Below are positions 1 through 64,000 of a stretch of DNA of 64,000 nucleotides, in pieces. The stretch is from a virus (Duplodnaviria > Caudoviricetes): positions 13,082 through 77,081 of the IMG/VR virus record IMGVR_UViG_2562617114_000001. The stretch is one strand, 5' to 3'. The notes beneath the pieces were generated by a model. That model saw only the letters and a list, made by a program, of their open reading frames with translations. It did not search any database and was not told the origin of the DNA. Both the position numbers and the translations under genes were made by a program. Every line of letters starts with the position of its first letter. Position 1 is the stretch's first letter.

Positions 1-109
1 CAAGACTTCATGAAGGGTAGAGAAGGTATTGATAGACCCCATGAGCTCTTAACGTTTACGCTCTGTGGTTGTCTCAAGCGGTCGATTCAGAAAAACGCGG
101 ACTCCGAAA

Positions 110-880
110 TCAAATCGAGCGCCCGAACCACATGACCCGGCCCGCAACATTGAGCAGATCGACTTCGCCTGAAGTGACTTCTTCCGCGGGGTACTTAGGG
201 TTGTCGCTTATCAGTTGAAGGGAGCCATTCATCCTCCCGTGAATTCGCTTCACCAGAACCATGTCCCCGTAAATCACGACATAGATGGCGTTGTCCTTGA
301 CCCGGTTTATCGAGGTGTCGACGAGCAAGACGTCACCGTCTCGAATTGTCTCCTCCATGCTATCACCGCGGGCGCTGAGGATGCGAGCGGCCGACGGATT
401 GACGCCTTTCGCGCGCAGCCAGTGAGATTGGAAAGCGAGATATTCCAGCGGATCTTCGCCATACGGAACCAACCCGTTCCCCGCTGATGCCTGGACATCA
501 AGACGCGGAATCAATGCGAATTCCTGGGAGCCCCCGACTTCCGTCTGGAAATAGAAGACGTCGCCGTCGGCTTTACCTTGGACGATCGCCGTCACTTCGG
601 ACTCGGCGCCGATTGAAGTCGCTTTATACGCGTCGTCGGGAGTCCCGAACATCAACCAAGCGGGGTCTACATTAAAATGCTGGGCGTATTTGATCGCGGC
701 AAGGCGATCGAATTCGCGCGTACCATTTTCATGCGCTGTGTAGGTGACAATCTTCGTATTGATCCGACGCGCGGCATCCGATGCGGTCTTATCACCTGCT
801 TTTGCCCGGGCAAAACGTAGCCGAGCGTGCGGAGTATCCAACTTCATACTCTCTGAAACTCCTCTTTTGTGTGGCTTCAT
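110..880 (-). CDS. CI-like phage repressor (N-terminal HTH + S24 autopeptidase)
   Basis: N-terminal HTH with NVDPAWLMFG; C-terminal S24 motifs RGDSMEETIRDGDVLLVD (Ser) and VLVKRI (Lys); divergent from a Cro-like gene. True start may be ATG at 847, downstream of GAGGAG. Confidence 0.9.
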   Translation of the reverse strand: MKPHKRGVSESMKLDTPHARLRFARAKAGDKTASDAARRINTKIVTYTAHENGTREFDRLAAIKYAQHFNVDPAWLMFGTPDDAYKATSIGAESEVTAIVQGKADGDVFYFQTEVGGSQEFALIPRLDVQASAGNGLVPYGEDPLEYLAFQSHWLRAKGVNPSAARILSARGDSMEETIRDGDVLLVDTSINRVKDNAIYVVIYGDMVLVKRIHGRMNGSLQLISDNPKYPAEEVTSGEVDLLNVAGRVMWFGRSI

Positions 881-920
881 ACGTTTCGTATTGACCGCAT
901 AAAAATGCGTTCCGTATATA
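879..920 (+). promoter_or_regulatory. CI/Cro switch: two operators plus rightward promoter
   Basis: Palindrome ATACG-TTT-CGTAT at 879-891; variant ATGCG-TTC-CGTAT at 905-917; -35 TTGACC (891-896) with 17-nt spacer to -10-like GTATAT (914-919). Confidence 0.7.
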
Positions 921-948
921 TTACCTCAAATTGGAGACGTAAAGCCAG

Positions 949-1230
949 ATGGAAGCCAAAGAACTTGCGGTAAAAGAAAACGGCTACGAGGCCAAGCTCA
1001 CCGGGGACCAGGTGCGGTTCATCCGCACGATGCTCGGAGAGAGCCAAGCGACCTTCGCAATGCGCTTCGCAGTTCAGCAGCCGGTCATCTTCCGGTTGGA
1101 GAAAAAGCGGACGGTCGAGCAGGGCCCGATCATCATCCTCATCGACATGCTGGCGAAGCAGTTCAGCATCGAGGTGCCGGAGAAGCCCATCCGCCGGCCA
1201 GATCCAGAGCCGGCCGCGGCGGCTGAATGA
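949..1230 (+). CDS. Cro-like HTH regulator
   Basis: LTGDQVRFIRTMLGESQATFAMRFAVQQPVIFRLE is an XRE-type HTH; divergent from the repressor; SD GGAG. Confidence 0.8.
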   Translation: MEAKELAVKENGYEAKLTGDQVRFIRTMLGESQATFAMRFAVQQPVIFRLEKKRTVEQGPIIILIDMLAKQFSIEVPEKPIRRPDPEPAAAAE

Positions 1231-1240
1231 GGCGGTCGCG

Positions 1241-1579
1241 ATGGGGGCGGTACGAGGGAAAGGTTGGACGAGGGAGCGGGACGGCATCCTTCGTGATCTG
1301 GCAGCGAAGGAATTATCCGCGCGCCAGATAGCATCGAAGATGGGGCTCAGTAACGTCCTCGTTTCGAAGCGCATCAAGAAATTGGGCTTGCGTGAGGTGA
1401 CTGAACCCAAGGCGCCACCCCAGCCCAACCACATCATCGATTACAAGCGAGCGCGCCGAGGCTTCCATGTGCCGGCTCATCTCGAGAACCAATACTTCGA
1501 ACTGATCAGGTCCGGAGTGTCCATCGCCGAGGCATGCCGGCGGCTGGAAATCAACGTGCATGCGCCAGCACAGAGGTGA
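1241..1579 (+). CDS. GcrA-like HTH protein
   Basis: WTRERDGILRDLAAKELSARQIASKMG...IKKLGL resembles the GcrA N-terminal domain; second HTH-like segment GVSIAEACRRLEI. Confidence 0.6.
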   Translation: MGAVRGKGWTRERDGILRDLAAKELSARQIASKMGLSNVLVSKRIKKLGLREVTEPKAPPQPNHIIDYKRARRGFHVPAHLENQYFELIRSGVSIAEACRRLEINVHAPAQR

Positions 1580-1582
1580 GAG

Positions 1583-2071
1583 ATGATGAGTAAGGACCAC
1601 AATCAGAAAACAGAACAGGAGCTCCACGAAGAGCGCGTGTTCCTGAACGCGTACACGGATCTGAAGGGCCACAAGTCCGACATGGCGAGCACGAAGGGCG
1701 ACATGGGCGCCATCTACAAGCGCCTGAAGGATCTCGGCTGGTCGAAGGCCGATGTCGAGTTCGCCTTCACGCTCGAAGACAAGGATGTCGGCAAGGTCGT
1801 CGCCGAGTTCGAGCGCCGCATCCGCATCGCAAAGATGTTCGGCCACCAGGTCGGCCGGCAGATCGATCTCCTCGACAAGGATCGGACGCCGCAGGACGAG
1901 CGCGCCTACGAGGAAGGCCTCGCGGCCGGCAAGCTGCGCAAGAGCGCAAGCAATCCGTACCAGCCTGGTTCGGAAGAGTTTCAGCGTTGGCAGGACGGCA
2001 TGAACGAAGGCACCGCCTGGATCAATGCCGAAACTGACAAGGCCGTCAACGGCGAGCAGGCGCCGGACTGA
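1583..2071 (+). CDS. GapR (DUF2312)-like domain fused to an RMF-like C-terminal motif
   Basis: DMGAIYKRLKDLGWSKADVEFAFTLEDKD follows the GapR pattern DIxxVYxxxKxxGF...L...D; AYEEGLAAG...NPY...RWQDG follows the ribosome-modulation-factor-like pattern. Confidence 0.55.
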   Translation: MMSKDHNQKTEQELHEERVFLNAYTDLKGHKSDMASTKGDMGAIYKRLKDLGWSKADVEFAFTLEDKDVGKVVAEFERRIRIAKMFGHQVGRQIDLLDKDRTPQDERAYEEGLAAGKLRKSASNPYQPGSEEFQRWQDGMNEGTAWINAETDKAVNGEQAPD

Positions 2072-2129
2072 TACCACCTGCAGACTACCGACGACCCCCG
2101 GCAACAATGCCACAAGATGGAGAAGACCA

Positions 2130-2315
2130 ATGGAAAAGACGTTTCAGTTCGAGCTCGACGACAAGGTGAAGCTCGAGCTCAGCAACGAGACCGGCATGGT
2201 CATCGGCCGCGCTGAATTCACGACCAAAGACCCCCAATACCTCGTTCGTTACAAGGCTGCCGACGGTCGCCTGGTCGAAGCATGGTGGGATGAGGACGCG
2301 ATCCTCGCGGCCTGA
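2130..2315 (+). CDS. Small hypothetical phage protein (SH3-like beta pattern)
   Basis: ATG at 2130 after GGAGAAG; in operon frame; FELDDKV...TGMVIGRAEF...QYLVRY...WWDE. Confidence 0.6.
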   Translation: MEKTFQFELDDKVKLELSNETGMVIGRAEFTTKDPQYLVRYKAADGRLVEAWWDEDAILAA

Positions 2316-2323
2316 CCCGTGTC

Positions 2324-2704
2324 ATGGCCTACCGCCTCTCACGCTACCAGCAAGCAAGGCTGGATGCCGCATTCGCACGGGCTGATCGCGAGTCGGCGCT
2401 GAGGAAGCAGGACGGGCGCTGCAAGTACTGCCTCTGCAAACTCAACTACAAAAACGTCACCCGGGATCACGTCGTTGCCCGGGCGACAGGTGGCCTAGAC
2501 CACCGAAACAACATCGTCGCGGCCTGTGTCCGGTGCAACCGGCTCAAGGGGTCGATGTCGGTCAAGCTGTTCTTGCGTCTGATCACTCACCCGCTTCCAG
2601 GCGAGCACATGGTCTACCGGATGATCTGGTTCGACCGCCGGCTCAACATCGCGCTCGATGAAATGGAAAAGAACGTGTTCCGCGCTGTGGGGATCAAACA
2701 ATAA
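2324..2704 (+). CDS. HNH endonuclease
   Basis: CKYC...TRDHVVARATGGLDHRNNIVAACVRCNRLKG is a classic HNH/Zn motif. Confidence 0.9.
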   Translation: MAYRLSRYQQARLDAAFARADRESALRKQDGRCKYCLCKLNYKNVTRDHVVARATGGLDHRNNIVAACVRCNRLKGSMSVKLFLRLITHPLPGEHMVYRMIWFDRRLNIALDEMEKNVFRAVGIKQ

Positions 2705-3303
2705 TGCGACTGCTTGCTTACGGAGGTCTGGCTAACTGGCCGTTCGGCGATCTGATGCCGGGCAGCTTTGATTTCATGATGGTGGACTATCCGTGGCAGC
2801 AGGAGATGTACTCCAAGCGCGGTGAGAAGAAGGCGCCGCAGGGCAAATACAAAACCATGACGGTCGAGGAAGGCCTTTCCCTTCCAGTCATGGACCTTGC
2901 GGCGCCTAACACCGTCATGTGGATGTGGGCCATCAACCCAATGCTCGATCAGGCCTTCATCCTCATGAAGGGGTGGGGCTTCGAGTTCAAGACCGCCGGC
3001 ACCTGGCTGAAGACCACGAAGCACGGGAAGATCCATTTCGGTACCGGCTATATCCTTCGCGGCAGCAACGAACCGTTTCTGATCGGGACGCGTGGCAACC
3101 CGAAGACGTCGAAGAGCGTCCGCTCCGGCTTCACCGGATTGGCACGTCGTCATTCTGAAAAGCCTGAAGAGGCATTCGTTGCAGCTGAAAAGCTGATGCC
3201 GAACGCCAACCGCCTCGAGCTGTTCAGCCGCACCGATCGGCCGGGCTGGCAGTCGTGGGGTGACGAAGCTGGCAAGTTCAACCCGCTCGAGGTGGCGGCA
3301 TGA
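2704..3303 (+). CDS. MT-A70 family DNA adenine methyltransferase
   Basis: DYPW variant of the DPPW motif; WGFEFKT...W.KT...GTGY.LRGSNE, HSEKP and LELFSR, all typical of MT-A70. Confidence 0.85.
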   Translation: MRLLAYGGLANWPFGDLMPGSFDFMMVDYPWQQEMYSKRGEKKAPQGKYKTMTVEEGLSLPVMDLAAPNTVMWMWAINPMLDQAFILMKGWGFEFKTAGTWLKTTKHGKIHFGTGYILRGSNEPFLIGTRGNPKTSKSVRSGFTGLARRHSEKPEEAFVAAEKLMPNANRLELFSRTDRPGWQSWGDEAGKFNPLEVAA

Positions 3304-3944
3304 AGAACGCGGCCATCTTCCTCTGCGACACGACCGGCATCATGGCCCGGCCATGGGCCGAGGCCGGCGTCGAATGCTACTGCGTCGATATCCAGAACGG
3401 GTTCAAGCGCAGCAAGGCGATCGGCAACCTCCATTTCGTGTGGGGTGATGTCCGCAGCTGGACGCCGCCGCGCCGCAAGATCCTGTTTGTCGCGGCCTTC
3501 CCGCCGTGCACGCACGTTGCCAACAGCGGCAGCCAGCATTTCGAGCAGAAGGGCGGGGTAATGCTGCGCGATGCGCTCGAGGTGTTCGAGGCGTGCCGCA
3601 TGGCGGCCGCGTGGTCGGGCGCTCCCTACTGCATTGAGAACCCGAAGGGGTTCCTGTCGAACGTGCCGCACATCGGCAAGCCCGACTACATGTTCCACCC
3701 TTGGCAATTCGCCGGGTACCACAGCGCCGATCATTACACCAAGGAAACGCATCTCTGGACCGGCAATGGTTTCGTCATGCCGCTTCACCGGCCTTACTAC
3801 GAGAACGCGACGCCTCCGGACAATCGCATCCACATGGCCGCCGGCTCCGGTTTCCGCGGCGATGCCCGAAGCAAGACGCCGATCGGCTTCTCCCGTGCCG
3901 TGTTCGACGCCAACGCGCCAGCATCAATCAGGAGAGCAGCATGA
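3300..3944 (+). CDS. Small C5-cytosine methyltransferase-like protein
   Basis: FLCDTTG SAM-binding-like start; FPPCT catalytic PC; IENP motif; YTKETHLW; RSKTP.GF. Confidence 0.75.
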   Translation: MKNAAIFLCDTTGIMARPWAEAGVECYCVDIQNGFKRSKAIGNLHFVWGDVRSWTPPRRKILFVAAFPPCTHVANSGSQHFEQKGGVMLRDALEVFEACRMAAAWSGAPYCIENPKGFLSNVPHIGKPDYMFHPWQFAGYHSADHYTKETHLWTGNGFVMPLHRPYYENATPPDNRIHMAAGSGFRGDARSKTPIGFSRAVFDANAPASIRRAA

Positions 3945-4540
3945 ATTACGATCCCAAGGGCGCTCCCGGTTCATATTTCGTCTTCGATCCAGGTCGGACC
4001 ACGGGCTTCGCTTACTGCCTCGCCGGTGGCGAGCGGATGCGAAGCGGCACCTGGCGCTTCAAGCAGGAGTCGCCGGGCGCGGCCTACGCCGAGTTCGTCG
4101 GATACCTGAAGCGCATGTTGACGGGGCTGCCTGACCCGCTGGTTGGCATCGAACTTATGACCGTCGTCGACCATGGCGAAAACGGGAAGTCAGCGATCGA
4201 CGCTCAGCAGGTGATGTTCTCGTCAGGCTGGCCGACCCATGCGCAGACGCTTTGCCACACGATGGGCCTGCGCGAGCCGCAGCTGATCGCCATCTCGACC
4301 TGGCGTTCGAAAACTCATCGCAAGATGCGGGTGCCGGACAGCATGAAGAACTTCAAGCAGGCCGATAAGTCGAAGTGGTTGAAGCAGCAGGCCAAGGACT
4401 ACTGCGACCGGCAGGGCTGGGGCTACAACTCAGAAGACGAGGCGGAAGCGCTCTGCATGCTCGACGCTCTGCGCATGATGCACGAGCCGTCATATGCCTT
4501 CGACAAGGGCGCGTCCTACCAGCAGGAGTCGTTCCTGTGA
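3941..4540 (+). CDS. RuvC-like resolvase/nuclease
   Basis: FVFDPGRTTGFAY (first Asp), VGIE (Glu) and C-terminal EDEAEAL; ATGA overlap with the upstream gene. Confidence 0.7.
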   Translation: MNYDPKGAPGSYFVFDPGRTTGFAYCLAGGERMRSGTWRFKQESPGAAYAEFVGYLKRMLTGLPDPLVGIELMTVVDHGENGKSAIDAQQVMFSSGWPTHAQTLCHTMGLREPQLIAISTWRSKTHRKMRVPDSMKNFKQADKSKWLKQQAKDYCDRQGWGYNSEDEAEALCMLDALRMMHEPSYAFDKGASYQQESFL

Positions 4541-4863
4541 CAGGTCGTATTCCGTGCATCAACCCCTGCTGCAAGCGCACGGCCTCGGCTGAGAAATACA
4601 GCTACGAGATCATTTGCGGGAAGTGCTTCCGCAATCTGCCAGTCGAGATGCGCAACACGCACCGCTTCTACTGGCGGCAGCTCCGCAAATGGGAGCGCCG
4701 CATCACCAAGACCACCGACGAGCTCAAGCGCGAACGCATGAAGCCGATCTGCAACATGTGGTCGGACAAAATTACCCGCCATTGGGACGAGCAAATCAAG
4801 GCGACCTTCAGCAGCGAGAAGCCCGAAGGCATCGACGCCTTCCTCGAAGAAATGGGCCTGTAA
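4537..4863 (+). CDS. Hypothetical Zn-finger protein
   Basis: GTG at 4537 overlaps the upstream stop; CINPCC...ICGKC. Confidence 0.55.
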   Translation: MTGRIPCINPCCKRTASAEKYSYEIICGKCFRNLPVEMRNTHRFYWRQLRKWERRITKTTDELKRERMKPICNMWSDKITRHWDEQIKATFSSEKPEGIDAFLEEMGL

Positions 4864-5960
4864 TGCGATTCACAGATCAGTTTCTCGACGACCTCCGCGA
4901 GCGCGTGTCTATATCCGATGTGGTCGGTACCCGTGTGACGTGGGAACGGTCGAAGACCCGGCCGCAGCGGGGCGACTATTGGGGGTGCTGCCCGTTCCAC
5001 GGCGAGTCGCGCCCGTCCTTCCACTGCGAGGATAAGAAGGGCCGGTACCACTGCTTCGGTTGCGGCGCGTCGGGCAACCACTTCAAATTCTTCATGGACC
5101 TGGATGGCGTGACGTTCCCGCGCGCCGTCGAAATCGTGGCTTCGTTGGCTGGCGTCAGCTTACCGGGATCGGAAGAGACCGCGGATGAAAAACGCGAGCG
5201 CATGAAGCGAGAGGCAGATCGCGCGCGCCGTAACGTCCAGAAGGAAGCTGACGACCGCCGCGAGCAGGAGCGCAAGGCGGAGTCGGTGCGCTCTATTTGG
5301 GAGGGAGGCGTCGCGATCGCCGGCACGCTCGCAGAAACCTACCTCCGCACCCGATCGATCGAGCTGGCCGACTTTCCTGCCGGCATGGCGTGGATGCCGA
5401 GCCTTCGCTTTCACTCGCGCCTCAAGTTGGGCACGGAGCGGCACCCGGCGCTGATCGGCGGGGTTCAGAGCAAGAGCCGGAAGCTGGTCGCCGTGTGGCG
5501 CATCTTCCTTGGTCCGGACGGCAAGGCCATTTCCGATAAGGAAGGCAAGAAGGTGAAGCTCGGCTTCGGCCCGGCGACCGGTGGAGCGGTGCGGCTTGGC
5601 CCGGTAACGGAGACGCTGCGCCTCACGGAAGGCATCGAGACCGGGCTGGGCGTCATGCTGCTGACTAAGCCGAACGCCTCGACGTGGGCCACACTTTCCA
5701 CCTCCGGCATGATGAATTTCGAAATCCCCGAGGGCGTCAAGCGCCTCGAGATCTACGCGGATGGTGATCGCCACCGCCTCAATAACAAGACGGGCGACCT
5801 GATGGAGCCGCCCGGAATCGTCGCGGCGAAGAAACTCCAGGAACGTGCAAGGCAAGAAGGCGTCGAGGCGGTCGTGCACCCGTCGCCTGAACCTGACGAC
5901 TGGCTGGACGTATGGGTTCAAAGGAAGAAAGATGAGCAACGCATCTCCCACTATCGGTAA
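4863..5960 (+). CDS. DNA primase (CHC2 zinc finger + Toprim)
   Basis: WGCCPFHGESRPSF...YHCFGCGASG zinc finger; LTEGIETGL and IYADGD Toprim motifs. Confidence 0.9.
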   Translation: MRFTDQFLDDLRERVSISDVVGTRVTWERSKTRPQRGDYWGCCPFHGESRPSFHCEDKKGRYHCFGCGASGNHFKFFMDLDGVTFPRAVEIVASLAGVSLPGSEETADEKRERMKREADRARRNVQKEADDRREQERKAESVRSIWEGGVAIAGTLAETYLRTRSIELADFPAGMAWMPSLRFHSRLKLGTERHPALIGGVQSKSRKLVAVWRIFLGPDGKAISDKEGKKVKLGFGPATGGAVRLGPVTETLRLTEGIETGLGVMLLTKPNASTWATLSTSGMMNFEIPEGVKRLEIYADGDRHRLNNKTGDLMEPPGIVAAKKLQERARQEGVEAVVHPSPEPDDWLDVWVQRKKDEQRISHYR

Positions 5961-7347
5961 CCTCAAGCTCGAGCAGTTGGTGCTCGGCTGCATCCTCCTC
6001 AACGAGGAGAACTACTGGCACGTCTCTGAAATTCTGACGATCGAGCTGTTCGCATCCGAAGACCACCAGAAGATCTTTGCCATTATTCATGAGCTGGCAT
6101 GCGACGGCCGCGCTATCCGGGTTCCGATCGTCGCCGGCCGCATCGGCAGCCTCAGCGAGGATAAAGACCCAGAAGCGTATGTGTCGATGCTGCTGCATGT
6201 GGCATCGCGCGAGGAAGGCATCCCGCTCCAGGACTACGCCTATGAACTGCGCTCGTCCGCGACCAGGCGCAAGGTGATCGCGCTCGCCGAAAACATGATC
6301 AAGACGGCGAACGACCTGAAGTACGACCCGGACCAGATCGTTGACCGGGCATCGGAACGCCTGGCTGATATCTCCCGGGCGTCGGCGATCGAGCACGAGT
6401 CGACCGTGTCCAGCACCATCGGCCAAGTGGTGAAAATGGCGGGCGATAGCAGCAGCTCAATGGCAATCCGCCCCTGCTTGAATGGCTTGGAGAAGATGAT
6501 CGGCTCGCTGGCGACGGGCTCTCTCGTTTTGTGGGGTGGAGCGCCCGGCTCTGGCAAGACCGCAATGGCGATGCAGCAGATGCTGTTCTCGAGCACCATC
6601 CACCCGACATCGCTGTTCGAATTGGAGATGGATAACCGGTCTCTGGTGGTGCGCTCGGTCGCTGGTGAAACCGGCGTTTCCATGCGCGACATCATGCGCG
6701 GCCTGAACGATGATCAGTTCGAGGCGCTGATAGCAGCACAGCGCTCGTTCGCGAACCGCAAGCTGAACATCGTAGCACCGTCGAAGATGACGATCCAACA
6801 GATCCGCAGCCGGGCCTATGCGCACAAACGAAAGTTCGGCCTGGATCTTCTTGCTGTCGACCACCTGAAGCTGGTGGATCGGCCGAGCAAGACGCGCATG
6901 GACCCGGTCGAGCGCGCCTATGAAAACGCTCGCGACCTAAAGGCCCTCGCGAAGGATCTCAATTGCTGCGTCATCGGGCTCTGCCAGTTCACCAAGGCGG
7001 CGCGTCAGAAGGAACAGCCGGAGCCTGAGATGGAAGACTTCTATGGCGGCTCGCTCGAGGAGCACGCTGACCTGATGCTCGCCAACTTCAATCGAAACGA
7101 CTGGCATAAGCGCAATCCCCCGATGACCAACAAAGGCAACCTGAAGGAGGAGTGGGACCGCAAGGTGCAGAGCACCGCAGGAAAGATCGAAGTCTACAAA
7201 TTGAAGGACCGCTTCGGGTCGCCACGCGATCGGCACATCTTCGATTGGGACGGGAAGATCACGCAATTCAAGGACCAAGTTTTCGAAACGCAGACCTCGT
7301 TCCTCTCGCAGGACGAGCGTGAGTTCGACCTGGGAGCAACCGCATGA
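5932..7347 (+). CDS. DnaB-like replicative helicase
   Basis: N-terminal EQLVLGCILL; Walker A GGAPGSGKT; LAVDHLKL; LKALAKDLNCCVIGLCQ; GSLEEHAD. Confidence 0.92.
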   Translation: MSNASPTIGNLKLEQLVLGCILLNEENYWHVSEILTIELFASEDHQKIFAIIHELACDGRAIRVPIVAGRIGSLSEDKDPEAYVSMLLHVASREEGIPLQDYAYELRSSATRRKVIALAENMIKTANDLKYDPDQIVDRASERLADISRASAIEHESTVSSTIGQVVKMAGDSSSSMAIRPCLNGLEKMIGSLATGSLVLWGGAPGSGKTAMAMQQMLFSSTIHPTSLFELEMDNRSLVVRSVAGETGVSMRDIMRGLNDDQFEALIAAQRSFANRKLNIVAPSKMTIQQIRSRAYAHKRKFGLDLLAVDHLKLVDRPSKTRMDPVERAYENARDLKALAKDLNCCVIGLCQFTKAARQKEQPEPEMEDFYGGSLEEHADLMLANFNRNDWHKRNPPMTNKGNLKEEWDRKVQSTAGKIEVYKLKDRFGSPRDRHIFDWDGKITQFKDQVFETQTSFLSQDEREFDLGATA

Positions 7348-7796
7348 ACGACTTTTCTTACGAGCTTGAAACCGTCGCCACCGTCGGCACTTTCGCGAAG
7401 CTTCGGACATCGAGGGACGGAGAGCTCAAGCCCATCCTCGAAAGGGGCGGCCGGCCGAAAATCTACAAGAGCAGGACCGAGGCAATCCAAGATCTGCTCG
7501 ACCACATCGTCGCCTACATCAACGGCCGCCTGGTCCGTGATGGCGAAATAGCCGGAGAGACGGCAGCAGAAGCGGAGGCGGTATTCAAGGCGCCGCTCCG
7601 GCAGAAGGGGAAAACCCGGGTGATCACAGTAGCTTACAAGGGGCGAGGCGATGGGGAAGACAAAGCACAGCGACAGCAGCATCTACGTGGTGTGGGTTCT
7701 ATGGCTGATCGGGATGTCGGAGAAGAAGATCGGCCTCGTCGCGTCGAAGGGCGGCAAGCAGGTGTCCGGCATCGTATCTCGCTCCCCCTACGCTAA
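7344..7796 (+). CDS. Hypothetical protein
   Basis: ATGA overlap with the helicase; the 3' part overlaps the next ORF by ~146 nt. Confidence 0.55.
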   Translation: MNDFSYELETVATVGTFAKLRTSRDGELKPILERGGRPKIYKSRTEAIQDLLDHIVAYINGRLVRDGEIAGETAAEAEAVFKAPLRQKGKTRVITVAYKGRGDGEDKAQRQQHLRGVGSMADRDVGEEDRPRRVEGRQAGVRHRISLPLR

Positions 7797-7956
7797 CCGA
7801 TCGGCGATGAGCGACGACCAAAGGCAGAAGGCGCTCGACGAACTGGCGTCGGTGCGCGTCGGCGAGGACGGGAAGAAGATGGACGGCGGCATCCTCGACC
7901 GCATTCCAATGAAGATCATTCCGCTGCAGGGGCGGCAGCTGAAAAGGAGCAAATGA
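7651..7956 (+). CDS. Hypothetical HTH-like protein
   Basis: SD-like GGCGAGG; GMSEKKIG...KQVSGIVSRS looks like an HTH. Confidence 0.55.
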   Translation: MGKTKHSDSSIYVVWVLWLIGMSEKKIGLVASKGGKQVSGIVSRSPYANRSAMSDDQRQKALDELASVRVGEDGKKMDGGILDRIPMKIIPLQGRQLKRSK

Positions 7957-7957
7957 A

Positions 7958-8779
7958 GTGGCAACGGGACAAGGCATTCTCGAGAGACTGAAGCGCGCGA
8001 GGGAGATGCCGCCGGCCGACACGAAGGCCGGAGTCCTTCCGCTCGTCGCCTTCTATGGCCGCGATCAGCAGCAGGAGGAATTGCGCAACCGCTTCTACTC
8101 CGCAATGGAACGGGCGATGGCATTCCGAGAGGACGACTTCCCGGACCAGATGGGCGGCGGAAAGAAACCGCACTGGACATTGGTCGACCTTCGCGATGCG
8201 ATCGCGGTGGTCAATGCCAACTCCAGCCCGATCGAGTTCCTGGTATCGCGCGGGGAGATGCAGACGGGCAGGGATCTCGAGGGGATGGGTGGTGTTCGCT
8301 TCCACACTGCACTTCGCCTGCGCGATCTCATCGACGGGGCCAGGGTGAACGGCATGAAGTCGCCGAACCTCGAGGGTGGCGGCGGAGGGGGCGGCAAGTC
8401 GGCCGACATCCGCGGCTATCAGCTCGACTGCATCAAGCTCCTCGGCCGGGTGAAGGCCGACATGCCGGAGCAATGGATATTCCCCATGCTCGAGTCGGTA
8501 GTGTTCATGGATGAATGGATGGACCTTTGGCCGGTGACCGATGGTCCGGTAGCGAGGAGGGAGGCGCTGAGGAAGCGGCGGCTGAAGACAATTCAGGCCC
8601 TCCACTTCGCTCTCGATCGAGCAAGCCTTAGCCTGGGGTATATGCAGGAGAATGATTTCAGGCAGCGGTGGGGTCTTGACGCACCAGCCCAGCCTTACGC
8701 AGCTCGTCGTCATACTCAGGCGTCCACGGCTTCAAACCAGCTCGGACTGCTGACATCGCAAGGCGCTCGGAAACGGTGA
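7958..8779 (+). CDS. DUF6456-like putative transcriptional regulator
   Basis: SPIEFLVSRG, ALRLRDL and LHFALDRASLSLGY resemble the DUF6456 pattern; last gene of the replication operon. Confidence 0.5.
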   Translation: MATGQGILERLKRAREMPPADTKAGVLPLVAFYGRDQQQEELRNRFYSAMERAMAFREDDFPDQMGGGKKPHWTLVDLRDAIAVVNANSSPIEFLVSRGEMQTGRDLEGMGGVRFHTALRLRDLIDGARVNGMKSPNLEGGGGGGGKSADIRGYQLDCIKLLGRVKADMPEQWIFPMLESVVFMDEWMDLWPVTDGPVARREALRKRRLKTIQALHFALDRASLSLGYMQENDFRQRWGLDAPAQPYAARRHTQASTASNQLGLLTSQGARKR

Positions 8780-8918
8780 GCTCTCGCTTGCCGGTGGAGA
8801 TCAGGCTGACAGTGTTGCTGCCAGTGATACCCATCAGCTCGGCGGCCTGGCTGATTTGCCGGCCGTTGAAGCCGAGCCGGGCAACCCATACCCTGAAGTC
8901 GTTTATTGCAGTCTTCAT
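8658..8918 (-). CDS. Small XRE-like HTH protein
   Basis: ATG at 8918 after AGGAGG; FRVWVARLGFNGRQISQAAELMGITGSNTVSLISTGKREL. Confidence 0.7.
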   Translation of the reverse strand: MKTAINDFRVWVARLGFNGRQISQAAELMGITGSNTVSLISTGKRELTVSERLAMSAVRAGLKPWTPEYDDELRKAGLVRQDPTAA

Positions 8919-9364
8919 GTTTCCTCCTGCATGTCCTGGGTAACCTTTTCGGCGACATCGAAGTTGGCCTTGTTCACCACCAGCAGCTTGGCAAGAACGT
9001 GGACGGAGTGCGGGATGTCCTGCTCTCCGTCCAGCCATTTCATGACCCTGCTTTGCGGCACGCCGCAGATCTCCGCGAAGTAGGTGGGGGTCGTATTCAT
9101 CTCGTCAATGAGCACAGCCAGCTCGGCGCCGGTCAGCCGGATGTAGCCGCCGGCCTTCCTGGTATCTATCGTGCGGCTTTCGTAGAGGCGGATGACCGCC
9201 TCCATCGCCGCAATTTCCGCCATCCGCTCGTCGTCGAAGGTGCGGACGCCGTTGTCGTCTCGTACCAAGTCAGGGATCAGCCCGGGTAAGGCGAACTGGC
9301 CGGCGAACCGGCCGTTGCGGGGTAATGCCTTGGCTATAAGGCGGGAGGCAGGCTTGATGCTCAT
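8915..9364 (-). CDS. Protein with C-terminal HTH
   Basis: LIDEMNTTPTYFAEICGVPQSRVMKWLDGEQDIP; ATGA overlap with the downstream gene. Confidence 0.65.
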   Translation of the reverse strand: MSIKPASRLIAKALPRNGRFAGQFALPGLIPDLVRDDNGVRTFDDERMAEIAAMEAVIRLYESRTIDTRKAGGYIRLTGAELAVLIDEMNTTPTYFAEICGVPQSRVMKWLDGEQDIPHSVHVLAKLLVVNKANFDVAEKVTQDMQEET

Positions 9365-9400
9365 GGTGATCCCTGTGTTCTGCAGCATGTCTGCTTTCTC

Positions 9401-11020
9401 TTAATCTATTTTATGCCAAGTCGGCCAATCGTATCGGTCACGCTTCTTGCCGTTTTTGCTGACGGTGATGAAGCCGGTATTCACATTCGTCCCGACCGAC
9501 GAGAACGAGTTAGGCGGGAGATCTTCCCACCGTGCGCCCATATCCTCCATCAGCTGGCGGAACGCGACCGACTTGTGTGTCTGTCGGAACTCGGTGCCGG
9601 CCGACATGATGGCGATCAACTTCCCGTCGGGCTTGAGGAATTTCAGGGCGTGGACGACATGGTCAATGTCCCGCTCCCGATCGAAGGGTGGGTTCATGAC
9701 CACCAGGTCGTACAGCCCGGTGGTCTCTGGCTCGATCGATATGAAGTCCGCATTGAAGACTCGGCCAAGCTTCCTGGCTTTCAGATCCGGGATCAGGTGC
9801 GGCTGGATCTCGATGCAGTCGACGACGTGGTCGACGCGGTACCGCTCCTGGTCCCAGCTCTTTTCGTAGTCGGGGTAGCACGCGACGGCGAGGTTGCCGG
9901 TACCCGCAGACGGCTCCAGGATCTTAAGGCGATCGCTCTCTTTCAAGCGGTGCCAGACGGGAGAGTTGCGGAGGATACGCTGCGCAGCGGCCGCCGGGGT
10001 AGGGTAGAAGCCGAAGTAGCGGGCAGGTGCCGTCTTCGCCTTCTCCGGTGAAAGCGGATCGTCGTCCACCTTGCGGCCATCGGCCAGCACTTCGCCATAG
10101 TATTCGCCGATCAGCTTGTTCACCTTGGCGACGAGATCCTTCCGCGTAAACCATAGGTGAGCGTTGCCGTTCTTGAAGATGCGGACATTGAAATACTCGG
10201 TCTCAACTTCGGTCTGGCGAGCGCCGGTCTGACCGTGGCGGGCGAGGTCGATCTCGCCGATGGTCTTAGTGAAGTAGTCGGCGGGCCGCTTCTGGCGCCG
10301 GGCTGCTTCATTTTCCTCGTCCTGCTTGCGAACCTCGTTCAGCTTGCCGTCAAGGATGGTGAACGTTCGCTCGATATCGATCAGCGTGGAGCGCTCGTCC
10401 TTGTGGGAGCTCCAGTTCCAACTGCCGTAGTCATTGAAGCAGCGGGTGAGGATCACGCGGGCTCCGACCTTGAACCCGTTGTGGGATCGGAAGCGACGGT
10501 CGAGCTTCGCGAAGGCGTTCGCCATGCCGCGCCGGAAGATCATGTCGGCGTCCATCATGAACTGCTCGAGCGTTGCGAGGACGTTTTCGACGGTCACCGG
10601 CGGCATGCCCTTGGCGGCCTGCTCCTCGGTGATCAACTGGCCGGGCTCCGTCGGCTCCTCGATGATGTGGGACATCTGTTCGCGCAGCTGGTCCTTCGCC
10701 TGTCGGTCCATCAGGTGCTCGAGCTCGGTGTGGCTGACCACCCATGCCCATACATTCAAGTCGATGATGTGCCGCTTCTCCCGCATGTAGTCGTCGAGGG
10801 GCGAGCGGCTGAGCGGGTGGAGCGCGCGCCGAGTGTCGACTTCATACGCCGCGTTGTAGGCGTTGGTGCGGGGGAAGGCGCGCTTCGCCATGTCGATTGC
10901 CGCGAGCTCAGCCTCGTGAGCCTCTTCGATCTTGGCGTGGGCGACTCCGAATAACTCGAGTGCCTTGTCCCGATAGGCGACGATCTGCTCGACCGTGTTG
11001 CGGGATACGATTGCGTTCAT
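9401..11020 (-). CDS. DUF4942-like N6-adenine DNA methyltransferase
   Basis: FGFYPTP, ILEPSAGTGNLA (SAM binding) and VVMNPPF (catalytic); N-terminal FKNGNAHLWF; SD GGAG before ATG 11020. Confidence 0.85.
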   Translation of the reverse strand: MNAIVSRNTVEQIVAYRDKALELFGVAHAKIEEAHEAELAAIDMAKRAFPRTNAYNAAYEVDTRRALHPLSRSPLDDYMREKRHIIDLNVWAWVVSHTELEHLMDRQAKDQLREQMSHIIEEPTEPGQLITEEQAAKGMPPVTVENVLATLEQFMMDADMIFRRGMANAFAKLDRRFRSHNGFKVGARVILTRCFNDYGSWNWSSHKDERSTLIDIERTFTILDGKLNEVRKQDEENEAARRQKRPADYFTKTIGEIDLARHGQTGARQTEVETEYFNVRIFKNGNAHLWFTRKDLVAKVNKLIGEYYGEVLADGRKVDDDPLSPEKAKTAPARYFGFYPTPAAAAQRILRNSPVWHRLKESDRLKILEPSAGTGNLAVACYPDYEKSWDQERYRVDHVVDCIEIQPHLIPDLKARKLGRVFNADFISIEPETTGLYDLVVMNPPFDRERDIDHVVHALKFLKPDGKLIAIMSAGTEFRQTHKSVAFRQLMEDMGARWEDLPPNSFSSVGTNVNTGFITVSKNGKKRDRYDWPTWHKID

Positions 11021-11370
11021 GCTGGTCTCCGTTGATGCCATAGGCGGCGGGGGGGAATTGCTAAGATGTTAAGGCCTGGGGTTGAAAACCCATCCCTGGT
11101 CCATACCTCCTTGTGGCGCCAACAGAGACGAAATGATGTATCGTGGAACTTAGCCAGGTAAACCCAAGCCCCAGACAGGCGGCGGTAGTGGGGATCGACA
11201 GGTGGCTCCGGCCAGCCGAAGCCGGGCGGTGGTGGAAGTAGAAAGTGATTTACCGAACTCTCTGGGAGGCTCCGGAGACGGGGCCGCTTTAACTTATGGC
11301 CGTTTAAGTTGCGCTAGGTCGAAAATAATACTTGCAATTGGGAGTGCCTTTTCATTTCATCTCGCAATAA

Positions 11371-11961
11371 TTGCCAATGAAGAGAAGCAGAATGGAATCC
11401 CCGATCGCTTTGCCAAGCTTTGAGCAGCAGCTTGACGCCATGTTCGGCTGTTGCGATCCCGCCGGACGAACCATCGAAGACCCTGAACGCCACTTTAGCC
11501 CACAAAGTCTCCAGCGCCTGGACGAGGATACTGCGCCACTCATTAGACGCTATATGGAATTGGCATGTGATGGGTTGAGGCTTCCTGGTGTGTTGCACCG
11601 GACGCATCCTATGCTTTGGCTGATCGACAAACCAGGTGATGTCTGGACTGCAATAGAGGAGGTCATTGATGCGGAAACGGGTGCATACCTGTATCCTCTT
11701 TCTCGCAGCCAAAGTTCAAAGCCCGGGCATGTGCGCCTCGGACATCCGTCTTTAGTAATTGCCCGCAACAAGCATGCTCGGATCGGCGGAGAGATTAAGT
11801 ATTCCGCTGCTGCAAATAAGTGGATCATATCAAATCGGTCCGGGAGGTATGGCACCCGCCCAAATCAAACGCAGGCTCATTTGGCTGCTGCAGCCAGTAG
11901 GTTTATGGAATTCGATATCGAACTCACCGTAAGCTTTTGGCAGCCAGGAAACTCACAATGA
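11371..11961 (+). CDS. Hypothetical protein, putative toxin/effector (HPSL...GGEI...SNRSGRY)
   Basis: Visibly AT-richer gene, antisense to the early operon; start uncertain (11371/11377/11392). Confidence 0.65.
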   Translation: MPMKRSRMESPIALPSFEQQLDAMFGCCDPAGRTIEDPERHFSPQSLQRLDEDTAPLIRRYMELACDGLRLPGVLHRTHPMLWLIDKPGDVWTAIEEVIDAETGAYLYPLSRSQSSKPGHVRLGHPSLVIARNKHARIGGEIKYSAAANKWIISNRSGRYGTRPNQTQAHLAAAASRFMEFDIELTVSFWQPGNSQ

Positions 11962-12665
11962 TAATATTTTGGGATTTTGAACCATCCGAAATGCCTGCGC
12001 TTCAGGAAGTGATTACCTCGTCTGAAGGACTCAAAACTTTTATCTCTTCATTGAAGCATTTTCTGGCTGTGACCCCTCTCGATGGCGGAGCAGGAGAAGA
12101 CCTGATCTATACTACTGGGACAATGCTTACGAACGCTAACATTTGGTCGCGCCTACCGGCGGAGGATTTGGCCAACGCTTTAGCAGGCGAAGTCCCCATC
12201 GCTGCTGTAAAGTTGATCTTAGAACACGCATCGAGCGAATATCGACGCGCGGTGATCAGCGCGATGGAATCCACCACTCTATTGACTGAGTATAAGGAAA
12301 TCTTAGATCGTGTGGAGGTCAACGAGCGATACAGTGCTCCCGAAGAATTTAAATTCCGGGGAAGTACACGCTTACCCGATCTTTCGCTCACGATGAGAAG
12401 TTATAAACCAAACTCGTTACTTTTACGGTTTCACCATAAATTGCCTGAATCTAACTTGCGTTCTAACTTCGGTATTCACTTCCGTGCGTTAGGGCTTGAA
12501 AGCTCGGTTGCTATCTCGCTCGGTTTAGGAGTGACATGGGGCGTAACAATTAGACCAAATGCTGTGATAATGCATATCAATGGAAAGTATTTCGTTGAGA
12601 TCGATGAAAGCGTCCTGCGGAAAGTAAGTAGCCAAAAAAAGGCGCCGATTTTCAGTCGGGATTGA
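11958..12665 (+). CDS. Hypothetical protein, translationally coupled partner of 11371-11961
   Basis: ATGA overlap at 11958-11961; AT-rich; no recognised family. Confidence 0.7.
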   Translation: MIIFWDFEPSEMPALQEVITSSEGLKTFISSLKHFLAVTPLDGGAGEDLIYTTGTMLTNANIWSRLPAEDLANALAGEVPIAAVKLILEHASSEYRRAVISAMESTTLLTEYKEILDRVEVNERYSAPEEFKFRGSTRLPDLSLTMRSYKPNSLLLRFHHKLPESNLRSNFGIHFRALGLESSVAISLGLGVTWGVTIRPNAVIMHINGKYFVEIDESVLRKVSSQKKAPIFSRD

Positions 12666-12704
12666 TAGCTTTTACAGGTAAAGCTGCAGCAGTGCGGCAC
12701 GAGA

Positions 12705-12950
12705 ATGACGTGGGCCGTTAGCATCCGAAATAACTCCTCTGGTGGTGAAGGCCCGATAAGAGATGACGAAGGGGTTAACCTCCCTGACCAAGAAGCTGTT
12801 CGGAGAGAGGTGGCGATGATTGTGACTGGTCTTGCGCGAGATGAAATCCGGATGCAGCAGGCGGCCAATATCGTAGTCAACGTTCGAGATGAGGCCGACG
12901 CCAAGGTGTTCGTCGGCCAGTTGCAATACTCGGGTCGCTGGCAGGGGTAA
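12705..12950 (+). CDS. DUF6894-like small protein
   Basis: DDEGVNLPDQEAVRREV...VNVRDEADAKVF pattern. Confidence 0.6.
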   Translation: MTWAVSIRNNSSGGEGPIRDDEGVNLPDQEAVRREVAMIVTGLARDEIRMQQAANIVVNVRDEADAKVFVGQLQYSGRWQG

Positions 12951-12985
12951 TCCTCTTTCCGCAAATGCGCCCGTACCGTGCCCGG

Positions 12986-14146
12986 TCAAACCCGCATCGG
13001 CATCATGACGTAGGTGACGTCGTCATCCGCGCCGTCCTTGACGATAGCCGGGTCACCCGGGCCGCCGAGCTCGAGCATTGCGCCACCGTCCAGCTGCGCC
13101 AGGATCTCGAGCAGGTAACCGGCGTTGAAGCCGATCTCGAGTGTGACGTCGTGATCGACGGTGATTTCGGTTGATGCGTGGCCGAAGTCCGGGTCGTAAC
13201 AGGTGATGGCGATCTCGCCCGGTGCCAGGGTCAGCTTTGACGATCGGCTCTTCTCGGCCGAGATGGACGAGGCCTGCTTGAGCGCGTCGATGAAGGCTGC
13301 CGTCCGGACCGGAACCTTGTGCTGGTTCTGCGTCGGGATGACCCGCAGGTAGTTCGGGAACGTGCCGTCGACGACCTTTGACTCGAGCAGCTCATCCTCG
13401 CCGATGAGGAATGACACGCCGCTGTCGGTCACCGAGACCATGATATCGATCGGGCAATCCTTCCGCTTCAAGAGGCGCAGCAGCTCGCCAACCGTCTTCC
13501 GCGGGATTATCATGCCGTTCTCGATCGCTTCCGCACCAGCCGGCGCCGGGATCTCAAAGCGAGCCAGGCGGTGACCGTCGGTCGCAACAAACGCCAGCCG
13601 GTTGTCGTGGGCGAGGTGCATGAAGACGCCGTTGAGGTAGTAGCGCGTCTCCTCTGTTGAGATAGCGAGCTGGATCTTCGACATGGCCTTCAGCAGTGTG
13701 GCCGCCGGCACCATGAAGCTGACGTTCGACTTGCCGAGAGCGGTGCGGAACGCAGCGTCTTCCGGAAAGTCCGACCGCTCGTGCTCCTGCTTCAGGGTGA
13801 GCTTCAACTTGCCGATCGACACGGCCAGGCTATCACCGTCCAGGGTGAAGTTGATGTTGGCTGCGTCCTTCACCTTGTCCATGATGCCCTTCAGCTTGTG
13901 GGCATCAACGATCGCGAGGAAGTCGCTGTCGGCCTTACCGGCGACCAGCGTCGTGCTGTAGACGTCCATGTCCGTGCCGATGACGTTCACGCCCTTGCGG
14001 TTGGAGGTGATGAGCACTGTGTTCAGGACAGGGATGGTGTTCTTCTTCTCGACCACCTTGCAGGCATTGACCATGGCCTTTTTGAAAACCGAATAGTCAA
14101 GGGACGCCGTGGAAACAGAGGCGGCGATGTTGGCAAGTGCGTTCAT
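12986..14146 (-). CDS. dnaN: DNA polymerase III beta sliding clamp (phage copy)
   Basis: KKNTIPVLNTVLI, GTDMD, AISTEETRYYLNGV, VATDGHRLA, VDGTFPNY, IGFNAGYL, YVMMPMRV. Confidence 0.92.
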   Translation of the reverse strand: MNALANIAASVSTASLDYSVFKKAMVNACKVVEKKNTIPVLNTVLITSNRKGVNVIGTDMDVYSTTLVAGKADSDFLAIVDAHKLKGIMDKVKDAANINFTLDGDSLAVSIGKLKLTLKQEHERSDFPEDAAFRTALGKSNVSFMVPAATLLKAMSKIQLAISTEETRYYLNGVFMHLAHDNRLAFVATDGHRLARFEIPAPAGAEAIENGMIIPRKTVGELLRLLKRKDCPIDIMVSVTDSGVSFLIGEDELLESKVVDGTFPNYLRVIPTQNQHKVPVRTAAFIDALKQASSISAEKSRSSKLTLAPGEIAITCYDPDFGHASTEITVDHDVTLEIGFNAGYLLEILAQLDGGAMLELGGPGDPAIVKDGADDDVTYVMMPMRV

Positions 14147-14164
14147 GGGTAGTCTCCGTGGTTC

Positions 14165-14175
14165 GCATGATTGCG
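14165..14175 (-). repeat. Early-operon pre-RBS mini-hairpin motif (CGCAATCATGC), representative copy
   Basis: Exact copies at 14165, 15167, 21241, 24950, 25273; variants at 11037, 16304, 17724, 20499, 22309, 24187, 25981; degenerate copy at 18398. Confidence 0.8.
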
Positions 14176-14193
14176 GGGTGGTTGCCGGTTAAC

Positions 14194-14418
14194 CTACCGG
14201 CGGAGGATAGAGTAGGCGGTGGTTTCGGCCACAGCCCGGGGGTCGATGCGATCGGGCTCGATGGTGAGCCCGTCGGTAGCGTGCAGGGGATAGGAGTTGT
14301 GCGCCGTGAACCGCCTGCTTGCGGGGTCGAACGATATATACAGGGCTCCTGGCTTGATTCCGGGGCGAATGATGAGGCGGCCATCTCGCCGGACGTTCCA
14401 GTAGTCGAGGTCGATCAT
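14194..14418 (-). CDS. Paralogue P9 of the unknown early small-protein family
   Basis: LYISFDPASRRF core and C-terminal IDPRAVAETTAYSIL. Confidence 0.7.
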   Translation of the reverse strand: MIDLDYWNVRRDGRLIIRPGIKPGALYISFDPASRRFTAHNSYPLHATDGLTIEPDRIDPRAVAETTAYSILRR

Positions 14419-15152
14419 CCAAGGTATCCGGTGCGCGGGATCAGGTCGTACTTCTTGCCGATCTCATAGGTGATTTCGGTCGGCGTCTGCCCGGCTTCCA
14501 TTGCAGCGGTGATGCGCTCCGGGTGGTCGGACACGAGGTCACCGTATCCCCATTGGCGCTCGGCTTCGGCCCGGCAAGCTGTGATGTATTCTTCCGGCGT
14601 CATCTTCTTGCGCTGGAAGTCTCGGTTGCTCGGGTCCGTCGTGCTCCCCTTGTCGGCGGCCACCATGGAGACGAAGATGGTGTGGATGTCAGGGTGGTAA
14701 GGCTCGCGGTTGTACTGGTTGTCTTCGGTGAGGAGCTTCCAGTCTAGCCGGCGAAGGACTTCCGGCACGAACTCCCAATCGTAGGCGTTCACGAACTCGT
14801 AGCCTTGCGACTCCGTGTGGGTATGCACCCGGAGCGCAATGTCGCCGGCTTGCACGGAGCAGTGGCGCATGGCGGACGAGCCGAGCCCTTCGAAGTAGTC
14901 CTTCAGCAGATCGTGGTCTCGGTTCTCGCACAACCATTCCCAGGCGCAGAGGGCGGCTTCCATCTGCAGGTGGGTGTAGGCGTCAGCATCGCTGAACCTC
15001 GCCTTCGGATCATCCTTCACGCTGGCGAAGACCTCGATGCCGTTGGCGTCCTTACGGGGCTGCTTCTTGATGAAGACGCTCCACGATGTGGTGTCGCCGG
15101 CCAGGCTATCAATGTCAGCAGCGTGGGCATAGCCGATACGTTTGATGGGCAT
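14415..15152 (-). CDS. Hypothetical acidic protein
   Basis: Hairpin motif + AAGGAAGAG SD before ATG 15152. Confidence 0.75.
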   Translation of the reverse strand: MPIKRIGYAHAADIDSLAGDTTSWSVFIKKQPRKDANGIEVFASVKDDPKARFSDADAYTHLQMEAALCAWEWLCENRDHDLLKDYFEGLGSSAMRHCSVQAGDIALRVHTHTESQGYEFVNAYDWEFVPEVLRRLDWKLLTEDNQYNREPYHPDIHTIFVSMVAADKGSTTDPSNRDFQRKKMTPEEYITACRAEAERQWGYGDLVSDHPERITAAMEAGQTPTEITYEIGKKYDLIPRTGYLG

Positions 15153-15183
15153 GGTCTCTTCCTTTCGCATGATTGCGGTGTGG

Positions 15184-15468
15184 TCAGGTGGCAACGCCGA
15201 GCGAGGCGGCGGTGCAGTTAGCGATAATGTGTGGCGGGATGATCGAGATCAGATACTCTCGAAGCTTGTCAGGCACATCGATGGTGCCGACGCCGTCAGC
15301 GCTTAGCCTTGTGCAGGTGCCGAAGACTCTTTGCTCGACCATGTAGATTGCATACCAGCGAGGGGCGCGACCATTGCTGAAGTCGATATAGATTCTGTCT
15401 TTCGTGCTGAATGAGGCCGCGATGTAGATCTCGGTGATGCGGTGCCGGATGCGGGCCGGGTCAACCAT
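15184..15468 (-). CDS. Paralogue P8 of the unknown early small-protein family
   Basis: WYAIYMVEQRVF core; C-terminal KLREYLISIIPPHIIANCTAASL; ATG abuts the upstream TAG. Confidence 0.7.
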   Translation of the reverse strand: MVDPARIRHRITEIYIAASFSTKDRIYIDFSNGRAPRWYAIYMVEQRVFGTCTRLSADGVGTIDVPDKLREYLISIIPPHIIANCTAASLGVAT

Positions 15469-15654
15469 CTATTTCGGCACCCGGATCTTCGCCACGCTGT
15501 AGGGCTCGGCCGCCATGGGGTTAAGGCGACCGTCTCCGTAGATGGTGTGGTCTTGGAGGTGGTTGCGGACCGCATAGACCGCCTGCTTCTTGGACAGCAG
15601 GGCATCGAACCGCACCCGGATTGTGATTTCGTGAGTCGTGCTCTTCATGGTCAT
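15469..15654 (-). CDS. Small hypothetical protein
   Basis: AGGAGG SD; ATGA overlap with the upstream gene. Confidence 0.6.
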   Translation of the reverse strand: MTMKSTTHEITIRVRFDALLSKKQAVYAVRNHLQDHTIYGDGRLNPMAAEPYSVAKIRVPK

Positions 15655-16286
15655 GCCTCCTTGGTGCAGAAGGCCTTGGCCCGGTCGATCAGCTTCGCCA
15701 ACTCTGCGGAGTGGTGCGTCTCGTTCTTGATCTCGGCGAGGGCAGCCAGTTCTTTCACCAGATGGCAGGCCTCCCAGCTGAAGGGCTCGCCGTCCTTGCG
15801 CATGTCCATCTCCACGCCATCGCCGCCCCACTTGTCGTCGTCGTTGGGGTCGTCCTCGTCCGGGCCATAGACGATCATAGTTTGGTCGCCTTCGATGGCG
15901 TCATCGATCGAGTAGTTGAAGTCGTCGTGCCTCAAGGTCGTTGCCTTCGCGACGGCCTCGTCGAAGCTTGTTGCCTGCACTTCGGTGTCGCACTCACCGC
16001 GGAAGGTGGCGAACAGGCGGACGCCGTAGGTGCGGAGCACGGGCTCGTCGTCTTCGCCGTCGCTGTCCTCGTTCGCCTCGATCTCCGCCATGTTGATCGC
16101 GCTCTGCATCACGTTCCGTGCAGTGTCGGCATCGAGTTGGCAGCGGAGGCGAAGGAAGTGGAAGACGTTGGTGACCAGGTCTTTCGCCTTCGTCTGGTCG
16201 TCCTCGCCGTGCATGGGGTGGGACAGGGTGAAGGCGTCGATAGCCAGAGCTGCGTAGGATGCGCGGTCTGCATTGTCTGGTGTCAT
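15651..16286 (-). CDS. Hypothetical, highly acidic protein
   Basis: Hairpin motif + AAGGAG SD before ATG 16286; D/E-rich tracts. Confidence 0.75.
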   Translation of the reverse strand: MTPDNADRASYAALAIDAFTLSHPMHGEDDQTKAKDLVTNVFHFLRLRCQLDADTARNVMQSAINMAEIEANEDSDGEDDEPVLRTYGVRLFATFRGECDTEVQATSFDEAVAKATTLRHDDFNYSIDDAIEGDQTMIVYGPDEDDPNDDDKWGGDGVEMDMRKDGEPFSWEACHLVKELAALAEIKNETHHSAELAKLIDRAKAFCTKEA

Positions 16287-16354
16287 GGGGGTTCTCCTTT
16301 GTTGCCATAGCTGGCGGGGTGGACTCCGTCCGCATCCGGTCCCATAATCCCGGC

Positions 16355-16558
16355 ATGCCAGACATTGACTGGAATAAAGCGCCAAAGGCGGCGCGGTGGT
16401 GGGCGATGGACAAGGATGGCGAGGCACACTGGTTCTGCGCCCCGGATGTCGCTGCGTTCACAGACTTCTGGTTCAGCGAGCCTATGCTGGCACCGAAATT
16501 CGGCTACGATGGCGATTGGCGGCAAAGCCTAGTTGAGAGGCCAGCCGTCAAAAGCTGA
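16355..16558 (+). CDS. Small Trp-rich hypothetical protein, antisense to the early operon
   Basis: MPDIDWNKAPKAARWWAMDKDGEAHWF...WRQSLVERP; fills the gap between VWA gene and next gene. Confidence 0.6.
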   Translation: MPDIDWNKAPKAARWWAMDKDGEAHWFCAPDVAAFTDFWFSEPMLAPKFGYDGDWRQSLVERPAVKS

Positions 16559-17714
16559 TGCTGATCGGCTCACCGAACGGCAGATCCGCCGTCAGCTCGT
16601 CGAACCTACGCGGGTCACCGTAGACTCCCCACAGGACCGGGATTTCCGGATCGTTGCCGAAGTCGTAGACCTCGAGGTCGGTCAGGTAGATGATGAACCG
16701 CGCTTCCGGGAACCGCTCCATGATAACGTTGAAGGAGTCGCGGAAAGCGGTACCGCCCCCGCCGACCGGCCGGAGCACCAGCTCGTCGCCGTTCTCGAAC
16801 TCCTCGATCGCCTGCACCTTGGCGTCGGCATAGATCACGGTCAGCTTGTCGATCGCGCCTTCCATGTATGCGCCGTTGATCTCCGCCGCGAAGTCCTTGC
16901 AAGGCTTGTCGTCGAAGACGGAGCCGGAGGAATCCTGCACGATGATGCCATGGCTGACGCCGTCGCTGATCGTGCCGGGGGTGACGAAGCCGAGCGGCAA
17001 CATGCGCCGGTTCGGTTTCGACCAGCTGAAATCCCGAGTCATGCTCTCGTCGATGAAGCGGCGGAGCATCGCGCGCCAGTCGACCTTGGGCCGGAGCAGC
17101 TCTTCCACGAGCTTGGCGATGTTGGCGGGTAGTTTGCCAGCCTGCGCTCCCTTGGCGGCCATGGCGGCCTGCTGGATCTGCACGTTCATCTCCGCCTCGA
17201 GCTCGGCAATGGTCGACTGGTCATGTGGGGCGCAGCCGTCGAGGACACCGCCGCAACCGCCGCCGTCCATGCTGTTCTCGTCGGAGTCGTCGCCGTTGTT
17301 CTCGTCGTCGAGGATACGGTAGATTTCCTCCGCGGACAGGCCGGTGAAGCGCGGCTCGAGCAGCCCGCACTCCGGCATCTTGCCCACCTTGCACTCGACC
17401 AGCTCGCCGTTGATGGCGTAGTCGGCCGCCTTGTTCCACCGGCCGGGCTTGCGGTGCTGCCGGCGGGTGTGATGCTTCAGCGCATTGTGCATGACCTCGT
17501 GGGCCAGGACGAACACCAGCTCGTCCTTCTTCAGGCTCATGACGAACGGCGTGTGGTAGTAGAGGTGGCGGCCGTCGGTTGCCATCGTGTCGATGCGCGG
17601 GTCATCGGTCGCATCGATCTTCTTCAGCTGCAGCATGAGCACACCGAAGAATGGGTGGTCCCACAGCAGGCCGGTCTGCGCGGCGAGGATCTTGTCTTGG
17701 ACGTTCATGGTCAT
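16548..17714 (-). CDS. DUF2201-type metallopeptidase + VWA domain protein
   Basis: TMATDG and LAHEVMH (HExxH); C-terminal VQDSSGS MIDAS, GGGGTAF and YLTDL. Confidence 0.88.
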   Translation of the reverse strand: MTMNVQDKILAAQTGLLWDHPFFGVLMLQLKKIDATDDPRIDTMATDGRHLYYHTPFVMSLKKDELVFVLAHEVMHNALKHHTRRQHRKPGRWNKAADYAINGELVECKVGKMPECGLLEPRFTGLSAEEIYRILDDENNGDDSDENSMDGGGCGGVLDGCAPHDQSTIAELEAEMNVQIQQAAMAAKGAQAGKLPANIAKLVEELLRPKVDWRAMLRRFIDESMTRDFSWSKPNRRMLPLGFVTPGTISDGVSHGIIVQDSSGSVFDDKPCKDFAAEINGAYMEGAIDKLTVIYADAKVQAIEEFENGDELVLRPVGGGGTAFRDSFNVIMERFPEARFIIYLTDLEVYDFGNDPEIPVLWGVYGDPRRFDELTADLPFGEPISISF

Positions 17715-18022
17715 GTCCCTTGTGCATGGTTGCGGGTGAGGATGGCCGCCAACCCGACGGCCAATTGTTGCTGAGTGAGTTGGGTTCGGAGGATGCCGGC
17801 CAGGTGATGGTTGCTGGCGTTCATCTGGCCGATCGGCCTATCCCTCCGGATGATGTAGACGTTGAACGTCCGGGTGTCGGTGAGCAGGCACAAGCAGTAT
17901 TCGTGATCGCGGTCTCGCTTGCGGCGGAAGCGCCAGATGTAGGCCCAATTTTGCAGCCCATCGTCAGGCTGAGGCGGGCGGATATTCGCCAGCCACGCTT
18001 GCTTGCGGGCTTCGCTGGTCAT
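17711..18022 (-). CDS. Paralogue P7
   Basis: WRF...YCLCLLTDTRTF core; HLAGILRTQLTQQQLAVGLAAIL. Confidence 0.7.
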   Translation of the reverse strand: MTSEARKQAWLANIRPPQPDDGLQNWAYIWRFRRKRDRDHEYCLCLLTDTRTFNVYIIRRDRPIGQMNASNHHLAGILRTQLTQQQLAVGLAAILTRNHAQGT

Positions 18023-18387
18023 GGGTGCATCGCGTTCCACGCATCTTTCATGTAGCCGACGGCGTCGGCGGCATGGGTGTCGGCTTGTCGAGTGGCCGCC
18101 GCCTTGGATGCGCGCTGCCAGATTGTCGGGCTTATCGAGGCTGCGACACATGCGGCCAGCGCCCTGGGACCGATCGCTTCCTTGCCGATGTCGATCTCAT
18201 CCGGCTTTGCTGCTCGCCATTTCTGCCATGGGCTGACCTTGCTGTAGCGGCGACGGTAATCTCCGTTGAAGCGGCGGTCGATCACGTCATACTCAAGCCG
18301 GATCTCCATCGTGCAGGCCTTGCTGGTCCGGTCGCGGATGAGCCAGTTGAAGGGCTTCACTTCTTTGACGCTGTAAGTGCGGGGCAC
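18019..18387 (-). CDS. Paralogue P6 (most divergent)
   Basis: IRLEYDVIDRRF; ALAACVAASISPTIWQRASKAAA; GGAGG SD + GTG. Confidence 0.65.
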   Translation of the reverse strand: MPRTYSVKEVKPFNWLIRDRTSKACTMEIRLEYDVIDRRFNGDYRRRYSKVSPWQKWRAAKPDEIDIGKEAIGPRALAACVAASISPTIWQRASKAAATRQADTHAADAVGYMKDAWNAMHP

Positions 18388-18389
18388 TG

Positions 18390-18785
18390 TTACCTCCGTG
18401 TGATTGCCAGTGCCGTCGCCCTTGCGATGTCGGCAGCCGAGAGTTTCGATTTCAGGATGTCGGTGACGTTGCCTTCCTGCGTGAGCGTGGCGTCACCTTC
18501 GATGAACATCTTGGGGTGAATGCAGGGGCCGGCTTCAGCCTCGATGCCTTGGGATCGAAGGCCCATGCGGTTTCGCCGACCATCCAGCGAGGGCTTGCCG
18601 GTGTTGCTCGCCAGAAACTTGCGGGTCTTGGGGGTGTAGGTGAGAACCCAATGGGACATCTCACCATCGCCGCGGATGCCGAAGAAATACCAGCGCAGCT
18701 CTTGCGTGGTCGGCTTCCCGTCGAGGATGACTCGCGTCTCCTCCGGTGCGAAAGGCCCGAAGACTTTGCGAATGATCGGCATCAT
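18390..18785 (-). CDS. Paralogue P5
   Basis: FGPF...WYFFGIRGDGEMSHWVLTYTPKTRKF...VTDILKSKLSAADIARATALAI. Confidence 0.75.
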   Translation of the reverse strand: MMPIIRKVFGPFAPEETRVILDGKPTTQELRWYFFGIRGDGEMSHWVLTYTPKTRKFLASNTGKPSLDGRRNRMGLRSQGIEAEAGPCIHPKMFIEGDATLTQEGNVTDILKSKLSAADIARATALAITRR

Positions 18786-19120
18786 TTCCTCCCGTAGTTG
18801 AGGGCGGCTATTGTGGCCCGGGCGATACGCTCATCGCCCAGGCGGTCTCTTAGAATGTCGGTGACGCGGGCGCCTTCGATCACACCGCGCTGCGTTTCGG
18901 GCAGCATGTCGAGGCTGCCTTGCTCGGCCAGCCGCTTCGCATACTTGGACTCGTTGCCGCCGGTGTGGTGCTTCACCCGGAACTTGCGGGTGTCGAGGAA
19001 GAAGGTCAGCGTGTAGCCTCGCACGTCGCCGTCCATGAGCACGCAGGAGAAGAACCACTTGAAGCCGTAGCCTTTGATCTCCTCACGGTACGGGCCCCAC
19101 ACTGCCTTGAACTTAGCCAT
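18782..19120 (-). CDS. Paralogue P4
   Basis: WGPY...WFFSCVLMDGDVRGYTLTFFLDTRKF...VTDILRDRLGDERIARATIAAL. Confidence 0.75.
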   Translation of the reverse strand: MAKFKAVWGPYREEIKGYGFKWFFSCVLMDGDVRGYTLTFFLDTRKFRVKHHTGGNESKYAKRLAEQGSLDMLPETQRGVIEGARVTDILRDRLGDERIARATIAALNYGRK

Positions 19121-19481
19121 CCATGCGGCCTCCGCGGAGTGATATCGCCGTCACTTCAGCGATGTCTTCGGGTTTGAGCATCGACTTCATGGCGACAGCC
19201 ACGCTGCCCTTTGGGAGCATGTGGCGGAGCACTGCGATCGGGCGGTAGATGTCCGCCAGATCCTTCGCATGGATCTTGTCCCAATAGGTGACCGTCAGAG
19301 GATTCGACGTGAACTTCTTCGTCTCGAGGCTGAAGCACAGGTGCCACCGGCGGATCTCACCGGCGGGTGTGACGCCGATGAACTCCCACTTGCAAATCTG
19401 CACGATCCGATCGGGATAGACGCCAGCGTCCGCCGTCTTGTAGGACAGCGGACCGGCGATCCAATGCACCCCCTTATCCAA
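19113..19481 (-). CDS. Paralogue P3
   Basis: AGPL...WEFIGVTPAGEIRRWHLCFSLETKKF...AMKSMLKPEDIAEVTAISL. Confidence 0.75.
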   Translation of the reverse strand: MDKGVHWIAGPLSYKTADAGVYPDRIVQICKWEFIGVTPAGEIRRWHLCFSLETKKFTSNPLTVTYWDKIHAKDLADIYRPIAVLRHMLPKGSVAVAMKSMLKPEDIAEVTAISLRGGRMDG

Positions 19482-20481
19482 GGGTCACATCCTGGTTCCG
19501 CACCGCCCAATCCGTGAAGGTCTGAGTGTGCGACAGGCCCGGGTCACGACGGACGGCATCGACCGCCATCATGATCTCGAACTCACGGGCAGGAATGCGT
19601 CGGATGTAGGTCATGGCGTTCTCGAAGGTCTTGGCATCGGCGCGACGGCCCAGTGCTGCCGAGATGGCAAACCGTGCCGACGGATCATCCGGAAGCGGCG
19701 CGCTGTTCGGGTTGGCGAGGACCAGATCCAGCGACGGGAGCTTCTGATAGACGCGGATGAAGCCTTCCAGCTCGCCGGCAGCACCATCGCCGACCACACC
19801 GGAGACCAGCGACAAGCGCCGGCTCGAGTCCTTGCCGATGTATTTGGCCGCCTGTTCCCACGAGCGGGGGGTGGGGAAGGCGCGGTCATCGGAGGACTCC
19901 GGCATCTTGTGGATGAGGTGCGGCCGGAAGCGGAGGAAGGCAATCATGATCGGGTCCATGCCGATCTTGTTGAAGTGCTCCACATGCACGTTGTCGTGGC
20001 CGGCGCTTGTGTCCGCCTCGACATCGATATGAGCGAAGCGGTTGGCGAGCGCCGTCGGCATGCGCTGTGCTGCTGCGCGGTCCGTCTGGCGGTTACCAGC
20101 TGCAACCACGCGCCAGCCCTTGGGGAGCACGTAGTCGCCGACCTTGCGATCGAGGACCAGGCCGAACATGGCGGCCATCATCGACGGCGGCGCGGCGTTG
20201 AGCTCGTCGAGGAAGAGGATGCCTTCCGGACCGTCGCGCTCCACCTGTGGAAACTCGTCGGGCACCTTCCATTTCGTGGTGTCGCCGGAGATATCGGGCA
20301 GACCCATGAGGGCGACCGAGTCACGGGTGGAAGCGCGGAAGTCGATCAGGTTCCAGCCGCGGCTATCCGCAATCTGCTGTGTTGCCTGCGATTTGCCGCA
20401 GCCGGGTGGGCCCCACATGAACGCCGGCGTGTCCTCATCGAGGTAGTCGTTCAGGTTCAGGGCAGCAGTTTTAATGTGCAT
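19474..20481 (-). CDS. MoxR-type AAA+ ATPase
   Basis: Walker A WGPPGCGKS; Walker B ILFLDELN; VAAGNR; ALANRF; TPRSWE; AAGGAG SD before ATG 20481. Confidence 0.92.
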   Translation of the reverse strand: MHIKTAALNLNDYLDEDTPAFMWGPPGCGKSQATQQIADSRGWNLIDFRASTRDSVALMGLPDISGDTTKWKVPDEFPQVERDGPEGILFLDELNAAPPSMMAAMFGLVLDRKVGDYVLPKGWRVVAAGNRQTDRAAAQRMPTALANRFAHIDVEADTSAGHDNVHVEHFNKIGMDPIMIAFLRFRPHLIHKMPESSDDRAFPTPRSWEQAAKYIGKDSSRRLSLVSGVVGDGAAGELEGFIRVYQKLPSLDLVLANPNSAPLPDDPSARFAISAALGRRADAKTFENAMTYIRRIPAREFEIMMAVDAVRRDPGLSHTQTFTDWAVRNQDVTLG

Positions 20482-20861
20482 TGGTCGTCTCCTTGTTTGC
20501 CATATTCGGCTGGGTCGATGGGAAGGCCGATCCTCAAGCGGGTGAGGTCGGCAATGTCGGTGCCGCGCACCATGGAGAAAGCGGCATCGGCAAGCTTGTC
20601 GCGCGGGAAGCGCGGGTAGGACAGTTGCGGGAAGGGTGAGAGGTCTTCCGGCAGGCGGTAGTCGTGGAAGTTGGCGCCATACTTCGGCGCTTTGGCTCCC
20701 CAATGATCACGGGCTCGCATCTTGAACGTCTTGTCGCGTGGCCCGATCAGCGCCTCGTATCGAAGCGTCTTTCCTTCGTCGGAGCGGAAGGCGAACCAGA
20801 ACTTGAGCCGTCCGAAAACTACCTGCCGGGCGTAGGGTCCGATCAGGAGTCCGGTGGGCAT
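20457..20861 (-). CDS. Paralogue P2
   Basis: IGPY...FWFAFRSDEGKTLRYEALIGPRDKTF...KLADAAFSMVRGTDIADLTRLRI. Confidence 0.7.
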   Translation of the reverse strand: MPTGLLIGPYARQVVFGRLKFWFAFRSDEGKTLRYEALIGPRDKTFKMRARDHWGAKAPKYGANFHDYRLPEDLSPFPQLSYPRFPRDKLADAAFSMVRGTDIADLTRLRIGLPIDPAEYGKQGDDQCTLKLLP

Positions 20862-20862
20862 G

Positions 20863-21225
20863 TCACTTCCAAATGATCTCATCCGGAAACAGGATGGCCG
20901 GGCCGCATATGGGCGGCAGCTCCTCCGGGTCCATCGCCGGGCGCTGGGTCATCATGTTGTTGCGGTAGATTTCGGTCGCCCTAACGTTGCGGATGTGGCG
21001 GCCGTTGATGTTGCTGGTCTCTCCGACGAACATGTCGCGGCGTTCGCCCTCGTAGAGCACGGCAACATGCTCGACGGGTTCATCGAATGCGTCGGGCAGA
21101 AGCCGCTTGATCCAAGTCGAGATTGGCTCCCTTGTGAAGCGTGGCTCCATGCGGATTTCTTTTGCTTCGCCGAGCGCCGGGATGAGCAAAGCCCGGGCAA
21201 ACGTTCCTGTTCTGAGGCCGGTCAA
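20863..21225 (-). CDS. Hypothetical protein (DUF3846-like pattern)
   Basis: DMFVGE...RNVRATEIY...ICGPAIL; hairpin motif + AAGGAG + TTG start. Confidence 0.6.
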   Translation of the reverse strand: MTGLRTGTFARALLIPALGEAKEIRMEPRFTREPISTWIKRLLPDAFDEPVEHVAVLYEGERRDMFVGETSNINGRHIRNVRATEIYRNNMMTQRPAMDPEELPPICGPAILFPDEIIWK

Positions 21226-21253
21226 TGGGCTCTCCTTTGTGCATGATTGCGAG

Positions 21254-21284
21254 AAAAAGGGACGCTGGCTCCGGCCAACGTCCC
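21254..21284 (-). terminator. Intrinsic terminator
   Basis: Minus strand GGGACG-TTGGC-CGGA-GCCA-GCGTCCC followed by TTTTT. Confidence 0.7.
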
Positions 21285-21393
21285 CACGTGTTGCGGCGGG
21301 TTACTCGATTACTTCATGACCGCCTCCTCTGGCTGTTGACGTTCGGGGTGAACCTGCCTTTACGGTCTCCACACCTACCGGGCAGGGATGGGA

Positions 21394-22290
21394 TCAGGCG
21401 AGGAAGTCGGACACGCTGTCCAAGATGCGCTGCGCCTCGGCCGCGGTGTCCTTGCGGACGTTCGCGTCTTCCTTCAGGGCCGCGGCATCGTACTTCGTGA
21501 GCGCCTTCAGACGCTCGCCAAGGGCGTCCAGCTCGGGCGACCCGACGATGTTGAGCGACGGCATGACGCTCACCAGATCCGCGATGTTCTCGACGAGGCT
21601 GGAGCGGAAGCCGCCGGTGCGCTCGCCGGGGGTGAAGCTGTTGAGGCGGTCCACCATGCGCTCTGTCAGGGTGGCAACGCGCTGGTAGACGTCGCGGACC
21701 GCGTTCTCGGTCGCCTTCTGCAGCTGCTCCTCGATATCGGCGCGGATGAGGGCGGCGTGTGCCTCGCTCATGTCGACGCGGAAGTCCGTCGAGGTCGGCA
21801 CGGGCAGGACCGAATAGACGATGCCGAACTTCTCCCGGATCTCGTTGCTGGTCGGGTAGTCGGTCGCCTTGAACAGCTTGCCCATGCGCTTTTGCGCGTC
21901 GGTGACGTGCTGGTCGAAGTCGTTCACCAGCTTATCCACCTCGCGCTGGAACTTGGCGGACTGGACGCGCATCCACGCGGTGAAGGGGAGATAGCCGTCG
22001 GCGCTGATGATGCGGCCGCCGTCATTGAGCCACGGCAGGGTGCGCTCATAGAAGCCGTTGCGGGTTTCGCTGACGAGCGTTTGAATGCCGGCGAGCGCTT
22101 CCTTGCTCACCAGCAGCTTGTTGACGCGGGAGGCGTCGGATGCTGCGTTGTGGGAGTCGTTGAGCTCCTGCGTCACCTGCCGATCAAGCCGGCGGCCGGA
22201 CCACTGCGAAATCGTCACGCTGACGATCATCGCACGGCTGGCGAGGGTGGAGGTGGAGGCAGAGAGGGTAGCTGGGGTCATGGAATTCAC
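21394..22290 (-). CDS. DUF3150-like protein
   Basis: VSVTISQWSGRRLDR...KLL...TLPW...LFKATDYP...FRVD...FRSSLVEN...SLNI; GTG at 22290 after AAGGAG. Confidence 0.75.
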   Translation of the reverse strand: MNSMTPATLSASTSTLASRAMIVSVTISQWSGRRLDRQVTQELNDSHNAASDASRVNKLLVSKEALAGIQTLVSETRNGFYERTLPWLNDGGRIISADGYLPFTAWMRVQSAKFQREVDKLVNDFDQHVTDAQKRMGKLFKATDYPTSNEIREKFGIVYSVLPVPTSTDFRVDMSEAHAALIRADIEEQLQKATENAVRDVYQRVATLTERMVDRLNSFTPGERTGGFRSSLVENIADLVSVMPSLNIVGSPELDALGERLKALTKYDAAALKEDANVRKDTAAEAQRILDSVSDFLA

Positions 22291-22361
22291 GTTCAGTCTC
22301 CTTTGGTTGCCATGAGTGGCGGGGGCGGTGGAATCTACACGCGGGATTGCGTGGACAGAAG

Positions 22362-22649
22362 TCAGGCCGCGAGTGATGCGGCCAAGCACCGCGCTCTCTC
22401 TTCCGGCGGGATCATCGACAGGAATAGCTCGGCAAGCTTACGCGGGCGCGGCAGGCGCTTTGTGGTGCCGAACCCGTTGTGGATTTTAACTCCAGCCCGG
22501 AAGCGCCGGGAATCCGTCTGGAAAACGAGGTGATACTGGCGGCGGGGTTTGCCACAATCAAACCTGTAGACGATGCCTTGGCCTTCCAGATCCGGCGTTG
22601 TCAGGCGGCCGACATAGCGGAACACGGGGCGGATGCTATCGGCGTTCAT
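22362..22649 (-). CDS. Paralogue P1
   Basis: YRFDCGKPRRQYHLVFQTDSRRF...KLAELFLSMIPPEERARCLAASL; ATGA overlap. Confidence 0.75.
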   Translation of the reverse strand: MNADSIRPVFRYVGRLTTPDLEGQGIVYRFDCGKPRRQYHLVFQTDSRRFRAGVKIHNGFGTTKRLPRPRKLAELFLSMIPPEERARCLAASLAA

Positions 22650-23458
22650 CCGACCGTGTTCCCGTCTTCGTCGAAGGTGAAGTCGGCAAGCGCCTCGTCC
22701 ACCGCCTCGTCGGACGTAAGGTACTCGTGCTCCGCCTCCAGCTGGCGATAGATCCAGTCCATGAACGAGCGGAGGCATGCGGCGACCTCCTCCACGAAAG
22801 GGCCGTAAATGAGCCCATATCGACCACATAGCGCGTTCCAGGTCATCACCTGCAATTGGTTGTCTTCGTCCAGCGAGTCAGGCGTGGGCAAGTCTGCGTC
22901 GATCGACACCGAATAGGCGTGGCAATAGCTGGAGGTGCCTTTCTCGATGGTCACCGTTGCGTCCGGGATGAGCGCGTTGCACCGTTCCGATATGTCGGCC
23001 AGGGAGAACGCAATCTCATGCAAGCGCTCATCCGTCGGGGCGTGGCGTATGACGGCGGAGAGGGAGGCGAGCGGATTGCTCACCGGGCGCCAATCGCCAG
23101 TAAAGCACGCGCCATCGCCTTGGCTGGAGAAGCCCGTGAAATAGATTGCGGGCGAGGTGACCGTCTCGCCGTTTTGCAGGCGTTCGCGCTTGTCGTCGAT
23201 CTCAATGCCCATCACACCGGCGATCAAGATGGCGTCGTCATAGATCGAGTCCCACCAGTCGTAATGCAGGCCCTCGGCGCGGTAGTCGTCGCGGGCTCGT
23301 TCTTTCGCGCGGGGTGACAGCTCCTTAAACGAAAACTCCGCCTTGTCGGCGGAGTCGTCGTCCTCAAAGTCGGTTGCGGGCTGGTTGACGTAAATGGGTG
23401 CACCTTCAGCTATTGCGCGGTTGACGGCGCGGGTAAGGGCGGCACGAGCGGCGTTCAT
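22646..23458 (-). CDS. Acidic conserved mobile-element protein (IYFxGFxSQGDGACF family)
   Basis: FKELSPRAKERAR...WWDSIYDD...IYFTGFSSQGDGACF...WIYRQLEAEHEYLTSDEAVDE. Confidence 0.75.
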   Translation of the reverse strand: MNAARAALTRAVNRAIAEGAPIYVNQPATDFEDDDSADKAEFSFKELSPRAKERARDDYRAEGLHYDWWDSIYDDAILIAGVMGIEIDDKRERLQNGETVTSPAIYFTGFSSQGDGACFTGDWRPVSNPLASLSAVIRHAPTDERLHEIAFSLADISERCNALIPDATVTIEKGTSSYCHAYSVSIDADLPTPDSLDEDNQLQVMTWNALCGRYGLIYGPFVEEVAACLRSFMDWIYRQLEAEHEYLTSDEAVDEALADFTFDEDGNTVG

Positions 23459-23466
23459 GGGAAGCC

Positions 23467-23790
23467 TCACAGGCTTATGCGGATCGACACAGAAAAGCCC
23501 GCCGGTGCGATTTGCACGGGCGGGCGGTGGATCGGCGCGGGTTTCGGTTTAGGCGCGCGGTATGCGGCCTTGACGGGTTTCGGGCGCGGCAACGGGACCG
23601 GGCCAGCGATAGGCAATTCTGCGAACGACTCCACCAGTGTTGGAGCTGGCGGAGCGGGAATGGGTGCCAGCGCAACAGGGGCGGGCGCTGGTGCGGGTGC
23701 GGGCTTGCTGTTGGAGATTATGCCGGTGGCGCCTTGGAAAAGCACGAGGGCGACCGTCGCAAGCGTGGGGAAGCCGCCAGCGTGACTCAT
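23467..23790 (-). CDS. Pro/Ala-rich protein with hydrophobic N-terminus
   Basis: ATGA overlap; TLATVALVLF followed by PAPAPAPAP and PLPRPKP. Confidence 0.5.
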   Translation of the reverse strand: MSHAGGFPTLATVALVLFQGATGIISNSKPAPAPAPAPVALAPIPAPPAPTLVESFAELPIAGPVPLPRPKPVKAAYRAPKPKPAPIHRPPVQIAPAGFSVSIRISL

Positions 23791-24020
23791 GCGGCGGTTC
23801 GCTCGCGAGAGGGCAGGAAGAGTTCCCACGCTTCCCGGGTGGAAAGATAGCGCTCATAGGCAGCCCGGAGCGGCGTGCCTGGCTCACCATGGGCGCGGGG
23901 CGTATAGCGGACGTCGCCAGCCCATTCTCGCGGGAAGGTGCGGCGGATCTCGTCCATCCATTCCTCATCGGCGGCAAGGTGAGCGGCGTATGCGGCGGCC
24001 ATGGGGGGCAGTTCAGGCAT
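23787..24020 (-). CDS. Small hypothetical protein
   Basis: AAGGAG SD; coupled to neighbouring genes. Confidence 0.65.
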   Translation of the reverse strand: MPELPPMAAAYAAHLAADEEWMDEIRRTFPREWAGDVRYTPRAHGEPGTPLRAAYERYLSTREAWELFLPSRERTAA

Positions 24021-24171
24021 AGCGGGTCTCCTTCCGAGCCTCGCGGAGAATGCGGCAGATTTCCTCTTTCACCTCTGCATTGGTGGGCTCGCGGCCCAGG
24101 CGGGCGCTAAGGCGGTTCAAGATCGTGTTCTGGTTGTCATTCCGGAACGTGATGTTGATAGCGATCGGCAT
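24013..24171 (-). CDS. 52-aa protein absent from the ORF track (MPIAINITFRNDNQNTILNRLSARLGREPTNAEVKEEICRILREARKETRYA)
   Basis: Manual translation; hairpin motif at 24187 and GAGGG SD; stop overlaps the next start. Confidence 0.65.
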   Translation of the reverse strand: MPIAINITFRNDNQNTILNRLSARLGREPTNAEVKEEICRILREARKETRYA

Positions 24172-24335
24172 GAGATATCCCTCTGTGCATAATTGCGGGG
24201 TGTCGCGCGGCGCTGATATCGCGGGCAGGCAGCGGCGCGCATAGTCCTGCCGGTGGAATGAGAGCGGGCTTTAACGGTTCCCGCGCATGGGGTGCCTCCG
24301 TGGTGCGGTTGATCGGCGGGCGGTGGATGACGTGC

Positions 24336-24357
24336 AAAAACCCACCTATGGAGGCGG
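24336..24357 (-). terminator. Intrinsic terminator
   Basis: CCGCCT-CCAT-AGGTGG-G-TTTTT on the minus strand. Confidence 0.5.
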
Positions 24358-24429
24358 ATCTTCAGGTTCGGGCAGCAACGGCGCGGCCAAGGTGGCAGCC
24401 AGAGTGAACAAGAATGCGCGGCGGTTCAT
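24346..24429 (-). CDS. 27-aa peptide resembling an isolated Tat signal (MNRRAFLFTLAATLAAPLLPEPEDPPP)
   Basis: Manual translation; ATGA overlap with the upstream stop at 24426. Confidence 0.4.
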   Translation of the reverse strand: MNRRAFLFTLAATLAAPLLPEPEDPPP

Positions 24430-24593
24430 GTGGGCTTGATCGCGTCCAGATATTCCACCCAGCGAAGGGCAAGCACCCAGCAGGCGAGAATAAGCGCGAT
24501 GGAAAGCGCCGTTACCACTGTGACCGTGTCCGGCTTGGGCGAGTCTGGCAGTCGAATGAGCGGGCGGACGGAATCGCGACCTTTATCATTCAT
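24426..24593 (-). CDS. Small single-pass membrane protein
   Basis: ATGA overlap; TVVTALSIALILACWVLAL hydrophobic helix. Confidence 0.55.
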   Translation of the reverse strand: MNDKGRDSVRPLIRLPDSPKPDTVTVVTALSIALILACWVLALRWVEYLDAIKPT

Positions 24594-24769
24594 GACACAG
24601 GCTCCAAGGCAGCCAAGTCCCGTGCGGCGGCGATGGCGTCGGAGCGTTCCCTGTAGGTGTCGATAGGTCGGGCGAGACCGCGGCCGATCTTGACCGCCAG
24701 AACCCAAAGGGTGCCGTCTCGGCGGTGCTTGGGGAGGACGACGTAGCGGGAAGGGCTTAGCGTTTTCAT
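24590..24769 (-). CDS. 59-aa hypothetical protein (MKTLSPSRYVVLPKHRRDG...)
   Basis: Manual translation; GGAG SD; ATGA overlaps at both ends. Confidence 0.55.
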   Translation of the reverse strand: MKTLSPSRYVVLPKHRRDGTLWVLAVKIGRGLARPIDTYRERSDAIAAARDLAALEPVS

Positions 24770-24930
24770 GCGGCGATCTCCGGAAGGCGGAGACGAGTGC
24801 CGTCAACCGAAAGCCAAACGGGATTGCGCCGGGACGCGGGACGGATGTTGAGAAGGCCGAAAGCGATACAAAGGCGGCCTATCCGCACGAGGCGGACTCG
24901 GCCCACCTTGCGGGTGGACACGTTGAACAT
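24766..24930 (-). CDS. 54-aa basic hypothetical protein (MFNVSTRKVGRVRLVRIG...)
   Basis: Manual translation; hairpin motif at 24950 and GGAG SD. Confidence 0.55.
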   Translation of the reverse strand: MFNVSTRKVGRVRLVRIGRLCIAFGLLNIRPASRRNPVWLSVDGTRLRLPEIAA

Positions 24931-24969
24931 GCGGGAATCTCCATAGGTCGCATGATTGCGGGGGGAACG

Positions 24970-24994
24970 AAAAAAGCCGCCCGGAGGCGGCTTT
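24970..24994 (-). terminator. Intrinsic terminator
   Basis: GCCGCC-TCCG-GGCGGC-TTTTTT. Confidence 0.8.
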
Positions 24995-25018
24995 AGTTGT
25001 CGTAGAGGGGGAGAGCTT

Positions 25019-25255
25019 TTAGTTCAGCTTTGTCAGCACCGCGAGGGCGCTGACGGCCACGAAAAGCATGCTGCCAAGGCGGACGGTGAGCCGGAGCGTC
25101 ACCGCGTCCAATGCAGCGGTCAGGTCTGACTTTGTTACGAGTTCTGCCATGATGAAATCCCGTGCGGCTTCGGCGTGGGCCTCGGCGAGTTTCTGCTCTA
25201 CGCCTACGTCACGGAGGCGTTTCGCGTAACCCAGTGTATCAAAGGCAATTGCCAA
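25019..25255 (-). CDS. DUF1640/CCDC90-like coiled-coil membrane protein
   Basis: FDTLGYAKRLRDVGV...AEAHAEA...LVTKSDL...LTVRLGSM plus C-terminal TM segment. Confidence 0.75.
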   Translation of the reverse strand: MAIAFDTLGYAKRLRDVGVEQKLAEAHAEAARDFIMAELVTKSDLTAALDAVTLRLTVRLGSMLFVAVSALAVLTKLN

Positions 25256-25302
25256 TTCAAATCTCCTTCATTGCATGATTGCGAGTTCGGCATGTCGCCG
25301 CG

Positions 25303-25364
25303 AAAAGGCGCACCACGGCGCCCTTGCGTAGGGACATGGAAAAGGGGAGGCTAATGCCTCCCCC
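25303..25364 (-). terminator. Two tandem intrinsic terminator-like hairpins
   Basis: GGGGAGGC-ATTA-GCCTCCCC-TTTT (25340-25364) and GGCGC-CGTGGT-GCGCC-TTTT (25303-25322). Confidence 0.6.
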
Positions 25365-25392
25365 CATCGATTACGGACCAACCGCGTATCTG

Positions 25393-25968
25393 TCAGGCGG
25401 CAATGTCCATTTCCGCCTGCTCCGGTGCGGCCGCCGGTGCCGCCTTGACGGCCTTCGCCTTGGCAGGCTTTTCCGCCTTGACCGGAGCGACGACGACATT
25501 CGGAGTCTTCGCCAGCGTCAAAGCTCCCTTGACCGCCTGCAGAATGCGAGGAGACGCGCCCTTTTCGGTCAGGGTTGAGACCACCTTTTCCAGATAGGCG
25601 ACTTCATCGAATTCCTTTTCGGACTTCGCCTTGCCTGCCGAGCGTTCATAGTTGGCAGGTGCGATTTCCATCGCCTCATCCATCTTCGAAGCCTTCCCCT
25701 TGACGTAGGTGAAGACACTGGTTGCCTTGTCAAACGAGACCTTGCCGAAAGCCGTTGACCACGAAACGAGACCCTTGCGGTAGTTGACCGGAGTCACCGC
25801 GTAAAGCGCGTTGAGGTATTTCGGATCGTTGTGCAATTCGACATGGTTCAATGCCGAATATGCAAGCTGGTGCTCGCGCTCCGAAAAGGTGGAAACCACC
25901 TTGCCGAAACCGTTGATTGCCGAATTGAGCTTGGAACCAGTGAGAACAACGAACTTAGCCATAACCAT
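25393..25968 (-). CDS. Early hypothetical phage protein
   Basis: HQLAYSALNHVELHND...RKGLVSWSTAFG; Lys/Ala-rich tail; hairpin variant and GGAG SD. Confidence 0.8.
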   Translation of the reverse strand: MVMAKFVVLTGSKLNSAINGFGKVVSTFSEREHQLAYSALNHVELHNDPKYLNALYAVTPVNYRKGLVSWSTAFGKVSFDKATSVFTYVKGKASKMDEAMEIAPANYERSAGKAKSEKEFDEVAYLEKVVSTLTEKGASPRILQAVKGALTLAKTPNVVVAPVKAEKPAKAKAVKAAPAAAPEQAEMDIAA

Positions 25969-26051
25969 TTCTCCATTTGTGCCATGATTGGCGGGTTTGA
26001 AGCGATTGCTTCACTAAAGGCATGCTCGGAGACATGCCCTTAAAGCTGCAA

Positions 26052-26228
26052 TCACAAGGCCATTGCGGCCTCGTCTTTCCGGCGTTCGATTTCTTTCCGG
26101 TGAGACCGTGCCGTTTGTTCCGCCGTGATCGATCCGGCAAGGTTGCCGTTTCGAAGGTGGGAAGCCGCACGACGTTCCATGTAAGCCGCAAGGTTTTCCA
26201 ACGCCTGAATTGCCCGTAGTTCTTCCAT
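26052..26228 (-). CDS. Small hypothetical protein, probable first early ORF
   Basis: MEELRAIQALENLAAYMERRAASH...; helical; weak SD. Confidence 0.45.
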   Translation of the reverse strand: MEELRAIQALENLAAYMERRAASHLRNGNLAGSITAEQTARSHRKEIERRKDEAAMAL

Positions 26229-26282
26229 CTCGTTCGCCCTTCCACTGAAAGAGCAAGGCCGTTCGCCTTGCCGTCGCAATGG

Positions 26283-26316
26283 AAAAGGCCCGCCAGAGTG
26301 AGACCGGCAGGCCCTT
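26283..26316 (-). terminator. Leader terminator/attenuator
   Basis: GGCCTGCCGG-TCTCACT-CTGGCGGGCC-TTTT on the minus strand, upstream of the first early ORF. Confidence 0.6.
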
Positions 26317-26870
26317 AGAAACTTTGATGTTTCGGTTATTCGGTTGTTTGTTCTCTGAAATCCCGTGCCTGTATCGGTTGAAGGGTTGCAGCACTTAAGG
26401 GATTTTCTCCCTTTGCCAGCTATCTTTCCGCCACCTGAGAGCGTTGCCGCTCCCTGCCGTGCCTATTGCTATTCCTAAAGCGAGCCTTTCGCCTTTCCAG
26501 TGCATGTTGATCCATGCTTCGCAATCTCTCCCGCCACCGCTCTAAGAGCGTTCGGCCGGAACCTTCACCGATGCAAGTGTTTTGATATCCGTACCTTGCC
26601 GCACGTCCTTCCCCGCAACACTGGTTTTGAGTTTCCAGCTACTGACACGCTTTCGCCTTGTCATTGGGTCGCCTGATTCGTGACCGCGTTTCTCGTTCGT
26701 CCAAGCTTTCTTTCAATCGCCAGAAACCACACGAACGAGTGTCCGTCACGTCTCTGGTACACCTGCCGAAAGCTTGGCAAGAAACCGTCATCTTGTTTTC
26801 AAAGAACCCGGCGAACCGCCTAACCGGCTTGCCGTCCCGAATGCTTTTCTCCATTCGGTATGAACAAGAT

Positions 26871-26970
26871 AATACGTTTCGTATTGAGTAAAAGCCCTAA
26901 ATTACGAAAAACATGCCGAAACCGTATATCATATTGAAAACATTGAAAAAGAAAATTTGCAGAAACGTAT
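26871..26970. promoter_or_regulatory. Distal repressor operator(s) in AT-rich early promoter region
   Basis: AATACG-TTT-CGTATT at 26871-26885; 16-mer ATACGTTTCGTATTGA identical to 879-894; degenerate copy at 26958-26970. Confidence 0.7.
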
Positions 26971-27630
26971 TGCTACCCGTTCACAGCTGCCAAAAGTAGA
27001 CCGGTTTTTCAGCCGAAATCCGCAAAAGTTATCCATTTAAATCAGAGAGTTAGACGAGGAAAATAGGGTGTCGAGCTGTGCTCCGGTTCGAAGCCCGCCA
27101 AAAAAGCCAGCAAAACCAATAGGGCGTTCGCCTGGTAGCAATCCTATACGACCCGAATAAACAGCACTCGAAGAGGGCAGGGGGACGCAAGGGAACGGGA
27201 AAGAGCCCCGCTTGCGTGTTAACAGTGCTGCGAGTCACACAAGCTTCCAGAACGTCGGATTGCGTCCTGAGTGATCCGGCTTCCAGCTTCCCCCTTCCAT
27301 CGCTAGCACGCTAGGCAGCACCCGCCGCGCATATCCTTCCAAGCCGGGTAAGCGCCGTTCCGTGCATCCGTCACCGCCACGCCGCGACCGCTTCACCGCG
27401 ACCACGCAAGCAAGCGAACCATTGACGCAAGGCAGGTGGAAGGGGGAGGGACAAGCCCCCAGAGGGGGAGAGGCAAGGCACCCGCCACCATGCCAGTGCG
27501 TCACCTGCCAGACTGCCAAGCCGCACCCTTGGCACCCGCCACACGGCAGCACCTGCCGCGACCATAGGCAGGCAGGCACCCTCGCAGGGCATTAGTTCAA
27601 TGATATCAACGCGCTACGCACCCCCGCCGA

Positions 27631-27690
27631 GCTAGGTTCTTCCGAGGGGGAGGGGGTCGACCGCGGGTCGGCGGCAGCGCAGCCTTTGAG
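27631..27690 (+). other. Candidate cos/packaging-initiation region
   Basis: TAGGTTCTTCCGAGGGGGGAGGGGGTCGACCGCGGGTC lies just upstream of the late/terminase operon, a position typical of lambda-like GpA phages. Exact cut site not determinable. Confidence 0.4.
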
Positions 27691-27752
27691 CGTTTTTGTG
27701 ATTTCGAAATTCACCCTTCCGATTCCCGTTTTTCCAGCGAGAGGAAGCGATC

Positions 27753-27941
27753 GTGTTCAGATCTCCATTCAGCATCACGCCGGTGACGGACGGCCGAGGG
27801 GTGGTCACTGGCACCAGGTACTTCTTCGACGAACTCGACGAGGATCAACGTGAGGAAATCATTCGCAAAATTCCCCGAGCGAAGATCTCGGACCGGGGAG
27901 TTATCGAGGTGATCGTTCCGGCTGACGACGAAGAAAAATAA
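27753..27941 (+). CDS. Small hypothetical protein
   Basis: GAGGAAG SD with GTG start; first ORF of the late region. Confidence 0.5.
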   Translation: MFRSPFSITPVTDGRGVVTGTRYFFDELDEDQREEIIRKIPRAKISDRGVIEVIVPADDEEK

Positions 27942-28028
27942 TTCTCCGGATCGGGCAAGAAATGACCAGGCGCCACCGGGCGGATACCAAGCGCCTTGCG
28001 AAATCATTCTACGGGTCGCATCACCTGA

Positions 28029-28757
28029 ATGCGCAACGTAGAACAATCATATCGTTTGGGGTCTCGGATGCGCATCGTGGTCGGCCGGTCGAACATGTCG
28101 GCGCTTAGGCGCTTCGAGGAAATGGCAAAGCTGCTCGCAAGTCCTCGAGCAAAATCGGAACTGATGCGCGGCGTGATCGACGCCGGCCGCAGGACGAAGA
28201 CGCCAGTGCAGCGCGCGGTCTTTCGGCAGATGGCGCTGAAGCCTGGCAACTACAACAGCTACGTCGTGGCCGGCACGAGAGGCGTGCCTCGCAAGGAGCT
28301 CCTGGCCTACGACATCTTTGGCGTGAAGGGCGGCGCCAAGATCGAGGCTTACAAGGGCCTGCGCGCGGTAAGCCGAGGCAACAAGCTGAACGTCGGCCGC
28401 AAGGGCGGCGATCGCGGCGTGGTCCGATCCGGCGTCTGGAACAACCCGCGCATCTTCAAGCGCTCGTTCGAAGGCAATGCCGGCAGCTTCTATGCGATGC
28501 GGCCGGCGAGCGCCGGGACATCGAGCCGCGCACCGAAAGCGCTGTGGACGTTCGGCCTGAAGGTCAGCCAGCCGAGAGGCGCGCGCGGACGGTTCGAAGC
28601 GACCAATGTCCAGTATGGCAAGGTCCGCAAGCTCTTCGGCCCGGCGCTGATGAAGGAAATCCCGGAGGACCAGTCGCTCATGACCTTCATGGCGCAAGGC
28701 CCGATGCACCTCGAGCAGCAGGTGATGAAGCGGGTAACGAAACTCATGAGGTACTGA
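28029..28757 (+). CDS. Putative lambda gpZ-like minor tail protein
   Basis: Basic; RIFKRS...VRKLFGPALMKE pattern; directly before the small terminase; start may be 28068. Confidence 0.5.
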   Translation: MRNVEQSYRLGSRMRIVVGRSNMSALRRFEEMAKLLASPRAKSELMRGVIDAGRRTKTPVQRAVFRQMALKPGNYNSYVVAGTRGVPRKELLAYDIFGVKGGAKIEAYKGLRAVSRGNKLNVGRKGGDRGVVRSGVWNNPRIFKRSFEGNAGSFYAMRPASAGTSSRAPKALWTFGLKVSQPRGARGRFEATNVQYGKVRKLFGPALMKEIPEDQSLMTFMAQGPMHLEQQVMKRVTKLMRY

Positions 28758-29341
28758 TGGCAGCCCGGACTAAAAACGCCGCAGCACCGGCGAAGTCGTC
28801 CAAGAAGGCCCTCAAGCCCTTGAAAACCAAGGCGGCGAAGGCGGACGAAAAAACGGCCGTCGACGAGATGGTCGTCAACCAGACCGAAATGGCCGCCGTT
28901 CTGGGCGTGACCACGCGGTGGCTTCGGGAGCAGACCGCGGCCGGCATCGTCCCAACGGAAGGACGAGGGCGCTTCAAGATCGGCGCCGTCGTCCAAGCAT
29001 ACATCGCCTACTCCAAGGAAGGGGCGGTGAAAAAGACCGGGACCGAGAGCCTGGACGATCTCCGAAAAGAAAAGGCCCTCGACATCCGCCTCGCTCGAGC
29101 GCGGAAGGATCGTGAAGTCATCGCCCTCGACGAAGCCATCAGCACGGCAGAGGAGTTGGCAGGCTTGTTCGTCTCCTCGCTCGTCGGTCTCCCAGCACAG
29201 ATAACGGGGGTGCCGAGAGAGCGGCAACGGCTGAATGACATCTTCGACGCAGAGCGCCTACGCCTCACCGATCGTTTCACCAAAAGGATCGCAACTCTTC
29301 GCACGGGCGAGGAAGATCCTGACTCCACGGCCGAGGACTAA
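28757..29341 (+). CDS. Terminase small subunit (Nu1-like)
   Basis: Winged HTH VNQTEMAAVLGVTTRWLRE...GRGRFKIGAVVQAY; coiled coil; TGATG overlap. Confidence 0.8.
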   Translation: MAARTKNAAAPAKSSKKALKPLKTKAAKADEKTAVDEMVVNQTEMAAVLGVTTRWLREQTAAGIVPTEGRGRFKIGAVVQAYIAYSKEGAVKKTGTESLDDLRKEKALDIRLARARKDREVIALDEAISTAEELAGLFVSSLVGLPAQITGVPRERQRLNDIFDAERLRLTDRFTKRIATLRTGEEDPDSTAED

Positions 29342-31307
29342 CCCGGTCGAATGGGGCAAGACCCGCGAATACAAGGAAACGGCCGGGCATCCCGGACCGC
29401 GCAACCCCTACAAGACGCCATACATGGTGCCGTTCGCCATGCGGGTTCATGCGCGCACTCACAAGCGCGTCGTCATGGTGGTGTCGGCGCAGTCCGGGAA
29501 ATCGGAAACGTTCCTGGACCTGATGGGCGAGCGCCTGGACACGGCGCCGGTGCCGATCATCTACGTCGGCCCCTCGAAGCGATTCATCACCGAGCAGTGG
29601 GAGCCCCGCATCCTCGAGCTGATGACCGAGACGTCGCTTAAGGATCGGGTCGGCGCCAAGAGCCGGCAGACCAAGAGCCGCAAATTCATCAACGGTGTCC
29701 CGCTTCGCCTGGCACACGGGGGCTCGACCGGCGCCATGAAATCCGACCCGTTTGGCATGGCGTTCACTGACGAAGCCGACGAGCTCATGAAGGAGCTCAA
29801 GGGGCAGGGTAACCCGATCGGCCTGATCGATGCGCGCGGCGACACCTACGCAGACTTCGTGCATGCGATCACGTCAACGCCGAGCGAGGGGGTGGCTGAA
29901 GTGGAAGTCGACCCTGAAAGCGGCCTCGAGTTTTGGGGCGAGAGCGATCCGGAAGAGGTCAAGTCGACCGTCTGGCGCCTCTGGATGACCGGCACCCGGT
30001 ACCATTGGGCGTGGCCTTGCCCACACTGTGGCGAGTATTTTATCCCGCGCTTCACTTGCCTCGGTTGGGAAAAGCCGAGGGACAAGGACGACAGGGAGCT
30101 GCCGTCGACGCCGATCATGGCGATGCAGACCGCGCACCTGGTTTGTCCGCACGGCTGCGTGATCTTCGAAAACGAGACGGTCACCGTCGAGCCGGCCAAC
30201 CTGCCGGCGAAGGAATGGATGAACGCCCGCGGCGTCTATGTTGCCCCAGGCCAGAAGATCCTCGCAGACGGCACAGTTGAGGGCCCCGTCCCGGAAGCGA
30301 CAACGGTCAGCTATTGGGTGTCGGGCTTGTGCTCTCCGTTCGTGCCGTGGGGCGAGCGCGCTCAGCGCTACGTGGAAGCGGTACGATCGGGCAACCCGGG
30401 CGACATCGCGGCCGTCAAGAACCAGGGCTTCGGCGAGCTCTATTCGCCAGGTGGTGGCGCGGTACCGGAGTGGAAGGAAGTCGCCGCGCGGGCCAGCCCG
30501 GACTATCGCTGCGACGAGATCGCAGAAGGTGTCCGTGTCCTAACGCTCACTGCCGACGTCCAGAAGGACCGGATCTATTACACGATCCGCGGATGGGGAG
30601 CGCACGGGACGTCTTGGTTGGTCAAAGCCGGCGAATTGTACGGGTCGACCGAAGAGCTCGAGGTCTGGAACGACCTGGCAGTGGTCGTCACAGATACCTA
30701 CGACGGCATCCCGATACGGCTGGCGCTGGTCGATTCCGGCTTCCGGCCCGGCAAGAAATTCGTCGTTCCAGAGCACCGTGTCTATGCGTTCGCTCGTCGC
30801 TTCCCCCAGCTTGTGAGGGCGACGAAAGGCGCATCGACAACGATGAGAAAGCCGATCAGCACCAACACGATCGACATCAACATCGACGGCAAGGACATCA
30901 AGAAGGGCCTCGAGCTGGTCCGTCTCGACACCGATTACTTCAAGAGCTGGGTGCAGCAGAAGATCCGGTGGCTCGATGACCAACCCGGCTCCTGGTACCT
31001 GCCCGAGGATATTTCGGAAGATTACTGCAAACAGATGGTCTCCGAAGCTCGAGTCCGCGCACCGGGCGGCAAAGTCAAATGGATCATGAAGTCGAAGGCG
31101 AACCACTACTTCGACTGTGAAGCCATGCAGGGCGCAGCGTGCATGCTGCTCAACCTGACGAAACTGAGAGATGGACCGCCGCAGCGTCGGCGCCCCGTCC
31201 AAGAGCAACCAGCACCACCACAGGAAGCGGCTCGGCCGGCGCAACCCAACAAGGGGGGCAGCCGTCCCTCCAGCTATTGGGGAGGTGCTTCAGACAGGTA
31301 TTGGTGA
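29235..31307 (+). CDS. Terminase large subunit (GpA family)
   Basis: SAQSGKSE, FTDEADE, STP, WPCPHCGE, LTADVQKDR, LVDSG, NHYFDC; true start may be slightly downstream. Confidence 0.93.
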   Translation: MTSSTQSAYASPIVSPKGSQLFARARKILTPRPRTNPVEWGKTREYKETAGHPGPRNPYKTPYMVPFAMRVHARTHKRVVMVVSAQSGKSETFLDLMGERLDTAPVPIIYVGPSKRFITEQWEPRILELMTETSLKDRVGAKSRQTKSRKFINGVPLRLAHGGSTGAMKSDPFGMAFTDEADELMKELKGQGNPIGLIDARGDTYADFVHAITSTPSEGVAEVEVDPESGLEFWGESDPEEVKSTVWRLWMTGTRYHWAWPCPHCGEYFIPRFTCLGWEKPRDKDDRELPSTPIMAMQTAHLVCPHGCVIFENETVTVEPANLPAKEWMNARGVYVAPGQKILADGTVEGPVPEATTVSYWVSGLCSPFVPWGERAQRYVEAVRSGNPGDIAAVKNQGFGELYSPGGGAVPEWKEVAARASPDYRCDEIAEGVRVLTLTADVQKDRIYYTIRGWGAHGTSWLVKAGELYGSTEELEVWNDLAVVVTDTYDGIPIRLALVDSGFRPGKKFVVPEHRVYAFARRFPQLVRATKGASTTMRKPISTNTIDINIDGKDIKKGLELVRLDTDYFKSWVQQKIRWLDDQPGSWYLPEDISEDYCKQMVSEARVRAPGGKVKWIMKSKANHYFDCEAMQGAACMLLNLTKLRDGPPQRRRPVQEQPAPPQEAARPAQPNKGGSRPSSYWGGASDRYW

Positions 31308-31540
31308 TGGCTGACGAGATCCCCATCGACGGACTGACCACGGAGGAGAGGCAGGCTTTCCTGAAAGATTTGAAGGAAGCCTTCTACTCCGGCACCCATC
31401 GCGTCCGCTTCCGTGAGCGCGATGTCACCTACCGCAAGCTCACGGAGATGAAGCAGATCATCGACGAGCTCGAGGCATCCCTGAAACCGAACCGCCGGCC
31501 ACGCGCCGCCGTCTTCACAACGTTCGGTCGGGGGTACTGA
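31307..31540 (+). CDS. gpW-like head-tail joining protein
   Basis: LKEAFYSGTHRVRFRERDVTYR; lies between terminase and portal. Confidence 0.8.
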   Translation: MADEIPIDGLTTEERQAFLKDLKEAFYSGTHRVRFRERDVTYRKLTEMKQIIDELEASLKPNRRPRAAVFTTFGRGY

Positions 31541-33108
31541 TGGTTTCCAACTTCCTCGACAGAACGATCGGCTTCTTCAGCCCTGAGAAGGGAGCGAAGC
31601 GGGTCGCGGCACGGAAGCGGATGGAGCTGCTGGATGGGATACGGGCTTACGAGGGCGCGTCGAATGGGCGGCTGGCTCAAAACTGGCTTGCGCCTCGCGG
31701 GGATGCAAACGGCGAAATTTCGCGGGCGGGTGCAACGCTCCGGGATCGATCGCGCGATGCTGTCCGCAATCATCCGCTCGCGGCAAAGATCGTAACCATC
31801 CACGCCAACAACTTCGTCGGCTTCGGCATCACGCCGCAGTTCAAGACCGGCGATCCGGATCGTGACAAGAAGCTCACCGAGCTCTTCGACGAATGGTCGA
31901 AGGTTTGCCATGTGGATGGATCGACTGACTTCTACGGCCTGACCTATCTCCTCGCACGCATGATGGTGCAGGACGGCGAACTCTACATCCGTAAGCGGAC
32001 CCGGCTCATGTCGGATGGGCTGCCGGTACCGCTCCAGCTGCAGGTGCTCGATAGCGAGTTCTGCGACTGGTCCAAGAGCATCACGCTCGAGGGTAACCGG
32101 ATCATCAACGGCATCGAGTACGACGCGATCGGCCGGCGCCGCGGATACTGGCTCTACCCGCAGAATCCCCTGGGCAGTTACTCGTTTGGCGGCACGGTGG
32201 CCGTCAGCGGCTTCGTGCCGGCGACGGATGTGGCTCACATTTTCGAGCCGCAGACGAACCAGATCCACGGTGTGCCTTGGCTGGCGCCGATCCTGACCGA
32301 GCTAAAGGATCTCAGGGACTACGAGCTTGCGGAGAACATCCGCAAGAAAGTGGAAGCCTGCTCCGTCGGCACAGTCGTTCTAGGCGACACCGAGAACGAT
32401 GACGACCCGAACGTCGGCATCACCGTCCCCGACCCGCCTGGCGAGGGCAAGGTCGAGCCGGCGGTTACGGACGTCTACGGCAATCCGATGGAACGGATGG
32501 AGCCGGGGATGTTCCACATTCTGACGGGCGGCAAGGACATCAAGTTCAACACCCCGGCGATCTCGGCGGGCATGGAAGCGTATCTCCGCACTCGCCACCG
32601 CAGCATCGCGGCCGGCGCGCGGGTGACCTACGAGCTCATGACCGGCGATTTTAGCCAGGCCAATTTCGCATCGGGCAAGCTCGGCTTGCTCGAGTATCAG
32701 CGGTTCGTCGGGCATGTGCAGTGGCACATTCTGATTCCGCAGGCACTCGACAAGATCGGCGCTTGGTTCATCGAAGCCGCAAAGCTGGCCGGAAAGCTTC
32801 CTGCGAACGTGGCGGTGAAGATCGAATGGACGCCGCCCGAAGTCGAAAGCATCACCCGTCTCGACGACGCGCGCGCAGATCTCCTCGAGGTCCGCATGGG
32901 CAAGCGCTCCATGCCCGAGATCATCGCCAAGACCGGACGCGATCCAGCGACCGTGCTCAAGGAGACAGACGAGTGGAGCGCCAAGGTCGATGCGACCGCC
33001 ACCAAGCTCATCCTCGATTCCGATCCGCGCAAGGTCACCATCCAGGGCCAATTGCAGATGACGAAACAGGATGGCGACAACGGAGAAACCGATGCCCCAA
33101 GCTCTTAG
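31540..33108 (+). CDS. Portal protein, lambda family
   Basis: YEGAS.GR, LRDRSRDAVRN, DGE, HIFEP...G.PWLAP, TGDFSQANFAS. Confidence 0.93.
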   Translation: MVSNFLDRTIGFFSPEKGAKRVAARKRMELLDGIRAYEGASNGRLAQNWLAPRGDANGEISRAGATLRDRSRDAVRNHPLAAKIVTIHANNFVGFGITPQFKTGDPDRDKKLTELFDEWSKVCHVDGSTDFYGLTYLLARMMVQDGELYIRKRTRLMSDGLPVPLQLQVLDSEFCDWSKSITLEGNRIINGIEYDAIGRRRGYWLYPQNPLGSYSFGGTVAVSGFVPATDVAHIFEPQTNQIHGVPWLAPILTELKDLRDYELAENIRKKVEACSVGTVVLGDTENDDDPNVGITVPDPPGEGKVEPAVTDVYGNPMERMEPGMFHILTGGKDIKFNTPAISAGMEAYLRTRHRSIAAGARVTYELMTGDFSQANFASGKLGLLEYQRFVGHVQWHILIPQALDKIGAWFIEAAKLAGKLPANVAVKIEWTPPEVESITRLDDARADLLEVRMGKRSMPEIIAKTGRDPATVLKETDEWSAKVDATATKLILDSDPRKVTIQGQLQMTKQDGDNGETDAPSS

Positions 33109-35284
33109 AGAGGCAATCGAGAAAGAAATCCGCATCCCGAAGAGCTTCGGCGAGGTCGAGGTGCGGGCCGACACCTTCAACGAGAACGATCGCACAGTCG
33201 AGGTTTGCTGGTCTACCGGCGCCAAGGTGAAGCGATATTCCTGGGATGAAGGCTACTACATGGAAGAGCTGCAGGTGGACAAGAAAGCTGTCCGCCTCGA
33301 TCGGTTCAGCGCGATGTCGTTGCTCGACACGCACGACAACTACTCCATGGATTCGAGGCTGGGCACTGTCGTCCCAGGCTCGGTTCGCTTCGAGAACGGC
33401 AAGGCTTACGCGCGCATCAAGTTCTCGAGGAAGCAGCGCGCCGAAGAGATCATGCAGGACATCCGCGACGGACATCCCCTGCCGATCTCGGTTGGCTACA
33501 AAATCCACCGGTATGAGAAGACCGAAGGCGCAGACGGGCAGCTGCCTGTGCTGAGGGCGATCGATTGGGAGCCGCTCGAATTGTCGGCGGTACCGATCCC
33601 GGCGGACGCCGGAGCAATCTCCAGATCCGAGCCGGACGGCAAGGACTTCGAAACCGTCCTGGTCCGGCAGGACTCACCCCACGCGGCCGTGCCCGCAACT
33701 ACGAAGGAAAGACCCATGAATAAGCGCGAAGCCGCGAAGCAGTACAAGGGTGATCAGCTGGACGCCCTTGCCATTGGTGCAGGTATCTCCCGCAAGGAAA
33801 ACGAGACTGACGAAGCCCTGCGCGCTCGCCTGCTCGATGCCTTCGACAAGGAAGACCGCGCCGCCGACGAGGCCGAAAAGGCTCGCAAGGCTGCTGAAGA
33901 AACCGCTCGCCGTGCCGCTGAAGAAGAAATCCAGCGCCGCGCAACCGGTCAGCAGCACCAGCAGCAGCCCACCGGTCTGACCGAGCAGCAGGCGCAGCAG
34001 CGTGCGGACGAGGCTGTCGCCGCCGAAGTCAAGCGCCGCTCCGACATTGAGGGCTTCGCTAAGATCTCCGGCCTGAAGTCCGACGACGAGCTCGTCCGCA
34101 AGGCGATCGACGACCGCCACACGATGGAGCAGTTCCGGAACGCGGTCCTCGACAAGATGATCGCCGACCAGGCGCGCTCCCCGACCTTCCCGCACAGCGA
34201 GAGCCGTGGGATGGATGCGCAGGACACAATGCGCCGCATGGTCACCAACGCCATCCTCCATCAGCTCGGCGTCGAGTCGAAGCTCGAGGACGGCGCCCGC
34301 GAATGGCGCTCGATGGGCGCGATGGAGATGGCCCGGGAACTGCTGGCTGCACGCGGCCAGAGCACCCGTGGCGGCGTCCACCAGATCGCCGAGCGCTCGC
34401 TGCACACAACGAGCGACTTCCCGATCATCCTGCAGTCGGTCGTCCGTGCGGTTCTCCTGTCCCGCTACACCGGCTACGAGAACACGTTCCAGCTCTTTGC
34501 CTCGCGCGAAGTGCTGCCGGACTATCGTGAAGCCAAGGTGCTCGATATCGGCGCGGCGCCCGACCTGAAGCTGAAGAACGAGCACGGTGAGTTCGTGTCC
34601 GGCACGCTCCGCGAAAGCGAAGAAGCCATGAAGCTGCAGCGCTACGGTCGCGCGATCGGCTTCACCCACGAAATGCTCGTGAACGACCAGCTCGGTCAGT
34701 TCATGAAGGTGGTCGGCCAGTGGGGCGAGAAGGTCGCCAAGCTGGAAGGCGACGTCATGTGGGGCGCCATCATCAACAACCTGGTAATGAAGGATGGCTT
34801 TGGCCTCTTCCATGCCAACCATAAGAACCTTGCCGCCAGCGGTACGGCTCTCGACATCGCCAACCTGAAGAAGGCCCGCACGGCGATGCGCGGTCAGAAG
34901 GACATCGACGGCGGTATCATCAACCTCAACCCGAAGTATCTGTTCACCGGCTCGAACCTCGAGCTCGATGCGCAGACGCTGGTTGCGGCTCCGTACAACC
35001 CGGTCGTCGCCGGCGAAGTCACCCCGCAGGCGATCAAGTCGCTGGTTCCGGTCTACGAGCCGCGCCTCGACCTGATCACCAAGAACGCATGGTTCCTGTT
35101 CTCCGACTCCGCTTCGGATCGCGGCCTGCACTACCTGCACCTGCTGGGTTACGAGCAGCCGACCACGAACGAGCAGATCGGTTTCCGCATCGAAGGCGTG
35201 GAGTTCACCATCGCGCATTCGTTCGGCGTCGGCCTGACAGACTACCGGTTCGCCTACAAGAACCCTGGCGTCGATCCAACCTGA
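33071..35284 (+). CDS. Prohead protease-major capsid protein fusion
   Basis: N-terminal protease LLDTHD...ISVGY...WEPLELSAVPIPAD; C-terminal capsid HTTSDFPIIL, YGRAIGFTHEMLVND, RFAYKNPG. Confidence 0.88.
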   Translation: MATTEKPMPQALREAIEKEIRIPKSFGEVEVRADTFNENDRTVEVCWSTGAKVKRYSWDEGYYMEELQVDKKAVRLDRFSAMSLLDTHDNYSMDSRLGTVVPGSVRFENGKAYARIKFSRKQRAEEIMQDIRDGHPLPISVGYKIHRYEKTEGADGQLPVLRAIDWEPLELSAVPIPADAGAISRSEPDGKDFETVLVRQDSPHAAVPATTKERPMNKREAAKQYKGDQLDALAIGAGISRKENETDEALRARLLDAFDKEDRAADEAEKARKAAEETARRAAEEEIQRRATGQQHQQQPTGLTEQQAQQRADEAVAAEVKRRSDIEGFAKISGLKSDDELVRKAIDDRHTMEQFRNAVLDKMIADQARSPTFPHSESRGMDAQDTMRRMVTNAILHQLGVESKLEDGAREWRSMGAMEMARELLAARGQSTRGGVHQIAERSLHTTSDFPIILQSVVRAVLLSRYTGYENTFQLFASREVLPDYREAKVLDIGAAPDLKLKNEHGEFVSGTLRESEEAMKLQRYGRAIGFTHEMLVNDQLGQFMKVVGQWGEKVAKLEGDVMWGAIINNLVMKDGFGLFHANHKNLAASGTALDIANLKKARTAMRGQKDIDGGIINLNPKYLFTGSNLELDAQTLVAAPYNPVVAGEVTPQAIKSLVPVYEPRLDLITKNAWFLFSDSASDRGLHYLHLLGYEQPTTNEQIGFRIEGVEFTIAHSFGVGLTDYRFAYKNPGVDPT

Positions 35285-35304
35285 TCGGGATCACCTGACC
35301 CACT

Positions 35305-35338
35305 AGGCGCCGATTAAACCCGGCGCCTTTTCCTTTTT
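35305..35338 (+). terminator. Intrinsic terminator after capsid gene
   Basis: AGGCGCCG...CGGCGCCT followed by TTTCCTTTTT. Confidence 0.6.
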
Positions 35339-35359
35339 GCAAACACGGGAGAACCCCAC

Positions 35360-35692
35360 ATGCGCAATTTCATTCAGCCGGGCAAGGTGATCACCGCAGT
35401 GGCGCCGTCTGGCGGCGTCGTCAGCGGCGGCTTCTACAAGATCGGTGCCTTTTTCGGTATCGCCACCACGACCAAGGCGGTTGGCGAGAACTTCGAGCTC
35501 GACATCAGCGGCGGCGTCTACGAGCTGCCGAAGACCTCGGCCGAAGGCTGGGCGTTCGGCGACACGATCTACGCCACCTCCGGCGGTCTCATGACCACGG
35601 TCAGCTCCGGCAACACCAAGGTGGGTACGGCCGCTGCTATCGCCGCCAACCCCTCCGGCTCCGGCCTGGTGAAGCTCAACAACAACTTCTAA
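35360..35692 (+). CDS. DUF2190-like capsid cement/decoration protein
   Basis: MRNFIQPGKVIT..AP.GGVVSG...GVYELPK; follows the MCP. Confidence 0.85.
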   Translation: MRNFIQPGKVITAVAPSGGVVSGGFYKIGAFFGIATTTKAVGENFELDISGGVYELPKTSAEGWAFGDTIYATSGGLMTTVSSGNTKVGTAAAIAANPSGSGLVKLNNNF

Positions 35693-35746
35693 TCGCCTGA
35701 CGGCGGCCTTCGCCGGCTGCCGCAACTCCCACAAGGAAACGCGATC

Positions 35747-36013
35747 ATGACGACCAAGAAGACCACCGCCAAGGCCGACCTCTCGAAGAGCTACGTGGCC
35801 GCACTCGACACCATCTTCGAAGGCAGCCCGGTTCGTGAGGGTGTCCCCGTCAGCGTGAGGGGTATGGCCGAAGAGCGCGTCCAGGAATACCTCGACGCCG
35901 GCCTGATCGAGCTCCCGGACGAGCCGTCGAAGGAGGCCGTGGAAACGAGCAAGCAGCTCTCGGAAGAAGCCGCAAAGATCGACACCTCCGGTGACAAGCG
36001 CACCGAAAAGTAG
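35747..36013 (+). CDS. Hypothetical virion-associated protein
   Basis: AAGGA SD; position in the head cluster. Confidence 0.65.
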   Translation: MTTKKTTAKADLSKSYVAALDTIFEGSPVREGVPVSVRGMAEERVQEYLDAGLIELPDEPSKEAVETSKQLSEEAAKIDTSGDKRTEK

Positions 36014-36022
36014 GGGCAGGCA

Positions 36023-36445
36023 ATGGCACTCTTCAACCGCCTGGACAAATTGACGAGCCGGGCGGTTGATACCGTCAACGCCACCCGCTTCGTGCTCACG
36101 CCGATGACGAGCACGCCGAACGGTCGCACCCAACGCGACGCCAATCGGCAGATTATCGATGGCCGCGGCATCTTCGACTATGCCGAGATGGAATATGGCG
36201 TGCAGCTCGGCGTGCGCAAATCTTACCGAGAGGGCAATGACCTTCGGTCCGTCCAGTCTGGACGAGATCCGCAGCTGTCGGTTGACCGCAAATATTTCGG
36301 AAGCTTGTCCGAGGAGGCGCTGCAGGGCGACATCGTCAAGTTCCCGGATGACCCCCACCTTCCAGATTTTCAGGTGACGAAGGCGCAGCGTGACGGGTTG
36401 ACCCGCATAAAGCTCGACCTCGTCCAAATAGGAGGACAGGCATGA
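36023..36445 (+). CDS. Putative head closure/head-tail joining protein
   Basis: Synteny; QGDIV...FQVTKAQRDG beta pattern. Confidence 0.6.
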   Translation: MALFNRLDKLTSRAVDTVNATRFVLTPMTSTPNGRTQRDANRQIIDGRGIFDYAEMEYGVQLGVRKSYREGNDLRSVQSGRDPQLSVDRKYFGSLSEEALQGDIVKFPDDPHLPDFQVTKAQRDGLTRIKLDLVQIGGQA

Positions 36446-37206
36446 GCCTGAACCGCTTGGTAGCGCGGCTCTCCGTCGTGTCCGCCCTGAACAATTACCT
36501 CACGGCGCCCTGGCCGACGCTGGCCGGCCCGAACATCTTCGACTCCAAGATCGAGCCGGTCGAGGATATGAAGCTGGACCGCGCGTTCCCGTGTGCCGTT
36601 GTCTACACCGACTACGACAAAGACCATTGGGCGAAAGCTGACAGCGATCGCAAGCACCGCCTCATGACGGTCACCATCGAACTGCTGATCGTTCAAGTGG
36701 CGGAGCAGATCGAGACAGAAGGTCAGCCGACTCGCTATCAGCTCGAGACGCCGACCACGGACAGCGAGATCGAAACCTCGCTCGACATATTCGAGGTGCA
36801 GATCTTCCGCGCGCTCAACGCCGGCAACGTGGCGAGCGACTGCTTCAACTATCTGTGCACGTCCTACGACAACGTGATCAGCCGCCGCGGTGCATCGATC
36901 GAGGGCGGCCAGCGCCTAGCAGCGCGCCAGCTCACGCTCGAAATGAAGACGCCGCGGGACAATATCAAAGGGGTCATCCCGGAGCAGATCGAGGCATTCC
37001 TCAACAAGCTGGAGGAGCACGCGGACTACGGCGACCGCGTCGACAACATCCGCGCCATGTTCACCGCTACCGCTACCGAGACGGCGGGGGAGAAGGCACG
37101 GAAGGCTTACGGCTATTCGACGGATGTCGGCAGGATGCTCGGCTACGAGCCCGGGCCGGAGGTGCTCCTGCCGGCGAACCTGACCTTCCAGCTCAAGGGA
37201 GGATGA
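36442..37206 (+). CDS. Putative tail terminator/neck protein
   Basis: Synteny; NIFDSKIEP...PCAVVYTD. Confidence 0.55.
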   Translation: MSLNRLVARLSVVSALNNYLTAPWPTLAGPNIFDSKIEPVEDMKLDRAFPCAVVYTDYDKDHWAKADSDRKHRLMTVTIELLIVQVAEQIETEGQPTRYQLETPTTDSEIETSLDIFEVQIFRALNAGNVASDCFNYLCTSYDNVISRRGASIEGGQRLAARQLTLEMKTPRDNIKGVIPEQIEAFLNKLEEHADYGDRVDNIRAMFTATATETAGEKARKAYGYSTDVGRMLGYEPGPEVLLPANLTFQLKGG

Positions 37207-37210
37207 AGGC

Positions 37211-37771
37211 ATGAGCTACGAGGTGGTCTTCCGCCGACTGCTGGACCGCATTGAGCTCCTCGAGCGCACCCTTCAGCGTGTCCAGACCCGTCAGAACAGC
37301 ATGTTCCGTGAGGGCGTTGTCACGTCGGTCGATGCTGAGAACTATACCGCGATTGTCGATGCGCACGGGATTGAGAGCAAGCCCGTCCCTTGGCTGCAGC
37401 AGGCAGGCGAGATCAACGAATGGACTCCGCCATCAAAAGGGCAGCGGGTCGTTCTGGTTTCACCCGGCGGCGACATGGGGAAGGCGTTCATTCTCCCCGG
37501 GGGCTTTACTGATGAGGTGAAGCAACCGCATGACAAGGGAGCCGAAAAGCGTGTGAAGATCGGTGGATGCGTGCTCACGCAGTCAGCCTCGGGTCTGATC
37601 CTCGAGGTCGACGGCACGAAATTCGAGTTCACTGCCGGAGGTTTTAAGCAGACCAACGGCGACCAGATCCACCATGGCGGCAAGCAAGAGCACGACGGCC
37701 AGAACGTCGGCAAGACACACGTTCATGGCGGCATCGTTCGCGGCGTCGCGGACACCGACCCACCCCACTAA
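37211..37771 (+). CDS. Baseplate spike protein (P2 gpV-like)
   Basis: OB fold with PWLQQAG...WTPPSKGQRVVLVSPGGD; C-terminal HVHGG metal-binding tip. Confidence 0.88.
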   Translation: MSYEVVFRRLLDRIELLERTLQRVQTRQNSMFREGVVTSVDAENYTAIVDAHGIESKPVPWLQQAGEINEWTPPSKGQRVVLVSPGGDMGKAFILPGGFTDEVKQPHDKGAEKRVKIGGCVLTQSASGLILEVDGTKFEFTAGGFKQTNGDQIHHGGKQEHDGQNVGKTHVHGGIVRGVADTDPPH

Positions 37772-37781
37772 GGAGACGACC

Positions 37782-37985
37782 ATGAAGACCACCTATTTCG
37801 CGACCGCCGAAGGTCACATCCTGGGCAGCTGGCGGAACGCGGGCGATTCCGTCGGCGAACTGACTGAGCGCGAGGCGAAGTATCTGGAGATGCACGGCAC
37901 AATCGCCAGGACGAAGCTTGAAACCAAGGGCAAACCGCCCGCCCTGGAACCTGACGCGGCAGTGATCGAGCGGAAGACGCGATAA
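37782..37985 (+). CDS. Small hypothetical tail protein
   Basis: AAGGAG SD; ELTEREAKYL. Confidence 0.6.
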   Translation: MKTTYFATAEGHILGSWRNAGDSVGELTEREAKYLEMHGTIARTKLETKGKPPALEPDAAVIERKTR

Positions 37986-38401
37986 TGGCTCGGGTCGGGC
38001 TCGACGCCACAACCGGTCGCCTGCTTTACGGGTGGGACCACTGCGTTCAGAGCATCACCAAGATCCTGACCACTGAACTGCGCGAGCGGGTGCAGAGGCG
38101 GAGCTTTGGCTCCGTCCTGCCAAGAATGATCGACCGTCCGCAGAACCAGGAGACGGTCATCGACATCTATATGGCCGTTGCTGAATCGCTCGAGCCACGC
38201 GTCGTCGAAGGCCACCAAATGGGCGAGCCAGGCTTCGTGCTTTTGAGGACCAGCCTGGATGCTAATGAGGCCGGTCATCTCCTCATGCTCGTCAGCGGCG
38301 TGTTTTTCGAGAACGGCCACCTTGGCGACTATAGCAACCCTGCCGCTCGTGAAATCTCCTTCGTGGTCACACAGGACAGTTTGGAGATCGCCGCGGCCTA
38401 A
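37985..38401 (+). CDS. Baseplate wedge gpW/gp25-like
   Basis: HCVQSITKILTT...RVQRRSFGS.LPRMIDRP. Confidence 0.85.
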   Translation: MARVGLDATTGRLLYGWDHCVQSITKILTTELRERVQRRSFGSVLPRMIDRPQNQETVIDIYMAVAESLEPRVVEGHQMGEPGFVLLRTSLDANEAGHLLMLVSGVFFENGHLGDYSNPAAREISFVVTQDSLEIAAA

Positions 38402-38418
38402 GCTCGAAAGGAAGGGCG

Positions 38419-39306
38419 TTGTCCACTTCGGCGATCGACATAACCAAATTGCCAGCGCCGAGAGTAATCGAAGAGCTGAACTACGAGGCCTATCGAACTC
38501 GCGGCATTCAGGAATTCGTCGCCGTGTGGGAGACCGTTCGTGCGGAGAATCCCTCTCTCGGGCTACCATCTTACACGGTTGACGCGCTGGAGACCGACCC
38601 CTTCGTCATCCTCAATGAGGCCGAAAGTTATCGCGAGACGCTTCTGAGGGCTCGCGTCAACGCGGCGCTTCGAGCAACTCTTTTGGCGTTTGCCAAGGGT
38701 AGCGACCTAGATCATCTCGCCGCCTTCTATGACGTTTCACGAATGATCGGGGAGCTTGACGACAGGTTGGTTGACCGCGTCATACTGGCCATCCAGGGCA
38801 GATCGACCGGCGGTACTGAGCCACGTTACAAATTCATCGCCATGTCGGCGGATATCCGCGTCCAAGACGCCATTGTCTATACTGTCGGCCGTAGCCCGCT
38901 CATTCACGTCGCCGTTTTTTCCACTGCTCCAGACGGCGTGGCGTCCGCGGATCTGTTGGAGATCGTCAACGCGGCCCTTCAGGACCCAGCAGTTCGAATG
39001 GTCAACGACACCATCGTAGTCGCCTCGGCAGTGAAGCAAGTCATCGACGTCGTCGTGGATGCCTGGCTGTTGCCAGACGCCGACGTCGCAACCTTGGACC
39101 GGGCTGCCGACAACCTCCGGGCAGCTTGGTCATCCGCTCGGTCGCTCGGCCGCGACTTCACCACCAGCTGGTGGATGGCGCAGCTCATGATCGCGGGAAT
39201 TCACAGGGTGAAGCCAATCGCACCGTCTGCCGACGTGGTTGTCGTGCCGTCAGAGTCAATTTCGATCGGAACGATCACCCTTAACAACAGAGGAAGGGCT
39301 TACTGA
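38419..39306 (+). CDS. Baseplate J-like protein (P2 gpJ)
   Basis: LPAPRVIEELNYE...LRARVNAA...LAFAKGSDLDHLAA. Confidence 0.88.
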   Translation: MSTSAIDITKLPAPRVIEELNYEAYRTRGIQEFVAVWETVRAENPSLGLPSYTVDALETDPFVILNEAESYRETLLRARVNAALRATLLAFAKGSDLDHLAAFYDVSRMIGELDDRLVDRVILAIQGRSTGGTEPRYKFIAMSADIRVQDAIVYTVGRSPLIHVAVFSTAPDGVASADLLEIVNAALQDPAVRMVNDTIVVASAVKQVIDVVVDAWLLPDADVATLDRAADNLRAAWSSARSLGRDFTTSWWMAQLMIAGIHRVKPIAPSADVVVVPSESISIGTITLNNRGRAY

Positions 39307-40424
39307 TGACTTCTTTGCTCCCCCTCAATACAGGATTGTTTGAGGGGGCGCAGGAGAAGGCCCTCCTGCCGAGGTGGCCCCTTTTGGAGGTTGGAGCAGA
39401 TGCAATTGCTTCCGCAAAGAGAGCCCCTCCGCCTTCCGTCCTGCCATACCTTGTCTACGAATATGGGCTTGGTGAGCTGACGCCCTACGTGCCGAACCTC
39501 TACACGCTTGTCGTCGACCGAGAAGGCGTGAATTGGCAGCGCATTCGCGGAACACCGGCGGCCGTCAATAAGGGCCTTGGTTGGCTTGGTTACTCCGCCA
39601 CGATGGAGGATGCTTGGCACGGCCGTGCCTATTGGAATAGCACCCAACTGCGGTTCCCCGAACTGCCCGCTAACGACAACCTGGATCTGGAGCGGATCGA
39701 AGGGATCACTCGCCTTTCTATGCCGCTGCGTTCTCGGCTCCGCCGTGGCGTCCATCAATATGATGTTGGCGCGGTCGAGGCGGACGGAAGCCGGCTCGAC
39801 GCCAGCATTCTCGATCGGGAGAGTGGCGTTGCCGTTACGGCCACCGGCACGCTCTGGTCGTTCGGTCGCACCACCGAGATCGATCATCTTCTGACGGAGG
39901 CCGAAGGCACCGCGATCGGCAATTGGATACCCGAACCAGCGGAAGGTGGGCTGAAATGGGTGGACATGCAATACCCGTGGGTGACCGCGAACTTCTTGTG
40001 GGCCGATAACCCGGCTGTACAACGCCGAACACTGATGGCCGCCTGGTTCGCCGCGCGCGTTCTTTACGTCACGTTCCGCGACCAGAGCGGAGACGTCATC
40101 GGCCATCGACGTTGCCGTGCTGATCATCCCGTTCGCGAGCAGGTCGAGGGCGCCTACCTAGTCGGCGGCGTGCGCTATCAGCCGCAACCGGGCGCCGCGC
40201 GTGTTTACCTCGAAGCGATGACAGATTTCGAGGACGCATTCGACGTCGAAGCGAAGGCCGTCGAACTGACGGTTGGCGCTACCCTGGCGCCTGGCATCAA
40301 GCCCGGCCGGCTCTGGCTGCAGCCGGGCGAGCTACTCGGCGGTCACGCGATCGCCGTCACGTCCATTTCCCTGCCGCTGCGCAAGACGGTGCGCGAGCAG
40401 ATCAAAATCCTCATGAGGTTCTAA
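39306..40424 (+). CDS. Tail protein I-like (P2 gpI)
   Basis: SLLPLN...PPSVLPYL..EYG...RIRGTPAAV. Confidence 0.8.
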   Translation: MTSLLPLNTGLFEGAQEKALLPRWPLLEVGADAIASAKRAPPPSVLPYLVYEYGLGELTPYVPNLYTLVVDREGVNWQRIRGTPAAVNKGLGWLGYSATMEDAWHGRAYWNSTQLRFPELPANDNLDLERIEGITRLSMPLRSRLRRGVHQYDVGAVEADGSRLDASILDRESGVAVTATGTLWSFGRTTEIDHLLTEAEGTAIGNWIPEPAEGGLKWVDMQYPWVTANFLWADNPAVQRRTLMAAWFAARVLYVTFRDQSGDVIGHRRCRADHPVREQVEGAYLVGGVRYQPQPGAARVYLEAMTDFEDAFDVEAKAVELTVGATLAPGIKPGRLWLQPGELLGGHAIAVTSISLPLRKTVREQIKILMRF

Positions 40425-43400
40425 TGTACGAGCACGCTAGCGGCTTGCCCCACGCCTATGACCGCGCCGCAGGAAAGCCTGAACAGCAGAGCGTCGTTTT
40501 TTATGGCGATCGCCCGTTCATTCAGGGCGCCGAGTTGGTCGAGCTTCAGACGATCATCCGTGGTCGCCATGATCGGCTCGGCCGCCTGGTCGCCCGTGAG
40601 GGCAACCGGATCGCCCGCGCCGACGCCATCGTCGATATCGAAATTGGGGCCATCACCCTTGCCTCCGGCAGTATCTATGTCTCCGGCGACGTCTTCCCAG
40701 TGGGCGAAGCCGTTCTGGAAGACGTGCCAATGACCGGCCGCGTCGAAATCGGCGTTCGTCTGGTCCGCTCTTACGTGACGCACGAGGATGATCCCAGCCT
40801 CGTCGGCCTGGTTCCCGGCTCTCTTGCCGAGGGCGAGCCAGGTGCTGCGCGCGAAATCGCCAGCATCTCCTGGGCTCTTGAAGGCGACGACGGTGAAGGG
40901 GCCTTCTATTCCGTCTACACCCTGCTCGACGGAACTATCCTCGACCAGACCGGCCCGTCCATTCTGGAGCCGGCCCTTCAGGCAATCGCCGCCTATGATC
41001 GCCCTAACGGCAATTACATCGTGTCGGGTTGCCGCGTGACGGCGATCAGCGCCGCCGGCGGCAATCAGATCTTCTCGATCGAGCAGGGCGAAGCTAACAT
41101 CAACGGCTACAAGCGCACCCGTCTTGCGGCCCTACGGCACACTCAGCCCATTGCTTGGGAAGAGGTTGCCATTCCCGGCGAAACCAAAACCTATGGCGGC
41201 GGGGCGAGTTACACGTTCGCGGTCGATTTCGCGCCGATCGGCGTCATTAACTCGATCCTTCTGACAAAGGAAAAGACTGTCACGCTAACGCGGGGCGCGA
41301 TCGCCAATGGCTCTGACGGTTTGCCAGACAGTAGTGTGATTTCGGTCTCGTCCGTCGTCCAGGGCGGCACGACCTACGTCGCGGCCACCAGCTACAATCT
41401 TGTCGGCAACGCGATCGATTGGGCGCCTGCCGGCGCGGAGCCGGCAATCGGCTCGACGTATAACGTTACCTATCGGTACCGTGCTGCCGTCGCGCCCACG
41501 GCAAGCACCGACACGACAATCACCGTTTCGGGCGGTGTGGCAGGCGGCGACATCATCACTGCCTACACGCAAAAGCTACCGCGCATCGATCGCCTCTGCC
41601 TCGGCCAGGACGGTTCGCCGATCTACATCAAGGGGCTGCCGGCGCGTAGCAATCCGATGGCGCCGGGGGTGCCGAGTGAAATCCTGCCGCTTTGCCAGAT
41701 CTTCAATGACTGGATGTCACTGCCCGTCGTCACCAATGACGGGGTGCGCTCCCTGCCGTATTCGGAGATGTGGCGGTATTTCAACCGGGTGATCGATTAT
41801 GAGCGGCTGTTCCAGCTGGAGCGCCTTCGCAACAACATCGACTTTCGGGAGCCGGTCGCCAAGAAGGGGATCTTCGTCGATCCCTTCCTCGACGACAGCT
41901 ATCGCGATGCGGGCGAGGCGCAGACCGGTGCGATTGGCAATGGCATGCTCCAGCTCGCCATCACGCCGACGTTCTTCACCGGGACGCTCACTGCGCCGGT
42001 CATGCTGGATTGGGTTGAGGAAGTCCTGGTCACACAGGACCTGAAGACGGGTTGCGAAAAGATCAACCCCTACCAGAACTTCAATCCGCTGCCCGGCTCA
42101 CTCCGCCTCACACCGGCTGTCGACTTCTGGACCGAGGATAGAACCGACTGGCTCTCTGCGCAGACCATCGAGTTCAACCGTGGCACTCGCTTCGACGGTG
42201 GCCCGCTGCAGACGACAGACACGGAAACCCAGCTCGTCGACCATCGCGTCGAGCAGCTGGAATTCCTTCGGCAGATCCCGGTGGCTTTCACCATCAGCGG
42301 CTTTGGCCCAGGCGAAATCCTCCAGACGCTGACCTTCGACGCCATCAACGTCAAGCCGGCGGGAACACAGACTGCCAATGGTTCCGGACAGATCACCGGC
42401 ACGTTCAACATTCCGCTGAACGTCACCGCTGGCACGAAGATCGTTGCCGCCAAGGGCGTCGGCGGGACGGAAGCCAACGCGATGTTTACCGGACAAGGCA
42501 CCATCGAGATCGACACCATGCGGCGGGTGACAACGGTCCAAAACTGGACAGCACCTCAGCTGGTTCAATGGGTTCGAGATACCGGAAATAACGGCTGGGA
42601 CAATAACACCTCCGATGGCACCGGAAGTGCGCCGGATCCGCAAGCTCAGATGTTCGCGGTACCGGAGATGCGCCAACTGGTGGGCGTCGATTTCCATATC
42701 TGCCATGTCGGCAACCAGGCGAACCATCTGCTCGTGGACCAGGTATCGATCAACAACGGATACCCGACGACGAACATTGCCGCCGAGGTAGTCGTGCCGA
42801 TGACAGGTGCCGTCGCCGGCTGGAAGGAGGCGCGCTACAATCTGCCGCTGACCACGCCGGCTGATCGGGCGCATGCGTTCGTCATCAAGACCGATGATGC
42901 CGACCATTCCGTCTCGTTCGCCAAGCTCGGCGGCTTTGATGAGACCTTGCAGAAGTTCGTGACCTCGCACCCTTATGTGACGGGGCCGCGTTTCTCCTCG
43001 GTCAACGCCCAGACATGGACGGCGCATCAGGATGAGGCACTCGCCTTCAGGATCGTCGCCGCGAAATACCTGGTGACCACGAAAACGGTTCCCCTGGGTA
43101 GCTTCGCGCTCAATCAGGCCTCTGATCTTCAGGTCCGAGCCGCTATCGAGCTTCCCGGTCCCGGATGCTCGGTCGTGTTCGAGATCGAGCGCACCAACGG
43201 CACGATTTACCGCCTCTTGCCGTTCCAGGTGCTGCAGCTCACTGAGTTCATCACCGAGACGGTGCAGCTGCGCGCCATCCTGACCGGAACAGAAAAGCTT
43301 TCCCCGGTGCTATTCGCTCCGGTGCAGCTGGTTGCCGGCAAGATCGGCACGACGCTGACCTACATCACCCGCGCCTTCACGCTGGGGACGGCTGTCCGGT

Positions 43401-43645
43401 TGACCAGCTACCTGAAGGCGTTCCTGCCGGGCGGCGCCTCGGTCGCCATGCACTATTCCAAGGATGGCGGAGCCTGGACGAGTCTTCCGTTTGTCAGCGC
43501 CGACGCCTTGGCGTTCCCGCTGTGGACGGAGCGCAAACATGAGGTGACGGGCCAGACCGGCACTCTGGTTCGCCTTCGCATCACCGGGACCGGAGGACCG
43601 GCCGCCCGGCTCATAATCGGCGATCTTGGCGCCGGCATCTTCTGA
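40424..43645 (+). CDS. DUF4815-like large baseplate/tail protein
   Basis: QGAELVELQ, KKGIFVDPFLDDSYRD, INPY, DP.AQ.F; synteny. Confidence 0.7.
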   Translation: MYEHASGLPHAYDRAAGKPEQQSVVFYGDRPFIQGAELVELQTIIRGRHDRLGRLVAREGNRIARADAIVDIEIGAITLASGSIYVSGDVFPVGEAVLEDVPMTGRVEIGVRLVRSYVTHEDDPSLVGLVPGSLAEGEPGAAREIASISWALEGDDGEGAFYSVYTLLDGTILDQTGPSILEPALQAIAAYDRPNGNYIVSGCRVTAISAAGGNQIFSIEQGEANINGYKRTRLAALRHTQPIAWEEVAIPGETKTYGGGASYTFAVDFAPIGVINSILLTKEKTVTLTRGAIANGSDGLPDSSVISVSSVVQGGTTYVAATSYNLVGNAIDWAPAGAEPAIGSTYNVTYRYRAAVAPTASTDTTITVSGGVAGGDIITAYTQKLPRIDRLCLGQDGSPIYIKGLPARSNPMAPGVPSEILPLCQIFNDWMSLPVVTNDGVRSLPYSEMWRYFNRVIDYERLFQLERLRNNIDFREPVAKKGIFVDPFLDDSYRDAGEAQTGAIGNGMLQLAITPTFFTGTLTAPVMLDWVEEVLVTQDLKTGCEKINPYQNFNPLPGSLRLTPAVDFWTEDRTDWLSAQTIEFNRGTRFDGGPLQTTDTETQLVDHRVEQLEFLRQIPVAFTISGFGPGEILQTLTFDAINVKPAGTQTANGSGQITGTFNIPLNVTAGTKIVAAKGVGGTEANAMFTGQGTIEIDTMRRVTTVQNWTAPQLVQWVRDTGNNGWDNNTSDGTGSAPDPQAQMFAVPEMRQLVGVDFHICHVGNQANHLLVDQVSINNGYPTTNIAAEVVVPMTGAVAGWKEARYNLPLTTPADRAHAFVIKTDDADHSVSFAKLGGFDETLQKFVTSHPYVTGPRFSSVNAQTWTAHQDEALAFRIVAAKYLVTTKTVPLGSFALNQASDLQVRAAIELPGPGCSVVFEIERTNGTIYRLLPFQVLQLTEFITETVQLRAILTGTEKLSPVLFAPVQLVAGKIGTTLTYITRAFTLGTAVRLTSYLKAFLPGGASVAMHYSKDGGAWTSLPFVSADALAFPLWTERKHEVTGQTGTLVRLRITGTGGPAARLIIGDLGAGIF

Positions 43646-43653
43646 GGATCGAT

Positions 43654-44718
43654 ATGGCAGTCACCGAACACTACGCTATCCCGCTTCCCGACCCGGCCGC
43701 CGAGGTTGATGAGGAATTCTATCGCCTGCAGCAGGCGTGGGCGGTCGTCGATGCCGCTATTTGGGCTCTGGCTAATGTCGTCGCCAACAAGGCCAATGCC
43801 AGCCACGGACATGGGATAGCTGATATCTCCGGTCTGGTGACGGCGCTTGCCGGAAAGATGGCCGCCACGCAGACGTTCGCGCTCGACGACCTGACCGACG
43901 TTAACGGCGCTACGGGCGCGGCAACCAATTACCTTCTGGTCAAGAACGCCAGCGGGCAATGGGTTCCATCTTCGGCTATCGCCGCGCTCGGTACCCATCA
44001 ACACGCGACGGCCGACATCGTCGGCCTGACTGCCGCGATCAATGCCGCTGTCGCCGCCGTGGTCGCGGCGGCGCCGACGACACTCGACACACTCAACGAG
44101 CTGGCGGCCGCGATCGGTGACGATCCGAATTTCGCGGCGACGATAGCCGCGCAGATCGGTTTAAAGGCACCAACCGCGAGCCCGACCTTCACAGGGACGC
44201 CGGCAGGCCCTACCGCCGCCGCTGGAACGAACACGACGCAACTGGCAACGACAGCTTTTGTTGCCGCGCTCGGCGCTCTGAAGGCTAATCTGGCATCACC
44301 AACATTCACAGGGACGCCAGCTGCACCAACTGCCGCGGCCGGCACTAACACGACGCAGCTGGCGACGACGGCATTCGTCGACAATGCGCTAAGTAAGACG
44401 GTCGTCAAACGAAGCGGGCAACTTACACCTTCCCTCGGCGGCACCCTCACTTACGCTCACGGCCTCAGCTACACCCCCGATGAGTATTGGGCGGAGTTGG
44501 AATGCATCGCGACTGACAATGGCTGGGCCGCTAGCAACGTAATCAGAGCGCATGTCGACGACAACGGCGGCGGCTACGGTATCGAAGTATTTCGTGACGG
44601 CACGAGTGTGTATGGCATCGTCGGTGCAAATGGTATCGGCGTTCATCATAATAAAACGACTGGTGCTGCTTTTGTCCCAACAGTAGCAAGCTGGAGAGTG
44701 CGTCTATGTACACGCTGA
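43654..44718 (+). CDS. Tail fibre protein
   Basis: APTTLDTLNELAAAIGDDPNFA and two SPTFTGTP..PTAAAGTNTTQLATTAFV repeats; variable C-terminal tip. Confidence 0.88.
   Translation: MAVTEHYAIPLPDPAAEVDEEFYRLQQAWAVVDAAIWALANVVANKANASHGHGIADISGLVTALAGKMAATQTFALDDLTDVNGATGAATNYLLVKNASGQWVPSSAIAALGTHQHATADIVGLTAAINAAVAAVVAAAPTTLDTLNELAAAIGDDPNFAATIAAQIGLKAPTASPTFTGTPAGPTAAAGTNTTQLATTAFVAALGALKANLASPTFTGTPAAPTAAAGTNTTQLATTAFVDNALSKTVVKRSGQLTPSLGGTLTYAHGLSYTPDEYWAELECIATDNGWAASNVIRAHVDDNGGGYGIEVFRDGTSVYGIVGANGIGVHHNKTTGAAFVPTVASWRVRLCTR
44177..44379 (+). repeat. Two ~87-nt degenerate direct repeats in the tail fibre
   Basis: Encode ASPTFTGTPA(G/A)PTAAAGTNTTQLATTAFV twice (~44177-44263 and ~44293-44379). 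Confidence 0.8.
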
Positions 44719-45341
44719 GTGAAAGGTTCTATCGGGATACAGAGGGGCGTTTTCTTGGCTCCTTCATTGGCGATTGGGTCAAGCAACCGACGCAGTCGGA
44801 GCCGCCACCAGATCCGTTGCCGGAAGGATGGGAGCCGCCAGACGAGGTATACGTCGAGGTTTGGCCGGATATTCCTGCCGGGGCTGTCGAGGTGTCACTA
44901 GCCCCCGAGCGAGCCGGTCAAATCTACGACCAAGTGGCATCAGTATGGATGGATCCGCCGGTCACCGCCGCAGAAGTGGACGCCGAGCGTGATCGGCGGA
45001 TCGGGGCGGGTTTCACCTTCGAAGGCGTTTTGTATCAGTCGGACAAAGAGGCGCGCGAAAACATCATGGGGGCGCACAAGGCGGCCTCGGATGCGATGAT
45101 GCTGTTTGGTGCTCAATCCGGAGATCTTGCTTGGCGCCTGCTTCTTGACCCCGCAGGACCGGAAGTGTTCGAGTGGATCGCTTCGGACAATTCCCGCGTA
45201 CCGATGGATGCACCTACCGTGCTTCGCTTCGGCTATGCCGCCCTGTCCCACAAGGCGAGCCATATCTTCGCTGCGAGCGATCTAAAGAGCATGGACCCGG
45301 TACCGGTCGACTTCGCCACTAATCCGGTTTACTGGCCGTAA
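44706..45341 (+). CDS. DUF4376-like tail fibre assembly protein
   Basis: VDAERDRRIGAGFTFEG..YQSD...WIASDNSRVPM...LK.MDP.P.DF....YWP. Confidence 0.75.
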   Translation: MYTLSERFYRDTEGRFLGSFIGDWVKQPTQSEPPPDPLPEGWEPPDEVYVEVWPDIPAGAVEVSLAPERAGQIYDQVASVWMDPPVTAAEVDAERDRRIGAGFTFEGVLYQSDKEARENIMGAHKAASDAMMLFGAQSGDLAWRLLLDPAGPEVFEWIASDNSRVPMDAPTVLRFGYAALSHKASHIFAASDLKSMDPVPVDFATNPVYWP

Positions 45342-45470
45342 GCCCGCGCATGCTAGCCGCGGCGAAGCTCTAGGCCGACTCCCTTGCCGTCCACCAACGT
45401 ACAGCCAGGACTGGACGACATCTATCTCGTCATGCTTTTAGTGCTTCCCAAGCGTAAACGAGAGACCGCC

Positions 45471-46283
45471 ATGAGCCTTAGATCGACCATCCTCAACGCC
45501 GTCATAAAAGACAGCATGATGATTACGGATTGCGCCTCTAAAGAGGACATCATGAAAGTCATCAGCCTGTTGACGCCGGTCCCGATTGGGGTCGAGCTTA
45601 TTCGTATCGGCAGTGAGGGAGATGGGGGCTATTTGATTCCGGATGATATGGACGGGATCGAGTATTGTTTCTCGCCGGGGGTTTCGGAGGTTGCGGACTT
45701 CGAAGGGGATCTCGCCTCTAGGTTCGGGATTAAGTCTTTTCTCGCCGATGCCAGCGTCGAGGCTCCTCCGTCTCCTAATGGAATGTTTGATTTCGAGAAA
45801 AAATTCCTCGGGGCGACGGATGGAGGGGATTTCATCCGATTGTCAACCTGGATTAACGAGAAGCTAGGCCCCGGTGAGAGGTCTGACATGATCTTGCAGA
45901 TGGATATCGAAGGCGCGGAATTTGACGTCCTTATCGAGACTTCCATCGAAACATTGAGGCGCTTCCGGGTGATGGTCATCGAGTTTCATGAGCTCGACAT
46001 GCTTCTCACCAAGAAGGCGTGCCGCTTTCTAACGCCGATTTTCGAGAAGTTGGCGGCGGAGTTTGTCGTGGCTCATATCCACCCTAACAACTATCGAGCC
46101 CCGAGCTCAGCTTACGGTATCAAGGTGCCGCGAATTCTAGAAGTGACATTTCTTCGTAAGGACAGGATCAAGGAGGACCGCGCAGTGGAATGCTTGTCAT
46201 TCCCGCATAAACTGGACCGAAAGAACGTGCCCTCTGCGCCCGATGTCATTTTGCCGGAGATGTGGTGGAAGCCGCAGGCGTAG
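45471..46283 (+). CDS. FkbM/Methyltransf_22-like SAM methyltransferase (moron)
   Basis: RIGSEGDGGY, FSPGVS...FE, ILQMDIEGAEFDVL, IEFH, HIHPNN; start uncertain. Confidence 0.75.
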   Translation: MSLRSTILNAVIKDSMMITDCASKEDIMKVISLLTPVPIGVELIRIGSEGDGGYLIPDDMDGIEYCFSPGVSEVADFEGDLASRFGIKSFLADASVEAPPSPNGMFDFEKKFLGATDGGDFIRLSTWINEKLGPGERSDMILQMDIEGAEFDVLIETSIETLRRFRVMVIEFHELDMLLTKKACRFLTPIFEKLAAEFVVAHIHPNNYRAPSSAYGIKVPRILEVTFLRKDRIKEDRAVECLSFPHKLDRKNVPSAPDVILPEMWWKPQA

Positions 46284-46315
46284 GCCTGCAACAATGGTGA
46301 ATCCGCCGGCCGCCA

Positions 46316-46369
46316 ACGGACCCGATTCCGGCTGACGTCACCACAGATCCTGTCTACTGGCCGACGTGA
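46316..46369 (+). pseudogene. Remnant second copy of the DUF4376 C-terminus
   Basis: Translates TDPIPADVTTDPVYWPT*, compared with SMDPVPVDFATNPVYWP* at the end of 44706-45341. Confidence 0.7.
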
Positions 46370-46415
46370 CGTAGACTGCGTCAAGGGGCTGCTGCCGGAC
46401 ATTTAGACTCAACCG

Positions 46416-46444
46416 AACCCGCCCTTTGAGGCGGGTTTTTCTTT
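46416..46444 (+). terminator. Intrinsic terminator
   Basis: AACCCGCC-CTTTGA-GGCGGGTT followed by TTTTCTTT. Confidence 0.75.
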
Positions 46445-46491
46445 GCCCGCCATCCGGTGCGGGAAAACAAAACCAATAAGGAATAAGCGCG

Positions 46492-47964
46492 ATGGCCGAC
46501 ATTTACCTTCACGGCGTGGAAACTACTGAAAATACCAATGGCCCGCGGCCTGTCGAGACGATCGACACCGGCGTGATCGGCCTCATCGGCACTGCCCCGG
46601 ATGCGGAAGCTGGACTCTGGCCGGTTAATACTGTGGTGCCAATTTATGGCGCTGGCGGTGCGGTCCAGGGCCTCGGTGCCAACGGCACGTTAAAAGATGC
46701 GATTGAGGGCATCTTCGATCAGGCTGGTCGGGTCTCCCATACGATTCTCGTTGTTCGCGTGACGGAGGGCGCCAATATCAAGGAGACGATGACGAATATC
46801 ATCGGCAGCTCCACGCAATTCACCGGCGTGCACGCGCTCCGCAAGTCACCCGGTGAGCACGGTCTTACCCCAAAGCTTCTTATTGCCCCCGGCTTCACCT
46901 CGAGTCGCCCGACCGATGGCATCTCGGCGATAGCCAAATCGACGGACGGGGTAGGGTACACCTCCGCGCCTACGGTGGCGATATCAGGCGGAGGCGGGAC
47001 TGGCGCAACTGCCGTCGCAACGATCAACAGCGTTACCGGAAAGCTCGATGAAATCGTCATCACCAACCCGGGGTTCGGTTATACCACCGTCCCGACGGTC
47101 ACGCTTTCCGGCGGCGGTGCAACGACCCAGGCCACGGCAACGGCGACGGTCGGCACGGTCGCCAACCCCGTCACGATGGAGTTGCTGACGCTGGCTAACC
47201 GGTTCCGCGCAGGCGTGATCAAGGATGCGCCGGCTACCACGACCTCGGCCGCGATTTCGGACCGTCTGGACTACGACACCGATCGTCTTCTGATAGTCGA
47301 GCCGATGGCGAAGATCTTTAAGGATGCGGCGGTGGTGCAGGAGCCGGCTTCCGCTCGTGTCGCGGGCCTTCAGGCTAGGGTGGATTATAGCGAGGGATTT
47401 TGGGTCTCGCCGTCCAACCATGTGATCGAAGGCATCGTCGGCGTGTCTCGCCCGATCGAGCATTCCATCACCGACCCGTCGGCCGAGTCTCAGCTGCTCA
47501 ACAAGAACGCGATCGCCTGCATCGTGCGTGCCCCGAGCGGCGGCTTCAAGCTTTGGGGCTCTCGCGTGCCGTCGTCGGACTCGCTCAAGTCCTTCTGGTC
47601 GGTCCGGCGGGCCCACGACACGATTATCGACTCGATCGAGCGGGCTGCAGAGCCTTTCATCGACCGACCGTTCAGTGTCCAGGTGCTCGTCGACATCGCT
47701 GAGACCGTAAACAGCGCGCTTCGTCGCTGGAAAGCTTTGGGCGCTACCCTGGGCGGCCGCGTCTGGCTCGACACCACGCTCAACACCAAAGAGACGTGGG
47801 CGAACGGGCAGCTGTTCATCAGCTACGACGGTGAGGCGCCGGCTCCGATCGAGCATATCACCTTCATCTTCAACCGGAACACCGGCTACTACGAGGAGCT
47901 CGGCTCCAGTGCCGTCCGCGAGATCGCCCGCATGGCTGGTACGGCTATCCCTGCCAACGCCTGA
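46492..47964 (+). CDS. Contractile tail sheath protein (P2 FI-like)
   Basis: YLHGVET, PKLLIAPG, SARVAGL.A..D...GFW.SPSN, LWGSR. Confidence 0.92.
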   Translation: MADIYLHGVETTENTNGPRPVETIDTGVIGLIGTAPDAEAGLWPVNTVVPIYGAGGAVQGLGANGTLKDAIEGIFDQAGRVSHTILVVRVTEGANIKETMTNIIGSSTQFTGVHALRKSPGEHGLTPKLLIAPGFTSSRPTDGISAIAKSTDGVGYTSAPTVAISGGGGTGATAVATINSVTGKLDEIVITNPGFGYTTVPTVTLSGGGATTQATATATVGTVANPVTMELLTLANRFRAGVIKDAPATTTSAAISDRLDYDTDRLLIVEPMAKIFKDAAVVQEPASARVAGLQARVDYSEGFWVSPSNHVIEGIVGVSRPIEHSITDPSAESQLLNKNAIACIVRAPSGGFKLWGSRVPSSDSLKSFWSVRRAHDTIIDSIERAAEPFIDRPFSVQVLVDIAETVNSALRRWKALGATLGGRVWLDTTLNTKETWANGQLFISYDGEAPAPIEHITFIFNRNTGYYEELGSSAVREIARMAGTAIPANA

Positions 47965-47994
47965 TCACAACCGCACGCATAAGGAGATCGAACC

Positions 47995-48504
47995 ATGCGG
48001 CATATTCTGCAGGGCTTCACCATGTTCATGGATGGGCTCGACTTCGGCATCGACACGGAGGAAGTGGAGCTCCCGCTCCCGACCCCGGTCACCCAGGAAT
48101 ACAGGGGAGGCGGCCAGGATTTGGGCATCACGCTTCCCATGTCTGCGATCGAGGCCATCCAGATCACCGTCAAGATGGCGGGCCACAACCCCGACATCAT
48201 GGCGGTCATGGCGCAGGCGCCGGGCGTCACCCGTCGCGTTACCTTCCGCGGCGGTGTGATGCGGGAGCAGGACGGTGGGATTGCCGCTCACGTCTGCATA
48301 GTCGAAGGCGCCATCAATGGCAGCTCTCGCGACCGCTGGCAGCGCGGTGAGAAGTCAGGCGTCGAGTTCGTCATGAACGGTGTCAAGTATTTCCGCTACG
48401 AGGCCGACACCCGCATCATCCATGAGCTTCAGGTCTGGCCTCCGGTCCGGATGATCAACGGCGTCAACCAGCTCGCCGCTCTTAACCAGGCGCTCGGCTA
48501 TTAA
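47995..48504 (+). CDS. Tail tube protein (P2 FII-like)
   Basis: ELPLP...EYRGGG...KYFRYE...HE. Confidence 0.9.
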   Translation: MRHILQGFTMFMDGLDFGIDTEEVELPLPTPVTQEYRGGGQDLGITLPMSAIEAIQITVKMAGHNPDIMAVMAQAPGVTRRVTFRGGVMREQDGGIAAHVCIVEGAINGSSRDRWQRGEKSGVEFVMNGVKYFRYEADTRIIHELQVWPPVRMINGVNQLAALNQALGY

Positions 48505-48533
48505 GTCGAGCCCCCAACCTACAGGAGAGTGAC

Positions 48534-49001
48534 GTGGTGGATCAGGTCACAAGGGCAATGTCGCAGCAGGAAATGGATCGCGTCCTGGAGCGCAAGGCAA
48601 AAGAAGTGGTGGTGGGCGCAGTTGCCAGCATGGCGCCCCCCGTATTCGTCGAGGGCGCCGTGAGACACATCTCCGTGCCACTCGATTATCCGGTCACCTT
48701 TAACGGCGGGACCATCAGCGAGGTAGTCATTCGACGGCCGACCATGAGGGAGTGGCGCGCATACCTTCGGGAATGTGTTGACGCGGTGAAAGAAAGAGGT
48801 CCGGGCGCTGACGACGATGTCGACCAAGTCTGGCTCAGCGTACCAGCCGTCGTTCTGGAGAACCTCGATTTCATCGATGCTTCGCGTGTGGAGAGCGCGC
48901 AAGAAGGTTTTTTCGAACGCACAAAGTCGTCTCCAGAGACGGAGACGGCGGATTCGTCGTCCAGCACATCCGACACTGGAGAACCTTCGCCTTCGTCGTG
49001 A
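48534..49001 (+). CDS. Tail assembly chaperone (P2 gpE-like)
   Basis: LDYPV...EVVIRRPT...L.NLDFID; lies between tube and tape measure. Confidence 0.8.
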   Translation: MVDQVTRAMSQQEMDRVLERKAKEVVVGAVASMAPPVFVEGAVRHISVPLDYPVTFNGGTISEVVIRRPTMREWRAYLRECVDAVKERGPGADDDVDQVWLSVPAVVLENLDFIDASRVESAQEGFFERTKSSPETETADSSSSTSDTGEPSPSS

Positions 49002-49099
49002 TGAGGGAGAGCCAGGGCGGCGTGAGTATGGAAACCATTTTGGACGGCACCTTCCCGGATCTCATCGATCTGTGGGAGGAAGCCGTCTATATTCGATAG
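48908..49099 (+). CDS. -1 frameshift extension of the tail chaperone (E+E'-like)
   Basis: Slippery T TTT TTC at 48908-48914; the -1 frame is open to TAG 49097-49099 and ends ...METILDGTFPDLIDLWEEAVYIR. Confidence 0.7.
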   Translation, partial: FFRTHKVVSRDGDGGFVVQHIRHWRTFAFVVMRESQGGVSMETILDGTFPDLIDLWEEAVYIR

Positions 49100-49106
49100 G
49101 TGAACA

Positions 49107-51872
49107 ATGGTCAGCCGCACCGCTACCCTCAGACTCCAGCTCATCGATTCGGTAAGCGGCCCCTCAAAGAATGCGGCCGGCGCGATCAGCAGCATCAATT
49201 CGGCGCTCGCCAAGCTCGGAAAGGGCGGGTCGCCCGAGATCCGGCGACTGGCAAAGCAGCTCGAGTACCTTCAGAAGAAGGCGGGTTCGATTGAGGATTT
49301 CACGGCTACTCGCCGTGGCTTCAAGGATCTCGCCACGCAGATGAAGGCGGCGCAGAGCAACGTCTCCCGTCTCGAGGCCGCGCTTAAATCCGCATCCAAG
49401 CCTACAGCGAAAATGAAAGCGGATCTCGAGTCCGCCAAGGCCTCCCTGCGATCGACCACACAAGCCTTTAGGGACCAAGGGAACGCCGTCCGCCAGTCGG
49501 AACGTGCCCTGCAATCATACGGTATCGCCGGCCGCCGTGGGATCTCCAGCTCGCAGCAGGCAATTCGCAATGAGATCGGCAAGACGATTCGCGAAATGCG
49601 TCGCCTCGACCAGGAGGCGCGCAAACCCAAGCCGCCGACCCCGCGGCCGCCACCTAGCCAGCGCCCTCCCGGCGGAGGATCTCCAGCCTATGACGCCGTC
49701 ACGGCGGTGGGCGGCGGCGTGGTCGCCAACACCGGCAAGAACATTGCTCAGAAGTCGTTTTTCCTAGGCGTCGACTTCAACCGGGCCGCTGAATACCAAG
49801 CCGCGTTGGGTGACTTCAAAGGCGCCGATCGGAACGCGCTCAATCGTCAAGCCGAGAAGATCGGTGGCGACACCCGCTTTTCGAACGTGGATGTCGTCCG
49901 AGCGCAGACCACCGTCCTCCAGCGCGGTATCCGCGACGTGAAGCAGATCTTGGATCTGACGCAGAAGGTCACCGATTATTCGCTTGCCATGGGCGTCACT
50001 CTCGAGGAAGGCGCTGAGGCGGTGACCGGCTCGGCACTGTCGAAGCGCATCGATCTTCAGGATACCAAGGCTATCGGCAACTTTGTCGATTTCATGGTCT
50101 GGATGGCGAAGAACGGCGGTATGTCGAATGACGACGTCAGCCAGTTCGTCAAATACGGCGGTGCGCCTACGACGGGCGCCAAGCTGTCTGATGAAACCAT
50201 GGCAGCCATGGGCATGATCCTCCGCCGCTCCGGAGTGCGAGGAGACGAGGCCGGCGTGTTCGCCCGCTCGGCCGCATCCAAGCTTGTGGCTCCCACTCAG
50301 AAGGGCAAGGACGCCCTGGCTGCGATGGGTATCGACTTCAGTAAGTTCACGTCGATCGACTCCATGAATGAGGCCGGTATCGGCATCATGATGAAGCAGA
50401 AGTTCGCAGCCACCCTCACTGACGACATGAAGCAGAAGGTTAGGGAGCTCATCCAAAACGGTGAGTTCACGGACCAGGAAACCGGTGAGAGCCGATCGGT
50501 CATCTCGGACACCGGCGAGTTCGCTTCGCAAATGAGCCAGATCCTCGCCCCTTTGTTCACCGATAAGAATGGGAAGATGTCTGTTCAAGACGCCAAGGCC
50601 CTTTCGAAGGCTCTTGCCGACTACCAGAAGTATTCCATCGACAGCGTCGACACGATGGGGCTGCTCAACGCGATCGCCGGCGCGCAGCCGGGTATCGGCA
50701 ACCTCAATGCTTTCTTCACCGACAAGCAGGGTGGCCGCGCCAACATGATCTTCTCGCAATGGGCAGAATTTCAGAGGCTGCTCGGGATGATGCAGAACGT
50801 TCCCGGTGGGATCGCAAACAAGATCGGTACCGAAGCGAACCAGGGCATCTACGGTGATTGGACGAAGCTGACCGGTACCATCGAAACAGCGATGACCCGC
50901 ATCGGGCAGGATTGGGAGTTCGCGACCAGGCCGATGATCAACAAGGCCAACGAGATCGTCGACAGCTTCATTGGCCTATCGGACAGCACCCGACGTCTCA
51001 TTGAAGCTTTCGGTGCTGCGGCGGCAGTCCTCGCCGGCTATGCTGCCGCCCAAGGTGCAAAGAGTCTATTGGGACGCCTCCTGGGTGGCGGGGGCGTGCC
51101 TGCGCCGGCCGCCGCTGCCGGAGGCGCTGGCTTTCTCGGCAGGGCATCCGGGCTTCTTGGCCGAATTGGGCTTCCTTTTCTGGCGGCGACGACTCTCGGC
51201 CGAGGCTCCTTGGTGGACGACCCGAAGCTACTCGAACGCCTACGTGGGGATCTTAGCGGTGCAAGAACCGCCCAGGTCTCACAGGCCGCCAAAGTGGCGC
51301 AGGCGCAACCGATCAGGGACCAGATGAATGGTATCACCGCGAGCTGGCCCATCGCCGCACAGCTCGGGATGCGAGACTACATCGCTGCGATCGTTAACGG
51401 TGGCGCCGACGCCCAGGCTGAGGCCGCCAGGGTCGGGGAAGATATCAAGACGCAGCTTTCGATTTACGCGAAGCCTGATGTCGATACCAGCCAACTTCAA
51501 CGCGCGCTCGATCTGGCACGTCAGTTGGCGGCAGTCCTCAGAGGCGAGGCAAGCGGCGGCAGCGTTGCGACATCGTCCGCACCCTCGGCCGATACGCAAA
51601 TTGGGCACCCGCGGGCGCGCGGCGGCCCGGTCAAGAAGGGTGTCACCTACCCAGTCGGGGGCAGCGGCATCGAACTGTTCACTCCTGGAGCTGACGGCTT
51701 CATCAGCCCGGGGGGCGCGGGCGGAGGAGCAGCCAGCATCAGCGTCCACCAGACGAACCACTTCCACGGCGGGCGCGGCAAGGATGACGGCGAGCTTGTC
51801 CGCACGCTCGATCGTCAACTTAACCGCGCTGCGCAGACCGCGTTCTCAAGCATCAGATACGGAGACAGTTAA
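49107..51872 (+). CDS. Tape measure protein
   Basis: LRLQLIDSVSGP; AEKIGGDTRFS; 921 aa helical; C-terminal RARGGPV. Confidence 0.9.
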   Translation: MVSRTATLRLQLIDSVSGPSKNAAGAISSINSALAKLGKGGSPEIRRLAKQLEYLQKKAGSIEDFTATRRGFKDLATQMKAAQSNVSRLEAALKSASKPTAKMKADLESAKASLRSTTQAFRDQGNAVRQSERALQSYGIAGRRGISSSQQAIRNEIGKTIREMRRLDQEARKPKPPTPRPPPSQRPPGGGSPAYDAVTAVGGGVVANTGKNIAQKSFFLGVDFNRAAEYQAALGDFKGADRNALNRQAEKIGGDTRFSNVDVVRAQTTVLQRGIRDVKQILDLTQKVTDYSLAMGVTLEEGAEAVTGSALSKRIDLQDTKAIGNFVDFMVWMAKNGGMSNDDVSQFVKYGGAPTTGAKLSDETMAAMGMILRRSGVRGDEAGVFARSAASKLVAPTQKGKDALAAMGIDFSKFTSIDSMNEAGIGIMMKQKFAATLTDDMKQKVRELIQNGEFTDQETGESRSVISDTGEFASQMSQILAPLFTDKNGKMSVQDAKALSKALADYQKYSIDSVDTMGLLNAIAGAQPGIGNLNAFFTDKQGGRANMIFSQWAEFQRLLGMMQNVPGGIANKIGTEANQGIYGDWTKLTGTIETAMTRIGQDWEFATRPMINKANEIVDSFIGLSDSTRRLIEAFGAAAAVLAGYAAAQGAKSLLGRLLGGGGVPAPAAAAGGAGFLGRASGLLGRIGLPFLAATTLGRGSLVDDPKLLERLRGDLSGARTAQVSQAAKVAQAQPIRDQMNGITASWPIAAQLGMRDYIAAIVNGGADAQAEAARVGEDIKTQLSIYAKPDVDTSQLQRALDLARQLAAVLRGEASGGSVATSSAPSADTQIGHPRARGGPVKKGVTYPVGGSGIELFTPGADGFISPGGAGGGAASISVHQTNHFHGGRGKDDGELVRTLDRQLNRAAQTAFSSIRYGDS

Positions 51873-52334
51873 ATGCTTATGGCGTGGGGATCATACCGGT
51901 TCACGGTACCGAACTACTCGGTCGAAACGCTTCGGCGATCCATTGAGGCGAGGGTTGAACCGCAAAACATCATCGGCGCGGCTCCCTCGCTGCACCGACT
52001 CGGGCCAGGCAATGAAAAGCTCACGCTCTCTTCGACATTCCACCCGCGCCACCTCAACGGGCGCGGGCTTGAGCAGCTGGCGGGCGTGCGCCAAGCTGTC
52101 AACGCTCTGGTTCCACTGCCACTTGTTCATATCAACGGCGCAGGCATGAACATTTTCGGCAACTGGATCGCCACCTCGGTGGAGGACGAGCAGACGGTGC
52201 TCGACAACGCCGGCACCCCACAGATGGTCACCGTGACCATGAACCTCACGCGCGACGACACGTCGGCGGCCAGGTCGATGGCGATCTCGGCGGTGCTCGG
52301 CGGAATCAACTTCAGTGTGAGGCTCGGTTTCTGA
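51873..52334 (+). CDS. P2 gpU-like tail protein
   Basis: MLMAWGSYRF...GPGNEKLTLS. Confidence 0.85.
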   Translation: MLMAWGSYRFTVPNYSVETLRRSIEARVEPQNIIGAAPSLHRLGPGNEKLTLSSTFHPRHLNGRGLEQLAGVRQAVNALVPLPLVHINGAGMNIFGNWIATSVEDEQTVLDNAGTPQMVTVTMNLTRDDTSAARSMAISAVLGGINFSVRLGF

Positions 52335-53434
52335 TGCCTGTTCCGTACTTCACGATCTCGGCCGATGGCGTGGATGTCACCGGGCGGCTTGCTGGACTCG
52401 GCATGACCATGACGGTCACCGACGGAGCCGGCCTCAAGTCCGACACGCTGCAGATCACCATCGACGATCCGGAAGGTTCGGTTGAACCTCCGCGCACAGG
52501 CGCAGTGCTCAATCCGCTCGGCGGGTACGAAGGGCGGATGCGGGACTTCGGTCTCTTCTCCGTCGACAGCGTGGTCTATAGCGGCTGGCCGCAGAAGATC
52601 ACCATCGATGCCAAGTCGGTAGCAGCGAAATCACTTGCCAAGCAGCGCGAGCCAAAGGCGTACCCAAAGGAAAAGTACCCGACATACGGGGACATCTTTT
52701 CGGAGATCGCCGGCAAGATTGGCCTTACGCTACAGATCTCTGTTGAGATCGGCTCGAAGGAAAATCCCTACGAGGCGCAAGCGGAAGAGGACTCGCTCGA
52801 GTTCACCACGCGCCTAGGGGAAAAGTTGAATGCCTCCGTCTCCGTCAAGTCCGGGAACCTGGTCGTGGCAAAGAAGGGGTCTGGTGAAAGCGTGGGCGGC
52901 GTGGCGATGGGCGTGATCTTCGTAGCCAAGGGCTACAACATCCTCTCCTACACCGTCACGGAGAAGGATGAGCCGAAGCATTCGGAGGTCGAGGCCACCT
53001 ACTACGACCGCCAGAAGAACAAGCGCGAGACCGTCACCGAATCGACGGGGCTCGATGGCCCGAAGTTCCTGGTACGCACGCCGTTCCAGAACAAAGAAGA
53101 GGCGGAGGAGGCGGCTAAATCCCGCGCCAGCGAATTGGTGCGCATGACGGGCGATGCCAGCTTCGAGATCGATGGCGAACCCTTCGCGCAGGCGGAGGCC
53201 TATGCCGTGGTGAGCGGGTGCCGTTCTCGAGTCAATGGCCTGTGGTGGGTTCAGACGGCCACGCACCAGTTCTCGGCCGACGGCCCTTACACTACATCGC
53301 TTCAATGCGGAGCGCCGACCGATGAGGGCAAGGGCAACGCATCCGAAGCCGCATCTGCTGGCGGGGGGCCTCCCGGGAGCGGATACGAGGCGGGCACGCC
53401 TCAACTCACAAGCCCTGATACCGGCGTAGCGTAA
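52334..53434 (+). CDS. P2 gpD-like late control/baseplate hub protein
   Basis: TVTDGAGLKSDTLQITIDD, QAEEDSLEF.TRL, VSVKSGNL. Confidence 0.88.
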   Translation: MPVPYFTISADGVDVTGRLAGLGMTMTVTDGAGLKSDTLQITIDDPEGSVEPPRTGAVLNPLGGYEGRMRDFGLFSVDSVVYSGWPQKITIDAKSVAAKSLAKQREPKAYPKEKYPTYGDIFSEIAGKIGLTLQISVEIGSKENPYEAQAEEDSLEFTTRLGEKLNASVSVKSGNLVVAKKGSGESVGGVAMGVIFVAKGYNILSYTVTEKDEPKHSEVEATYYDRQKNKRETVTESTGLDGPKFLVRTPFQNKEEAEEAAKSRASELVRMTGDASFEIDGEPFAQAEAYAVVSGCRSRVNGLWWVQTATHQFSADGPYTTSLQCGAPTDEGKGNASEAASAGGGPPGSGYEAGTPQLTSPDTGVA

Positions 53435-53451
53435 CCGAAGAGGAGCCCATA

Positions 53452-53694
53452 ATGAAAGGCCAGTTCATGACTGGCGCCGATGGCTCGGCCGTCTACGTCA
53501 CGATTGACGGAGACATGATCGATGCCATCGCGCACGCCTACTATGGCAAGCACGCCCGCAACACCGAGGCCCTCCTCGAGGCGAACTGGCACGTCGTTTA
53601 CCTGGGGCCCGTTCTGCCGGCTGGCACCGTGATCAAGCTTCCGCAGATCGCCACCACGGCGCAGCCCGCGACCTTCCGCAGGCTTTGGGACTGA
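53452..53694 (+). CDS. P2 gpX-like tail protein
   Basis: YVTIDGDMIDAIA..YYG...LLEAN...LPAG..IKLP...RLWD. Confidence 0.9.
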   Translation: MKGQFMTGADGSAVYVTIDGDMIDAIAHAYYGKHARNTEALLEANWHVVYLGPVLPAGTVIKLPQIATTAQPATFRRLWD

Positions 53695-53719
53695 CCATCT
53701 CAGCAGCACGCATCCACTG

Positions 53720-53751
53720 AGCCCCGCGCCGGCCGGCCGGGGCTTTTTCTT
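53720..53751 (+). terminator. Intrinsic terminator
   Basis: AGCCCC...GGGGCT followed by TTTTCTTT. Confidence 0.65.
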
Positions 53752-53766
53752 TAAGGAGACATCCCA

Positions 53767-54600
53767 ATGAATTTTACAGGCACGGGCGCCAAGCTCGCCG
53801 GGCCGGACTTTGCTCGTGCAGCGAAAACGATCGGGTGCGAGACTGCCGTCGTTCAAGCCGTCGTTTCCGTCGAGGCCGCAGGCGCTGGCTTCGATGCGAA
53901 TAACCGCCTGAAACTCCTTCCGGAGCCGCATTATTTTTACAAACTGTTGTCCGGTGCCAAGCGGGACGAGGCGGTGCGGCGGGGGCTCGCGTATCCAACT
54001 TGGGGTGAGCAGCCATACGACAAGACCCAGGACCTACGCTATGAGCGCCTTGCACGCATGATTGCCATTGAGCTTGAGACGGCTCTCGACAGCTGTTCGT
54101 GGGGGCTCGGTCAGATCATGGGCGCCAACGCCGAAACATGCGGGTATCCCAACGCCCGCGGCATGGTCACCACTTTCCTTGAGGGGGAGGGCGCGCAGCT
54201 TGACGGCATCGTCGGCTTCATTATCGGCAACGGTCTGTCCGGCGCCATGGTGCGTAAGGACTGGAAGGTGATCGCCCGGGGCTACAACGGCTCTGGCTAC
54301 GCCAAGAACCAGTACGACACGAAGCTGCAGAAGGCTTACCTAAGCTTCGCGAAGGGGCAGCCTGCCGGTGCTGATCCTCTGGCGGATGGCGTCCTCTCCA
54401 TGGGTGATGCCGGCGCTGTCGTCATCGATCTGCAGAAGGCGCTGACCGCTCGCGGCTTCGCCACCGGCGGGATCGACGGCGCGTTCGGCAAGCTGACCGA
54501 CCAGGCGGTTCGCCAGTTCCAGAAAGTCACCAGGCTTACGGTCGACGGCAAGGTCGGCCGAAATACCGGACGGACGCTCGGCCTCGGCTGGGCTGCCTGA
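53767..54600 (+). CDS. Endolysin: N-acetylmuramidase (DUF3380-like) + peptidoglycan-binding domain
   Basis: AVVSVEAAG, SCSWGLGQIMGAN, ARGYNG..Y....YD.KL; C-terminal LQKAL...IDGAFGKLT..AVRQFQ. Confidence 0.9.
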   Translation: MNFTGTGAKLAGPDFARAAKTIGCETAVVQAVVSVEAAGAGFDANNRLKLLPEPHYFYKLLSGAKRDEAVRRGLAYPTWGEQPYDKTQDLRYERLARMIAIELETALDSCSWGLGQIMGANAETCGYPNARGMVTTFLEGEGAQLDGIVGFIIGNGLSGAMVRKDWKVIARGYNGSGYAKNQYDTKLQKAYLSFAKGQPAGADPLADGVLSMGDAGAVVIDLQKALTARGFATGGIDGAFGKLTDQAVRQFQKVTRLTVDGKVGRNTGRTLGLGWAA

Positions 54601-54659
54601 TCAAACCGCACAATCCGCTACCACCGCCGCCTCGAGCGGCTTTTTCTTTGGAGACTACT

Positions 54660-55175
54660 ATGATCCGCAAGTATGCAACCCTGTTTGTTCTGGCCGTTGT
54701 GGTCGCGCTCGCTTCCCCTGTTATGGCGGTGGTGGCGCTGGCGCAGGAGGCCGCGTCCAACACCACGGTTAGCGGCGGCAGCATTTTCGCTGTCGTTGCG
54801 CCTTACATCCTTGAGCTCGCATCGGTGCTCGTGGCGGCCATCGTCGCCTGGTTGAGTGCCAAGGTGAAAACGCTGATCGGCATCCAGATCGAGGCGAAGC
54901 ACAGGGAAGCGCTCCAGTCCGCGCTGCAGAACGGCATAAATCTCGGAATGAGCAAGGCTGGCGGGTGGATCTCGGCGAAGGACTACGACCTGAAGAACAA
55001 GGCGCTGGCCGAAGGCGTCAATTACGTGCTCGCGTCGGTTCCCGATGCAATCAAGTTCTTCGGCCTGACGCCTGAAAAGCTCGGCAAGCTGATCGAGGCG
55101 AAGCTGCCGACCTACAACGAGCTCTCCGCCGTAGCTGGCGGGGCGGTCGTCGTTCAGGCGCCGGCCAATGGTTAG
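54660..55175 (+). CDS. Putative holin-like membrane protein
   Basis: Two hydrophobic segments; HREALQSALQNG; follows the endolysin. Confidence 0.55.
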   Translation: MIRKYATLFVLAVVVALASPVMAVVALAQEAASNTTVSGGSIFAVVAPYILELASVLVAAIVAWLSAKVKTLIGIQIEAKHREALQSALQNGINLGMSKAGGWISAKDYDLKNKALAEGVNYVLASVPDAIKFFGLTPEKLGKLIEAKLPTYNELSAVAGGAVVVQAPANG

Positions 55176-55416
55176 CACCATTCTATCCTTCCTCTCCACA
55201 TTCCTCGTCACGCTCCTCACGGAGTGGTTGGCGGACCGGCGTCGGGATGCGGAGATGAAGAAGGCGGGGTCGGTTGAGGCCGCCTCCGAAACTCAAAAGC
55301 AGATCGCGGAGGCTGAGAATGTCCAGCACCAGAATGACCTTGTTGAGCGCGGCGGTGCTGCCGACGTTGCTGGCCGGCTGCGTGACCATCTCCGGGCCGG
55401 TGGCAACGGCGCCTGA
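55168..55416 (+). CDS. Putative inner-membrane spanin (Rz-like)
   Basis: N-terminal TM segment followed by a coiled coil. Confidence 0.6.
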   Translation: MVSTILSFLSTFLVTLLTEWLADRRRDAEMKKAGSVEAASETQKQIAEAENVQHQNDLVERGGAADVAGRLRDHLRAGGNGA

Positions 55417-55576
55417 TCTCGCTCGCGTTTGCCCCGCGCCCACGGCCGTGGTTCGCCAGAAGGCGATCCTTCGATATCTCGAGTCAGCATCGCCGTCTCC
55501 GGATCTCGATGTCCTAGCAACCGAATGGGAACGCCTTGACGAAGGGACTCGCAAGGCGAGGGGGCCGGTGAAATGA
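55334..55576 (+). CDS. Putative outer-membrane lipoprotein spanin (Rz1-like)
   Basis: Lipobox LLAGC; overlaps the i-spanin 3' end. Confidence 0.65.
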   Translation: MTLLSAAVLPTLLAGCVTISGPVATAPDLARVCPAPTAVVRQKAILRYLESASPSPDLDVLATEWERLDEGTRKARGPVK

Positions 55577-55872
55577 GCGACGAGGTGCTGACCGAAGCCG
55601 GTAGAAAGATCATGGACGCCAGCCCCGTCTACGGGCCGATGCTGGTGATCCTTGGCCTCGTGATCGTCGCGCTCGTTCTCTGGATCAAGTCGATTTTGAA
55701 GGACAAGGACGCGCGGGCAGATGCCCATCTTGAGGACGTTCGCAAGTACGCCTCGGAGAACGAGACGACCCGTTCGGCCATTGCCGCCAACACTGAGCAG
55801 ATCCGCGCCAATACGCAGACCATGACAACGATGATCGAAGTAATTCGAGAACGGGAAAGGGCGCGCGGATGA
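55573..55872 (+). CDS. Single-TM coiled-coil protein
   Basis: MLVILGLVIVALVLWI; ATGA coupling. Confidence 0.65.
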   Translation: MSDEVLTEAGRKIMDASPVYGPMLVILGLVIVALVLWIKSILKDKDARADAHLEDVRKYASENETTRSAIAANTEQIRANTQTMTTMIEVIRERERARG

Positions 55873-56105
55873 CGCTGACTTCAATCCTCGAGAAAATGTT
55901 CATCAAGAAGGTGGATCGCGAGAAGAGCGCCCTCCGGGATCTGGTTCTCCACGCCGAACGGGCGGAGCTCGAGAGAAATCAAGGCCTTTTGAGGGGAGAG
56001 GTCCGGCAATACGAGCAGATCGTCGCGTCCAGTTCACGCATCATGGACACCATGACGCAAGCCATGATTATGATGGAGACTCCCCGTGGCAGACCAAAAA
56101 AATAG
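55869..56105 (+). CDS. Hypothetical protein
   Basis: ATGA coupling; helical. Confidence 0.55.
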   Translation: MTLTSILEKMFIKKVDREKSALRDLVLHAERAELERNQGLLRGEVRQYEQIVASSSRIMDTMTQAMIMMETPRGRPKK

Positions 56106-56787
56106 TAACCACCTCATGTGGGCGTCAATCGGTCTCGGTGCCGGGTATTGGGTTTTGGCTCCTCTGGCTGGAAATCCCCTCCTATCGATCATCTTGTCTA
56201 TGGCTGTCGGCATCACCTCATGCGTGGCGCTTTACGAGTATGCGCCGGAGGCGTGGCAGGTGGTCGTGAAACAAAAGCGAAGCGCGGACCCGCGTGGTCG
56301 AGGCAGCCACCTCGCGCTTTACGGATTCTTCCTGTTCTCCTTCGGCTCTGCATTCGCGTGCGCGTATTCCCTGAGCTGGCTCTGGTACGGACAGCCGAAC
56401 GCATGGATCGGTTCGCCGGCCGCCAACTTTAGCCGCTTCTGCCACGCCAGCGGCTTTGCACTGATGCAGGCGGGGCCCGCCTTGAAGAAGGAAGGCTTTG
56501 TCGTGCGGCCCACCTGGTGGGTGACGGCTATCGCGGCCGCACTCCTCGTCCTCCTCGGCTTCTATCTTGGCCTGCAGTTCAAATCGATCGAAGTTTCGGA
56601 CGTGCGGGAGTGGCAGAGTGTAGTCGCCGCTAGACCGGTTTGCCCACCGGGGGAGCCCGGGATGATTCCGACCAGCAAGCTCATCCACACCGATTCGGGC
56701 CCCTATCAAGATCGCATCGCCCTGCGCCGCTGCGTCCCTGACGCGGGCGATGACAAGCGCTCCGGATCCCCGGCGTTCAGAGATTAA
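56086..56787 (+). CDS. Multi-pass membrane protein
   Basis: At least four hydrophobic segments. Confidence 0.65.
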   Translation: MADQKNSNHLMWASIGLGAGYWVLAPLAGNPLLSIILSMAVGITSCVALYEYAPEAWQVVVKQKRSADPRGRGSHLALYGFFLFSFGSAFACAYSLSWLWYGQPNAWIGSPAANFSRFCHASGFALMQAGPALKKEGFVVRPTWWVTAIAAALLVLLGFYLGLQFKSIEVSDVREWQSVVAARPVCPPGEPGMIPTSKLIHTDSGPYQDRIALRRCVPDAGDDKRSGSPAFRD

Positions 56788-56906
56788 CGTGCTGCGTTCT
56801 CGCGACCCGTGGCCTGGGGCGTTGCGGCGAACGCTTGCTCTCGGCGTGATCCACCGCGCCGAGGGCGCTTCTTTCCCAGCATTTCAACATCTCAAGGAGT
56901 AATTCC

Positions 56907-57236
56907 ATGGCCCTCTCTGGCTGCCACATCGTATGCGCTTACGCAGGCTCTCTCGCGCCGCAGGAGCGGGGCGTCGCCATTCTCGGTCGACCACTCTGGT
57001 CTGAAACTCTGACGGCCGGCGGCTCCGCCAGTGCCAAGGCAGCTCCGGGCGCTGATCCGTACGGCAAGCGCGGCCAGGCGGTCATTCATTATCGCGCAGT
57101 GGTCGACGGCTACCTCATCATCGACAAGGCTCCGAGTGCCGGAAACGCCACGCAATCGCGCGTGGTGGCGCCGGCGGGGGAGATGCTTACCGTCTACGTG
57201 GACGAGGGCGACAAGGCGTTGTTTGTAGGAGCGTGA
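56907..57236 (+). CDS. Hypothetical beta-rich (possibly virion) protein
   Basis: AAGGAG SD; Ala/Gly-rich. Confidence 0.65.
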   Translation: MALSGCHIVCAYAGSLAPQERGVAILGRPLWSETLTAGGSASAKAAPGADPYGKRGQAVIHYRAVVDGYLIIDKAPSAGNATQSRVVAPAGEMLTVYVDEGDKALFVGA

Positions 57237-57237
57237 T

Positions 57238-58494
57238 ATGCAGCTGCGAAAATCACTTAGCGGGCTTGGCTCGCTCAAAGGGTTACCGTCACTCGCCGCC
57301 CACGTCTCGAAGGGCGGCGGGGGCCGAGTGCTTCGTATCGCGGCCACGCTCGGCCGTATCTCTGGCACGAACGTCGATGGCGGCAACGATGGCACCAACA
57401 CCCAGCACATCAGCCGCAACGTCCATCGGACAGGCAAGTACGCCGTATCAGGTTTAAGGCTGGTTGCTGGTAACGTGAAGCTGCCGGGAGTTTCGCCTTT
57501 TGGTGAGTTGGGCGTCGGAAACGCCGTGACCTATCAGAGCGAGATCGAGCTTGCGGGCGTCAACACCGTCGCCAAGTGGGGCGGCGCCAACTCGCTCTCC
57601 GTGCCCGACAAGTCCATCGGTATTTCCGACCCGATTATGGACCTGCCGGCCGGGCAGGTGTTCTACACGCGCCACTGGACAGCTGTTGCCGACGCGACCA
57701 AGAATTGGCCCCGTGCACAGTCCATCAGTGCAAATGGGCAGCGCGCCATCAAGGGAACCGATCTATCCTCGTATTTCAGCGGGACGGGCACGCTTGTCGG
57801 CGGCACGACAGACGCTCCACACCCGCCGCTCGCTCTGCTCGGCATGGTCCCGCGAGATTCCGTCGCGGTCGCCTACACCGGCACGAGCATCGAGGATGGC
57901 AACGGCGACCTCACTACTCTCTCTCCTGACGGTGCCGTGGCGTATATCGGCCGGGGTCTTGAGAACGTCAACGGGTTCAACCTGCCTTCGTGCAAGATGT
58001 CGCGCGGCGGCGAAAACCTGCAAGGGCTGGCCGATCCAGTCAGCGGCGCCATCCGACGATCGATGCTGCAGTATGCGACCCACTTCATCTGCGGCTCGCC
58101 CACGAACGACATGCTGGTTTCGCTCGCAAGAACGATCGCTGCCATCCAGCAGGACTTCATGACGGTGTGGATGGACGCCTGGTCGAAGGGAGTGCAGGAA
58201 ATCTGGCAGGTCAACATCATTCCTCGGACCAACAGCAGCAACGTCCCGCTGACCAACTACGAGGCAAATGGAACGTCTCATCGTGATGTTCTGAACAATT
58301 GGTTCGTCAACGAGTGCGTCAATAACGGCTGGATCACCGGCGTCATCAACTTTGCTGCCGACTGCGAAGATCCCGTAACGCGTGGAACGTGGAAGGCGGG
58401 CTTTACGAGTGACTGGACTCACCCGCTGGACCAGGCTCACACGCTTGGCGCCGCCCGCGTGAACGCCATAGCTTCCAACTGGACCGCGCACTAA
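57238..58494 (+). CDS. SGNH/GDSL hydrolase with N-terminal beta domain
   Basis: YTGTSIEDG (block I), GSPTND (block III), DWTHP (block V). Confidence 0.7.
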   Translation: MQLRKSLSGLGSLKGLPSLAAHVSKGGGGRVLRIAATLGRISGTNVDGGNDGTNTQHISRNVHRTGKYAVSGLRLVAGNVKLPGVSPFGELGVGNAVTYQSEIELAGVNTVAKWGGANSLSVPDKSIGISDPIMDLPAGQVFYTRHWTAVADATKNWPRAQSISANGQRAIKGTDLSSYFSGTGTLVGGTTDAPHPPLALLGMVPRDSVAVAYTGTSIEDGNGDLTTLSPDGAVAYIGRGLENVNGFNLPSCKMSRGGENLQGLADPVSGAIRRSMLQYATHFICGSPTNDMLVSLARTIAAIQQDFMTVWMDAWSKGVQEIWQVNIIPRTNSSNVPLTNYEANGTSHRDVLNNWFVNECVNNGWITGVINFAADCEDPVTRGTWKAGFTSDWTHPLDQAHTLGAARVNAIASNWTAH

Positions 58495-58547
58495 CACCCC
58501 ACCGCCCCATCATCGGATGCCGCCACGATCCCCTCCAGGCGGACCTG

Positions 58548-58582
58548 AGCCCCGTAGCCTTAACCGGCTGCGGGGCTTTTTT
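58548..58582 (+). terminator. Intrinsic terminator, end of the late operon
   Basis: AGCCCCGTAGCC...GGCTGCGGGGCT followed by TTTTT. Confidence 0.75.
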
Positions 58583-59020
58583 CTATTTGCACCAGTCGTT
58601 CTTGCTACCGGGCCGCCATTCACGCGCGGTACCGTCTCTCAACAGGATCTGCCCAATCTCCCGCCCGTCCGGCAGATACAGGTTGACCAACGGGCGGTCG
58701 AAATCATCTATGCCCTTTGCCTCGATCTTGATCCGTTTGTCTCGGATGAGATCGGCCAGGTGGCGCTTGGCGATAAGAGCCAGCTTGCGCTCCTTCTCGC
58801 ATTTCGCATGGATGCCAACTTCAGGTGTGTCTATGCCCCGGACATCAACGACGCCATGTCCGAGAAGGCGCATGTTCTGGCCGTCGCATTTCACGGTATC
58901 GCCGTCCACGGCGGTCAGCGACGCGCAGATGATCATCGCCCCTATCATTCCCCCACCCTTATTTCTGTTTTCTGCCGCACCTGCATGCCGCGATACGTCT
59001 CGGGCCGATGCTCCATGCAA
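58583..59020 (-). CDS. Thermonuclease (SNase) family protein
   Basis: VDGDT, RLLG....GIDTPE, DDFDRPL. Confidence 0.85.
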   Translation of the reverse strand: MHGASARDVSRHAGAAENRNKGGGMIGAMIICASLTAVDGDTVKCDGQNMRLLGHGVVDVRGIDTPEVGIHAKCEKERKLALIAKRHLADLIRDKRIKIEAKGIDDFDRPLVNLYLPDGREIGQILLRDGTAREWRPGSKNDWCK

Positions 59021-59148
59021 AACCAGTCGGTCTTGGACTTATCGCGCTCGAACCCGAAGCCTCCCCATTTCGAGCAGCCCGGATGCTCGCACCAGTGCTC
59101 GAAATGCACCGGGGCGGCGGGATGGGTTGCTGTGCGTTCGTCGCTCAC
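58945..59148 (-). CDS. Small Cys/His protein
   Basis: HFEHWCEHPGCSKWGGFGF...WFCMEH; GGAGA SD with GTG 59148. Confidence 0.65.
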   Translation of the reverse strand: MSDERTATHPAAPVHFEHWCEHPGCSKWGGFGFERDKSKTDWFCMEHRPETYRGMQVRQKTEIRVGE

Positions 59149-59215
59149 GTCATTTTCTCCAACATTTCCATAGGTCAGCATAACAGCGTCACCTGTGGTG
59201 AGGCTTTTCACTGGC

Positions 59216-59683
59216 TTACCATTCTCGCTCGTCTTCATACCGACAGTTCGAGATGCCATGTGCGCTGCCAGCATCTCCGAAACCGCCGCCTTGATGCTCG
59301 TTCTGAGATATGATGAGGGCCCGTTTTGTCACGGTGAATTTTCTGAGCAACGCGCGGGTGATGTCGCGGGCCGCCTCGCTGCGGGCGACGTCCCATTCAG
59401 CCTTGCTCGTCCAGCGCCTGGCGTCGTCGTCGTCAATGTCGAAGAGTGCCGTAAAGACGGTCAGGTAGACGTCGCTGAAGCCCGCGGGCTCGCCGTTCCC
59501 GATATCCCAGAAGAAGGAAAAAGGATCGAAGGTGCGATCCATGATTTTGCGCGCTATCGCGTGAATGTCGCCGGCGTGCCTCCTTTGCGAGCGCCCGGTT
59601 CCTGCGAAGGCATTGAGGTAGGGGCGATCGATGCAGGCTATACGATGGGCGATGGCGGATCTTAGTTCTCTGGCGATATCCAT
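59216..59683 (-). CDS. Hypothetical protein
   Basis: GAGG SD before ATG 59683. Confidence 0.5.
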   Translation of the reverse strand: MDIARELRSAIAHRIACIDRPYLNAFAGTGRSQRRHAGDIHAIARKIMDRTFDPFSFFWDIGNGEPAGFSDVYLTVFTALFDIDDDDARRWTSKAEWDVARSEAARDITRALLRKFTVTKRALIISQNEHQGGGFGDAGSAHGISNCRYEDEREW

Positions 59684-59787
59684 GGCGGTGACCTCGTATT
59701 GATAATGAGCGCCGCCGCCAAGCGCGTTCTTTAAATGTTCTGGTTTTGTGGGAGAGTCAATCACCCATGCTGAGCTGATCCACAAGG

Positions 59788-60234
59788 TCAGCGCACGTCG
59801 AAGCCGAGGACCCTGAATTGCCAGACGCCGTCTTCGAAATATTTCGTCACGCCACTGATCGGCGGGATGCCGTCGTGTCTTAGCTTCTCCTGCTGAAGCT
59901 GCAGCGCTTGGTCGGGGCTGTCGCAGTCTGGCCATCCCGCTATCGCTTGCGGGTAGACATCGTCAGGGTGCCCGCTGGGGACGCCACTCTCCCAGACTAT
60001 CAGCCCGACCCTTTCGTTTTGGTCATGTGCGACTTCGACACGGGAAACGGTTGGCCACTCAACGTCGCCCTGGCGGCCGAAGATGGGGGCGGAAAAGACT
60101 TCAAAGGCCTCTGGGCCGCCAAACTGTTCCATCAGATCGATGAGCCTTGGCGATGGCGCCATTTCTCGCTCAAGAGGCGGCCAAAAATACTGGATGTCTT
60201 CGTCCAGATCGATGACTTCTAAAATATCGACCAT
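59788..60234 (-). CDS. Hypothetical acidic protein
   Basis: GGGAGAG SD; follows SRAP. Confidence 0.55.
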   Translation of the reverse strand: MVDILEVIDLDEDIQYFWPPLEREMAPSPRLIDLMEQFGGPEAFEVFSAPIFGRQGDVEWPTVSRVEVAHDQNERVGLIVWESGVPSGHPDDVYPQAIAGWPDCDSPDQALQLQQEKLRHDGIPPISGVTKYFEDGVWQFRVLGFDVR

Positions 60235-60247
60235 CAGTTCTCTCCCG

Positions 60248-60916
60248 TCAAAGCGGGTTAATCGCCATCGCTTCCTGGAACTTCGAGCTGTTCACGTCCC
60301 GGCTGACCCGGTGGAATTGGAGCAGGTTGTCGAGATGGTGCTTGAGCAGCTCGGTGGCCTGCGGAACGGCCGTCCCGGCGGAGAGCCAGTCGTCATAATA
60401 TTCCGGGTCGAGGATAACTGGCTGCCGGCTGTGCAACTGCTTCATCGGCTCCTCCGCCTCGGCCGTCAGGATCGTGCAGCTCGTGATGCCAAGCGCCTCG
60501 TTGTGCGCCCACAGGCCGGCGAATGAGAAGGGCGCCTCACCTGGTTGAAAGATAAACCATGGATCTTTCTTCCCGTCCTCTGGCGATACGGTCCATTCGT
60601 AAAAGCCATCGGCTGGTATCAGGCAGCGGCGCATTTTGAAGGCATCGCGAAACGCGGGCGTCGTTGGCGCGGTCTCGCTCCGGGCATTGAAAAGGGTCGC
60701 CTTCGGTATCTCCTTGGCCCAATGAGGCACAAGCCACCAGCGGCCTTCATCGACCACTTGGTTGCCCTCTTTGTCGTGACGGACGAACAGCACGTTCTGG
60801 GTCGGCGCGATGTTGTATCGTGGTTCGGTGTTGCGCCCGCGGTCATTATCTAGCCTCAGGCGGTAAAGCCGATGGACTTCCGACCAAGGAAGGTGATGGG
60901 TAAAGCGGCCGCACAT
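60248..60916 (-). CDS. SOS response-associated peptidase (SRAP/YedK, abasic-site protein)
   Basis: MCGRF N-terminus; RYNIAPTQ, FNARSET, RCLIPADGFYEW, H.RQPVIL. Confidence 0.93.
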   Translation of the reverse strand: MCGRFTHHLPWSEVHRLYRLRLDNDRGRNTEPRYNIAPTQNVLFVRHDKEGNQVVDEGRWWLVPHWAKEIPKATLFNARSETAPTTPAFRDAFKMRRCLIPADGFYEWTVSPEDGKKDPWFIFQPGEAPFSFAGLWAHNEALGITSCTILTAEAEEPMKQLHSRQPVILDPEYYDDWLSAGTAVPQATELLKHHLDNLLQFHRVSRDVNSSKFQEAMAINPL

Positions 60917-60983
60917 CGGTCTCTCCTCCTGCTCGACAAACGGCGATACCGTATATTAAGCATCCTCTGATGCAATACGGGAC

Positions 60984-62039
60984 ATGTCCAAGCGCCCGCG
61001 CAAGCCTTCGAAGCCGTTGCTCATAGACGAGAACCTGCCCCTGCAGAGCCGGCGGGTTCGCCGCCGTGATCCAGAGCAGCCGCATCTTCCCTTCGATCCC
61101 ATGCCCGATCGTGTGGAACCGTGCCTGGCGTTGCTGAAGAGCAAGCCGCCCCAGGGTGACGAGTGGTCCTACGAGATCAAATGGGACGGATATCGGATCG
61201 CGGTGCATATCGAGCCCAACCGGATCCGCATCATCACCCGCGGCGGCCATGATTGGACGCATCGTTTTCCTGGAATCGCTGATGCCGCAAAGGCGCTTGG
61301 CCCCGTCACGATGATCCTCGACGGGGAGGCGGTCATGCTCGACGAGCAGGGCCGGTCGGATTTCGGTCTGCTGCAGAAGTCCTTGGGCGCTTCGGGCAAG
61401 GCGGCCGGCAAGCTGCCGTCTCGGGATTCGATCCTCTATGCCTTCGATCTCCTCTACCTCGACGGACACGATCTGCGTGGGCTGGAATACTCCGCTCGCC
61501 GGCATCTGCTCGAAGATGCTCTGGATGAGCCAGGCGGGACGATCAGGGTCTCGGAAGAGTTCAACGCCGACCCGGATGATCTTCTCGCCCACGCATGCAG
61601 GCTGGGCTTGGAAGGGATCATCGCCAAGCATCGCGACCGGCCATACCGGTCCGGCCGTACGGGCGACTGGCTGAAGATCAAGTGCATCCAGAGCGACAGC
61701 TTCGCGATCATCGGCTACGAGCCGTCAACGGCGCTTCCCGGCGCAATCGCCAGCCTTCTGCTAGGCGCCCGGTACCGCGACGGCTACAAGTACGTCGGCA
61801 GTGTCGGGACCGGCTTCAAGCATGACGAGGCTCGACGGCTGAAGAAGATGCTCGACAAAATCAAGACGAGGCTGCCGGTTGACAAGGTCCCGGGCAAAAA
61901 CCTGGTGATGACCGGGCCGATGTATGTCGCGGAAATTGAATACCGCGCATGGACGAATGACGGGAAGCTCCGCCATGCTTCGTTCAAGGGGTTGCGCGAT
62001 CCTGACGACGTCTCGGAGATTTACCGGCTCCCGGGCTGA
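60984..62039 (+). CDS. ATP-dependent DNA ligase (LigD ligase-domain type)
   Basis: YEIKWDGYR (active Lys), LDGE, FDLLYLDG, EGIIAK, WLKIK, LRHASFKGLR. Confidence 0.92.
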   Translation: MSKRPRKPSKPLLIDENLPLQSRRVRRRDPEQPHLPFDPMPDRVEPCLALLKSKPPQGDEWSYEIKWDGYRIAVHIEPNRIRIITRGGHDWTHRFPGIADAAKALGPVTMILDGEAVMLDEQGRSDFGLLQKSLGASGKAAGKLPSRDSILYAFDLLYLDGHDLRGLEYSARRHLLEDALDEPGGTIRVSEEFNADPDDLLAHACRLGLEGIIAKHRDRPYRSGRTGDWLKIKCIQSDSFAIIGYEPSTALPGAIASLLLGARYRDGYKYVGSVGTGFKHDEARRLKKMLDKIKTRLPVDKVPGKNLVMTGPMYVAEIEYRAWTNDGKLRHASFKGLRDPDDVSEIYRLPG

Positions 62040-62059
62040 AAGTTCGAGAAATCGCAGCT

Positions 62060-63349
62060 CTAAAAATGGGGTGAAGTGCCTGCCAGCCATGCGCCTGCCG
62101 ACGCTTGTCTTTTCACCCTCTGATCGTTGAGCAACCCCATCTTTCTCAGTTTAATTTCGATCATTTGCTTTGAAGCCTCAAACTCTATCGACAGCAGTGT
62201 GAGAAACTTGTAATACACCAACAAGTTATCCTGCTGATCATCTACGAAGATGAAGCCGAGGCCTCTGTATTTGATCCCGAGTTGAAGCCTGAATCTCGCC
62301 ATTGCGAAGATGAACGCTCTATCCGGCAGGATAAGATCCGCTGAAAAGGCATTCGCCTGGAACTCAAGCCGGTCATAATTTAAGGGGTTTGAAGCCTCGC
62401 TGCTTATTTCCAGGTCTCGTTCTAGAATGGTTTCTGACCGCAAATAGTTCTGATGCCGTAAGCAGAAGTGTCCAATCTCGTGACCGATCGTAAAGCGCTG
62501 TTGATTGCTGTCTTGGTGTGAGTTTATCTCAATCGTGTTGAGGTCGAAGTTCGCTGAGCCCAAAATTTGGGCGCCGTCAGCACCCCTAATCACGCTGTTT
62601 GTGAACCTCAAATCAATGCCGAGCATCAGGCAGATCTTAGCCAGATCGACTGGACCAGCCTCATATTCGATCTGTTTCAGAATTTCCTCTGTCGCTTTCT
62701 TTATATCTTCAGCAGCGATGTACGGGACAGAAACCCGTGGGCTCCCGCTAACAGATTGGGTGGCCTCGTAGCCTGGCTCGAGGCTCGCCAGGAATTCTGC
62801 AACTGTGCCGAAGTAATTGCCCTCACAATAAGCAGAGAATTTCAGCGGCTTGGCGATGCCTTCGCCCCGAAAGATCTGTGACTTCACAGAGTGGGTGTCG
62901 AGGAAAGAACGACCCTTGCGGTCGACGACGATCTCCGCTCCGCGCTCGTCATATTTCGCGATGCCCAAGCCTCTGCTTTCGGCAACGTTGCGAGCACCCG
63001 ATTGCAGCTTGGATGAAACGACCATTACGCCTTTGTGCCGGTTCGGAAATATCTCTTTGAGTTTGTCCGAAAATTCCCTGACGCGGTCTTCCGGTACGGC
63101 CCCAGCATAGTTTTTACATTCAAAGACAGCAAAGAAATGCGGTTTCTGCCGTCCTGGGTGGTATAATTCGATCACAACATCGAACTCGACGGGAGCGCCT
63201 CTGTCCCTGGAGGGGTATTTTTTCTTTCGGAGGATTTTACACTTCCCGTGCGGATATATGCCGAAGACTTCCTCCTCCCGGCTTTGCTGGTCGACAAGAT
63301 ATTTATAGAACTCATCTTCGAGCTTATCGCCCTTTTCGGTGGAATTCAC
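62060..63349 (-). CDS. Mrr-like restriction endonuclease fused to an ImmA/IrrE metallopeptidase
   Basis: N-terminal KGDKLE...FDVV...FECKNY PD-(D/E)xK; C-terminal RFTIGHEIGH and EFQANAFSADLILP; AT-rich. Confidence 0.82.
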   Translation of the reverse strand: MNSTEKGDKLEDEFYKYLVDQQSREEEVFGIYPHGKCKILRKKKYPSRDRGAPVEFDVVIELYHPGRQKPHFFAVFECKNYAGAVPEDRVREFSDKLKEIFPNRHKGVMVVSSKLQSGARNVAESRGLGIAKYDERGAEIVVDRKGRSFLDTHSVKSQIFRGEGIAKPLKFSAYCEGNYFGTVAEFLASLEPGYEATQSVSGSPRVSVPYIAAEDIKKATEEILKQIEYEAGPVDLAKICLMLGIDLRFTNSVIRGADGAQILGSANFDLNTIEINSHQDSNQQRFTIGHEIGHFCLRHQNYLRSETILERDLEISSEASNPLNYDRLEFQANAFSADLILPDRAFIFAMARFRLQLGIKYRGLGFIFVDDQQDNLLVYYKFLTLLSIEFEASKQMIEIKLRKMGLLNDQRVKRQASAGAWLAGTSPHF

Positions 63350-63499
63350 GACTCATCCTCGACGTGGCAACCGGAGGATGATCATCCAATTCTTTTCGCT
63401 TGTTGGCTATCGCAACCTCGGTGTAGTGAATTGACGACCCGATTTGCCCACTGTTAATCCGTCAGTTCGCGGTGGCAGACGGTATGTCCGCGAGGATAT

Positions 63500-63736
63500 T
63501 CACTCCAGATTCCGCTTTAGCGCCTTCAGCAGCGCGTCGAGCTCTGCGTTCGAGCCATGCGCCAGCACCAGGTTATCCGCCACCTCGATGATAGCAGTCA
63601 GCACTTCGGTCTCTTCCCATCCCGCTTTAACCGCGGCCTGTATCAGATCCTGAATCGGGATCTCGACCGCCATCTGGCAAAGGAGGTGGCGGTTCTCGTC
63701 GCCAGGCGGGACGGTTGGTGGAGGGATGTCGGTCAT
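63500..63736 (-). CDS. Small hypothetical protein
   Basis: IQDLIQAAVKAGWEETEVLTAI... Confidence 0.6.
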   Translation of the reverse strand: MTDIPPPTVPPGDENRHLLCQMAVEIPIQDLIQAAVKAGWEETEVLTAIIEVADNLVLAHGSNAELDALLKALKRNLE

Positions 63737-63757
63737 GGTATGACGCCCCGACGAGCA

Positions 63758-64000
63758 CTATTCCAGCTCGGGAATTTCTCCGCTCTGGAAGAGCACGACC
63801 GGCGGTCCATACTCACCGATGGCTGGGTCTGCGTCCCTGCTCCAGGCTACAACGCCATCATATTGGTCTGCCATCATGCGGGCGTCCCGTTTGGCTCGCT
63901 CTTCGTTGTCGACTTGGCGGGGATCAAATGCGGGGATGAGGTTACCCTCGTCATCTTTTGTGAATGCGGCCAGAACAATGAGTTTCCCCGATGTCGACAT
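63758..64000 (-). CDS. Small hypothetical protein (start at window edge)
   Basis: AFTKDDEGNLIPAFDPRQ...GVVAWSRDADP..GEYGPPVVLFQSG. Confidence 0.6.
   Translation of the reverse strand: MSTSGKLIVLAAFTKDDEGNLIPAFDPRQVDNEERAKRDARMMADQYDGVVAWSRDADPAIGEYGPPVVLFQSGEIPELE

Follow-up and report, generated by a model that had tools for sequence, protein, structure and literature searches.

A covarying hairpin 5′ of ribosome-binding sites in a prophage family appears to be an undescribed control signal and a marker of cassette-swap sites

What is the role of a small hairpin that recurs in a single prophage just 5′ of about 15 ribosome-binding sites, each belonging to a non-structural gene? The question is raised by a 64,000-nt stretch of DNA, hereafter the window, from a 77-kb prophage in the 7.05-Mb genome of a root-nodule-type bacterium. 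As set out below, the evidence suggests a previously undescribed control signal whose copies would also mark sites of cassette swapping.

A hairpin at a fixed place before translation starts

The motif is a 12-nt palindrome that forms a 3-4 bp stem and a tetraloop; a CCC flank precedes it, and an A-rich spacer, then a GGAG-type Shine-Dalgarno sequence (SD) and a start codon, come after it. The motif-rich operon (Table 1) is a separate leftward unit diverging from the terminase operon, and its conserved core comprises the 191-aa protein, the 298-aa protein, AAA+, DUF2201/VWA, DnaN-like, DUF4942-methyltransferase and HTH proteins. The prophage also contains a CI-type repressor gene (110-880), a 30-kb structural operon (28-58 kb) and a left arm encoding RecT and a PDDEXK exonuclease. 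The first-pass annotation, made from the letters of the window alone, had listed 12 minus-strand hairpins by coordinates that correspond to the low (3′) ends of 10-12 nt hairpins. All 12 were recovered, each followed by the A-rich spacer, SD and start codon and by an ORF of 52-546 aa, and the NNYA loops, the two copies with G-U pairs (at 11037 and 20499) and the two copies after intrinsic terminators were as it had described. It had further confined the motif to this operon, for which the label "early" is an assumption. This was nearly right: the covariance model found none in the structural operon, but one plus-strand copy precedes a 61-aa ORF (2130-2315, phrog_8618) at a position conserved in relatives, and two copies lie left of the window in a leftward recombination block (C8:242144-242169 and 238481-238506).

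Table 1. Motif copies and associated features of the window, with scores of covariance model R1
Feature	Position	Strand	R1 (bits)	Remarks
Leftward accessory operon	8915..26400	-		17 kb; 12 of 15 motif copies; variable small cassettes between core genes
CCC + GCCA-AUCA-UGGC (copy 1)	25977..26002	-	32.3	Before 191-aa first conserved gene (25968-25393)
CUC + GCA-AUCA-UGC	25268..25293	-	17.0	78-aa ORF downstream
Intrinsic terminator within operon	24973..24994	-		9-bp stem and T-run; motif copy immediately 3′
CGCA-AUCA-UGCG	24945..24970	-	25.4	Adjoins terminator 24973-24994; 54-aa ORF downstream
GCA-AUUA-UGC	24182..24207	-	24.2	52-aa ORF downstream
GCCA-CUCA-UGGC	22305..22330	-	27.0	298-aa conserved gene downstream; L001 blastn block starts at 22324
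Intrinsic terminator within operon	21258..21285	-		12-bp stem and T-run; motif copy immediately 3′
GCA-AUCA-UGC	21236..21261	-	20.1	Adjoins terminator 21258-21285; 120-aa ORF downstream
GCCG-AAUA-UGGC	20495..20520	-	18.6	G-U closing pair; MoxR-type AAA+ gene downstream (Pfam AAA_5)
GCA-ACCA-UGC	17719..17744	-	24.9	DUF2201 metallopeptidase/VWA gene downstream; L001 homology restart
GCCA-GCUA-UGGC	16300..16325	-	24.9	211-aa ORF downstream; cassette absent from L001
CGCA-AUCA-UGCG	15162..15187	-	23.3	7 nt past upstream stop codon; 245-aa ORF downstream; cassette absent from L001
CGCA-AUCA-UGCG	14160..14185	-	26.8	Phage DnaN-like clamp gene downstream (Pfam DNA_pol3_beta); L001 homology restart
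GCCG-CCUA-UGGC	11033..11058	-	20.6	G-U closing pair; DUF4942-methyltransferase gene downstream; L001 homology restart
149-aa HTH protein, MqsA/HigA/Aca type	8918..9364	-		Last operon gene; candidate motif reader
GGCA-ACAA-UGCC (extra copy)	2090..2115	+	23.9	Rightward replication operon

The bare hairpin pattern occurred 20 times in the window, compared with 6.2 ± 2.5 times in second-order Markov simulations. When the flank and SD were also required, the convincing matches in the 7.05-Mb genome were 11 of the window copies and one elsewhere on the same contig; matches were restricted to the prophage, and no host gene carried the motif. With model R1 the 12 copies scored 17-32 bits, and the runner-up in the window after these, the plus-strand copy and one false positive scored 11.4 bits; no further real copy was found in the minus-strand operon. 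The false positive, at 19853-19878, is located within the AAA gene. The promoter and leader region of the operon (26.3-28.2 kb) yielded no copy. An equal frequency before late genes had been named in the first-pass annotation as evidence against its reading; in the late operons of this prophage and three relatives no motif matches were found. Across 148 copies, an ORF lies downstream in 138, most hairpins end 4-7 nt 5′ of the SD, the distance to the start codon is 11-24 nt (mode 16-18), and the SD is extended, near-consensus and AAAGGAG-like. Many copies lie 2-19 nt past an upstream stop codon or directly after terminators.

Stem pairing was assessed in copies selected by a YCC flank, the invariant core and an SD, with variable stem positions ignored; 127 such copies were on the operon strand and 12 were antisense. 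The inner variable pair was complementary in 121 of the 127 (GC 58, CG 55, UA 8), that is, 95% compared with ~43% expected with independent sides, and the outer variable pair was GC in 61, CG in 23, UA in 13 and C.A in 22. The same covariation was obtained with seed alignment A1 and with 96 independent copies (A3); none of 500 shuffles reached it, and slid partners paired in 10-50%. At the closing pair, AU (124 vs 5) and GU (22 vs 8) were enriched over the control strand, whereas A.C (15 vs 14) and G-C (21 vs 18) were not, which fits pairing in the sense strand, with the G-U asymmetry depending on ~14 excess copies. A hairpin in single-stranded DNA would equally predict the covariation. The CCC flank, the loop (ANYA/G, most commonly AUCA) and the two top pairs (C-G, A-U/G-U) are nearly invariant. 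The predicted free energy averages -2.5 kcal/mol and folding is predicted in 74% of 72-nt contexts; a 3-4 bp hairpin without a partner may fail to fold in vivo. By comparison of these sequences, the motif is a real structured element whose pairing is selected, and the RNA structure that had been proposed from compensatory changes in the window gains support from stem covariation across other genera (more than 200 copies).

Distribution among relatives and cassette boundaries

A scan of 151 genomes found motif clusters only in carriers of the element (11-13 matches vs 0-5). Copy numbers of 5-18 were found in each of at least 14 genomic elements and over 10 IMG/VR contigs, with nearly all copies on the operon strand (95 of 96 matches in genomic loci). 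In IMG/VR loci, matches fall on a single strand per locus, except for a conserved copy in a convergent operon; in L121-L131, opposite-strand matches lie ~6.3 kb beyond the HTH gene. Relatives with the hairpin span at least a dozen genera, including Ensifer, Brucella, Pseudochrobactrum, Ancylobacter, Peteryoungia, Aurantimonas, Hoeflea and Devosia, and all hosts of motif-bearing elements belong to one order, Hyphomicrobiales. As judged from this distribution, the motif is a specific feature of the prophage family; it has no Rfam family, and no published description of it was found. The fourth loop base is G in 7 of 8 copies of the Aurantimonas element and in 4 of 5 copies at IMG/VR locus L130, and A in most copies of every other element. 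Only two motif-free relatives were available, a short MAG contig (G178) and a Roseibium element whose TerL is 65% identical and which has most operon core genes yet no motif; its junctions consist of a terminator and an SD.

No two elements have the same genes between the conserved ones. When close relatives are aligned, homology resumes 0-8 nt 5′ of the hairpin, and 15 of 50 block starts fall within -12 to +3 nt of it compared with 1.1% expected, a positive outcome of the check on gene-content breakpoints proposed in the first-pass annotation. Some indels between two Brucella elements are flanked by the motif on either side, and left-hand block boundaries are mostly at stop codons rather than at the motif. 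Such comparison shows the 15 direct repeats to be joints for cassette gain, loss and replacement, and the exchange agent is probably the phage's own RecT/exonuclease pair. The crossover point for cassette shuffling proposed earlier agrees with these breakpoints, and is a side effect in the explanation that we prefer.

Possible readers of the hairpin

We tentatively favor, at a little below an even chance, a transcribed RNA operator that gives post-transcriptional control of each cassette, perhaps read by the HTH protein, with the repeats doubling as recombination joints. Once transcribed, the motif would fold in mRNA as the standard 5′ end of the cassettes of non-structural operons; selection on its pairing and its fixed location in the translation-initiation region are shown by comparison. 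Since the loop, top pairs and CCC are near-invariant and the hairpin is weak, a factor probably reads it sequence-specifically instead of its acting as a passive clamp, and translation and/or mRNA fate would be set per cassette. The reader may be the 149-aa HTH protein, which would provide feedback through mRNA hairpins by analogy with Aca2 and Aca1 at anti-CRISPR 5′-UTR hairpins. Support declines from the structure through the sequence-specific reading to this candidate, and these data would also follow from a conserved host factor (ribosome, RNase or Hfq-like protein).

The HTH protein belongs to phrog_18342 ("transcriptional repressor"). A match to 3cec had an E value of 0.011. Its AF2 model (pLDDT 88) matched MqsA best in Foldseek, with NE0471, HigA2, Aca2 and Aca1 also among the top matches, all at weak E values (0.006-0.2). 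These model-based matches are weak and generic for XRE-type HTH domains, which normally bind DNA, and do not make the protein a recognisable Aca-family member. Among the genomic elements with the motif, all 13 that were checked have its gene; each of 11 IMG/VR loci retrieved through the gene has 2-8 R1 matches within 10 kb upstream, and it was not found in the motif-free Roseibium relative; G216 has a lone homologue and no motif. This co-occurrence largely reflects shared inheritance of one clade.

It is rather unlikely that the RNA element is passive or read by the host, without a phage protein dedicated to it, the hairpin shielding a standard ribosome-binding site from variable upstream sequence, marking a host RNase cut or protecting processed cistron 5′ ends from RNase E/J, with uniform strong translation of all cassettes as the outcome. 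The fixed distance from a near-consensus, extended SD, the copies shortly past stop codons or terminators and the predicted folding frequency agree with such an element, the Roseibium relative has a different hairpin, the intrinsic terminator, at the same pre-SD spot, and hosts from a single order make a common host factor possible. Pure structure, however, leaves unexplained the near-invariant CCC, C-G/A-U top pairs and ANYA loop, as well as a weak stem instead of stable GNRA/UNCG hairpins; the motif is absent from host genes, and a co-evolving reader better accounts for the loop A having changed to G in concert within one lineage. A DNA operator, at which the HTH protein would bind the duplex palindrome SSCA-N4-TGSS as a roadblock or repressor site repeated within operons, resembling the stoperators of Cluster A mycobacteriophages, appears distinctly improbable. 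The co-inherited protein is of XRE type and its best structural match is MqsA, the target of which is a palindrome of similarly short length; symmetry is seen in the invariant CA...TG core, and the sites are many, intergenic and uniformly oriented. A dimer on half-sites, however, needs no complementarity at non-contacted flanking positions, which are 95% and 79% paired; G-T is enriched and A-C is not, a roadblock gives the tight SD spacing no role, and the promoter region is without a copy.

We give a smaller chance still to the view that the repeats exist primarily for cassette exchange, through RecT short-homology annealing or a structure-specific enzyme that works on folded single-stranded DNA in the manner of integron attC sites, and that the link to ribosome-binding sites is a by-product of compact cassettes. 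The homology restarts at the motif, the doubly motif-bounded Brucella indels, the phage-encoded RecT and exonuclease and the variable gene content between core genes would all follow from it. Against it, the annotated proteins include neither an integron-type integrase nor an HUH enzyme, attC is five to ten times longer than this hairpin, left-hand boundaries are usually stop codons, and copy 17719-17744 lies inside a coding region, within the 3′ end of the upstream ORF; moreover, loop identity and SD spacing are kept over 50% protein divergence, and homology-driven exchange needs neither. Very improbable is a transcription signal, either a phage-specific promoter per cassette, which would account for the two copies immediately 3′ of strong terminators, or a hairpin-stabilised RNA polymerase pause coupling transcription to translation, for which the hairpin 3′ end lies at the usual hairpin-to-pause distance (~11-12 nt before the SD end). 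No sigma-70-like promoter at any copy and no conserved -35-like block 5′ of CCC were found, neither a phage RNA polymerase nor a sigma factor is among the annotated proteins, pause hairpins usually have at least 5 bp, and stem covariation is not expected of promoters, with N4-type systems as the exception.

Comparison with known systems

The earlier interpretation is partly supported overall, and the two analogues that it named are resemblances only. T7 early RNase III sites are likewise structured RNA between cistrons of a phage non-structural operon, and RNase III requires a duplex of roughly two helical turns; with a stem of only 3-4 bp, the motif therefore cannot be such a site. The MS2-type coat-protein operator has an ANYA tetraloop, most commonly AUCA or AUUA, on a short stem adjoining the translation start. 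The motif shares these traits but has no bulged adenine, and its SD and start codon lie outside the hairpin; a Levivirus coat homologue was not found in the genome. In T4-type phages, PeSL elements combine a sigma-70-type early promoter with a terminator stem-loop (PMC2839356, PMC4122927). Like the motif, they are repeated regulatory elements concentrated in variable non-essential gene regions and bound indels or replacements between close relatives, whereas the motif has neither a sigma-70 promoter nor a terminator stem-loop.

Closer analogues, by resemblance, are the Aca1/Aca2-bound 5′-UTR hairpins and the SAS/ESAS repeats of Cluster K mycobacteriophages. The HTH proteins Aca2 and Aca1 bind small, conserved 5′-UTR hairpins, and the Aca1 motif, whose upper part contains three covarying pairs, ends ~20 nt upstream of the start codon (PMC13551039). 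In those systems as in the present one, the gene for an HTH regulator lies downstream within the operon itself, which also carries accessory or counter-defence-type genes. Aca operons have one or two hairpins at the operon 5′ end, whereas here 12-15 stand before individual cassettes, and Aca proteins also bind a promoter inverted repeat in acr-aca operons, of which no copy was found here. The motif has no sequence similarity to SAS/ESAS (GGGATAGGAGCCC), whose hosts are Actinobacteria instead of Hyphomicrobiales; ESAS has 17 bp arms and a 4-13 bp spacer, with covariation not reported in the accessible part of the source, in contrast to the covarying 3-4 bp stem and fixed 4-nt loop of the motif. 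Both are conserved across related phages, and, like the motif, SAS/ESAS number 11-19 per genome, share a single orientation, accompany the translation starts of some genes only and are confined to the non-structural genome half, with the ESAS inverted repeat placed just 5′ of the SD-containing repeat.

Copies of the hairpin motif in the prophage

The window comprises most of a ~77-kb prophage integrated beside mnmA, whose features are collected in the table below. The twelve minus-strand hairpins listed in the first-pass annotation were all found, and every one displayed the same layout: a C-rich run (usually CCC), GCA-NNNA-TGC or GCCR-NNNA-TGGC, an A-rich spacer, a GGAG or GGGA Shine-Dalgarno (SD) site, and the start codon of an ORF of 52-546 aa. 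The bare hairpin pattern occurred 20 times in the window versus 6.2 +/- 2.5 times in second-order Markov simulations, and all twelve copies lay on one strand within 15 kb. When the flank and the SD were required, the 7.05-Mb genome contained 11 of these copies and one more on the same contig, the remaining matches being chance-like. With a covariance model trained on 54 copies (R1), the twelve copies scored 17-32 bits and the next window match 11.4 bits, after a further real copy and a false positive had been set aside. The proposed confinement to the early operon was borne out for 12 of 15 copies, which lie in the 17-kb leftward operon, but not for one plus-strand copy and two copies left of the window; moreover, "early" is an assumption here because this operon is not a repressor-controlled PL or PR unit. 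The motif might have been equally frequent before late genes, yet R1 detected no copy in the structural operon at 28-58 kb and none in the structural regions of three relatives. Curated Rfam covariance models gave 0 matches at E <= 1 in 8000-28500, and the open-access literature contained no paper with the motif sequence in a relevant context. These results demonstrate that the motif is real and specific to this prophage family, strand-specific, placed at a fixed position relative to the SD, and missing from late genes.

The repressor marks the immunity region of the prophage, the serine recombinase its left end and the RecT/PDDEXK pair its recombination module. The large serine recombinase adjoins host mnmA, and in left-arm coordinates the recombinase and the RecT + PDDEXK regions are L047:2692-4293 (-) and 10239-12678 (-). 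Variable small ORFs sit between the conserved genes of the 17-kb operon, and Pfam and PHROGs searches with them were almost all uninformative. A long non-coding leader at 26290-26900 (-) separates the presumed promoter region from the first motif copy. At its end, near 26300, is a terminator-like hairpin with a T-run, and this hairpin and the terminators inside the operon suggest that read-through depends on antitermination. About 25% of motif-bearing genes (e.g. 11041, 14146, 23457) start with Met-Asn-(Ala/Leu/Val/Ile), unrelated families such as the methyltransferase and the clamp included, a count that orthology confounds. Just past the structural operon, 58583-62039 encodes a staphylococcal-nuclease homologue, an SRAP (SOS-response-associated peptidase) protein and an ATP-dependent DNA ligase.

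Features of the prophage, motif copies outside the leftward operon, and terminator junctions of the Roseibium sister prophage (window coordinates unless a contig or prophage is named)
Feature	Position	Strand	Remarks
Leftward block			large serine recombinase, RecD-like helicase, DnaQ-like exonuclease, RecT, PDDEXK exonuclease, SMC-like ATPase
CI/LexA-type repressor	110-880	-	HTH + S24 peptidase domains
Rightward replication operon	949-8943		primase, DnaB
17-kb leftward operon	~26400 to 8915		carries 12/15 copies
Conserved genes of 17-kb operon			191-aa (phrog_1448), 298-aa, MoxR-type AAA+ ATPase, DUF2201 metallopeptidase/VWA, DnaN-like clamp, DUF4942-methyltransferase, 149-aa protein (last gene)
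Non-coding leader	between 17-kb leftward operon and rightward structural operon
Rightward structural operon	28029-58494		TerL, portal, protease-capsid, sheath, tape measure
Extra real copy	2090-2115	+	R1; 5' of 61-aa ORF
False positive	inside AAA gene, window		R1
Copy left of window	C8:242144-242169		R1
Copy left of window	C8:238481-238506		R1; new paired stem UCCA/UGGA
Roseibium terminator junctions, examples	L022: 5600-5650, 7660-7700, 11690-11725, 13210-13250

Covariation and geometry of the hairpin

For the covariation analysis, a copy had to have YCC, the invariant C-R...U-G core and an SD further on, with any base allowed at the two variable stem positions; 127 sense-strand and 12 antisense-strand copies qualified. 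At the inner variable position, GC occurred in 58, CG in 55 and UA in 8 copies, and 6 were unpaired, that is, 95% paired versus ~43% expected if the two sides were independent, and the outer pair was 79% complementary (GC 61, CG 23, UA 13, C.A 22 among the 127 copies). Counts on the seed alignment and on the independent copies concurred. Stems were 3-4 bp long in all copies, and the fully paired 4-bp stems were of eight kinds (GCCA/UGGC, CGCA/UGCG, UGCA/UGCA, GGCA/UGCC, GUCA/UGAC, CUCA/UGAG, GCCG/UGGC, UCCA/UGGA). These counts show that the motif covaries as a hairpin. The loop is closed by A-U or G-U with the U fixed, and relative to the control G-U pairs were in excess (22 vs 8), whereas A.C (15 vs 14) and G-C (21 vs 18) were not, which favors pairing on the sense strand, in RNA or, less likely, in sense-strand DNA.

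The hairpin is weak (mean -2.5 kcal/mol), although it is still predicted to form in most 72-nt contexts. Its loop is A-N-Y-A, with G as the fourth base in 12% of copies; conservation of the 5' CCC is 80-97%, and in 75% of copies the base after the stem is A, giving a conserved block, CCC-SSCA-ANYA-UGSS-A, that ends 4-7 nt 5' of an ordinary GGAG in most of 148 copies. In the same set, the stem end precedes the start codon by 11-24 nt (mode 16-18), and a downstream ORF is present for 138 copies. Many copies start 2-19 nt past the preceding stop codon, and a few are located within the 3' end of the upstream ORF. Genes with an ATGA-type overlap to the preceding gene have no copy of their own, the one exception being the copy at 17719-17744 within the 3' end of an ORF that overlaps the DUF2201 start. 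Three candidate roles were rejected: as the start of a mini-ORF, the invariant RUG on the 3' side of the loop lacks both a preceding SD and a constant frame to the main start; CCC:SD pairing amounts to only 2 bp plus a mismatch with no supporting covariation by inspection; and, for an antisense partner, the complement CATGATTG is absent from the leader on the RNA strand.

Relatives, cassette joints and a candidate reader

No isolated phage or plasmid was found to share the operon: a megablast search of 50,697 phage records with it was negative, and tblastn of the first operon gene gave only weak phage matches and no plasmid matches. The TerL relatives Microcystis phage Mae-JY30, VP882 and phiHAP-1 were set aside because the operon is not common to them; Mae-JY30 had one chance-level R1 match. 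The DUF2201 gene was found in 4 of 400 genomes of the same GTDB family, and relatives were taken from Ensifer, Brucella pecoris, B. tritici, Pseudochrobactrum, Ancylobacter, Roseibium, Mesorhizobium, Peteryoungia, Aurantimonas, Phyllobacteriaceae, Hoeflea and Devosia (one genome per species), together with a 94% identical IMG/VR contig (L001). The covariance-model search of related phages that the first-pass annotation had proposed recovered motif clusters in them, with 95 of 96 R1 matches on the operon strand and zero matches in the Roseibium, Mesorhizobium LSJC280B00 and distant Desulfovibrionaceae loci. Among 151 genomes of the family, clusters occurred in three carriers only (11, 13 and 12 matches), the others having 0-5 scattered matches, and exact-pattern and protein-based scans of IMG/VR added over 10 viral contigs, 40-97 kb long and each bearing 2-11 copies. 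In Hoeflea (G146), C15:201000-268827 contains 12 copies of the motif as well as the complete accessory operon, but the flanking 60 kb yielded neither TerL nor structural homologues; the accessory operon may also ride on a different or defective element. Several cassette junctions of the Roseibium prophage contain canonical intrinsic terminators (6-7 bp GC stem + T-run) 8-10 nt 5' of the SD, and thus the layout of a hairpin followed by an RBS recurs there with a different hairpin.

Comparison with L001 showed that homology blocks restart at window 22324, 17739, 14178 and 11055, 4-7 nt before the hairpin, and finish at stop codons; the window has extra cassettes at 25316-24498 and 16558-14178. 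The first-pass annotation had proposed to check whether gene-content breakpoints among relatives map to the motif; across six element pairs, not all of them independent, 15 of 50 block starts fell within -12..+3 nt of a hairpin versus 1.1% expected. Between the two Brucella elements, some indels are bounded by the motif on both sides. Neighboring blocks differ in identity (74-97%), the pattern that mosaic exchange produces. These comparisons place the motif at cassette joints. The phage RecT/exonuclease pair could use such short repeats, and phage annealing proteins are linked to relaxed homologous recombination. Between the DnaN-like and methyltransferase cassettes, 11371-12665 (+) is low in GC (GC3 0.47-0.59) and has ORFs that run antisense to the operon, and L001 carries a different 3.5-kb insert at this site.

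The Roseibium prophage (TerL 65% identity, no motif) has nearly all conserved operon genes, and the sole one that tracks the motif is the last gene, 8918-9364, encoding a 149-aa HTH protein. This gene was present in 13 of 13 motif-bearing genomic elements and was not found in the Roseibium genome or in a motif-free MAG (G178); conversely, all 11 IMG/VR loci retrieved with it had R1 clusters upstream. Two exceptions were set aside as co-occurrence tests: G216 has a lone homologue that is surrounded by non-phage genes and lacks the motif, and in G077 a divergent homologue lies close to another hairpin, GCCC-GAUCUU-GGGC, present twice. In the latter genome, the two GCCC-GATCTT-GGGC copies (L113/L114) lie on contig C3 ~5 kb upstream of the homologue (C3:7424-7852), and both precede an A-rich spacer, an SD and a start codon; they may form a second motif/reader pair. 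The HTH protein combines a small beta-rich N-domain with a C-terminal XRE-type HTH (AF2 pLDDT 88). Its best fold matches, all with weak E-values, were MqsA, NE0471, HigA2, Aca2, Aca1 and controller proteins (Foldseek E 0.08-0.5 for Aca2/Aca1), and a profile search gave a HigA-like antidote (E 0.011). PHROGs labels the family of this protein as transcriptional repressor.

From these data we infer that the motif is an operator in the mRNA that is read sequence-specifically and serves post-transcriptional control, and we hypothesize that its reader is the co-inherited HTH protein. A duplex-DNA operator is a rival reading, against which stand the G-U excess and the failure to find a motif copy at the promoter/leader (26.0-28.2 kb). 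The motif could also be a transcription signal, since both terminators that had been said to precede copies directly are real. A further rival is an RNA element that is passive or read by the host. The fourth loop base is G (AUCG/AUUG loops) in 7 of 8 Aurantimonas copies and 4 of 5 copies of IMGVR_UViG_2910510430_000001 and A in most copies of every other element, and the HTH proteins of these two elements are among the most divergent (46-48% identity). This concerted A-to-G change agrees with a reader encoded by the element itself, or else with recombination that homogenises the copies; among the proteins inspected, no recognition-helix residue correlated cleanly with the switch. A primarily recombinational role is also a rival; the cassette joints speak for it and the fixed SD geometry against it.

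Should the HTH protein indeed be the reader, HTH regulators would bind RNA not just at one or two leader sites but throughout an operon, controlling it cassette by cassette. A bolder and rather doubtful reading is a "plug-and-play" system of standard CCC-hairpin-RBS adaptors, with more than 12 mRNA copies read by one HTH protein and cassettes shuffled by RecT. Every accessory, probably counter-defence, gene would be delivered behind such an adaptor, the small HTH protein from the operon end would throttle all cassettes individually after entry, and the same adaptor would supply RecT homology for shuffling cassettes between phages. Such a system would be a multi-site extension of the Aca2 RNA-binding mechanism, integron-like in function and made from an RNA operator. 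The motif marks variable gene cassettes in widespread Hyphomicrobiales prophages (Ensifer, Brucella/Ochrobactrum, Devosia and others) and explains the position of their mosaic joints. It is a clean test case, with covarying pairing, fixed SD geometry, a natural AUCG loop variant, a sister phage without the motif and just one co-inherited candidate for the reader.

Comparison with known systems

The first-pass annotation named T7 early RNase III sites and T4-type PeSL elements as analogues. T7-type RNase III sites are extended ~20-bp duplexes with an internal loop, and this analogy fails on the 3-4 bp stem of all copies. Stoperators of Cluster A mycobacteriophages are asymmetric duplex-DNA sites for the phage repressor in which internal pairing is not needed, whereas the two variable positions here are complementary in 95% and 79% of copies. 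Integron attC sites are imperfect inverted repeats of 57-141 nt with R/L boxes, used by the IntI tyrosine recombinase; the present element measures 12 nt, and the only recombinases found were the large serine recombinase and RecT. MS2-type coat operators have an ANYA loop and a bulged purine in the stem and are bound by a Levivirus-type coat protein. The motif shares the loop consensus but has no bulge, and Levivirus coat (PF01819) had no match in the genome; the Com zinc ribbon (PF10122) was likewise not found in the prophage. PeSLs combine a strong sigma-70-like early promoter with a transcription-terminating stem-loop (PMC2839356, PMC4122927). The PeSL analogy holds for indel/replacement boundaries, which lie at the repeats between close relatives, but not for the promoter or terminator: no copy has a promoter-like site or a conserved -35 block, the short stem has no U-tract, and separate terminators precede two copies only.

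The Cluster K SAS/ESAS is a 13-bp asymmetric repeat, GGGATAGGAGCCC, that contains the SD and lies a few nt from the start codon; repeated start-associated motifs of this type in phage non-structural genes have been known since 2011 and are still without a described mechanism. Like SAS/ESAS, the motif occurs in many copies, in one orientation, at non-structural genes only, and is conserved among relatives; unlike it, the motif is not a 13-bp SD-containing repeat, its conserved block lying 5' of the SD. On these features, membership in the RNase III-site, PeSL, SAS/ESAS, stoperator, attC and MS2-operator families was rejected. Aca2 and Aca1 are reported to be HTH proteins whose genes come last in acr-aca operons; Aca2 represses translation, and the Aca1 RNA motif, which includes three covarying pairs, stops ~20 nt short of the start codon (PMC13551039). 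The motif resembles the Aca RNA operator as a conserved covarying hairpin in the 5' UTR near the RBS, with an HTH regulator gene downstream in the same operon. By analogy, Aca2/Aca1 is the nearest mechanistic precedent, and in broad terms the motif is of one kind with SAS/ESAS and the Aca RNA motifs.

Follow-up and report, generated by a model that had tools for sequence, protein, structure and literature searches.

Within a 64,000-nucleotide stretch of DNA from a prophage of a Rhizobiales bacterium (hereafter the window), a series of small genes surrounds the gene for a MoxR-like AAA+ ATPase, which raises the question of whether these genes encode a single protein family and what such a family might do there. 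An earlier note on this DNA had claimed that nine minus-strand open reading frames (ORFs) are diverged paralogues with conserved ends and a hypervariable middle. All nine ORFs are present (Table 1), and their GC3 (0.71–0.83) is similar to that of the adjacent genes.

Table 1. Family members and large conserved genes of the operon in the window.
Feature	Coordinates	Strand	Length (aa)	Evidence and remarks	Junctions with neighbouring genes
o22362, family member	22362..22649	-	95	A1 profile E 1.5e-15; pI 10.8	ATG overlaps stop of upstream acidic 274-aa gene by 4 nt
o20457, family member	20457..20882	-	141	A1 profile E 6.9e-18	20-nt overlap with conserved 120-aa gene upstream; 25-nt overlap with AAA+ gene downstream
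o19113, family member	19113..19481	-	122	A1 profile E 2.1e-30	First gene past ATPase gene; TTG start within final ATPase codons, 8-nt overlap
o18782, family member	18782..19120	-	112	A1 profile E 4e-25; folded with AlphaFold2	8-nt overlap with upstream stop
o18390, family member	18390..18785	-	131	A1 profile E 1.3e-27; longest linker (53 residues)	4-nt overlap with upstream stop
o18019, family member	18019..18387	-	122	A1 profile E 1.2e-19; C-terminal extension	2-nt gap from upstream stop
o17711, family member	17711..18022	-	103	A1 profile E 1.5e-19; last copy of the array	4-nt overlap with upstream stop; own stop overlaps zincin-VWA start by 4 nt
o15184, family member	15184..15468	-	94	A1 profile E 3.7e-14; outside the main array	Start directly abuts stop of a 61-aa gene
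o14194, probable truncated ninth member	14194..14418	-	74	A1 profile E 0.047, under HMM threshold	4-nt overlap with upstream stop
MoxR-like AAA+ ATPase	19474..20481	-	335	phrog_1297 E 2e-82; Pfam AAA_5, AAA	
Zincin metallopeptidase-VWA protein	16548..17714	-	388	DUF2201_N E 1.7e-50; DUF2201 E 3.4e-16; phrog_1314 E 6.5e-87	
DUF3150-type protein, third conserved component of the module	21394..22290	-		Homologues (34-53% identity) carry PF11348	
Conserved protein of unassigned family	20863..21225	-	120		Precedes o20457 and ATPase gene

One family of small basic proteins

Profile A1 united eight of the nine ORFs (E 2e-30 to 4e-14), followed by o14194 (E 0.047) and, at E 7.6, by the next window ORF. 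When about 1,640 stop-to-stop ORFs taken from the window and from related loci were searched iteratively with HMMs, these eight were the only window ORFs recruited, and a six-frame profile search of the whole 7.05-Mb genome returned the same eight members and no others. A jackhmmer search seeded with o17711 alone reached seven other window members. The remaining ORF, o14194, was compared by hhalign with profile A2, which was built from external relatives: both blocks aligned in register with a probability of 82–87% (E 1e-5 to 4e-6), a score comparable to those of o17711 and o20457 (o18019 reached 96.6%), while seven other small ORFs of the same operon, used as controls, all remained below 1%. 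This HMM–HMM comparison, of a kind that the earlier note had proposed as a check, makes o14194 a probable truncated ninth member. The conserved 120-aa protein also scored below 1% and was ruled out as a family member.

Pairwise comparison gives a less uniform picture. BLASTP connects o18390 with o18782 (E 1e-7) and o15184 with o22362 (E 3.6e-6); several member pairs are insignificant by BLAST alone, and o18019 and o14194 have E >0.05 against all others, as could be the case if the blocks reflected chance or compositional likeness between unrelated short ORFs of a GC-rich genome. We consider this exceedingly improbable and reject it: the A1 and genome searches return just these ORFs, with nothing from alternative frames, a 51-sequence profile detects 286 clusters at E <=0.001 (107 at E <=1e-10) among 1.8 billion proteins, o14194 aligns by hhalign, the fold of o18782 is predicted with confidence, and the gene-wide dN/dS of the copies is below 1.

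The family is thus real, and it is unannotated and hitherto undescribed. Indeed, no described family fits, as had been surmised: the nine ORFs matched nothing in Pfam or PHROGs, 149 relatives matched nothing in Pfam, tested subsets matched nothing in NCBIfam or PADLOC, and searches of PDB sequences and folds gave no significant match. PADLOC-DB likewise returned no match for six family members or for the VWA, DUF3150-type and acidic 274-aa proteins; the ATPase matched IetA at the P-loop level only (E 6e-4). The proteins in the 286 clusters are all small and stand-alone, and mostly basic. In the contexts sampled, the family always occurs in one and the same early operon, within a single clade of Rhizobiales prophages (hosts: Ensifer, Agrobacterium, Rhizobium and the Ochrobactrum/Brucella group), mostly between the MoxR-like AAA+ ATPase and zincin-VWA genes. 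A further 300 genomes sampled from the same order do not carry it, and o19113, the only copy queried, matched none of 50,697 cultured phage records.

A predicted scaffold with a variable middle

In alignments A1 and A2, block 1 ([WY].L.[YF]....R.F) is followed by a variable linker and then by block 2 (L..L.P..IA..TA.S[IL]). The claimed contrast between conserved ends and a hypervariable middle was recovered in the eight members: among them, block 1 is 22% and block 2 is 27% identical, against 5% for the linker; linker length also varies, from 23 to 53 residues in the window copies and from 20 to 56 across 200 family sequences. Column statistics single out G-P, W.F, [WY].L.[YF], R.F and the block 2 motif as conserved, the strand residues being W22, F24, W/Y36, L38, Y/F40, R45 and F47; GP is present in exactly four window members, as noted earlier. 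The pI of the window members is 8.7–10.8, and that of the relatives has a median of 10.0, with 92% above pI 8.

The AlphaFold2 model of o18782 (pLDDT 80.3, pTM 0.70) comprises a four-strand beta meander, a helix, a strand and two C-terminal helices, with residues 51–80 at pLDDT 59–68. In the predicted family scaffold, a four-strand beta meander at the N terminus is joined by a hypervariable flexible linker to a pair of C-terminal helices. This is in keeping with the idea of a repertoire on one scaffold, for which the earlier note had suggested roles such as anti-defence inhibitors, host-protein binders or client adaptors: the ORFs form one family with conserved ends and a hypervariable middle, which is modelled with low confidence.

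The copies differ from their neighbours in how they have evolved since the divergence from the closest relative, L010. Flanking genes are 91–97% identical (dS 0.24–0.54, dN/dS 0.10–0.12), whereas the copies are 33–73% identical or absent (dS 0.83–1.04, dN/dS 0.17–0.70) and the array DNA is mostly unalignable. The o19113 pair stands at 73% identity (dN/dS 0.17), no orthologue of o22362 was found in L010, and the island carrying o15184 is missing there. There was no signal of pervasive positive selection, gene-wide dN/dS being below 1. Judging from these sequence comparisons, the copies are under purifying but relaxed selection and are ancient paralogues turning over by recombination. Their variability stems from ancient paralogy and cassette exchange; in-situ hypermutation was rejected as its source. 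The orthogroups are old and have been kept widely, as that of o19113 illustrates (eight rows, support 98/88), and the o22362 and o15184 types belong to the same starred clade of the orthogroup analysis. Orthologues of o20457 lie immediately 5' of the ATPase gene in L002, L003, L005, L010 and L034/35, and a single orthologue of o14194 was found, in L005.

The operon and its known counterparts

Five family genes separate the ATPase and zincin-VWA genes in the window, and the other four are found at different positions in the operon. In loci L001–L011 the order is DUF3150 gene, 120-aa gene, (copy), AAA+ gene, two to seven copies and zincin-VWA gene; together with the linker lengths given above, this documents the variation among relatives that the earlier note had suggested measuring. 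The order is identical on unrelated metagenome and genome contigs reached through distant family members. An Agrobacterium tumefaciens prophage without the VWA gene carries a copy on either side of the ATPase gene and a third copy, and o22362, o15184 and o14194 follow unrelated genes, in islands missing from L010. Since all these loci come from one lineage sharing the whole operon, they are not independent observations, and the repeated ATPase adjacency is to be read as conserved synteny within one prophage lineage and not as independent association.

Translational coupling, claimed for all nine genes, agrees with their junctions: each overlaps, abuts or lies 2 nt from the upstream gene (Table 1). 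Because the hairpin-plus-SD signal found ahead of the larger genes is missing from all nine, their translation is tied to that of the upstream gene.

Relatives of the MoxR-like ATPase occur in 806 cultured phage records, every one at <60% identity, and its match to the CobS-type phrog_249 is weak. The zincin-VWA protein has a net charge of -23 and, besides vWA, an N-terminal zincin domain only; its HExxH (H72, E73, H76) and MIDAS residues (D261, S263, S265) are invariant in 71 homologues. The DUF3150-type protein itself reached no Pfam match, and its helical model (pLDDT 93.5) found no informative fold match; in distant marine phages (L015–L021), the ATPase and VWA genes have the corresponding gene between them. 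The 120-aa gene was found in 10 of 11 related viral loci, as well as in L024 and L034–L037, and its product is 91% identical in L010. A phage beta-clamp gene closes the operon, with primase and helicase genes nearby on the opposite strand.

The phage MoxR-like ATPase and zincin-VWA pair was described in group 2.2 jumbo phages under the label chaperone/co-chaperone, with a proposed role in virion assembly with peptidolytic processing (Iyer et al. 2021, PMC7824862). The small family is no part of that published description of PHROGs 1297 and 1314 (PMC7824862). The pair also occurs in N4-like phages; in one of these, Rhizobium phage RHph_I1_6, the two genes are adjacent and overlapping. Both window genes belong to the same families, with intact HExxH and MIDAS motifs, but the genes are neighbours in the described pair whereas five paralogues lie between them in the window.

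In the classical couples CbbQ–CbbO, NorQ–NorD, RavA–ViaA and CobS–CobT, an ATPase ring works with a VWA adaptor, and the adaptor engages a client. Each couple has one defined client and no diversified small-protein array, and the zincin peptidase domain further sets the window VWA protein apart from them. In known couples, the VWA protein bridges the ATPase and the client protein (reviewed in PMC7159879). VMAP and iSTAND ternary systems have a third component of the VMAP-C or inactive STAND type and a vWA protein with fused effector domains (PMC7159879); the third conserved component beside the window MoxR and vWA genes is the DUF3150-type protein.

DUF397 (PF04149), a small four-strand-plus-helix domain found in multiple tandem copies beside MoxR–vWA systems, has been proposed to be a multimerising co-effector in VMAP ternary conflict systems (Kaur et al. 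2020, PMC7159879). Our family resembles it in its small size, four beta strands, terminal helix and tandem copies by MoxR–vWA genes, a functional analogy only. PF04149 matched none of the nine ORFs (E <=1) or of 149 relatives (E <=0.01); a six-frame genome search was also without match, which is uninformative alone since control genomes likewise gave none. DUF397 carries a CxE motif in its second strand and an RDS motif where strand 3 ends (PMC7159879), whereas the family lacks both motifs and its strand 2 has neither a conserved Cys nor a conserved Glu. Moreover, DUF397 is actinobacterial and cellular, while the family is found in prophages of Rhizobiales and is further set apart by the variable linker and by two additional helices at the C terminus. 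Phage accessory paralogue arrays in general likewise consist of head-to-tail coupled small genes with varying copy number and cassette exchange; the window array differs from them in its fixed address in one enzyme operon clade-wide and in its old orthogroups, which are not recently amplified.

Possible roles: accessory partners or independent binders

Our preferred reading, put forward tentatively, is that the copies work with the DUF3150/MoxR-like AAA+/zincin-VWA machine encoded by the operon as its accessory partners, whether adaptors, clients or regulators. They are translated as riders coupled to genes of the phage early operon; the conserved scaffold would physically contact the ATPase or the VWA protein, while what the variable linker binds would change from copy to copy, so that it might contribute to target choice. 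Consistent with such a role, every context sampled places the family in the ATPase operon, the array runs from the last ATPase codons to the VWA start, the family is basic whereas the VWA protein is acidic, and the A. tumefaciens prophage without VWA retains copies around its ATPase gene; the coupled translation of the copies, the bridging by VWA proteins in known couples and the DUF397 precedent also speak for it. The A. tumefaciens prophage counts against partnership as well, because it keeps copies that can evidently do without the VWA protein. Moreover, the ATPase/zincin-VWA pair works without the small family elsewhere (RHph_I1_6, marine relatives), three copies sit behind unrelated genes in the islands absent from L010, and, R45 apart, no invariant polar residue points to an obvious docking site. 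A narrower version, in which the array is a set of interchangeable specificity adaptors whose sheet and C-terminal helices dock to the AAA+/zincin-VWA machine and whose linkers each select a different host or phage protein to be unfolded or cleaved, seems to us rather unlikely.

Nearly as likely as accessory partnership, and itself doubtful, is that the copies are independent early accessory proteins, i.e. host-takeover or counter-defence binders that need no ATPase, each linker addressing a different host target; their place around the ATPase gene would then be a mere legacy of tandem duplication at one spot. Fast copy turnover relative to L010 amid flanking genes of 91–97% identity, copies following unrelated genes in variable islands and retention in a prophage that lost the VWA gene all fit this proposal, as do the early operon location and the lack of the family in the same-order genomes and (for o19113) in the cultured phage records, a sporadic pattern typical of accessory genes. 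However, the copies never have their own start signal and never occur outside the ATPase operon, they match no PADLOC models or named families, their gene-wide dN/dS is below 1, and old, widely retained orthogroups such as the o19113 type would be unusual for quickly replaced counter-defence genes. The strong basicity of the family and its replication-type early operon, with the beta-clamp gene at the end and primase and helicase genes nearby, could also suit small nucleic-acid-binding proteins acting on phage or host DNA or RNA through a PUR/Whirly/SpoVG-like four-strand-plus-helix unit. The top structural rows for o18782 do include two Pur-alpha entries (3k44, the best match, Z 4.8, rmsd 1.7 A over 46 residues; 3nm7, Z 4.3, Foldseek E 0.32) and SpoVG (Z 4.3), but none is a significant neighbour, all values being at noise level for the library (Z <5, Foldseek E >0.05). 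The last helix, being hydrophobic (A/T/A/S/I consensus), is probably buried rather than a recognition helix, and 149 members match no nucleic-acid-binding Pfam family; we regard this possibility as improbable.

The MoxR-like ATPase/zincin-VWA pair is present in >800 sequenced phages and many prophages, and its only published interpretation is the proposed virion-assembly chaperoning (PMC7824862). Being confined to the ATPase operon in several diversified copies, the small family provides the first candidate partners of this machine. If the copies are specificity adaptors, they would give the phage a targeting repertoire that is modular and shuffled by recombination, serving an ATP-driven protease or remodeller; if they act alone, they would add a new scaffold to the binders that phages encode, here in Rhizobiales of agricultural relevance. 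Under either reading, the small family deserves a database entry.

Membership and novelty of the family

The earlier note had described nine ORFs as diverged paralogues of one small-protein family with conserved ends and a hypervariable middle, each apparently coupled to the gene before it. All nine (o22362 to o14194, numbered by the lower coordinate of the ORF) are present at the claimed sites, with a third-position GC content of 0.71–0.83 that matches the flanking genes, and the start/stop geometry underlying the coupling proved correct on re-check. By pairwise BLAST alone, links appear within two groups and no others: 18390/18782/19113 at E 1e-7 to 4e-5, and 15184/22362 at E 4e-6. We retrieved 23 IMG/VR loci with the ATPase of the locus as the query and ran jackhmmer on the approximately 1,640 stop-to-stop ORFs of these loci plus the window. 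Searches begun with different members arrived at one set: of the window's nine ORFs it contains eight, and it includes no alternative-frame or neighbouring window ORF. A1, the 51-sequence profile made from this set, recognizes the eight copies with E values of 2e-30 to 4e-14; beyond these rank o14194, at 0.047, and then the top unrelated ORF of the window, at 7.6. Searched in all six frames, the entire genome returned the same eight copies and none elsewhere.

Comparison of o14194 with A2, a profile of external database relatives, placed both of its blocks (the N-terminal beta part and the C-terminal helix pair) in register, with an hhalign probability of 82–87% and E values of 1e-5 to 4e-6, comparable to those of o17711 and o20457; seven small control ORFs from the same operon remained below 1%. 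The claim of a single family of nine thus holds for eight copies, o14194 being only a probable, truncated member. The contrast between ends and middle was confirmed: identity among the eight is 22% in block 1 and 27% in block 2, but 5% in the linker, whose length ranges from 23 to 53 residues in the window and from 20 to 56 across about 200 family sequences.

The earlier note knew of no described family that fits, which was borne out by searches of sequence and fold databases, none of which gave a significant match. Pfam and PHROGs yielded nothing for all nine copies, NCBIfam nothing for the two searched and PADLOC nothing for the six searched; the PDB sequence profiles gave a best E of 0.11, i.e. 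noise level, and the ESM Atlas no usable match for two members. Nothing consistent was obtained when 149 relatives were compared with Pfam, and isolated single-member matches to YscK and Membrane_bind were dismissed. When 1.84 billion representatives were searched exhaustively with a family profile, 286 clusters were returned at E ≤ 0.001 (107 at E ≤ 1e-10); the best 150 of the 286 are all stand-alone proteins of 85–154 residues, and every relative bearing a name is a 'hypothetical protein'. No match to o19113 was found by tblastn in 50,697 cultured phage records, and none of 300 other genomes of the same order matched, with 16 candidates scored per genome, so that this survey indicates rarity rather than absence. 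Likewise, we did not find the family described in the literature on DUF2201, DUF3150 and the phage MoxR/vWA metallopeptidase. We thus found no evidence that the family is already known, and we consider it an undescribed family in a multi-copy MoxR–vWA-linked arrangement.

The AlphaFold2 model of o18782, obtained with A1 (pLDDT 80.3, pTM 0.70), consists of a four-strand beta meander (residues 2–52), a helix, a short strand and two C-terminal helices (86–109), with confidence dropping to 59–68 over residues 51–80, which correspond to the variable linker. The conserved columns (G9-P10, W22, F24, W/Y36, L38, Y/F40, F47, L90, L94, A100 and I/L107) belong mostly to the hydrophobic core; R45 is nearly invariant, and a P-E-[DE] cap, often acidic, precedes the last helix. 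The proteins are basic, with a pI of 8.7–10.8 in the window and a median of 10.0 among the 149 relatives, 92% of which exceed pI 8. Foldseek found nothing significant for this model in the PDB (best E 0.15) or BFVD (best E 0.06), nor did an exhaustive VIA-align scan (best Z 4.8). Some bacterial MoxR–vWA loci come with WGR proteins; a WGR domain, at Foldseek rank 40 (E 0.64), was nevertheless dropped for this family since none of the 149 members has a Pfam WGR match.

Operon setting and the ATPase module

The window (positions 249,772–313,771 of a 414-kb contig) sits in an integrated myovirus-like prophage of a 7.05-Mb host genome of roughly 60% GC. Structural genes for the large terminase, portal, capsid–protease fusion, sheath and tape measure occupy the plus strand, and the family copies lie on the minus strand, in a closely packed early operon whose last gene encodes the phage beta-clamp. 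Two overlapping ORFs in a stretch of lower GC content (0.56–0.57) run antisense to this operon. Neither plasmids nor phages gave a megablast match to the region; the named relatives of the locus genes belong to Ensifer, Agrobacterium, Rhizobium, Ochrobactrum/Brucella, Ancylobacter, Aquibium and Mesorhizobium.

Table. Coordinates of the family copies and associated features in the window
Feature	Position	Strand	Remark
Family copies	22362, 20457, 19113, 18782, 18390, 18019, 17711, 15184, 14194	minus	lower coordinate of each ORF
Early operon	~25,970 down to 12,986	minus	
Hairpin sites	14174, 15176, 16314, 17733, 21250, 22319, 24196, 24959, 25282, 25991	minus	
Acidic protein, first	22646-23470	minus	net charge -29
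DUF3150-type gene	21394-22290		298-aa protein
120-aa gene	20863-21225		
MoxR-like AAA+ ATPase	19474-20481		
Zincin-VWA (acidic protein, third)	16548-17714	minus	net charge -23
Acidic protein, second	15651-16286	minus	net charge -28
Overlapping ORFs	11371-12665	plus	196 and 242 aa
737-aa protein, capsid-protease fusion	33071-35284	plus	phrog_4523 'major head and protease protein', E 3e-183

Two large genes bracket the main array: one encodes a MoxR-like AAA+ ATPase (phrog_1297, E 2e-82), the other a zincin-VWA protein that matches DUF2201_N and DUF2201 in Pfam as well as phrog_1314 (E 6.5e-87). The HExxH and DxSxS MIDAS residues of the latter are invariant in 71 homologues. As Pfam and these motifs identify a zincin and a VWA domain, the PHROG 1314 label 'HNH endonuclease' looks like a mis-annotation. 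The 298-aa upstream protein is itself below the Pfam threshold and is 34–53% identical to carriers of PF11348 (DUF3150); with its model (pLDDT 93.5), the fold search retrieved generic helical bundles only, the best being a designed protein (Z 10.8). Its gene likely starts at GTG 22290, which lies 7 nt past an AAGGAG that follows a hairpin, and not at the upstream GTG 22389 or at ATG 22281; similarly, the 251-aa gene probably starts at ATG 15152 rather than at TTG 15194.

In the clade of this prophage, the gene order is DUF3150, 120-aa gene, (one copy), ATPase, two to seven copies and VWA; extra copies precede DUF3150 or follow the acidic 211-aa gene. The contigs encoding the distant family members from the 1.84-billion search, a second route to such loci, have the same arrangement. 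Distant marine phage contigs carry ATPase, DUF3150 and VWA genes in that order without the small genes, and the N4-like Rhizobium phage RHph_I1_6 has its ATPase gene next to, and overlapping with, the metallopeptidase gene; the three-gene module thus predates the small family. In three low-GC phage contigs (L012–L014), the ATPase of which is 41% identical, the ATPase–VWA gap is filled not by the small family but by two unrelated proteins, each some 215 aa long, for which BLAST revealed no similarity to the DUF3150-type protein; we rejected the L012 pair as an independent paralogue array because the two are not paralogues of each other. An Agrobacterium tumefaciens prophage (L034 and L035; on 13 contigs) has lost most of the array together with the zincin-VWA gene. 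It retains the DUF3150, 120-aa, ATPase and beta-clamp genes and three family copies, two of them flanking the ATPase gene on either side and the third further on.

Ten larger genes of the operon have a short hairpin, (C)GCA-NNNA-TGC(G) or GCCA-NNNA-TGGC, 3–8 nt before their Shine–Dalgarno site, and a variant containing a G-U pair precedes the ATPase gene. No such signal precedes any of the nine family genes, every one of which begins at or within the stop of the preceding gene, so that its translation should depend on that gene. Judging from the sequence, the family should thereby be coupled in translation to the ATPase and to the 120-aa, acidic 274-aa, 61-aa and 251-aa proteins. The 274-aa acidic protein has a sole match, phrog_5162, whose function is unassigned. 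We also noted that family copies adjoin all three strongly acidic proteins: o22362 comes directly after the first, o15184 follows the second with a 61-aa gene in between, and the main array ends, with o17711, immediately ahead of the third, which is the zincin-VWA protein.

Age and possible role of the copies

The maximum-likelihood tree contains no sister pair among the window copies, and the 'window' label needs eight changes on it. Instead, each window copy clusters with copies of other phages in supported orthogroups (for example, the o19113 type with 8 rows, 98/88; the o18782 type with 7 rows, 97/98), which indicates that the paralogues are older than the divergence of these phages. Compared with L010, the closest related locus, the flanking genes are 91–97% identical (dS 0.24–0.54, dN/dS 0.10–0.12), whereas identity drops to 73, 56, 58 and 33% for the copies, where they have an orthologue at all (dS 0.83–1.04, dN/dS 0.17–0.70). 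The DNA of the array and of the islands carrying o22362, o15184 and o14194 is largely unalignable or absent in L010. The higher dS of the copies means that segments were exchanged by recombination and did not merely evolve faster in place. Their dN/dS below 1 indicates constrained genes, and gene-wide dN/dS gave no signal of positive selection.

What the copies do can be read in several ways. They could be autonomous host-directed binders, their location reflecting tandem duplication; this main rival seems to us nearly as likely as the reading favoured below. Nucleic-acid binding, to which the charge of the family and a sub-threshold structural likeness to Pur-alpha and SpoVG would point, appears improbable, and would be compatible with either other reading.

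The best-supported reading, which we put forward tentatively, is that the copies are putative accessory partners of the ATPase machine. Several observations point to it: throughout the clade the copies keep a fixed address around the ATPase gene, they are retained beside this gene even where the VWA gene is missing, they are translationally coupled, and their charge is opposite to that of the VWA protein, which is acidic. All loci come from one phage lineage, however, so their adjacency to the ATPase gene is not independent evidence. The literature offers a precedent in DUF397, a small domain of four strands plus a helix that occurs in tandem copies beside bacterial MoxR–vWA systems (PMC7159879). 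The published interpretation of the phage pair is that of a chaperone and co-chaperone acting in virion assembly, where peptidolytic processing takes part (PMC7824862).
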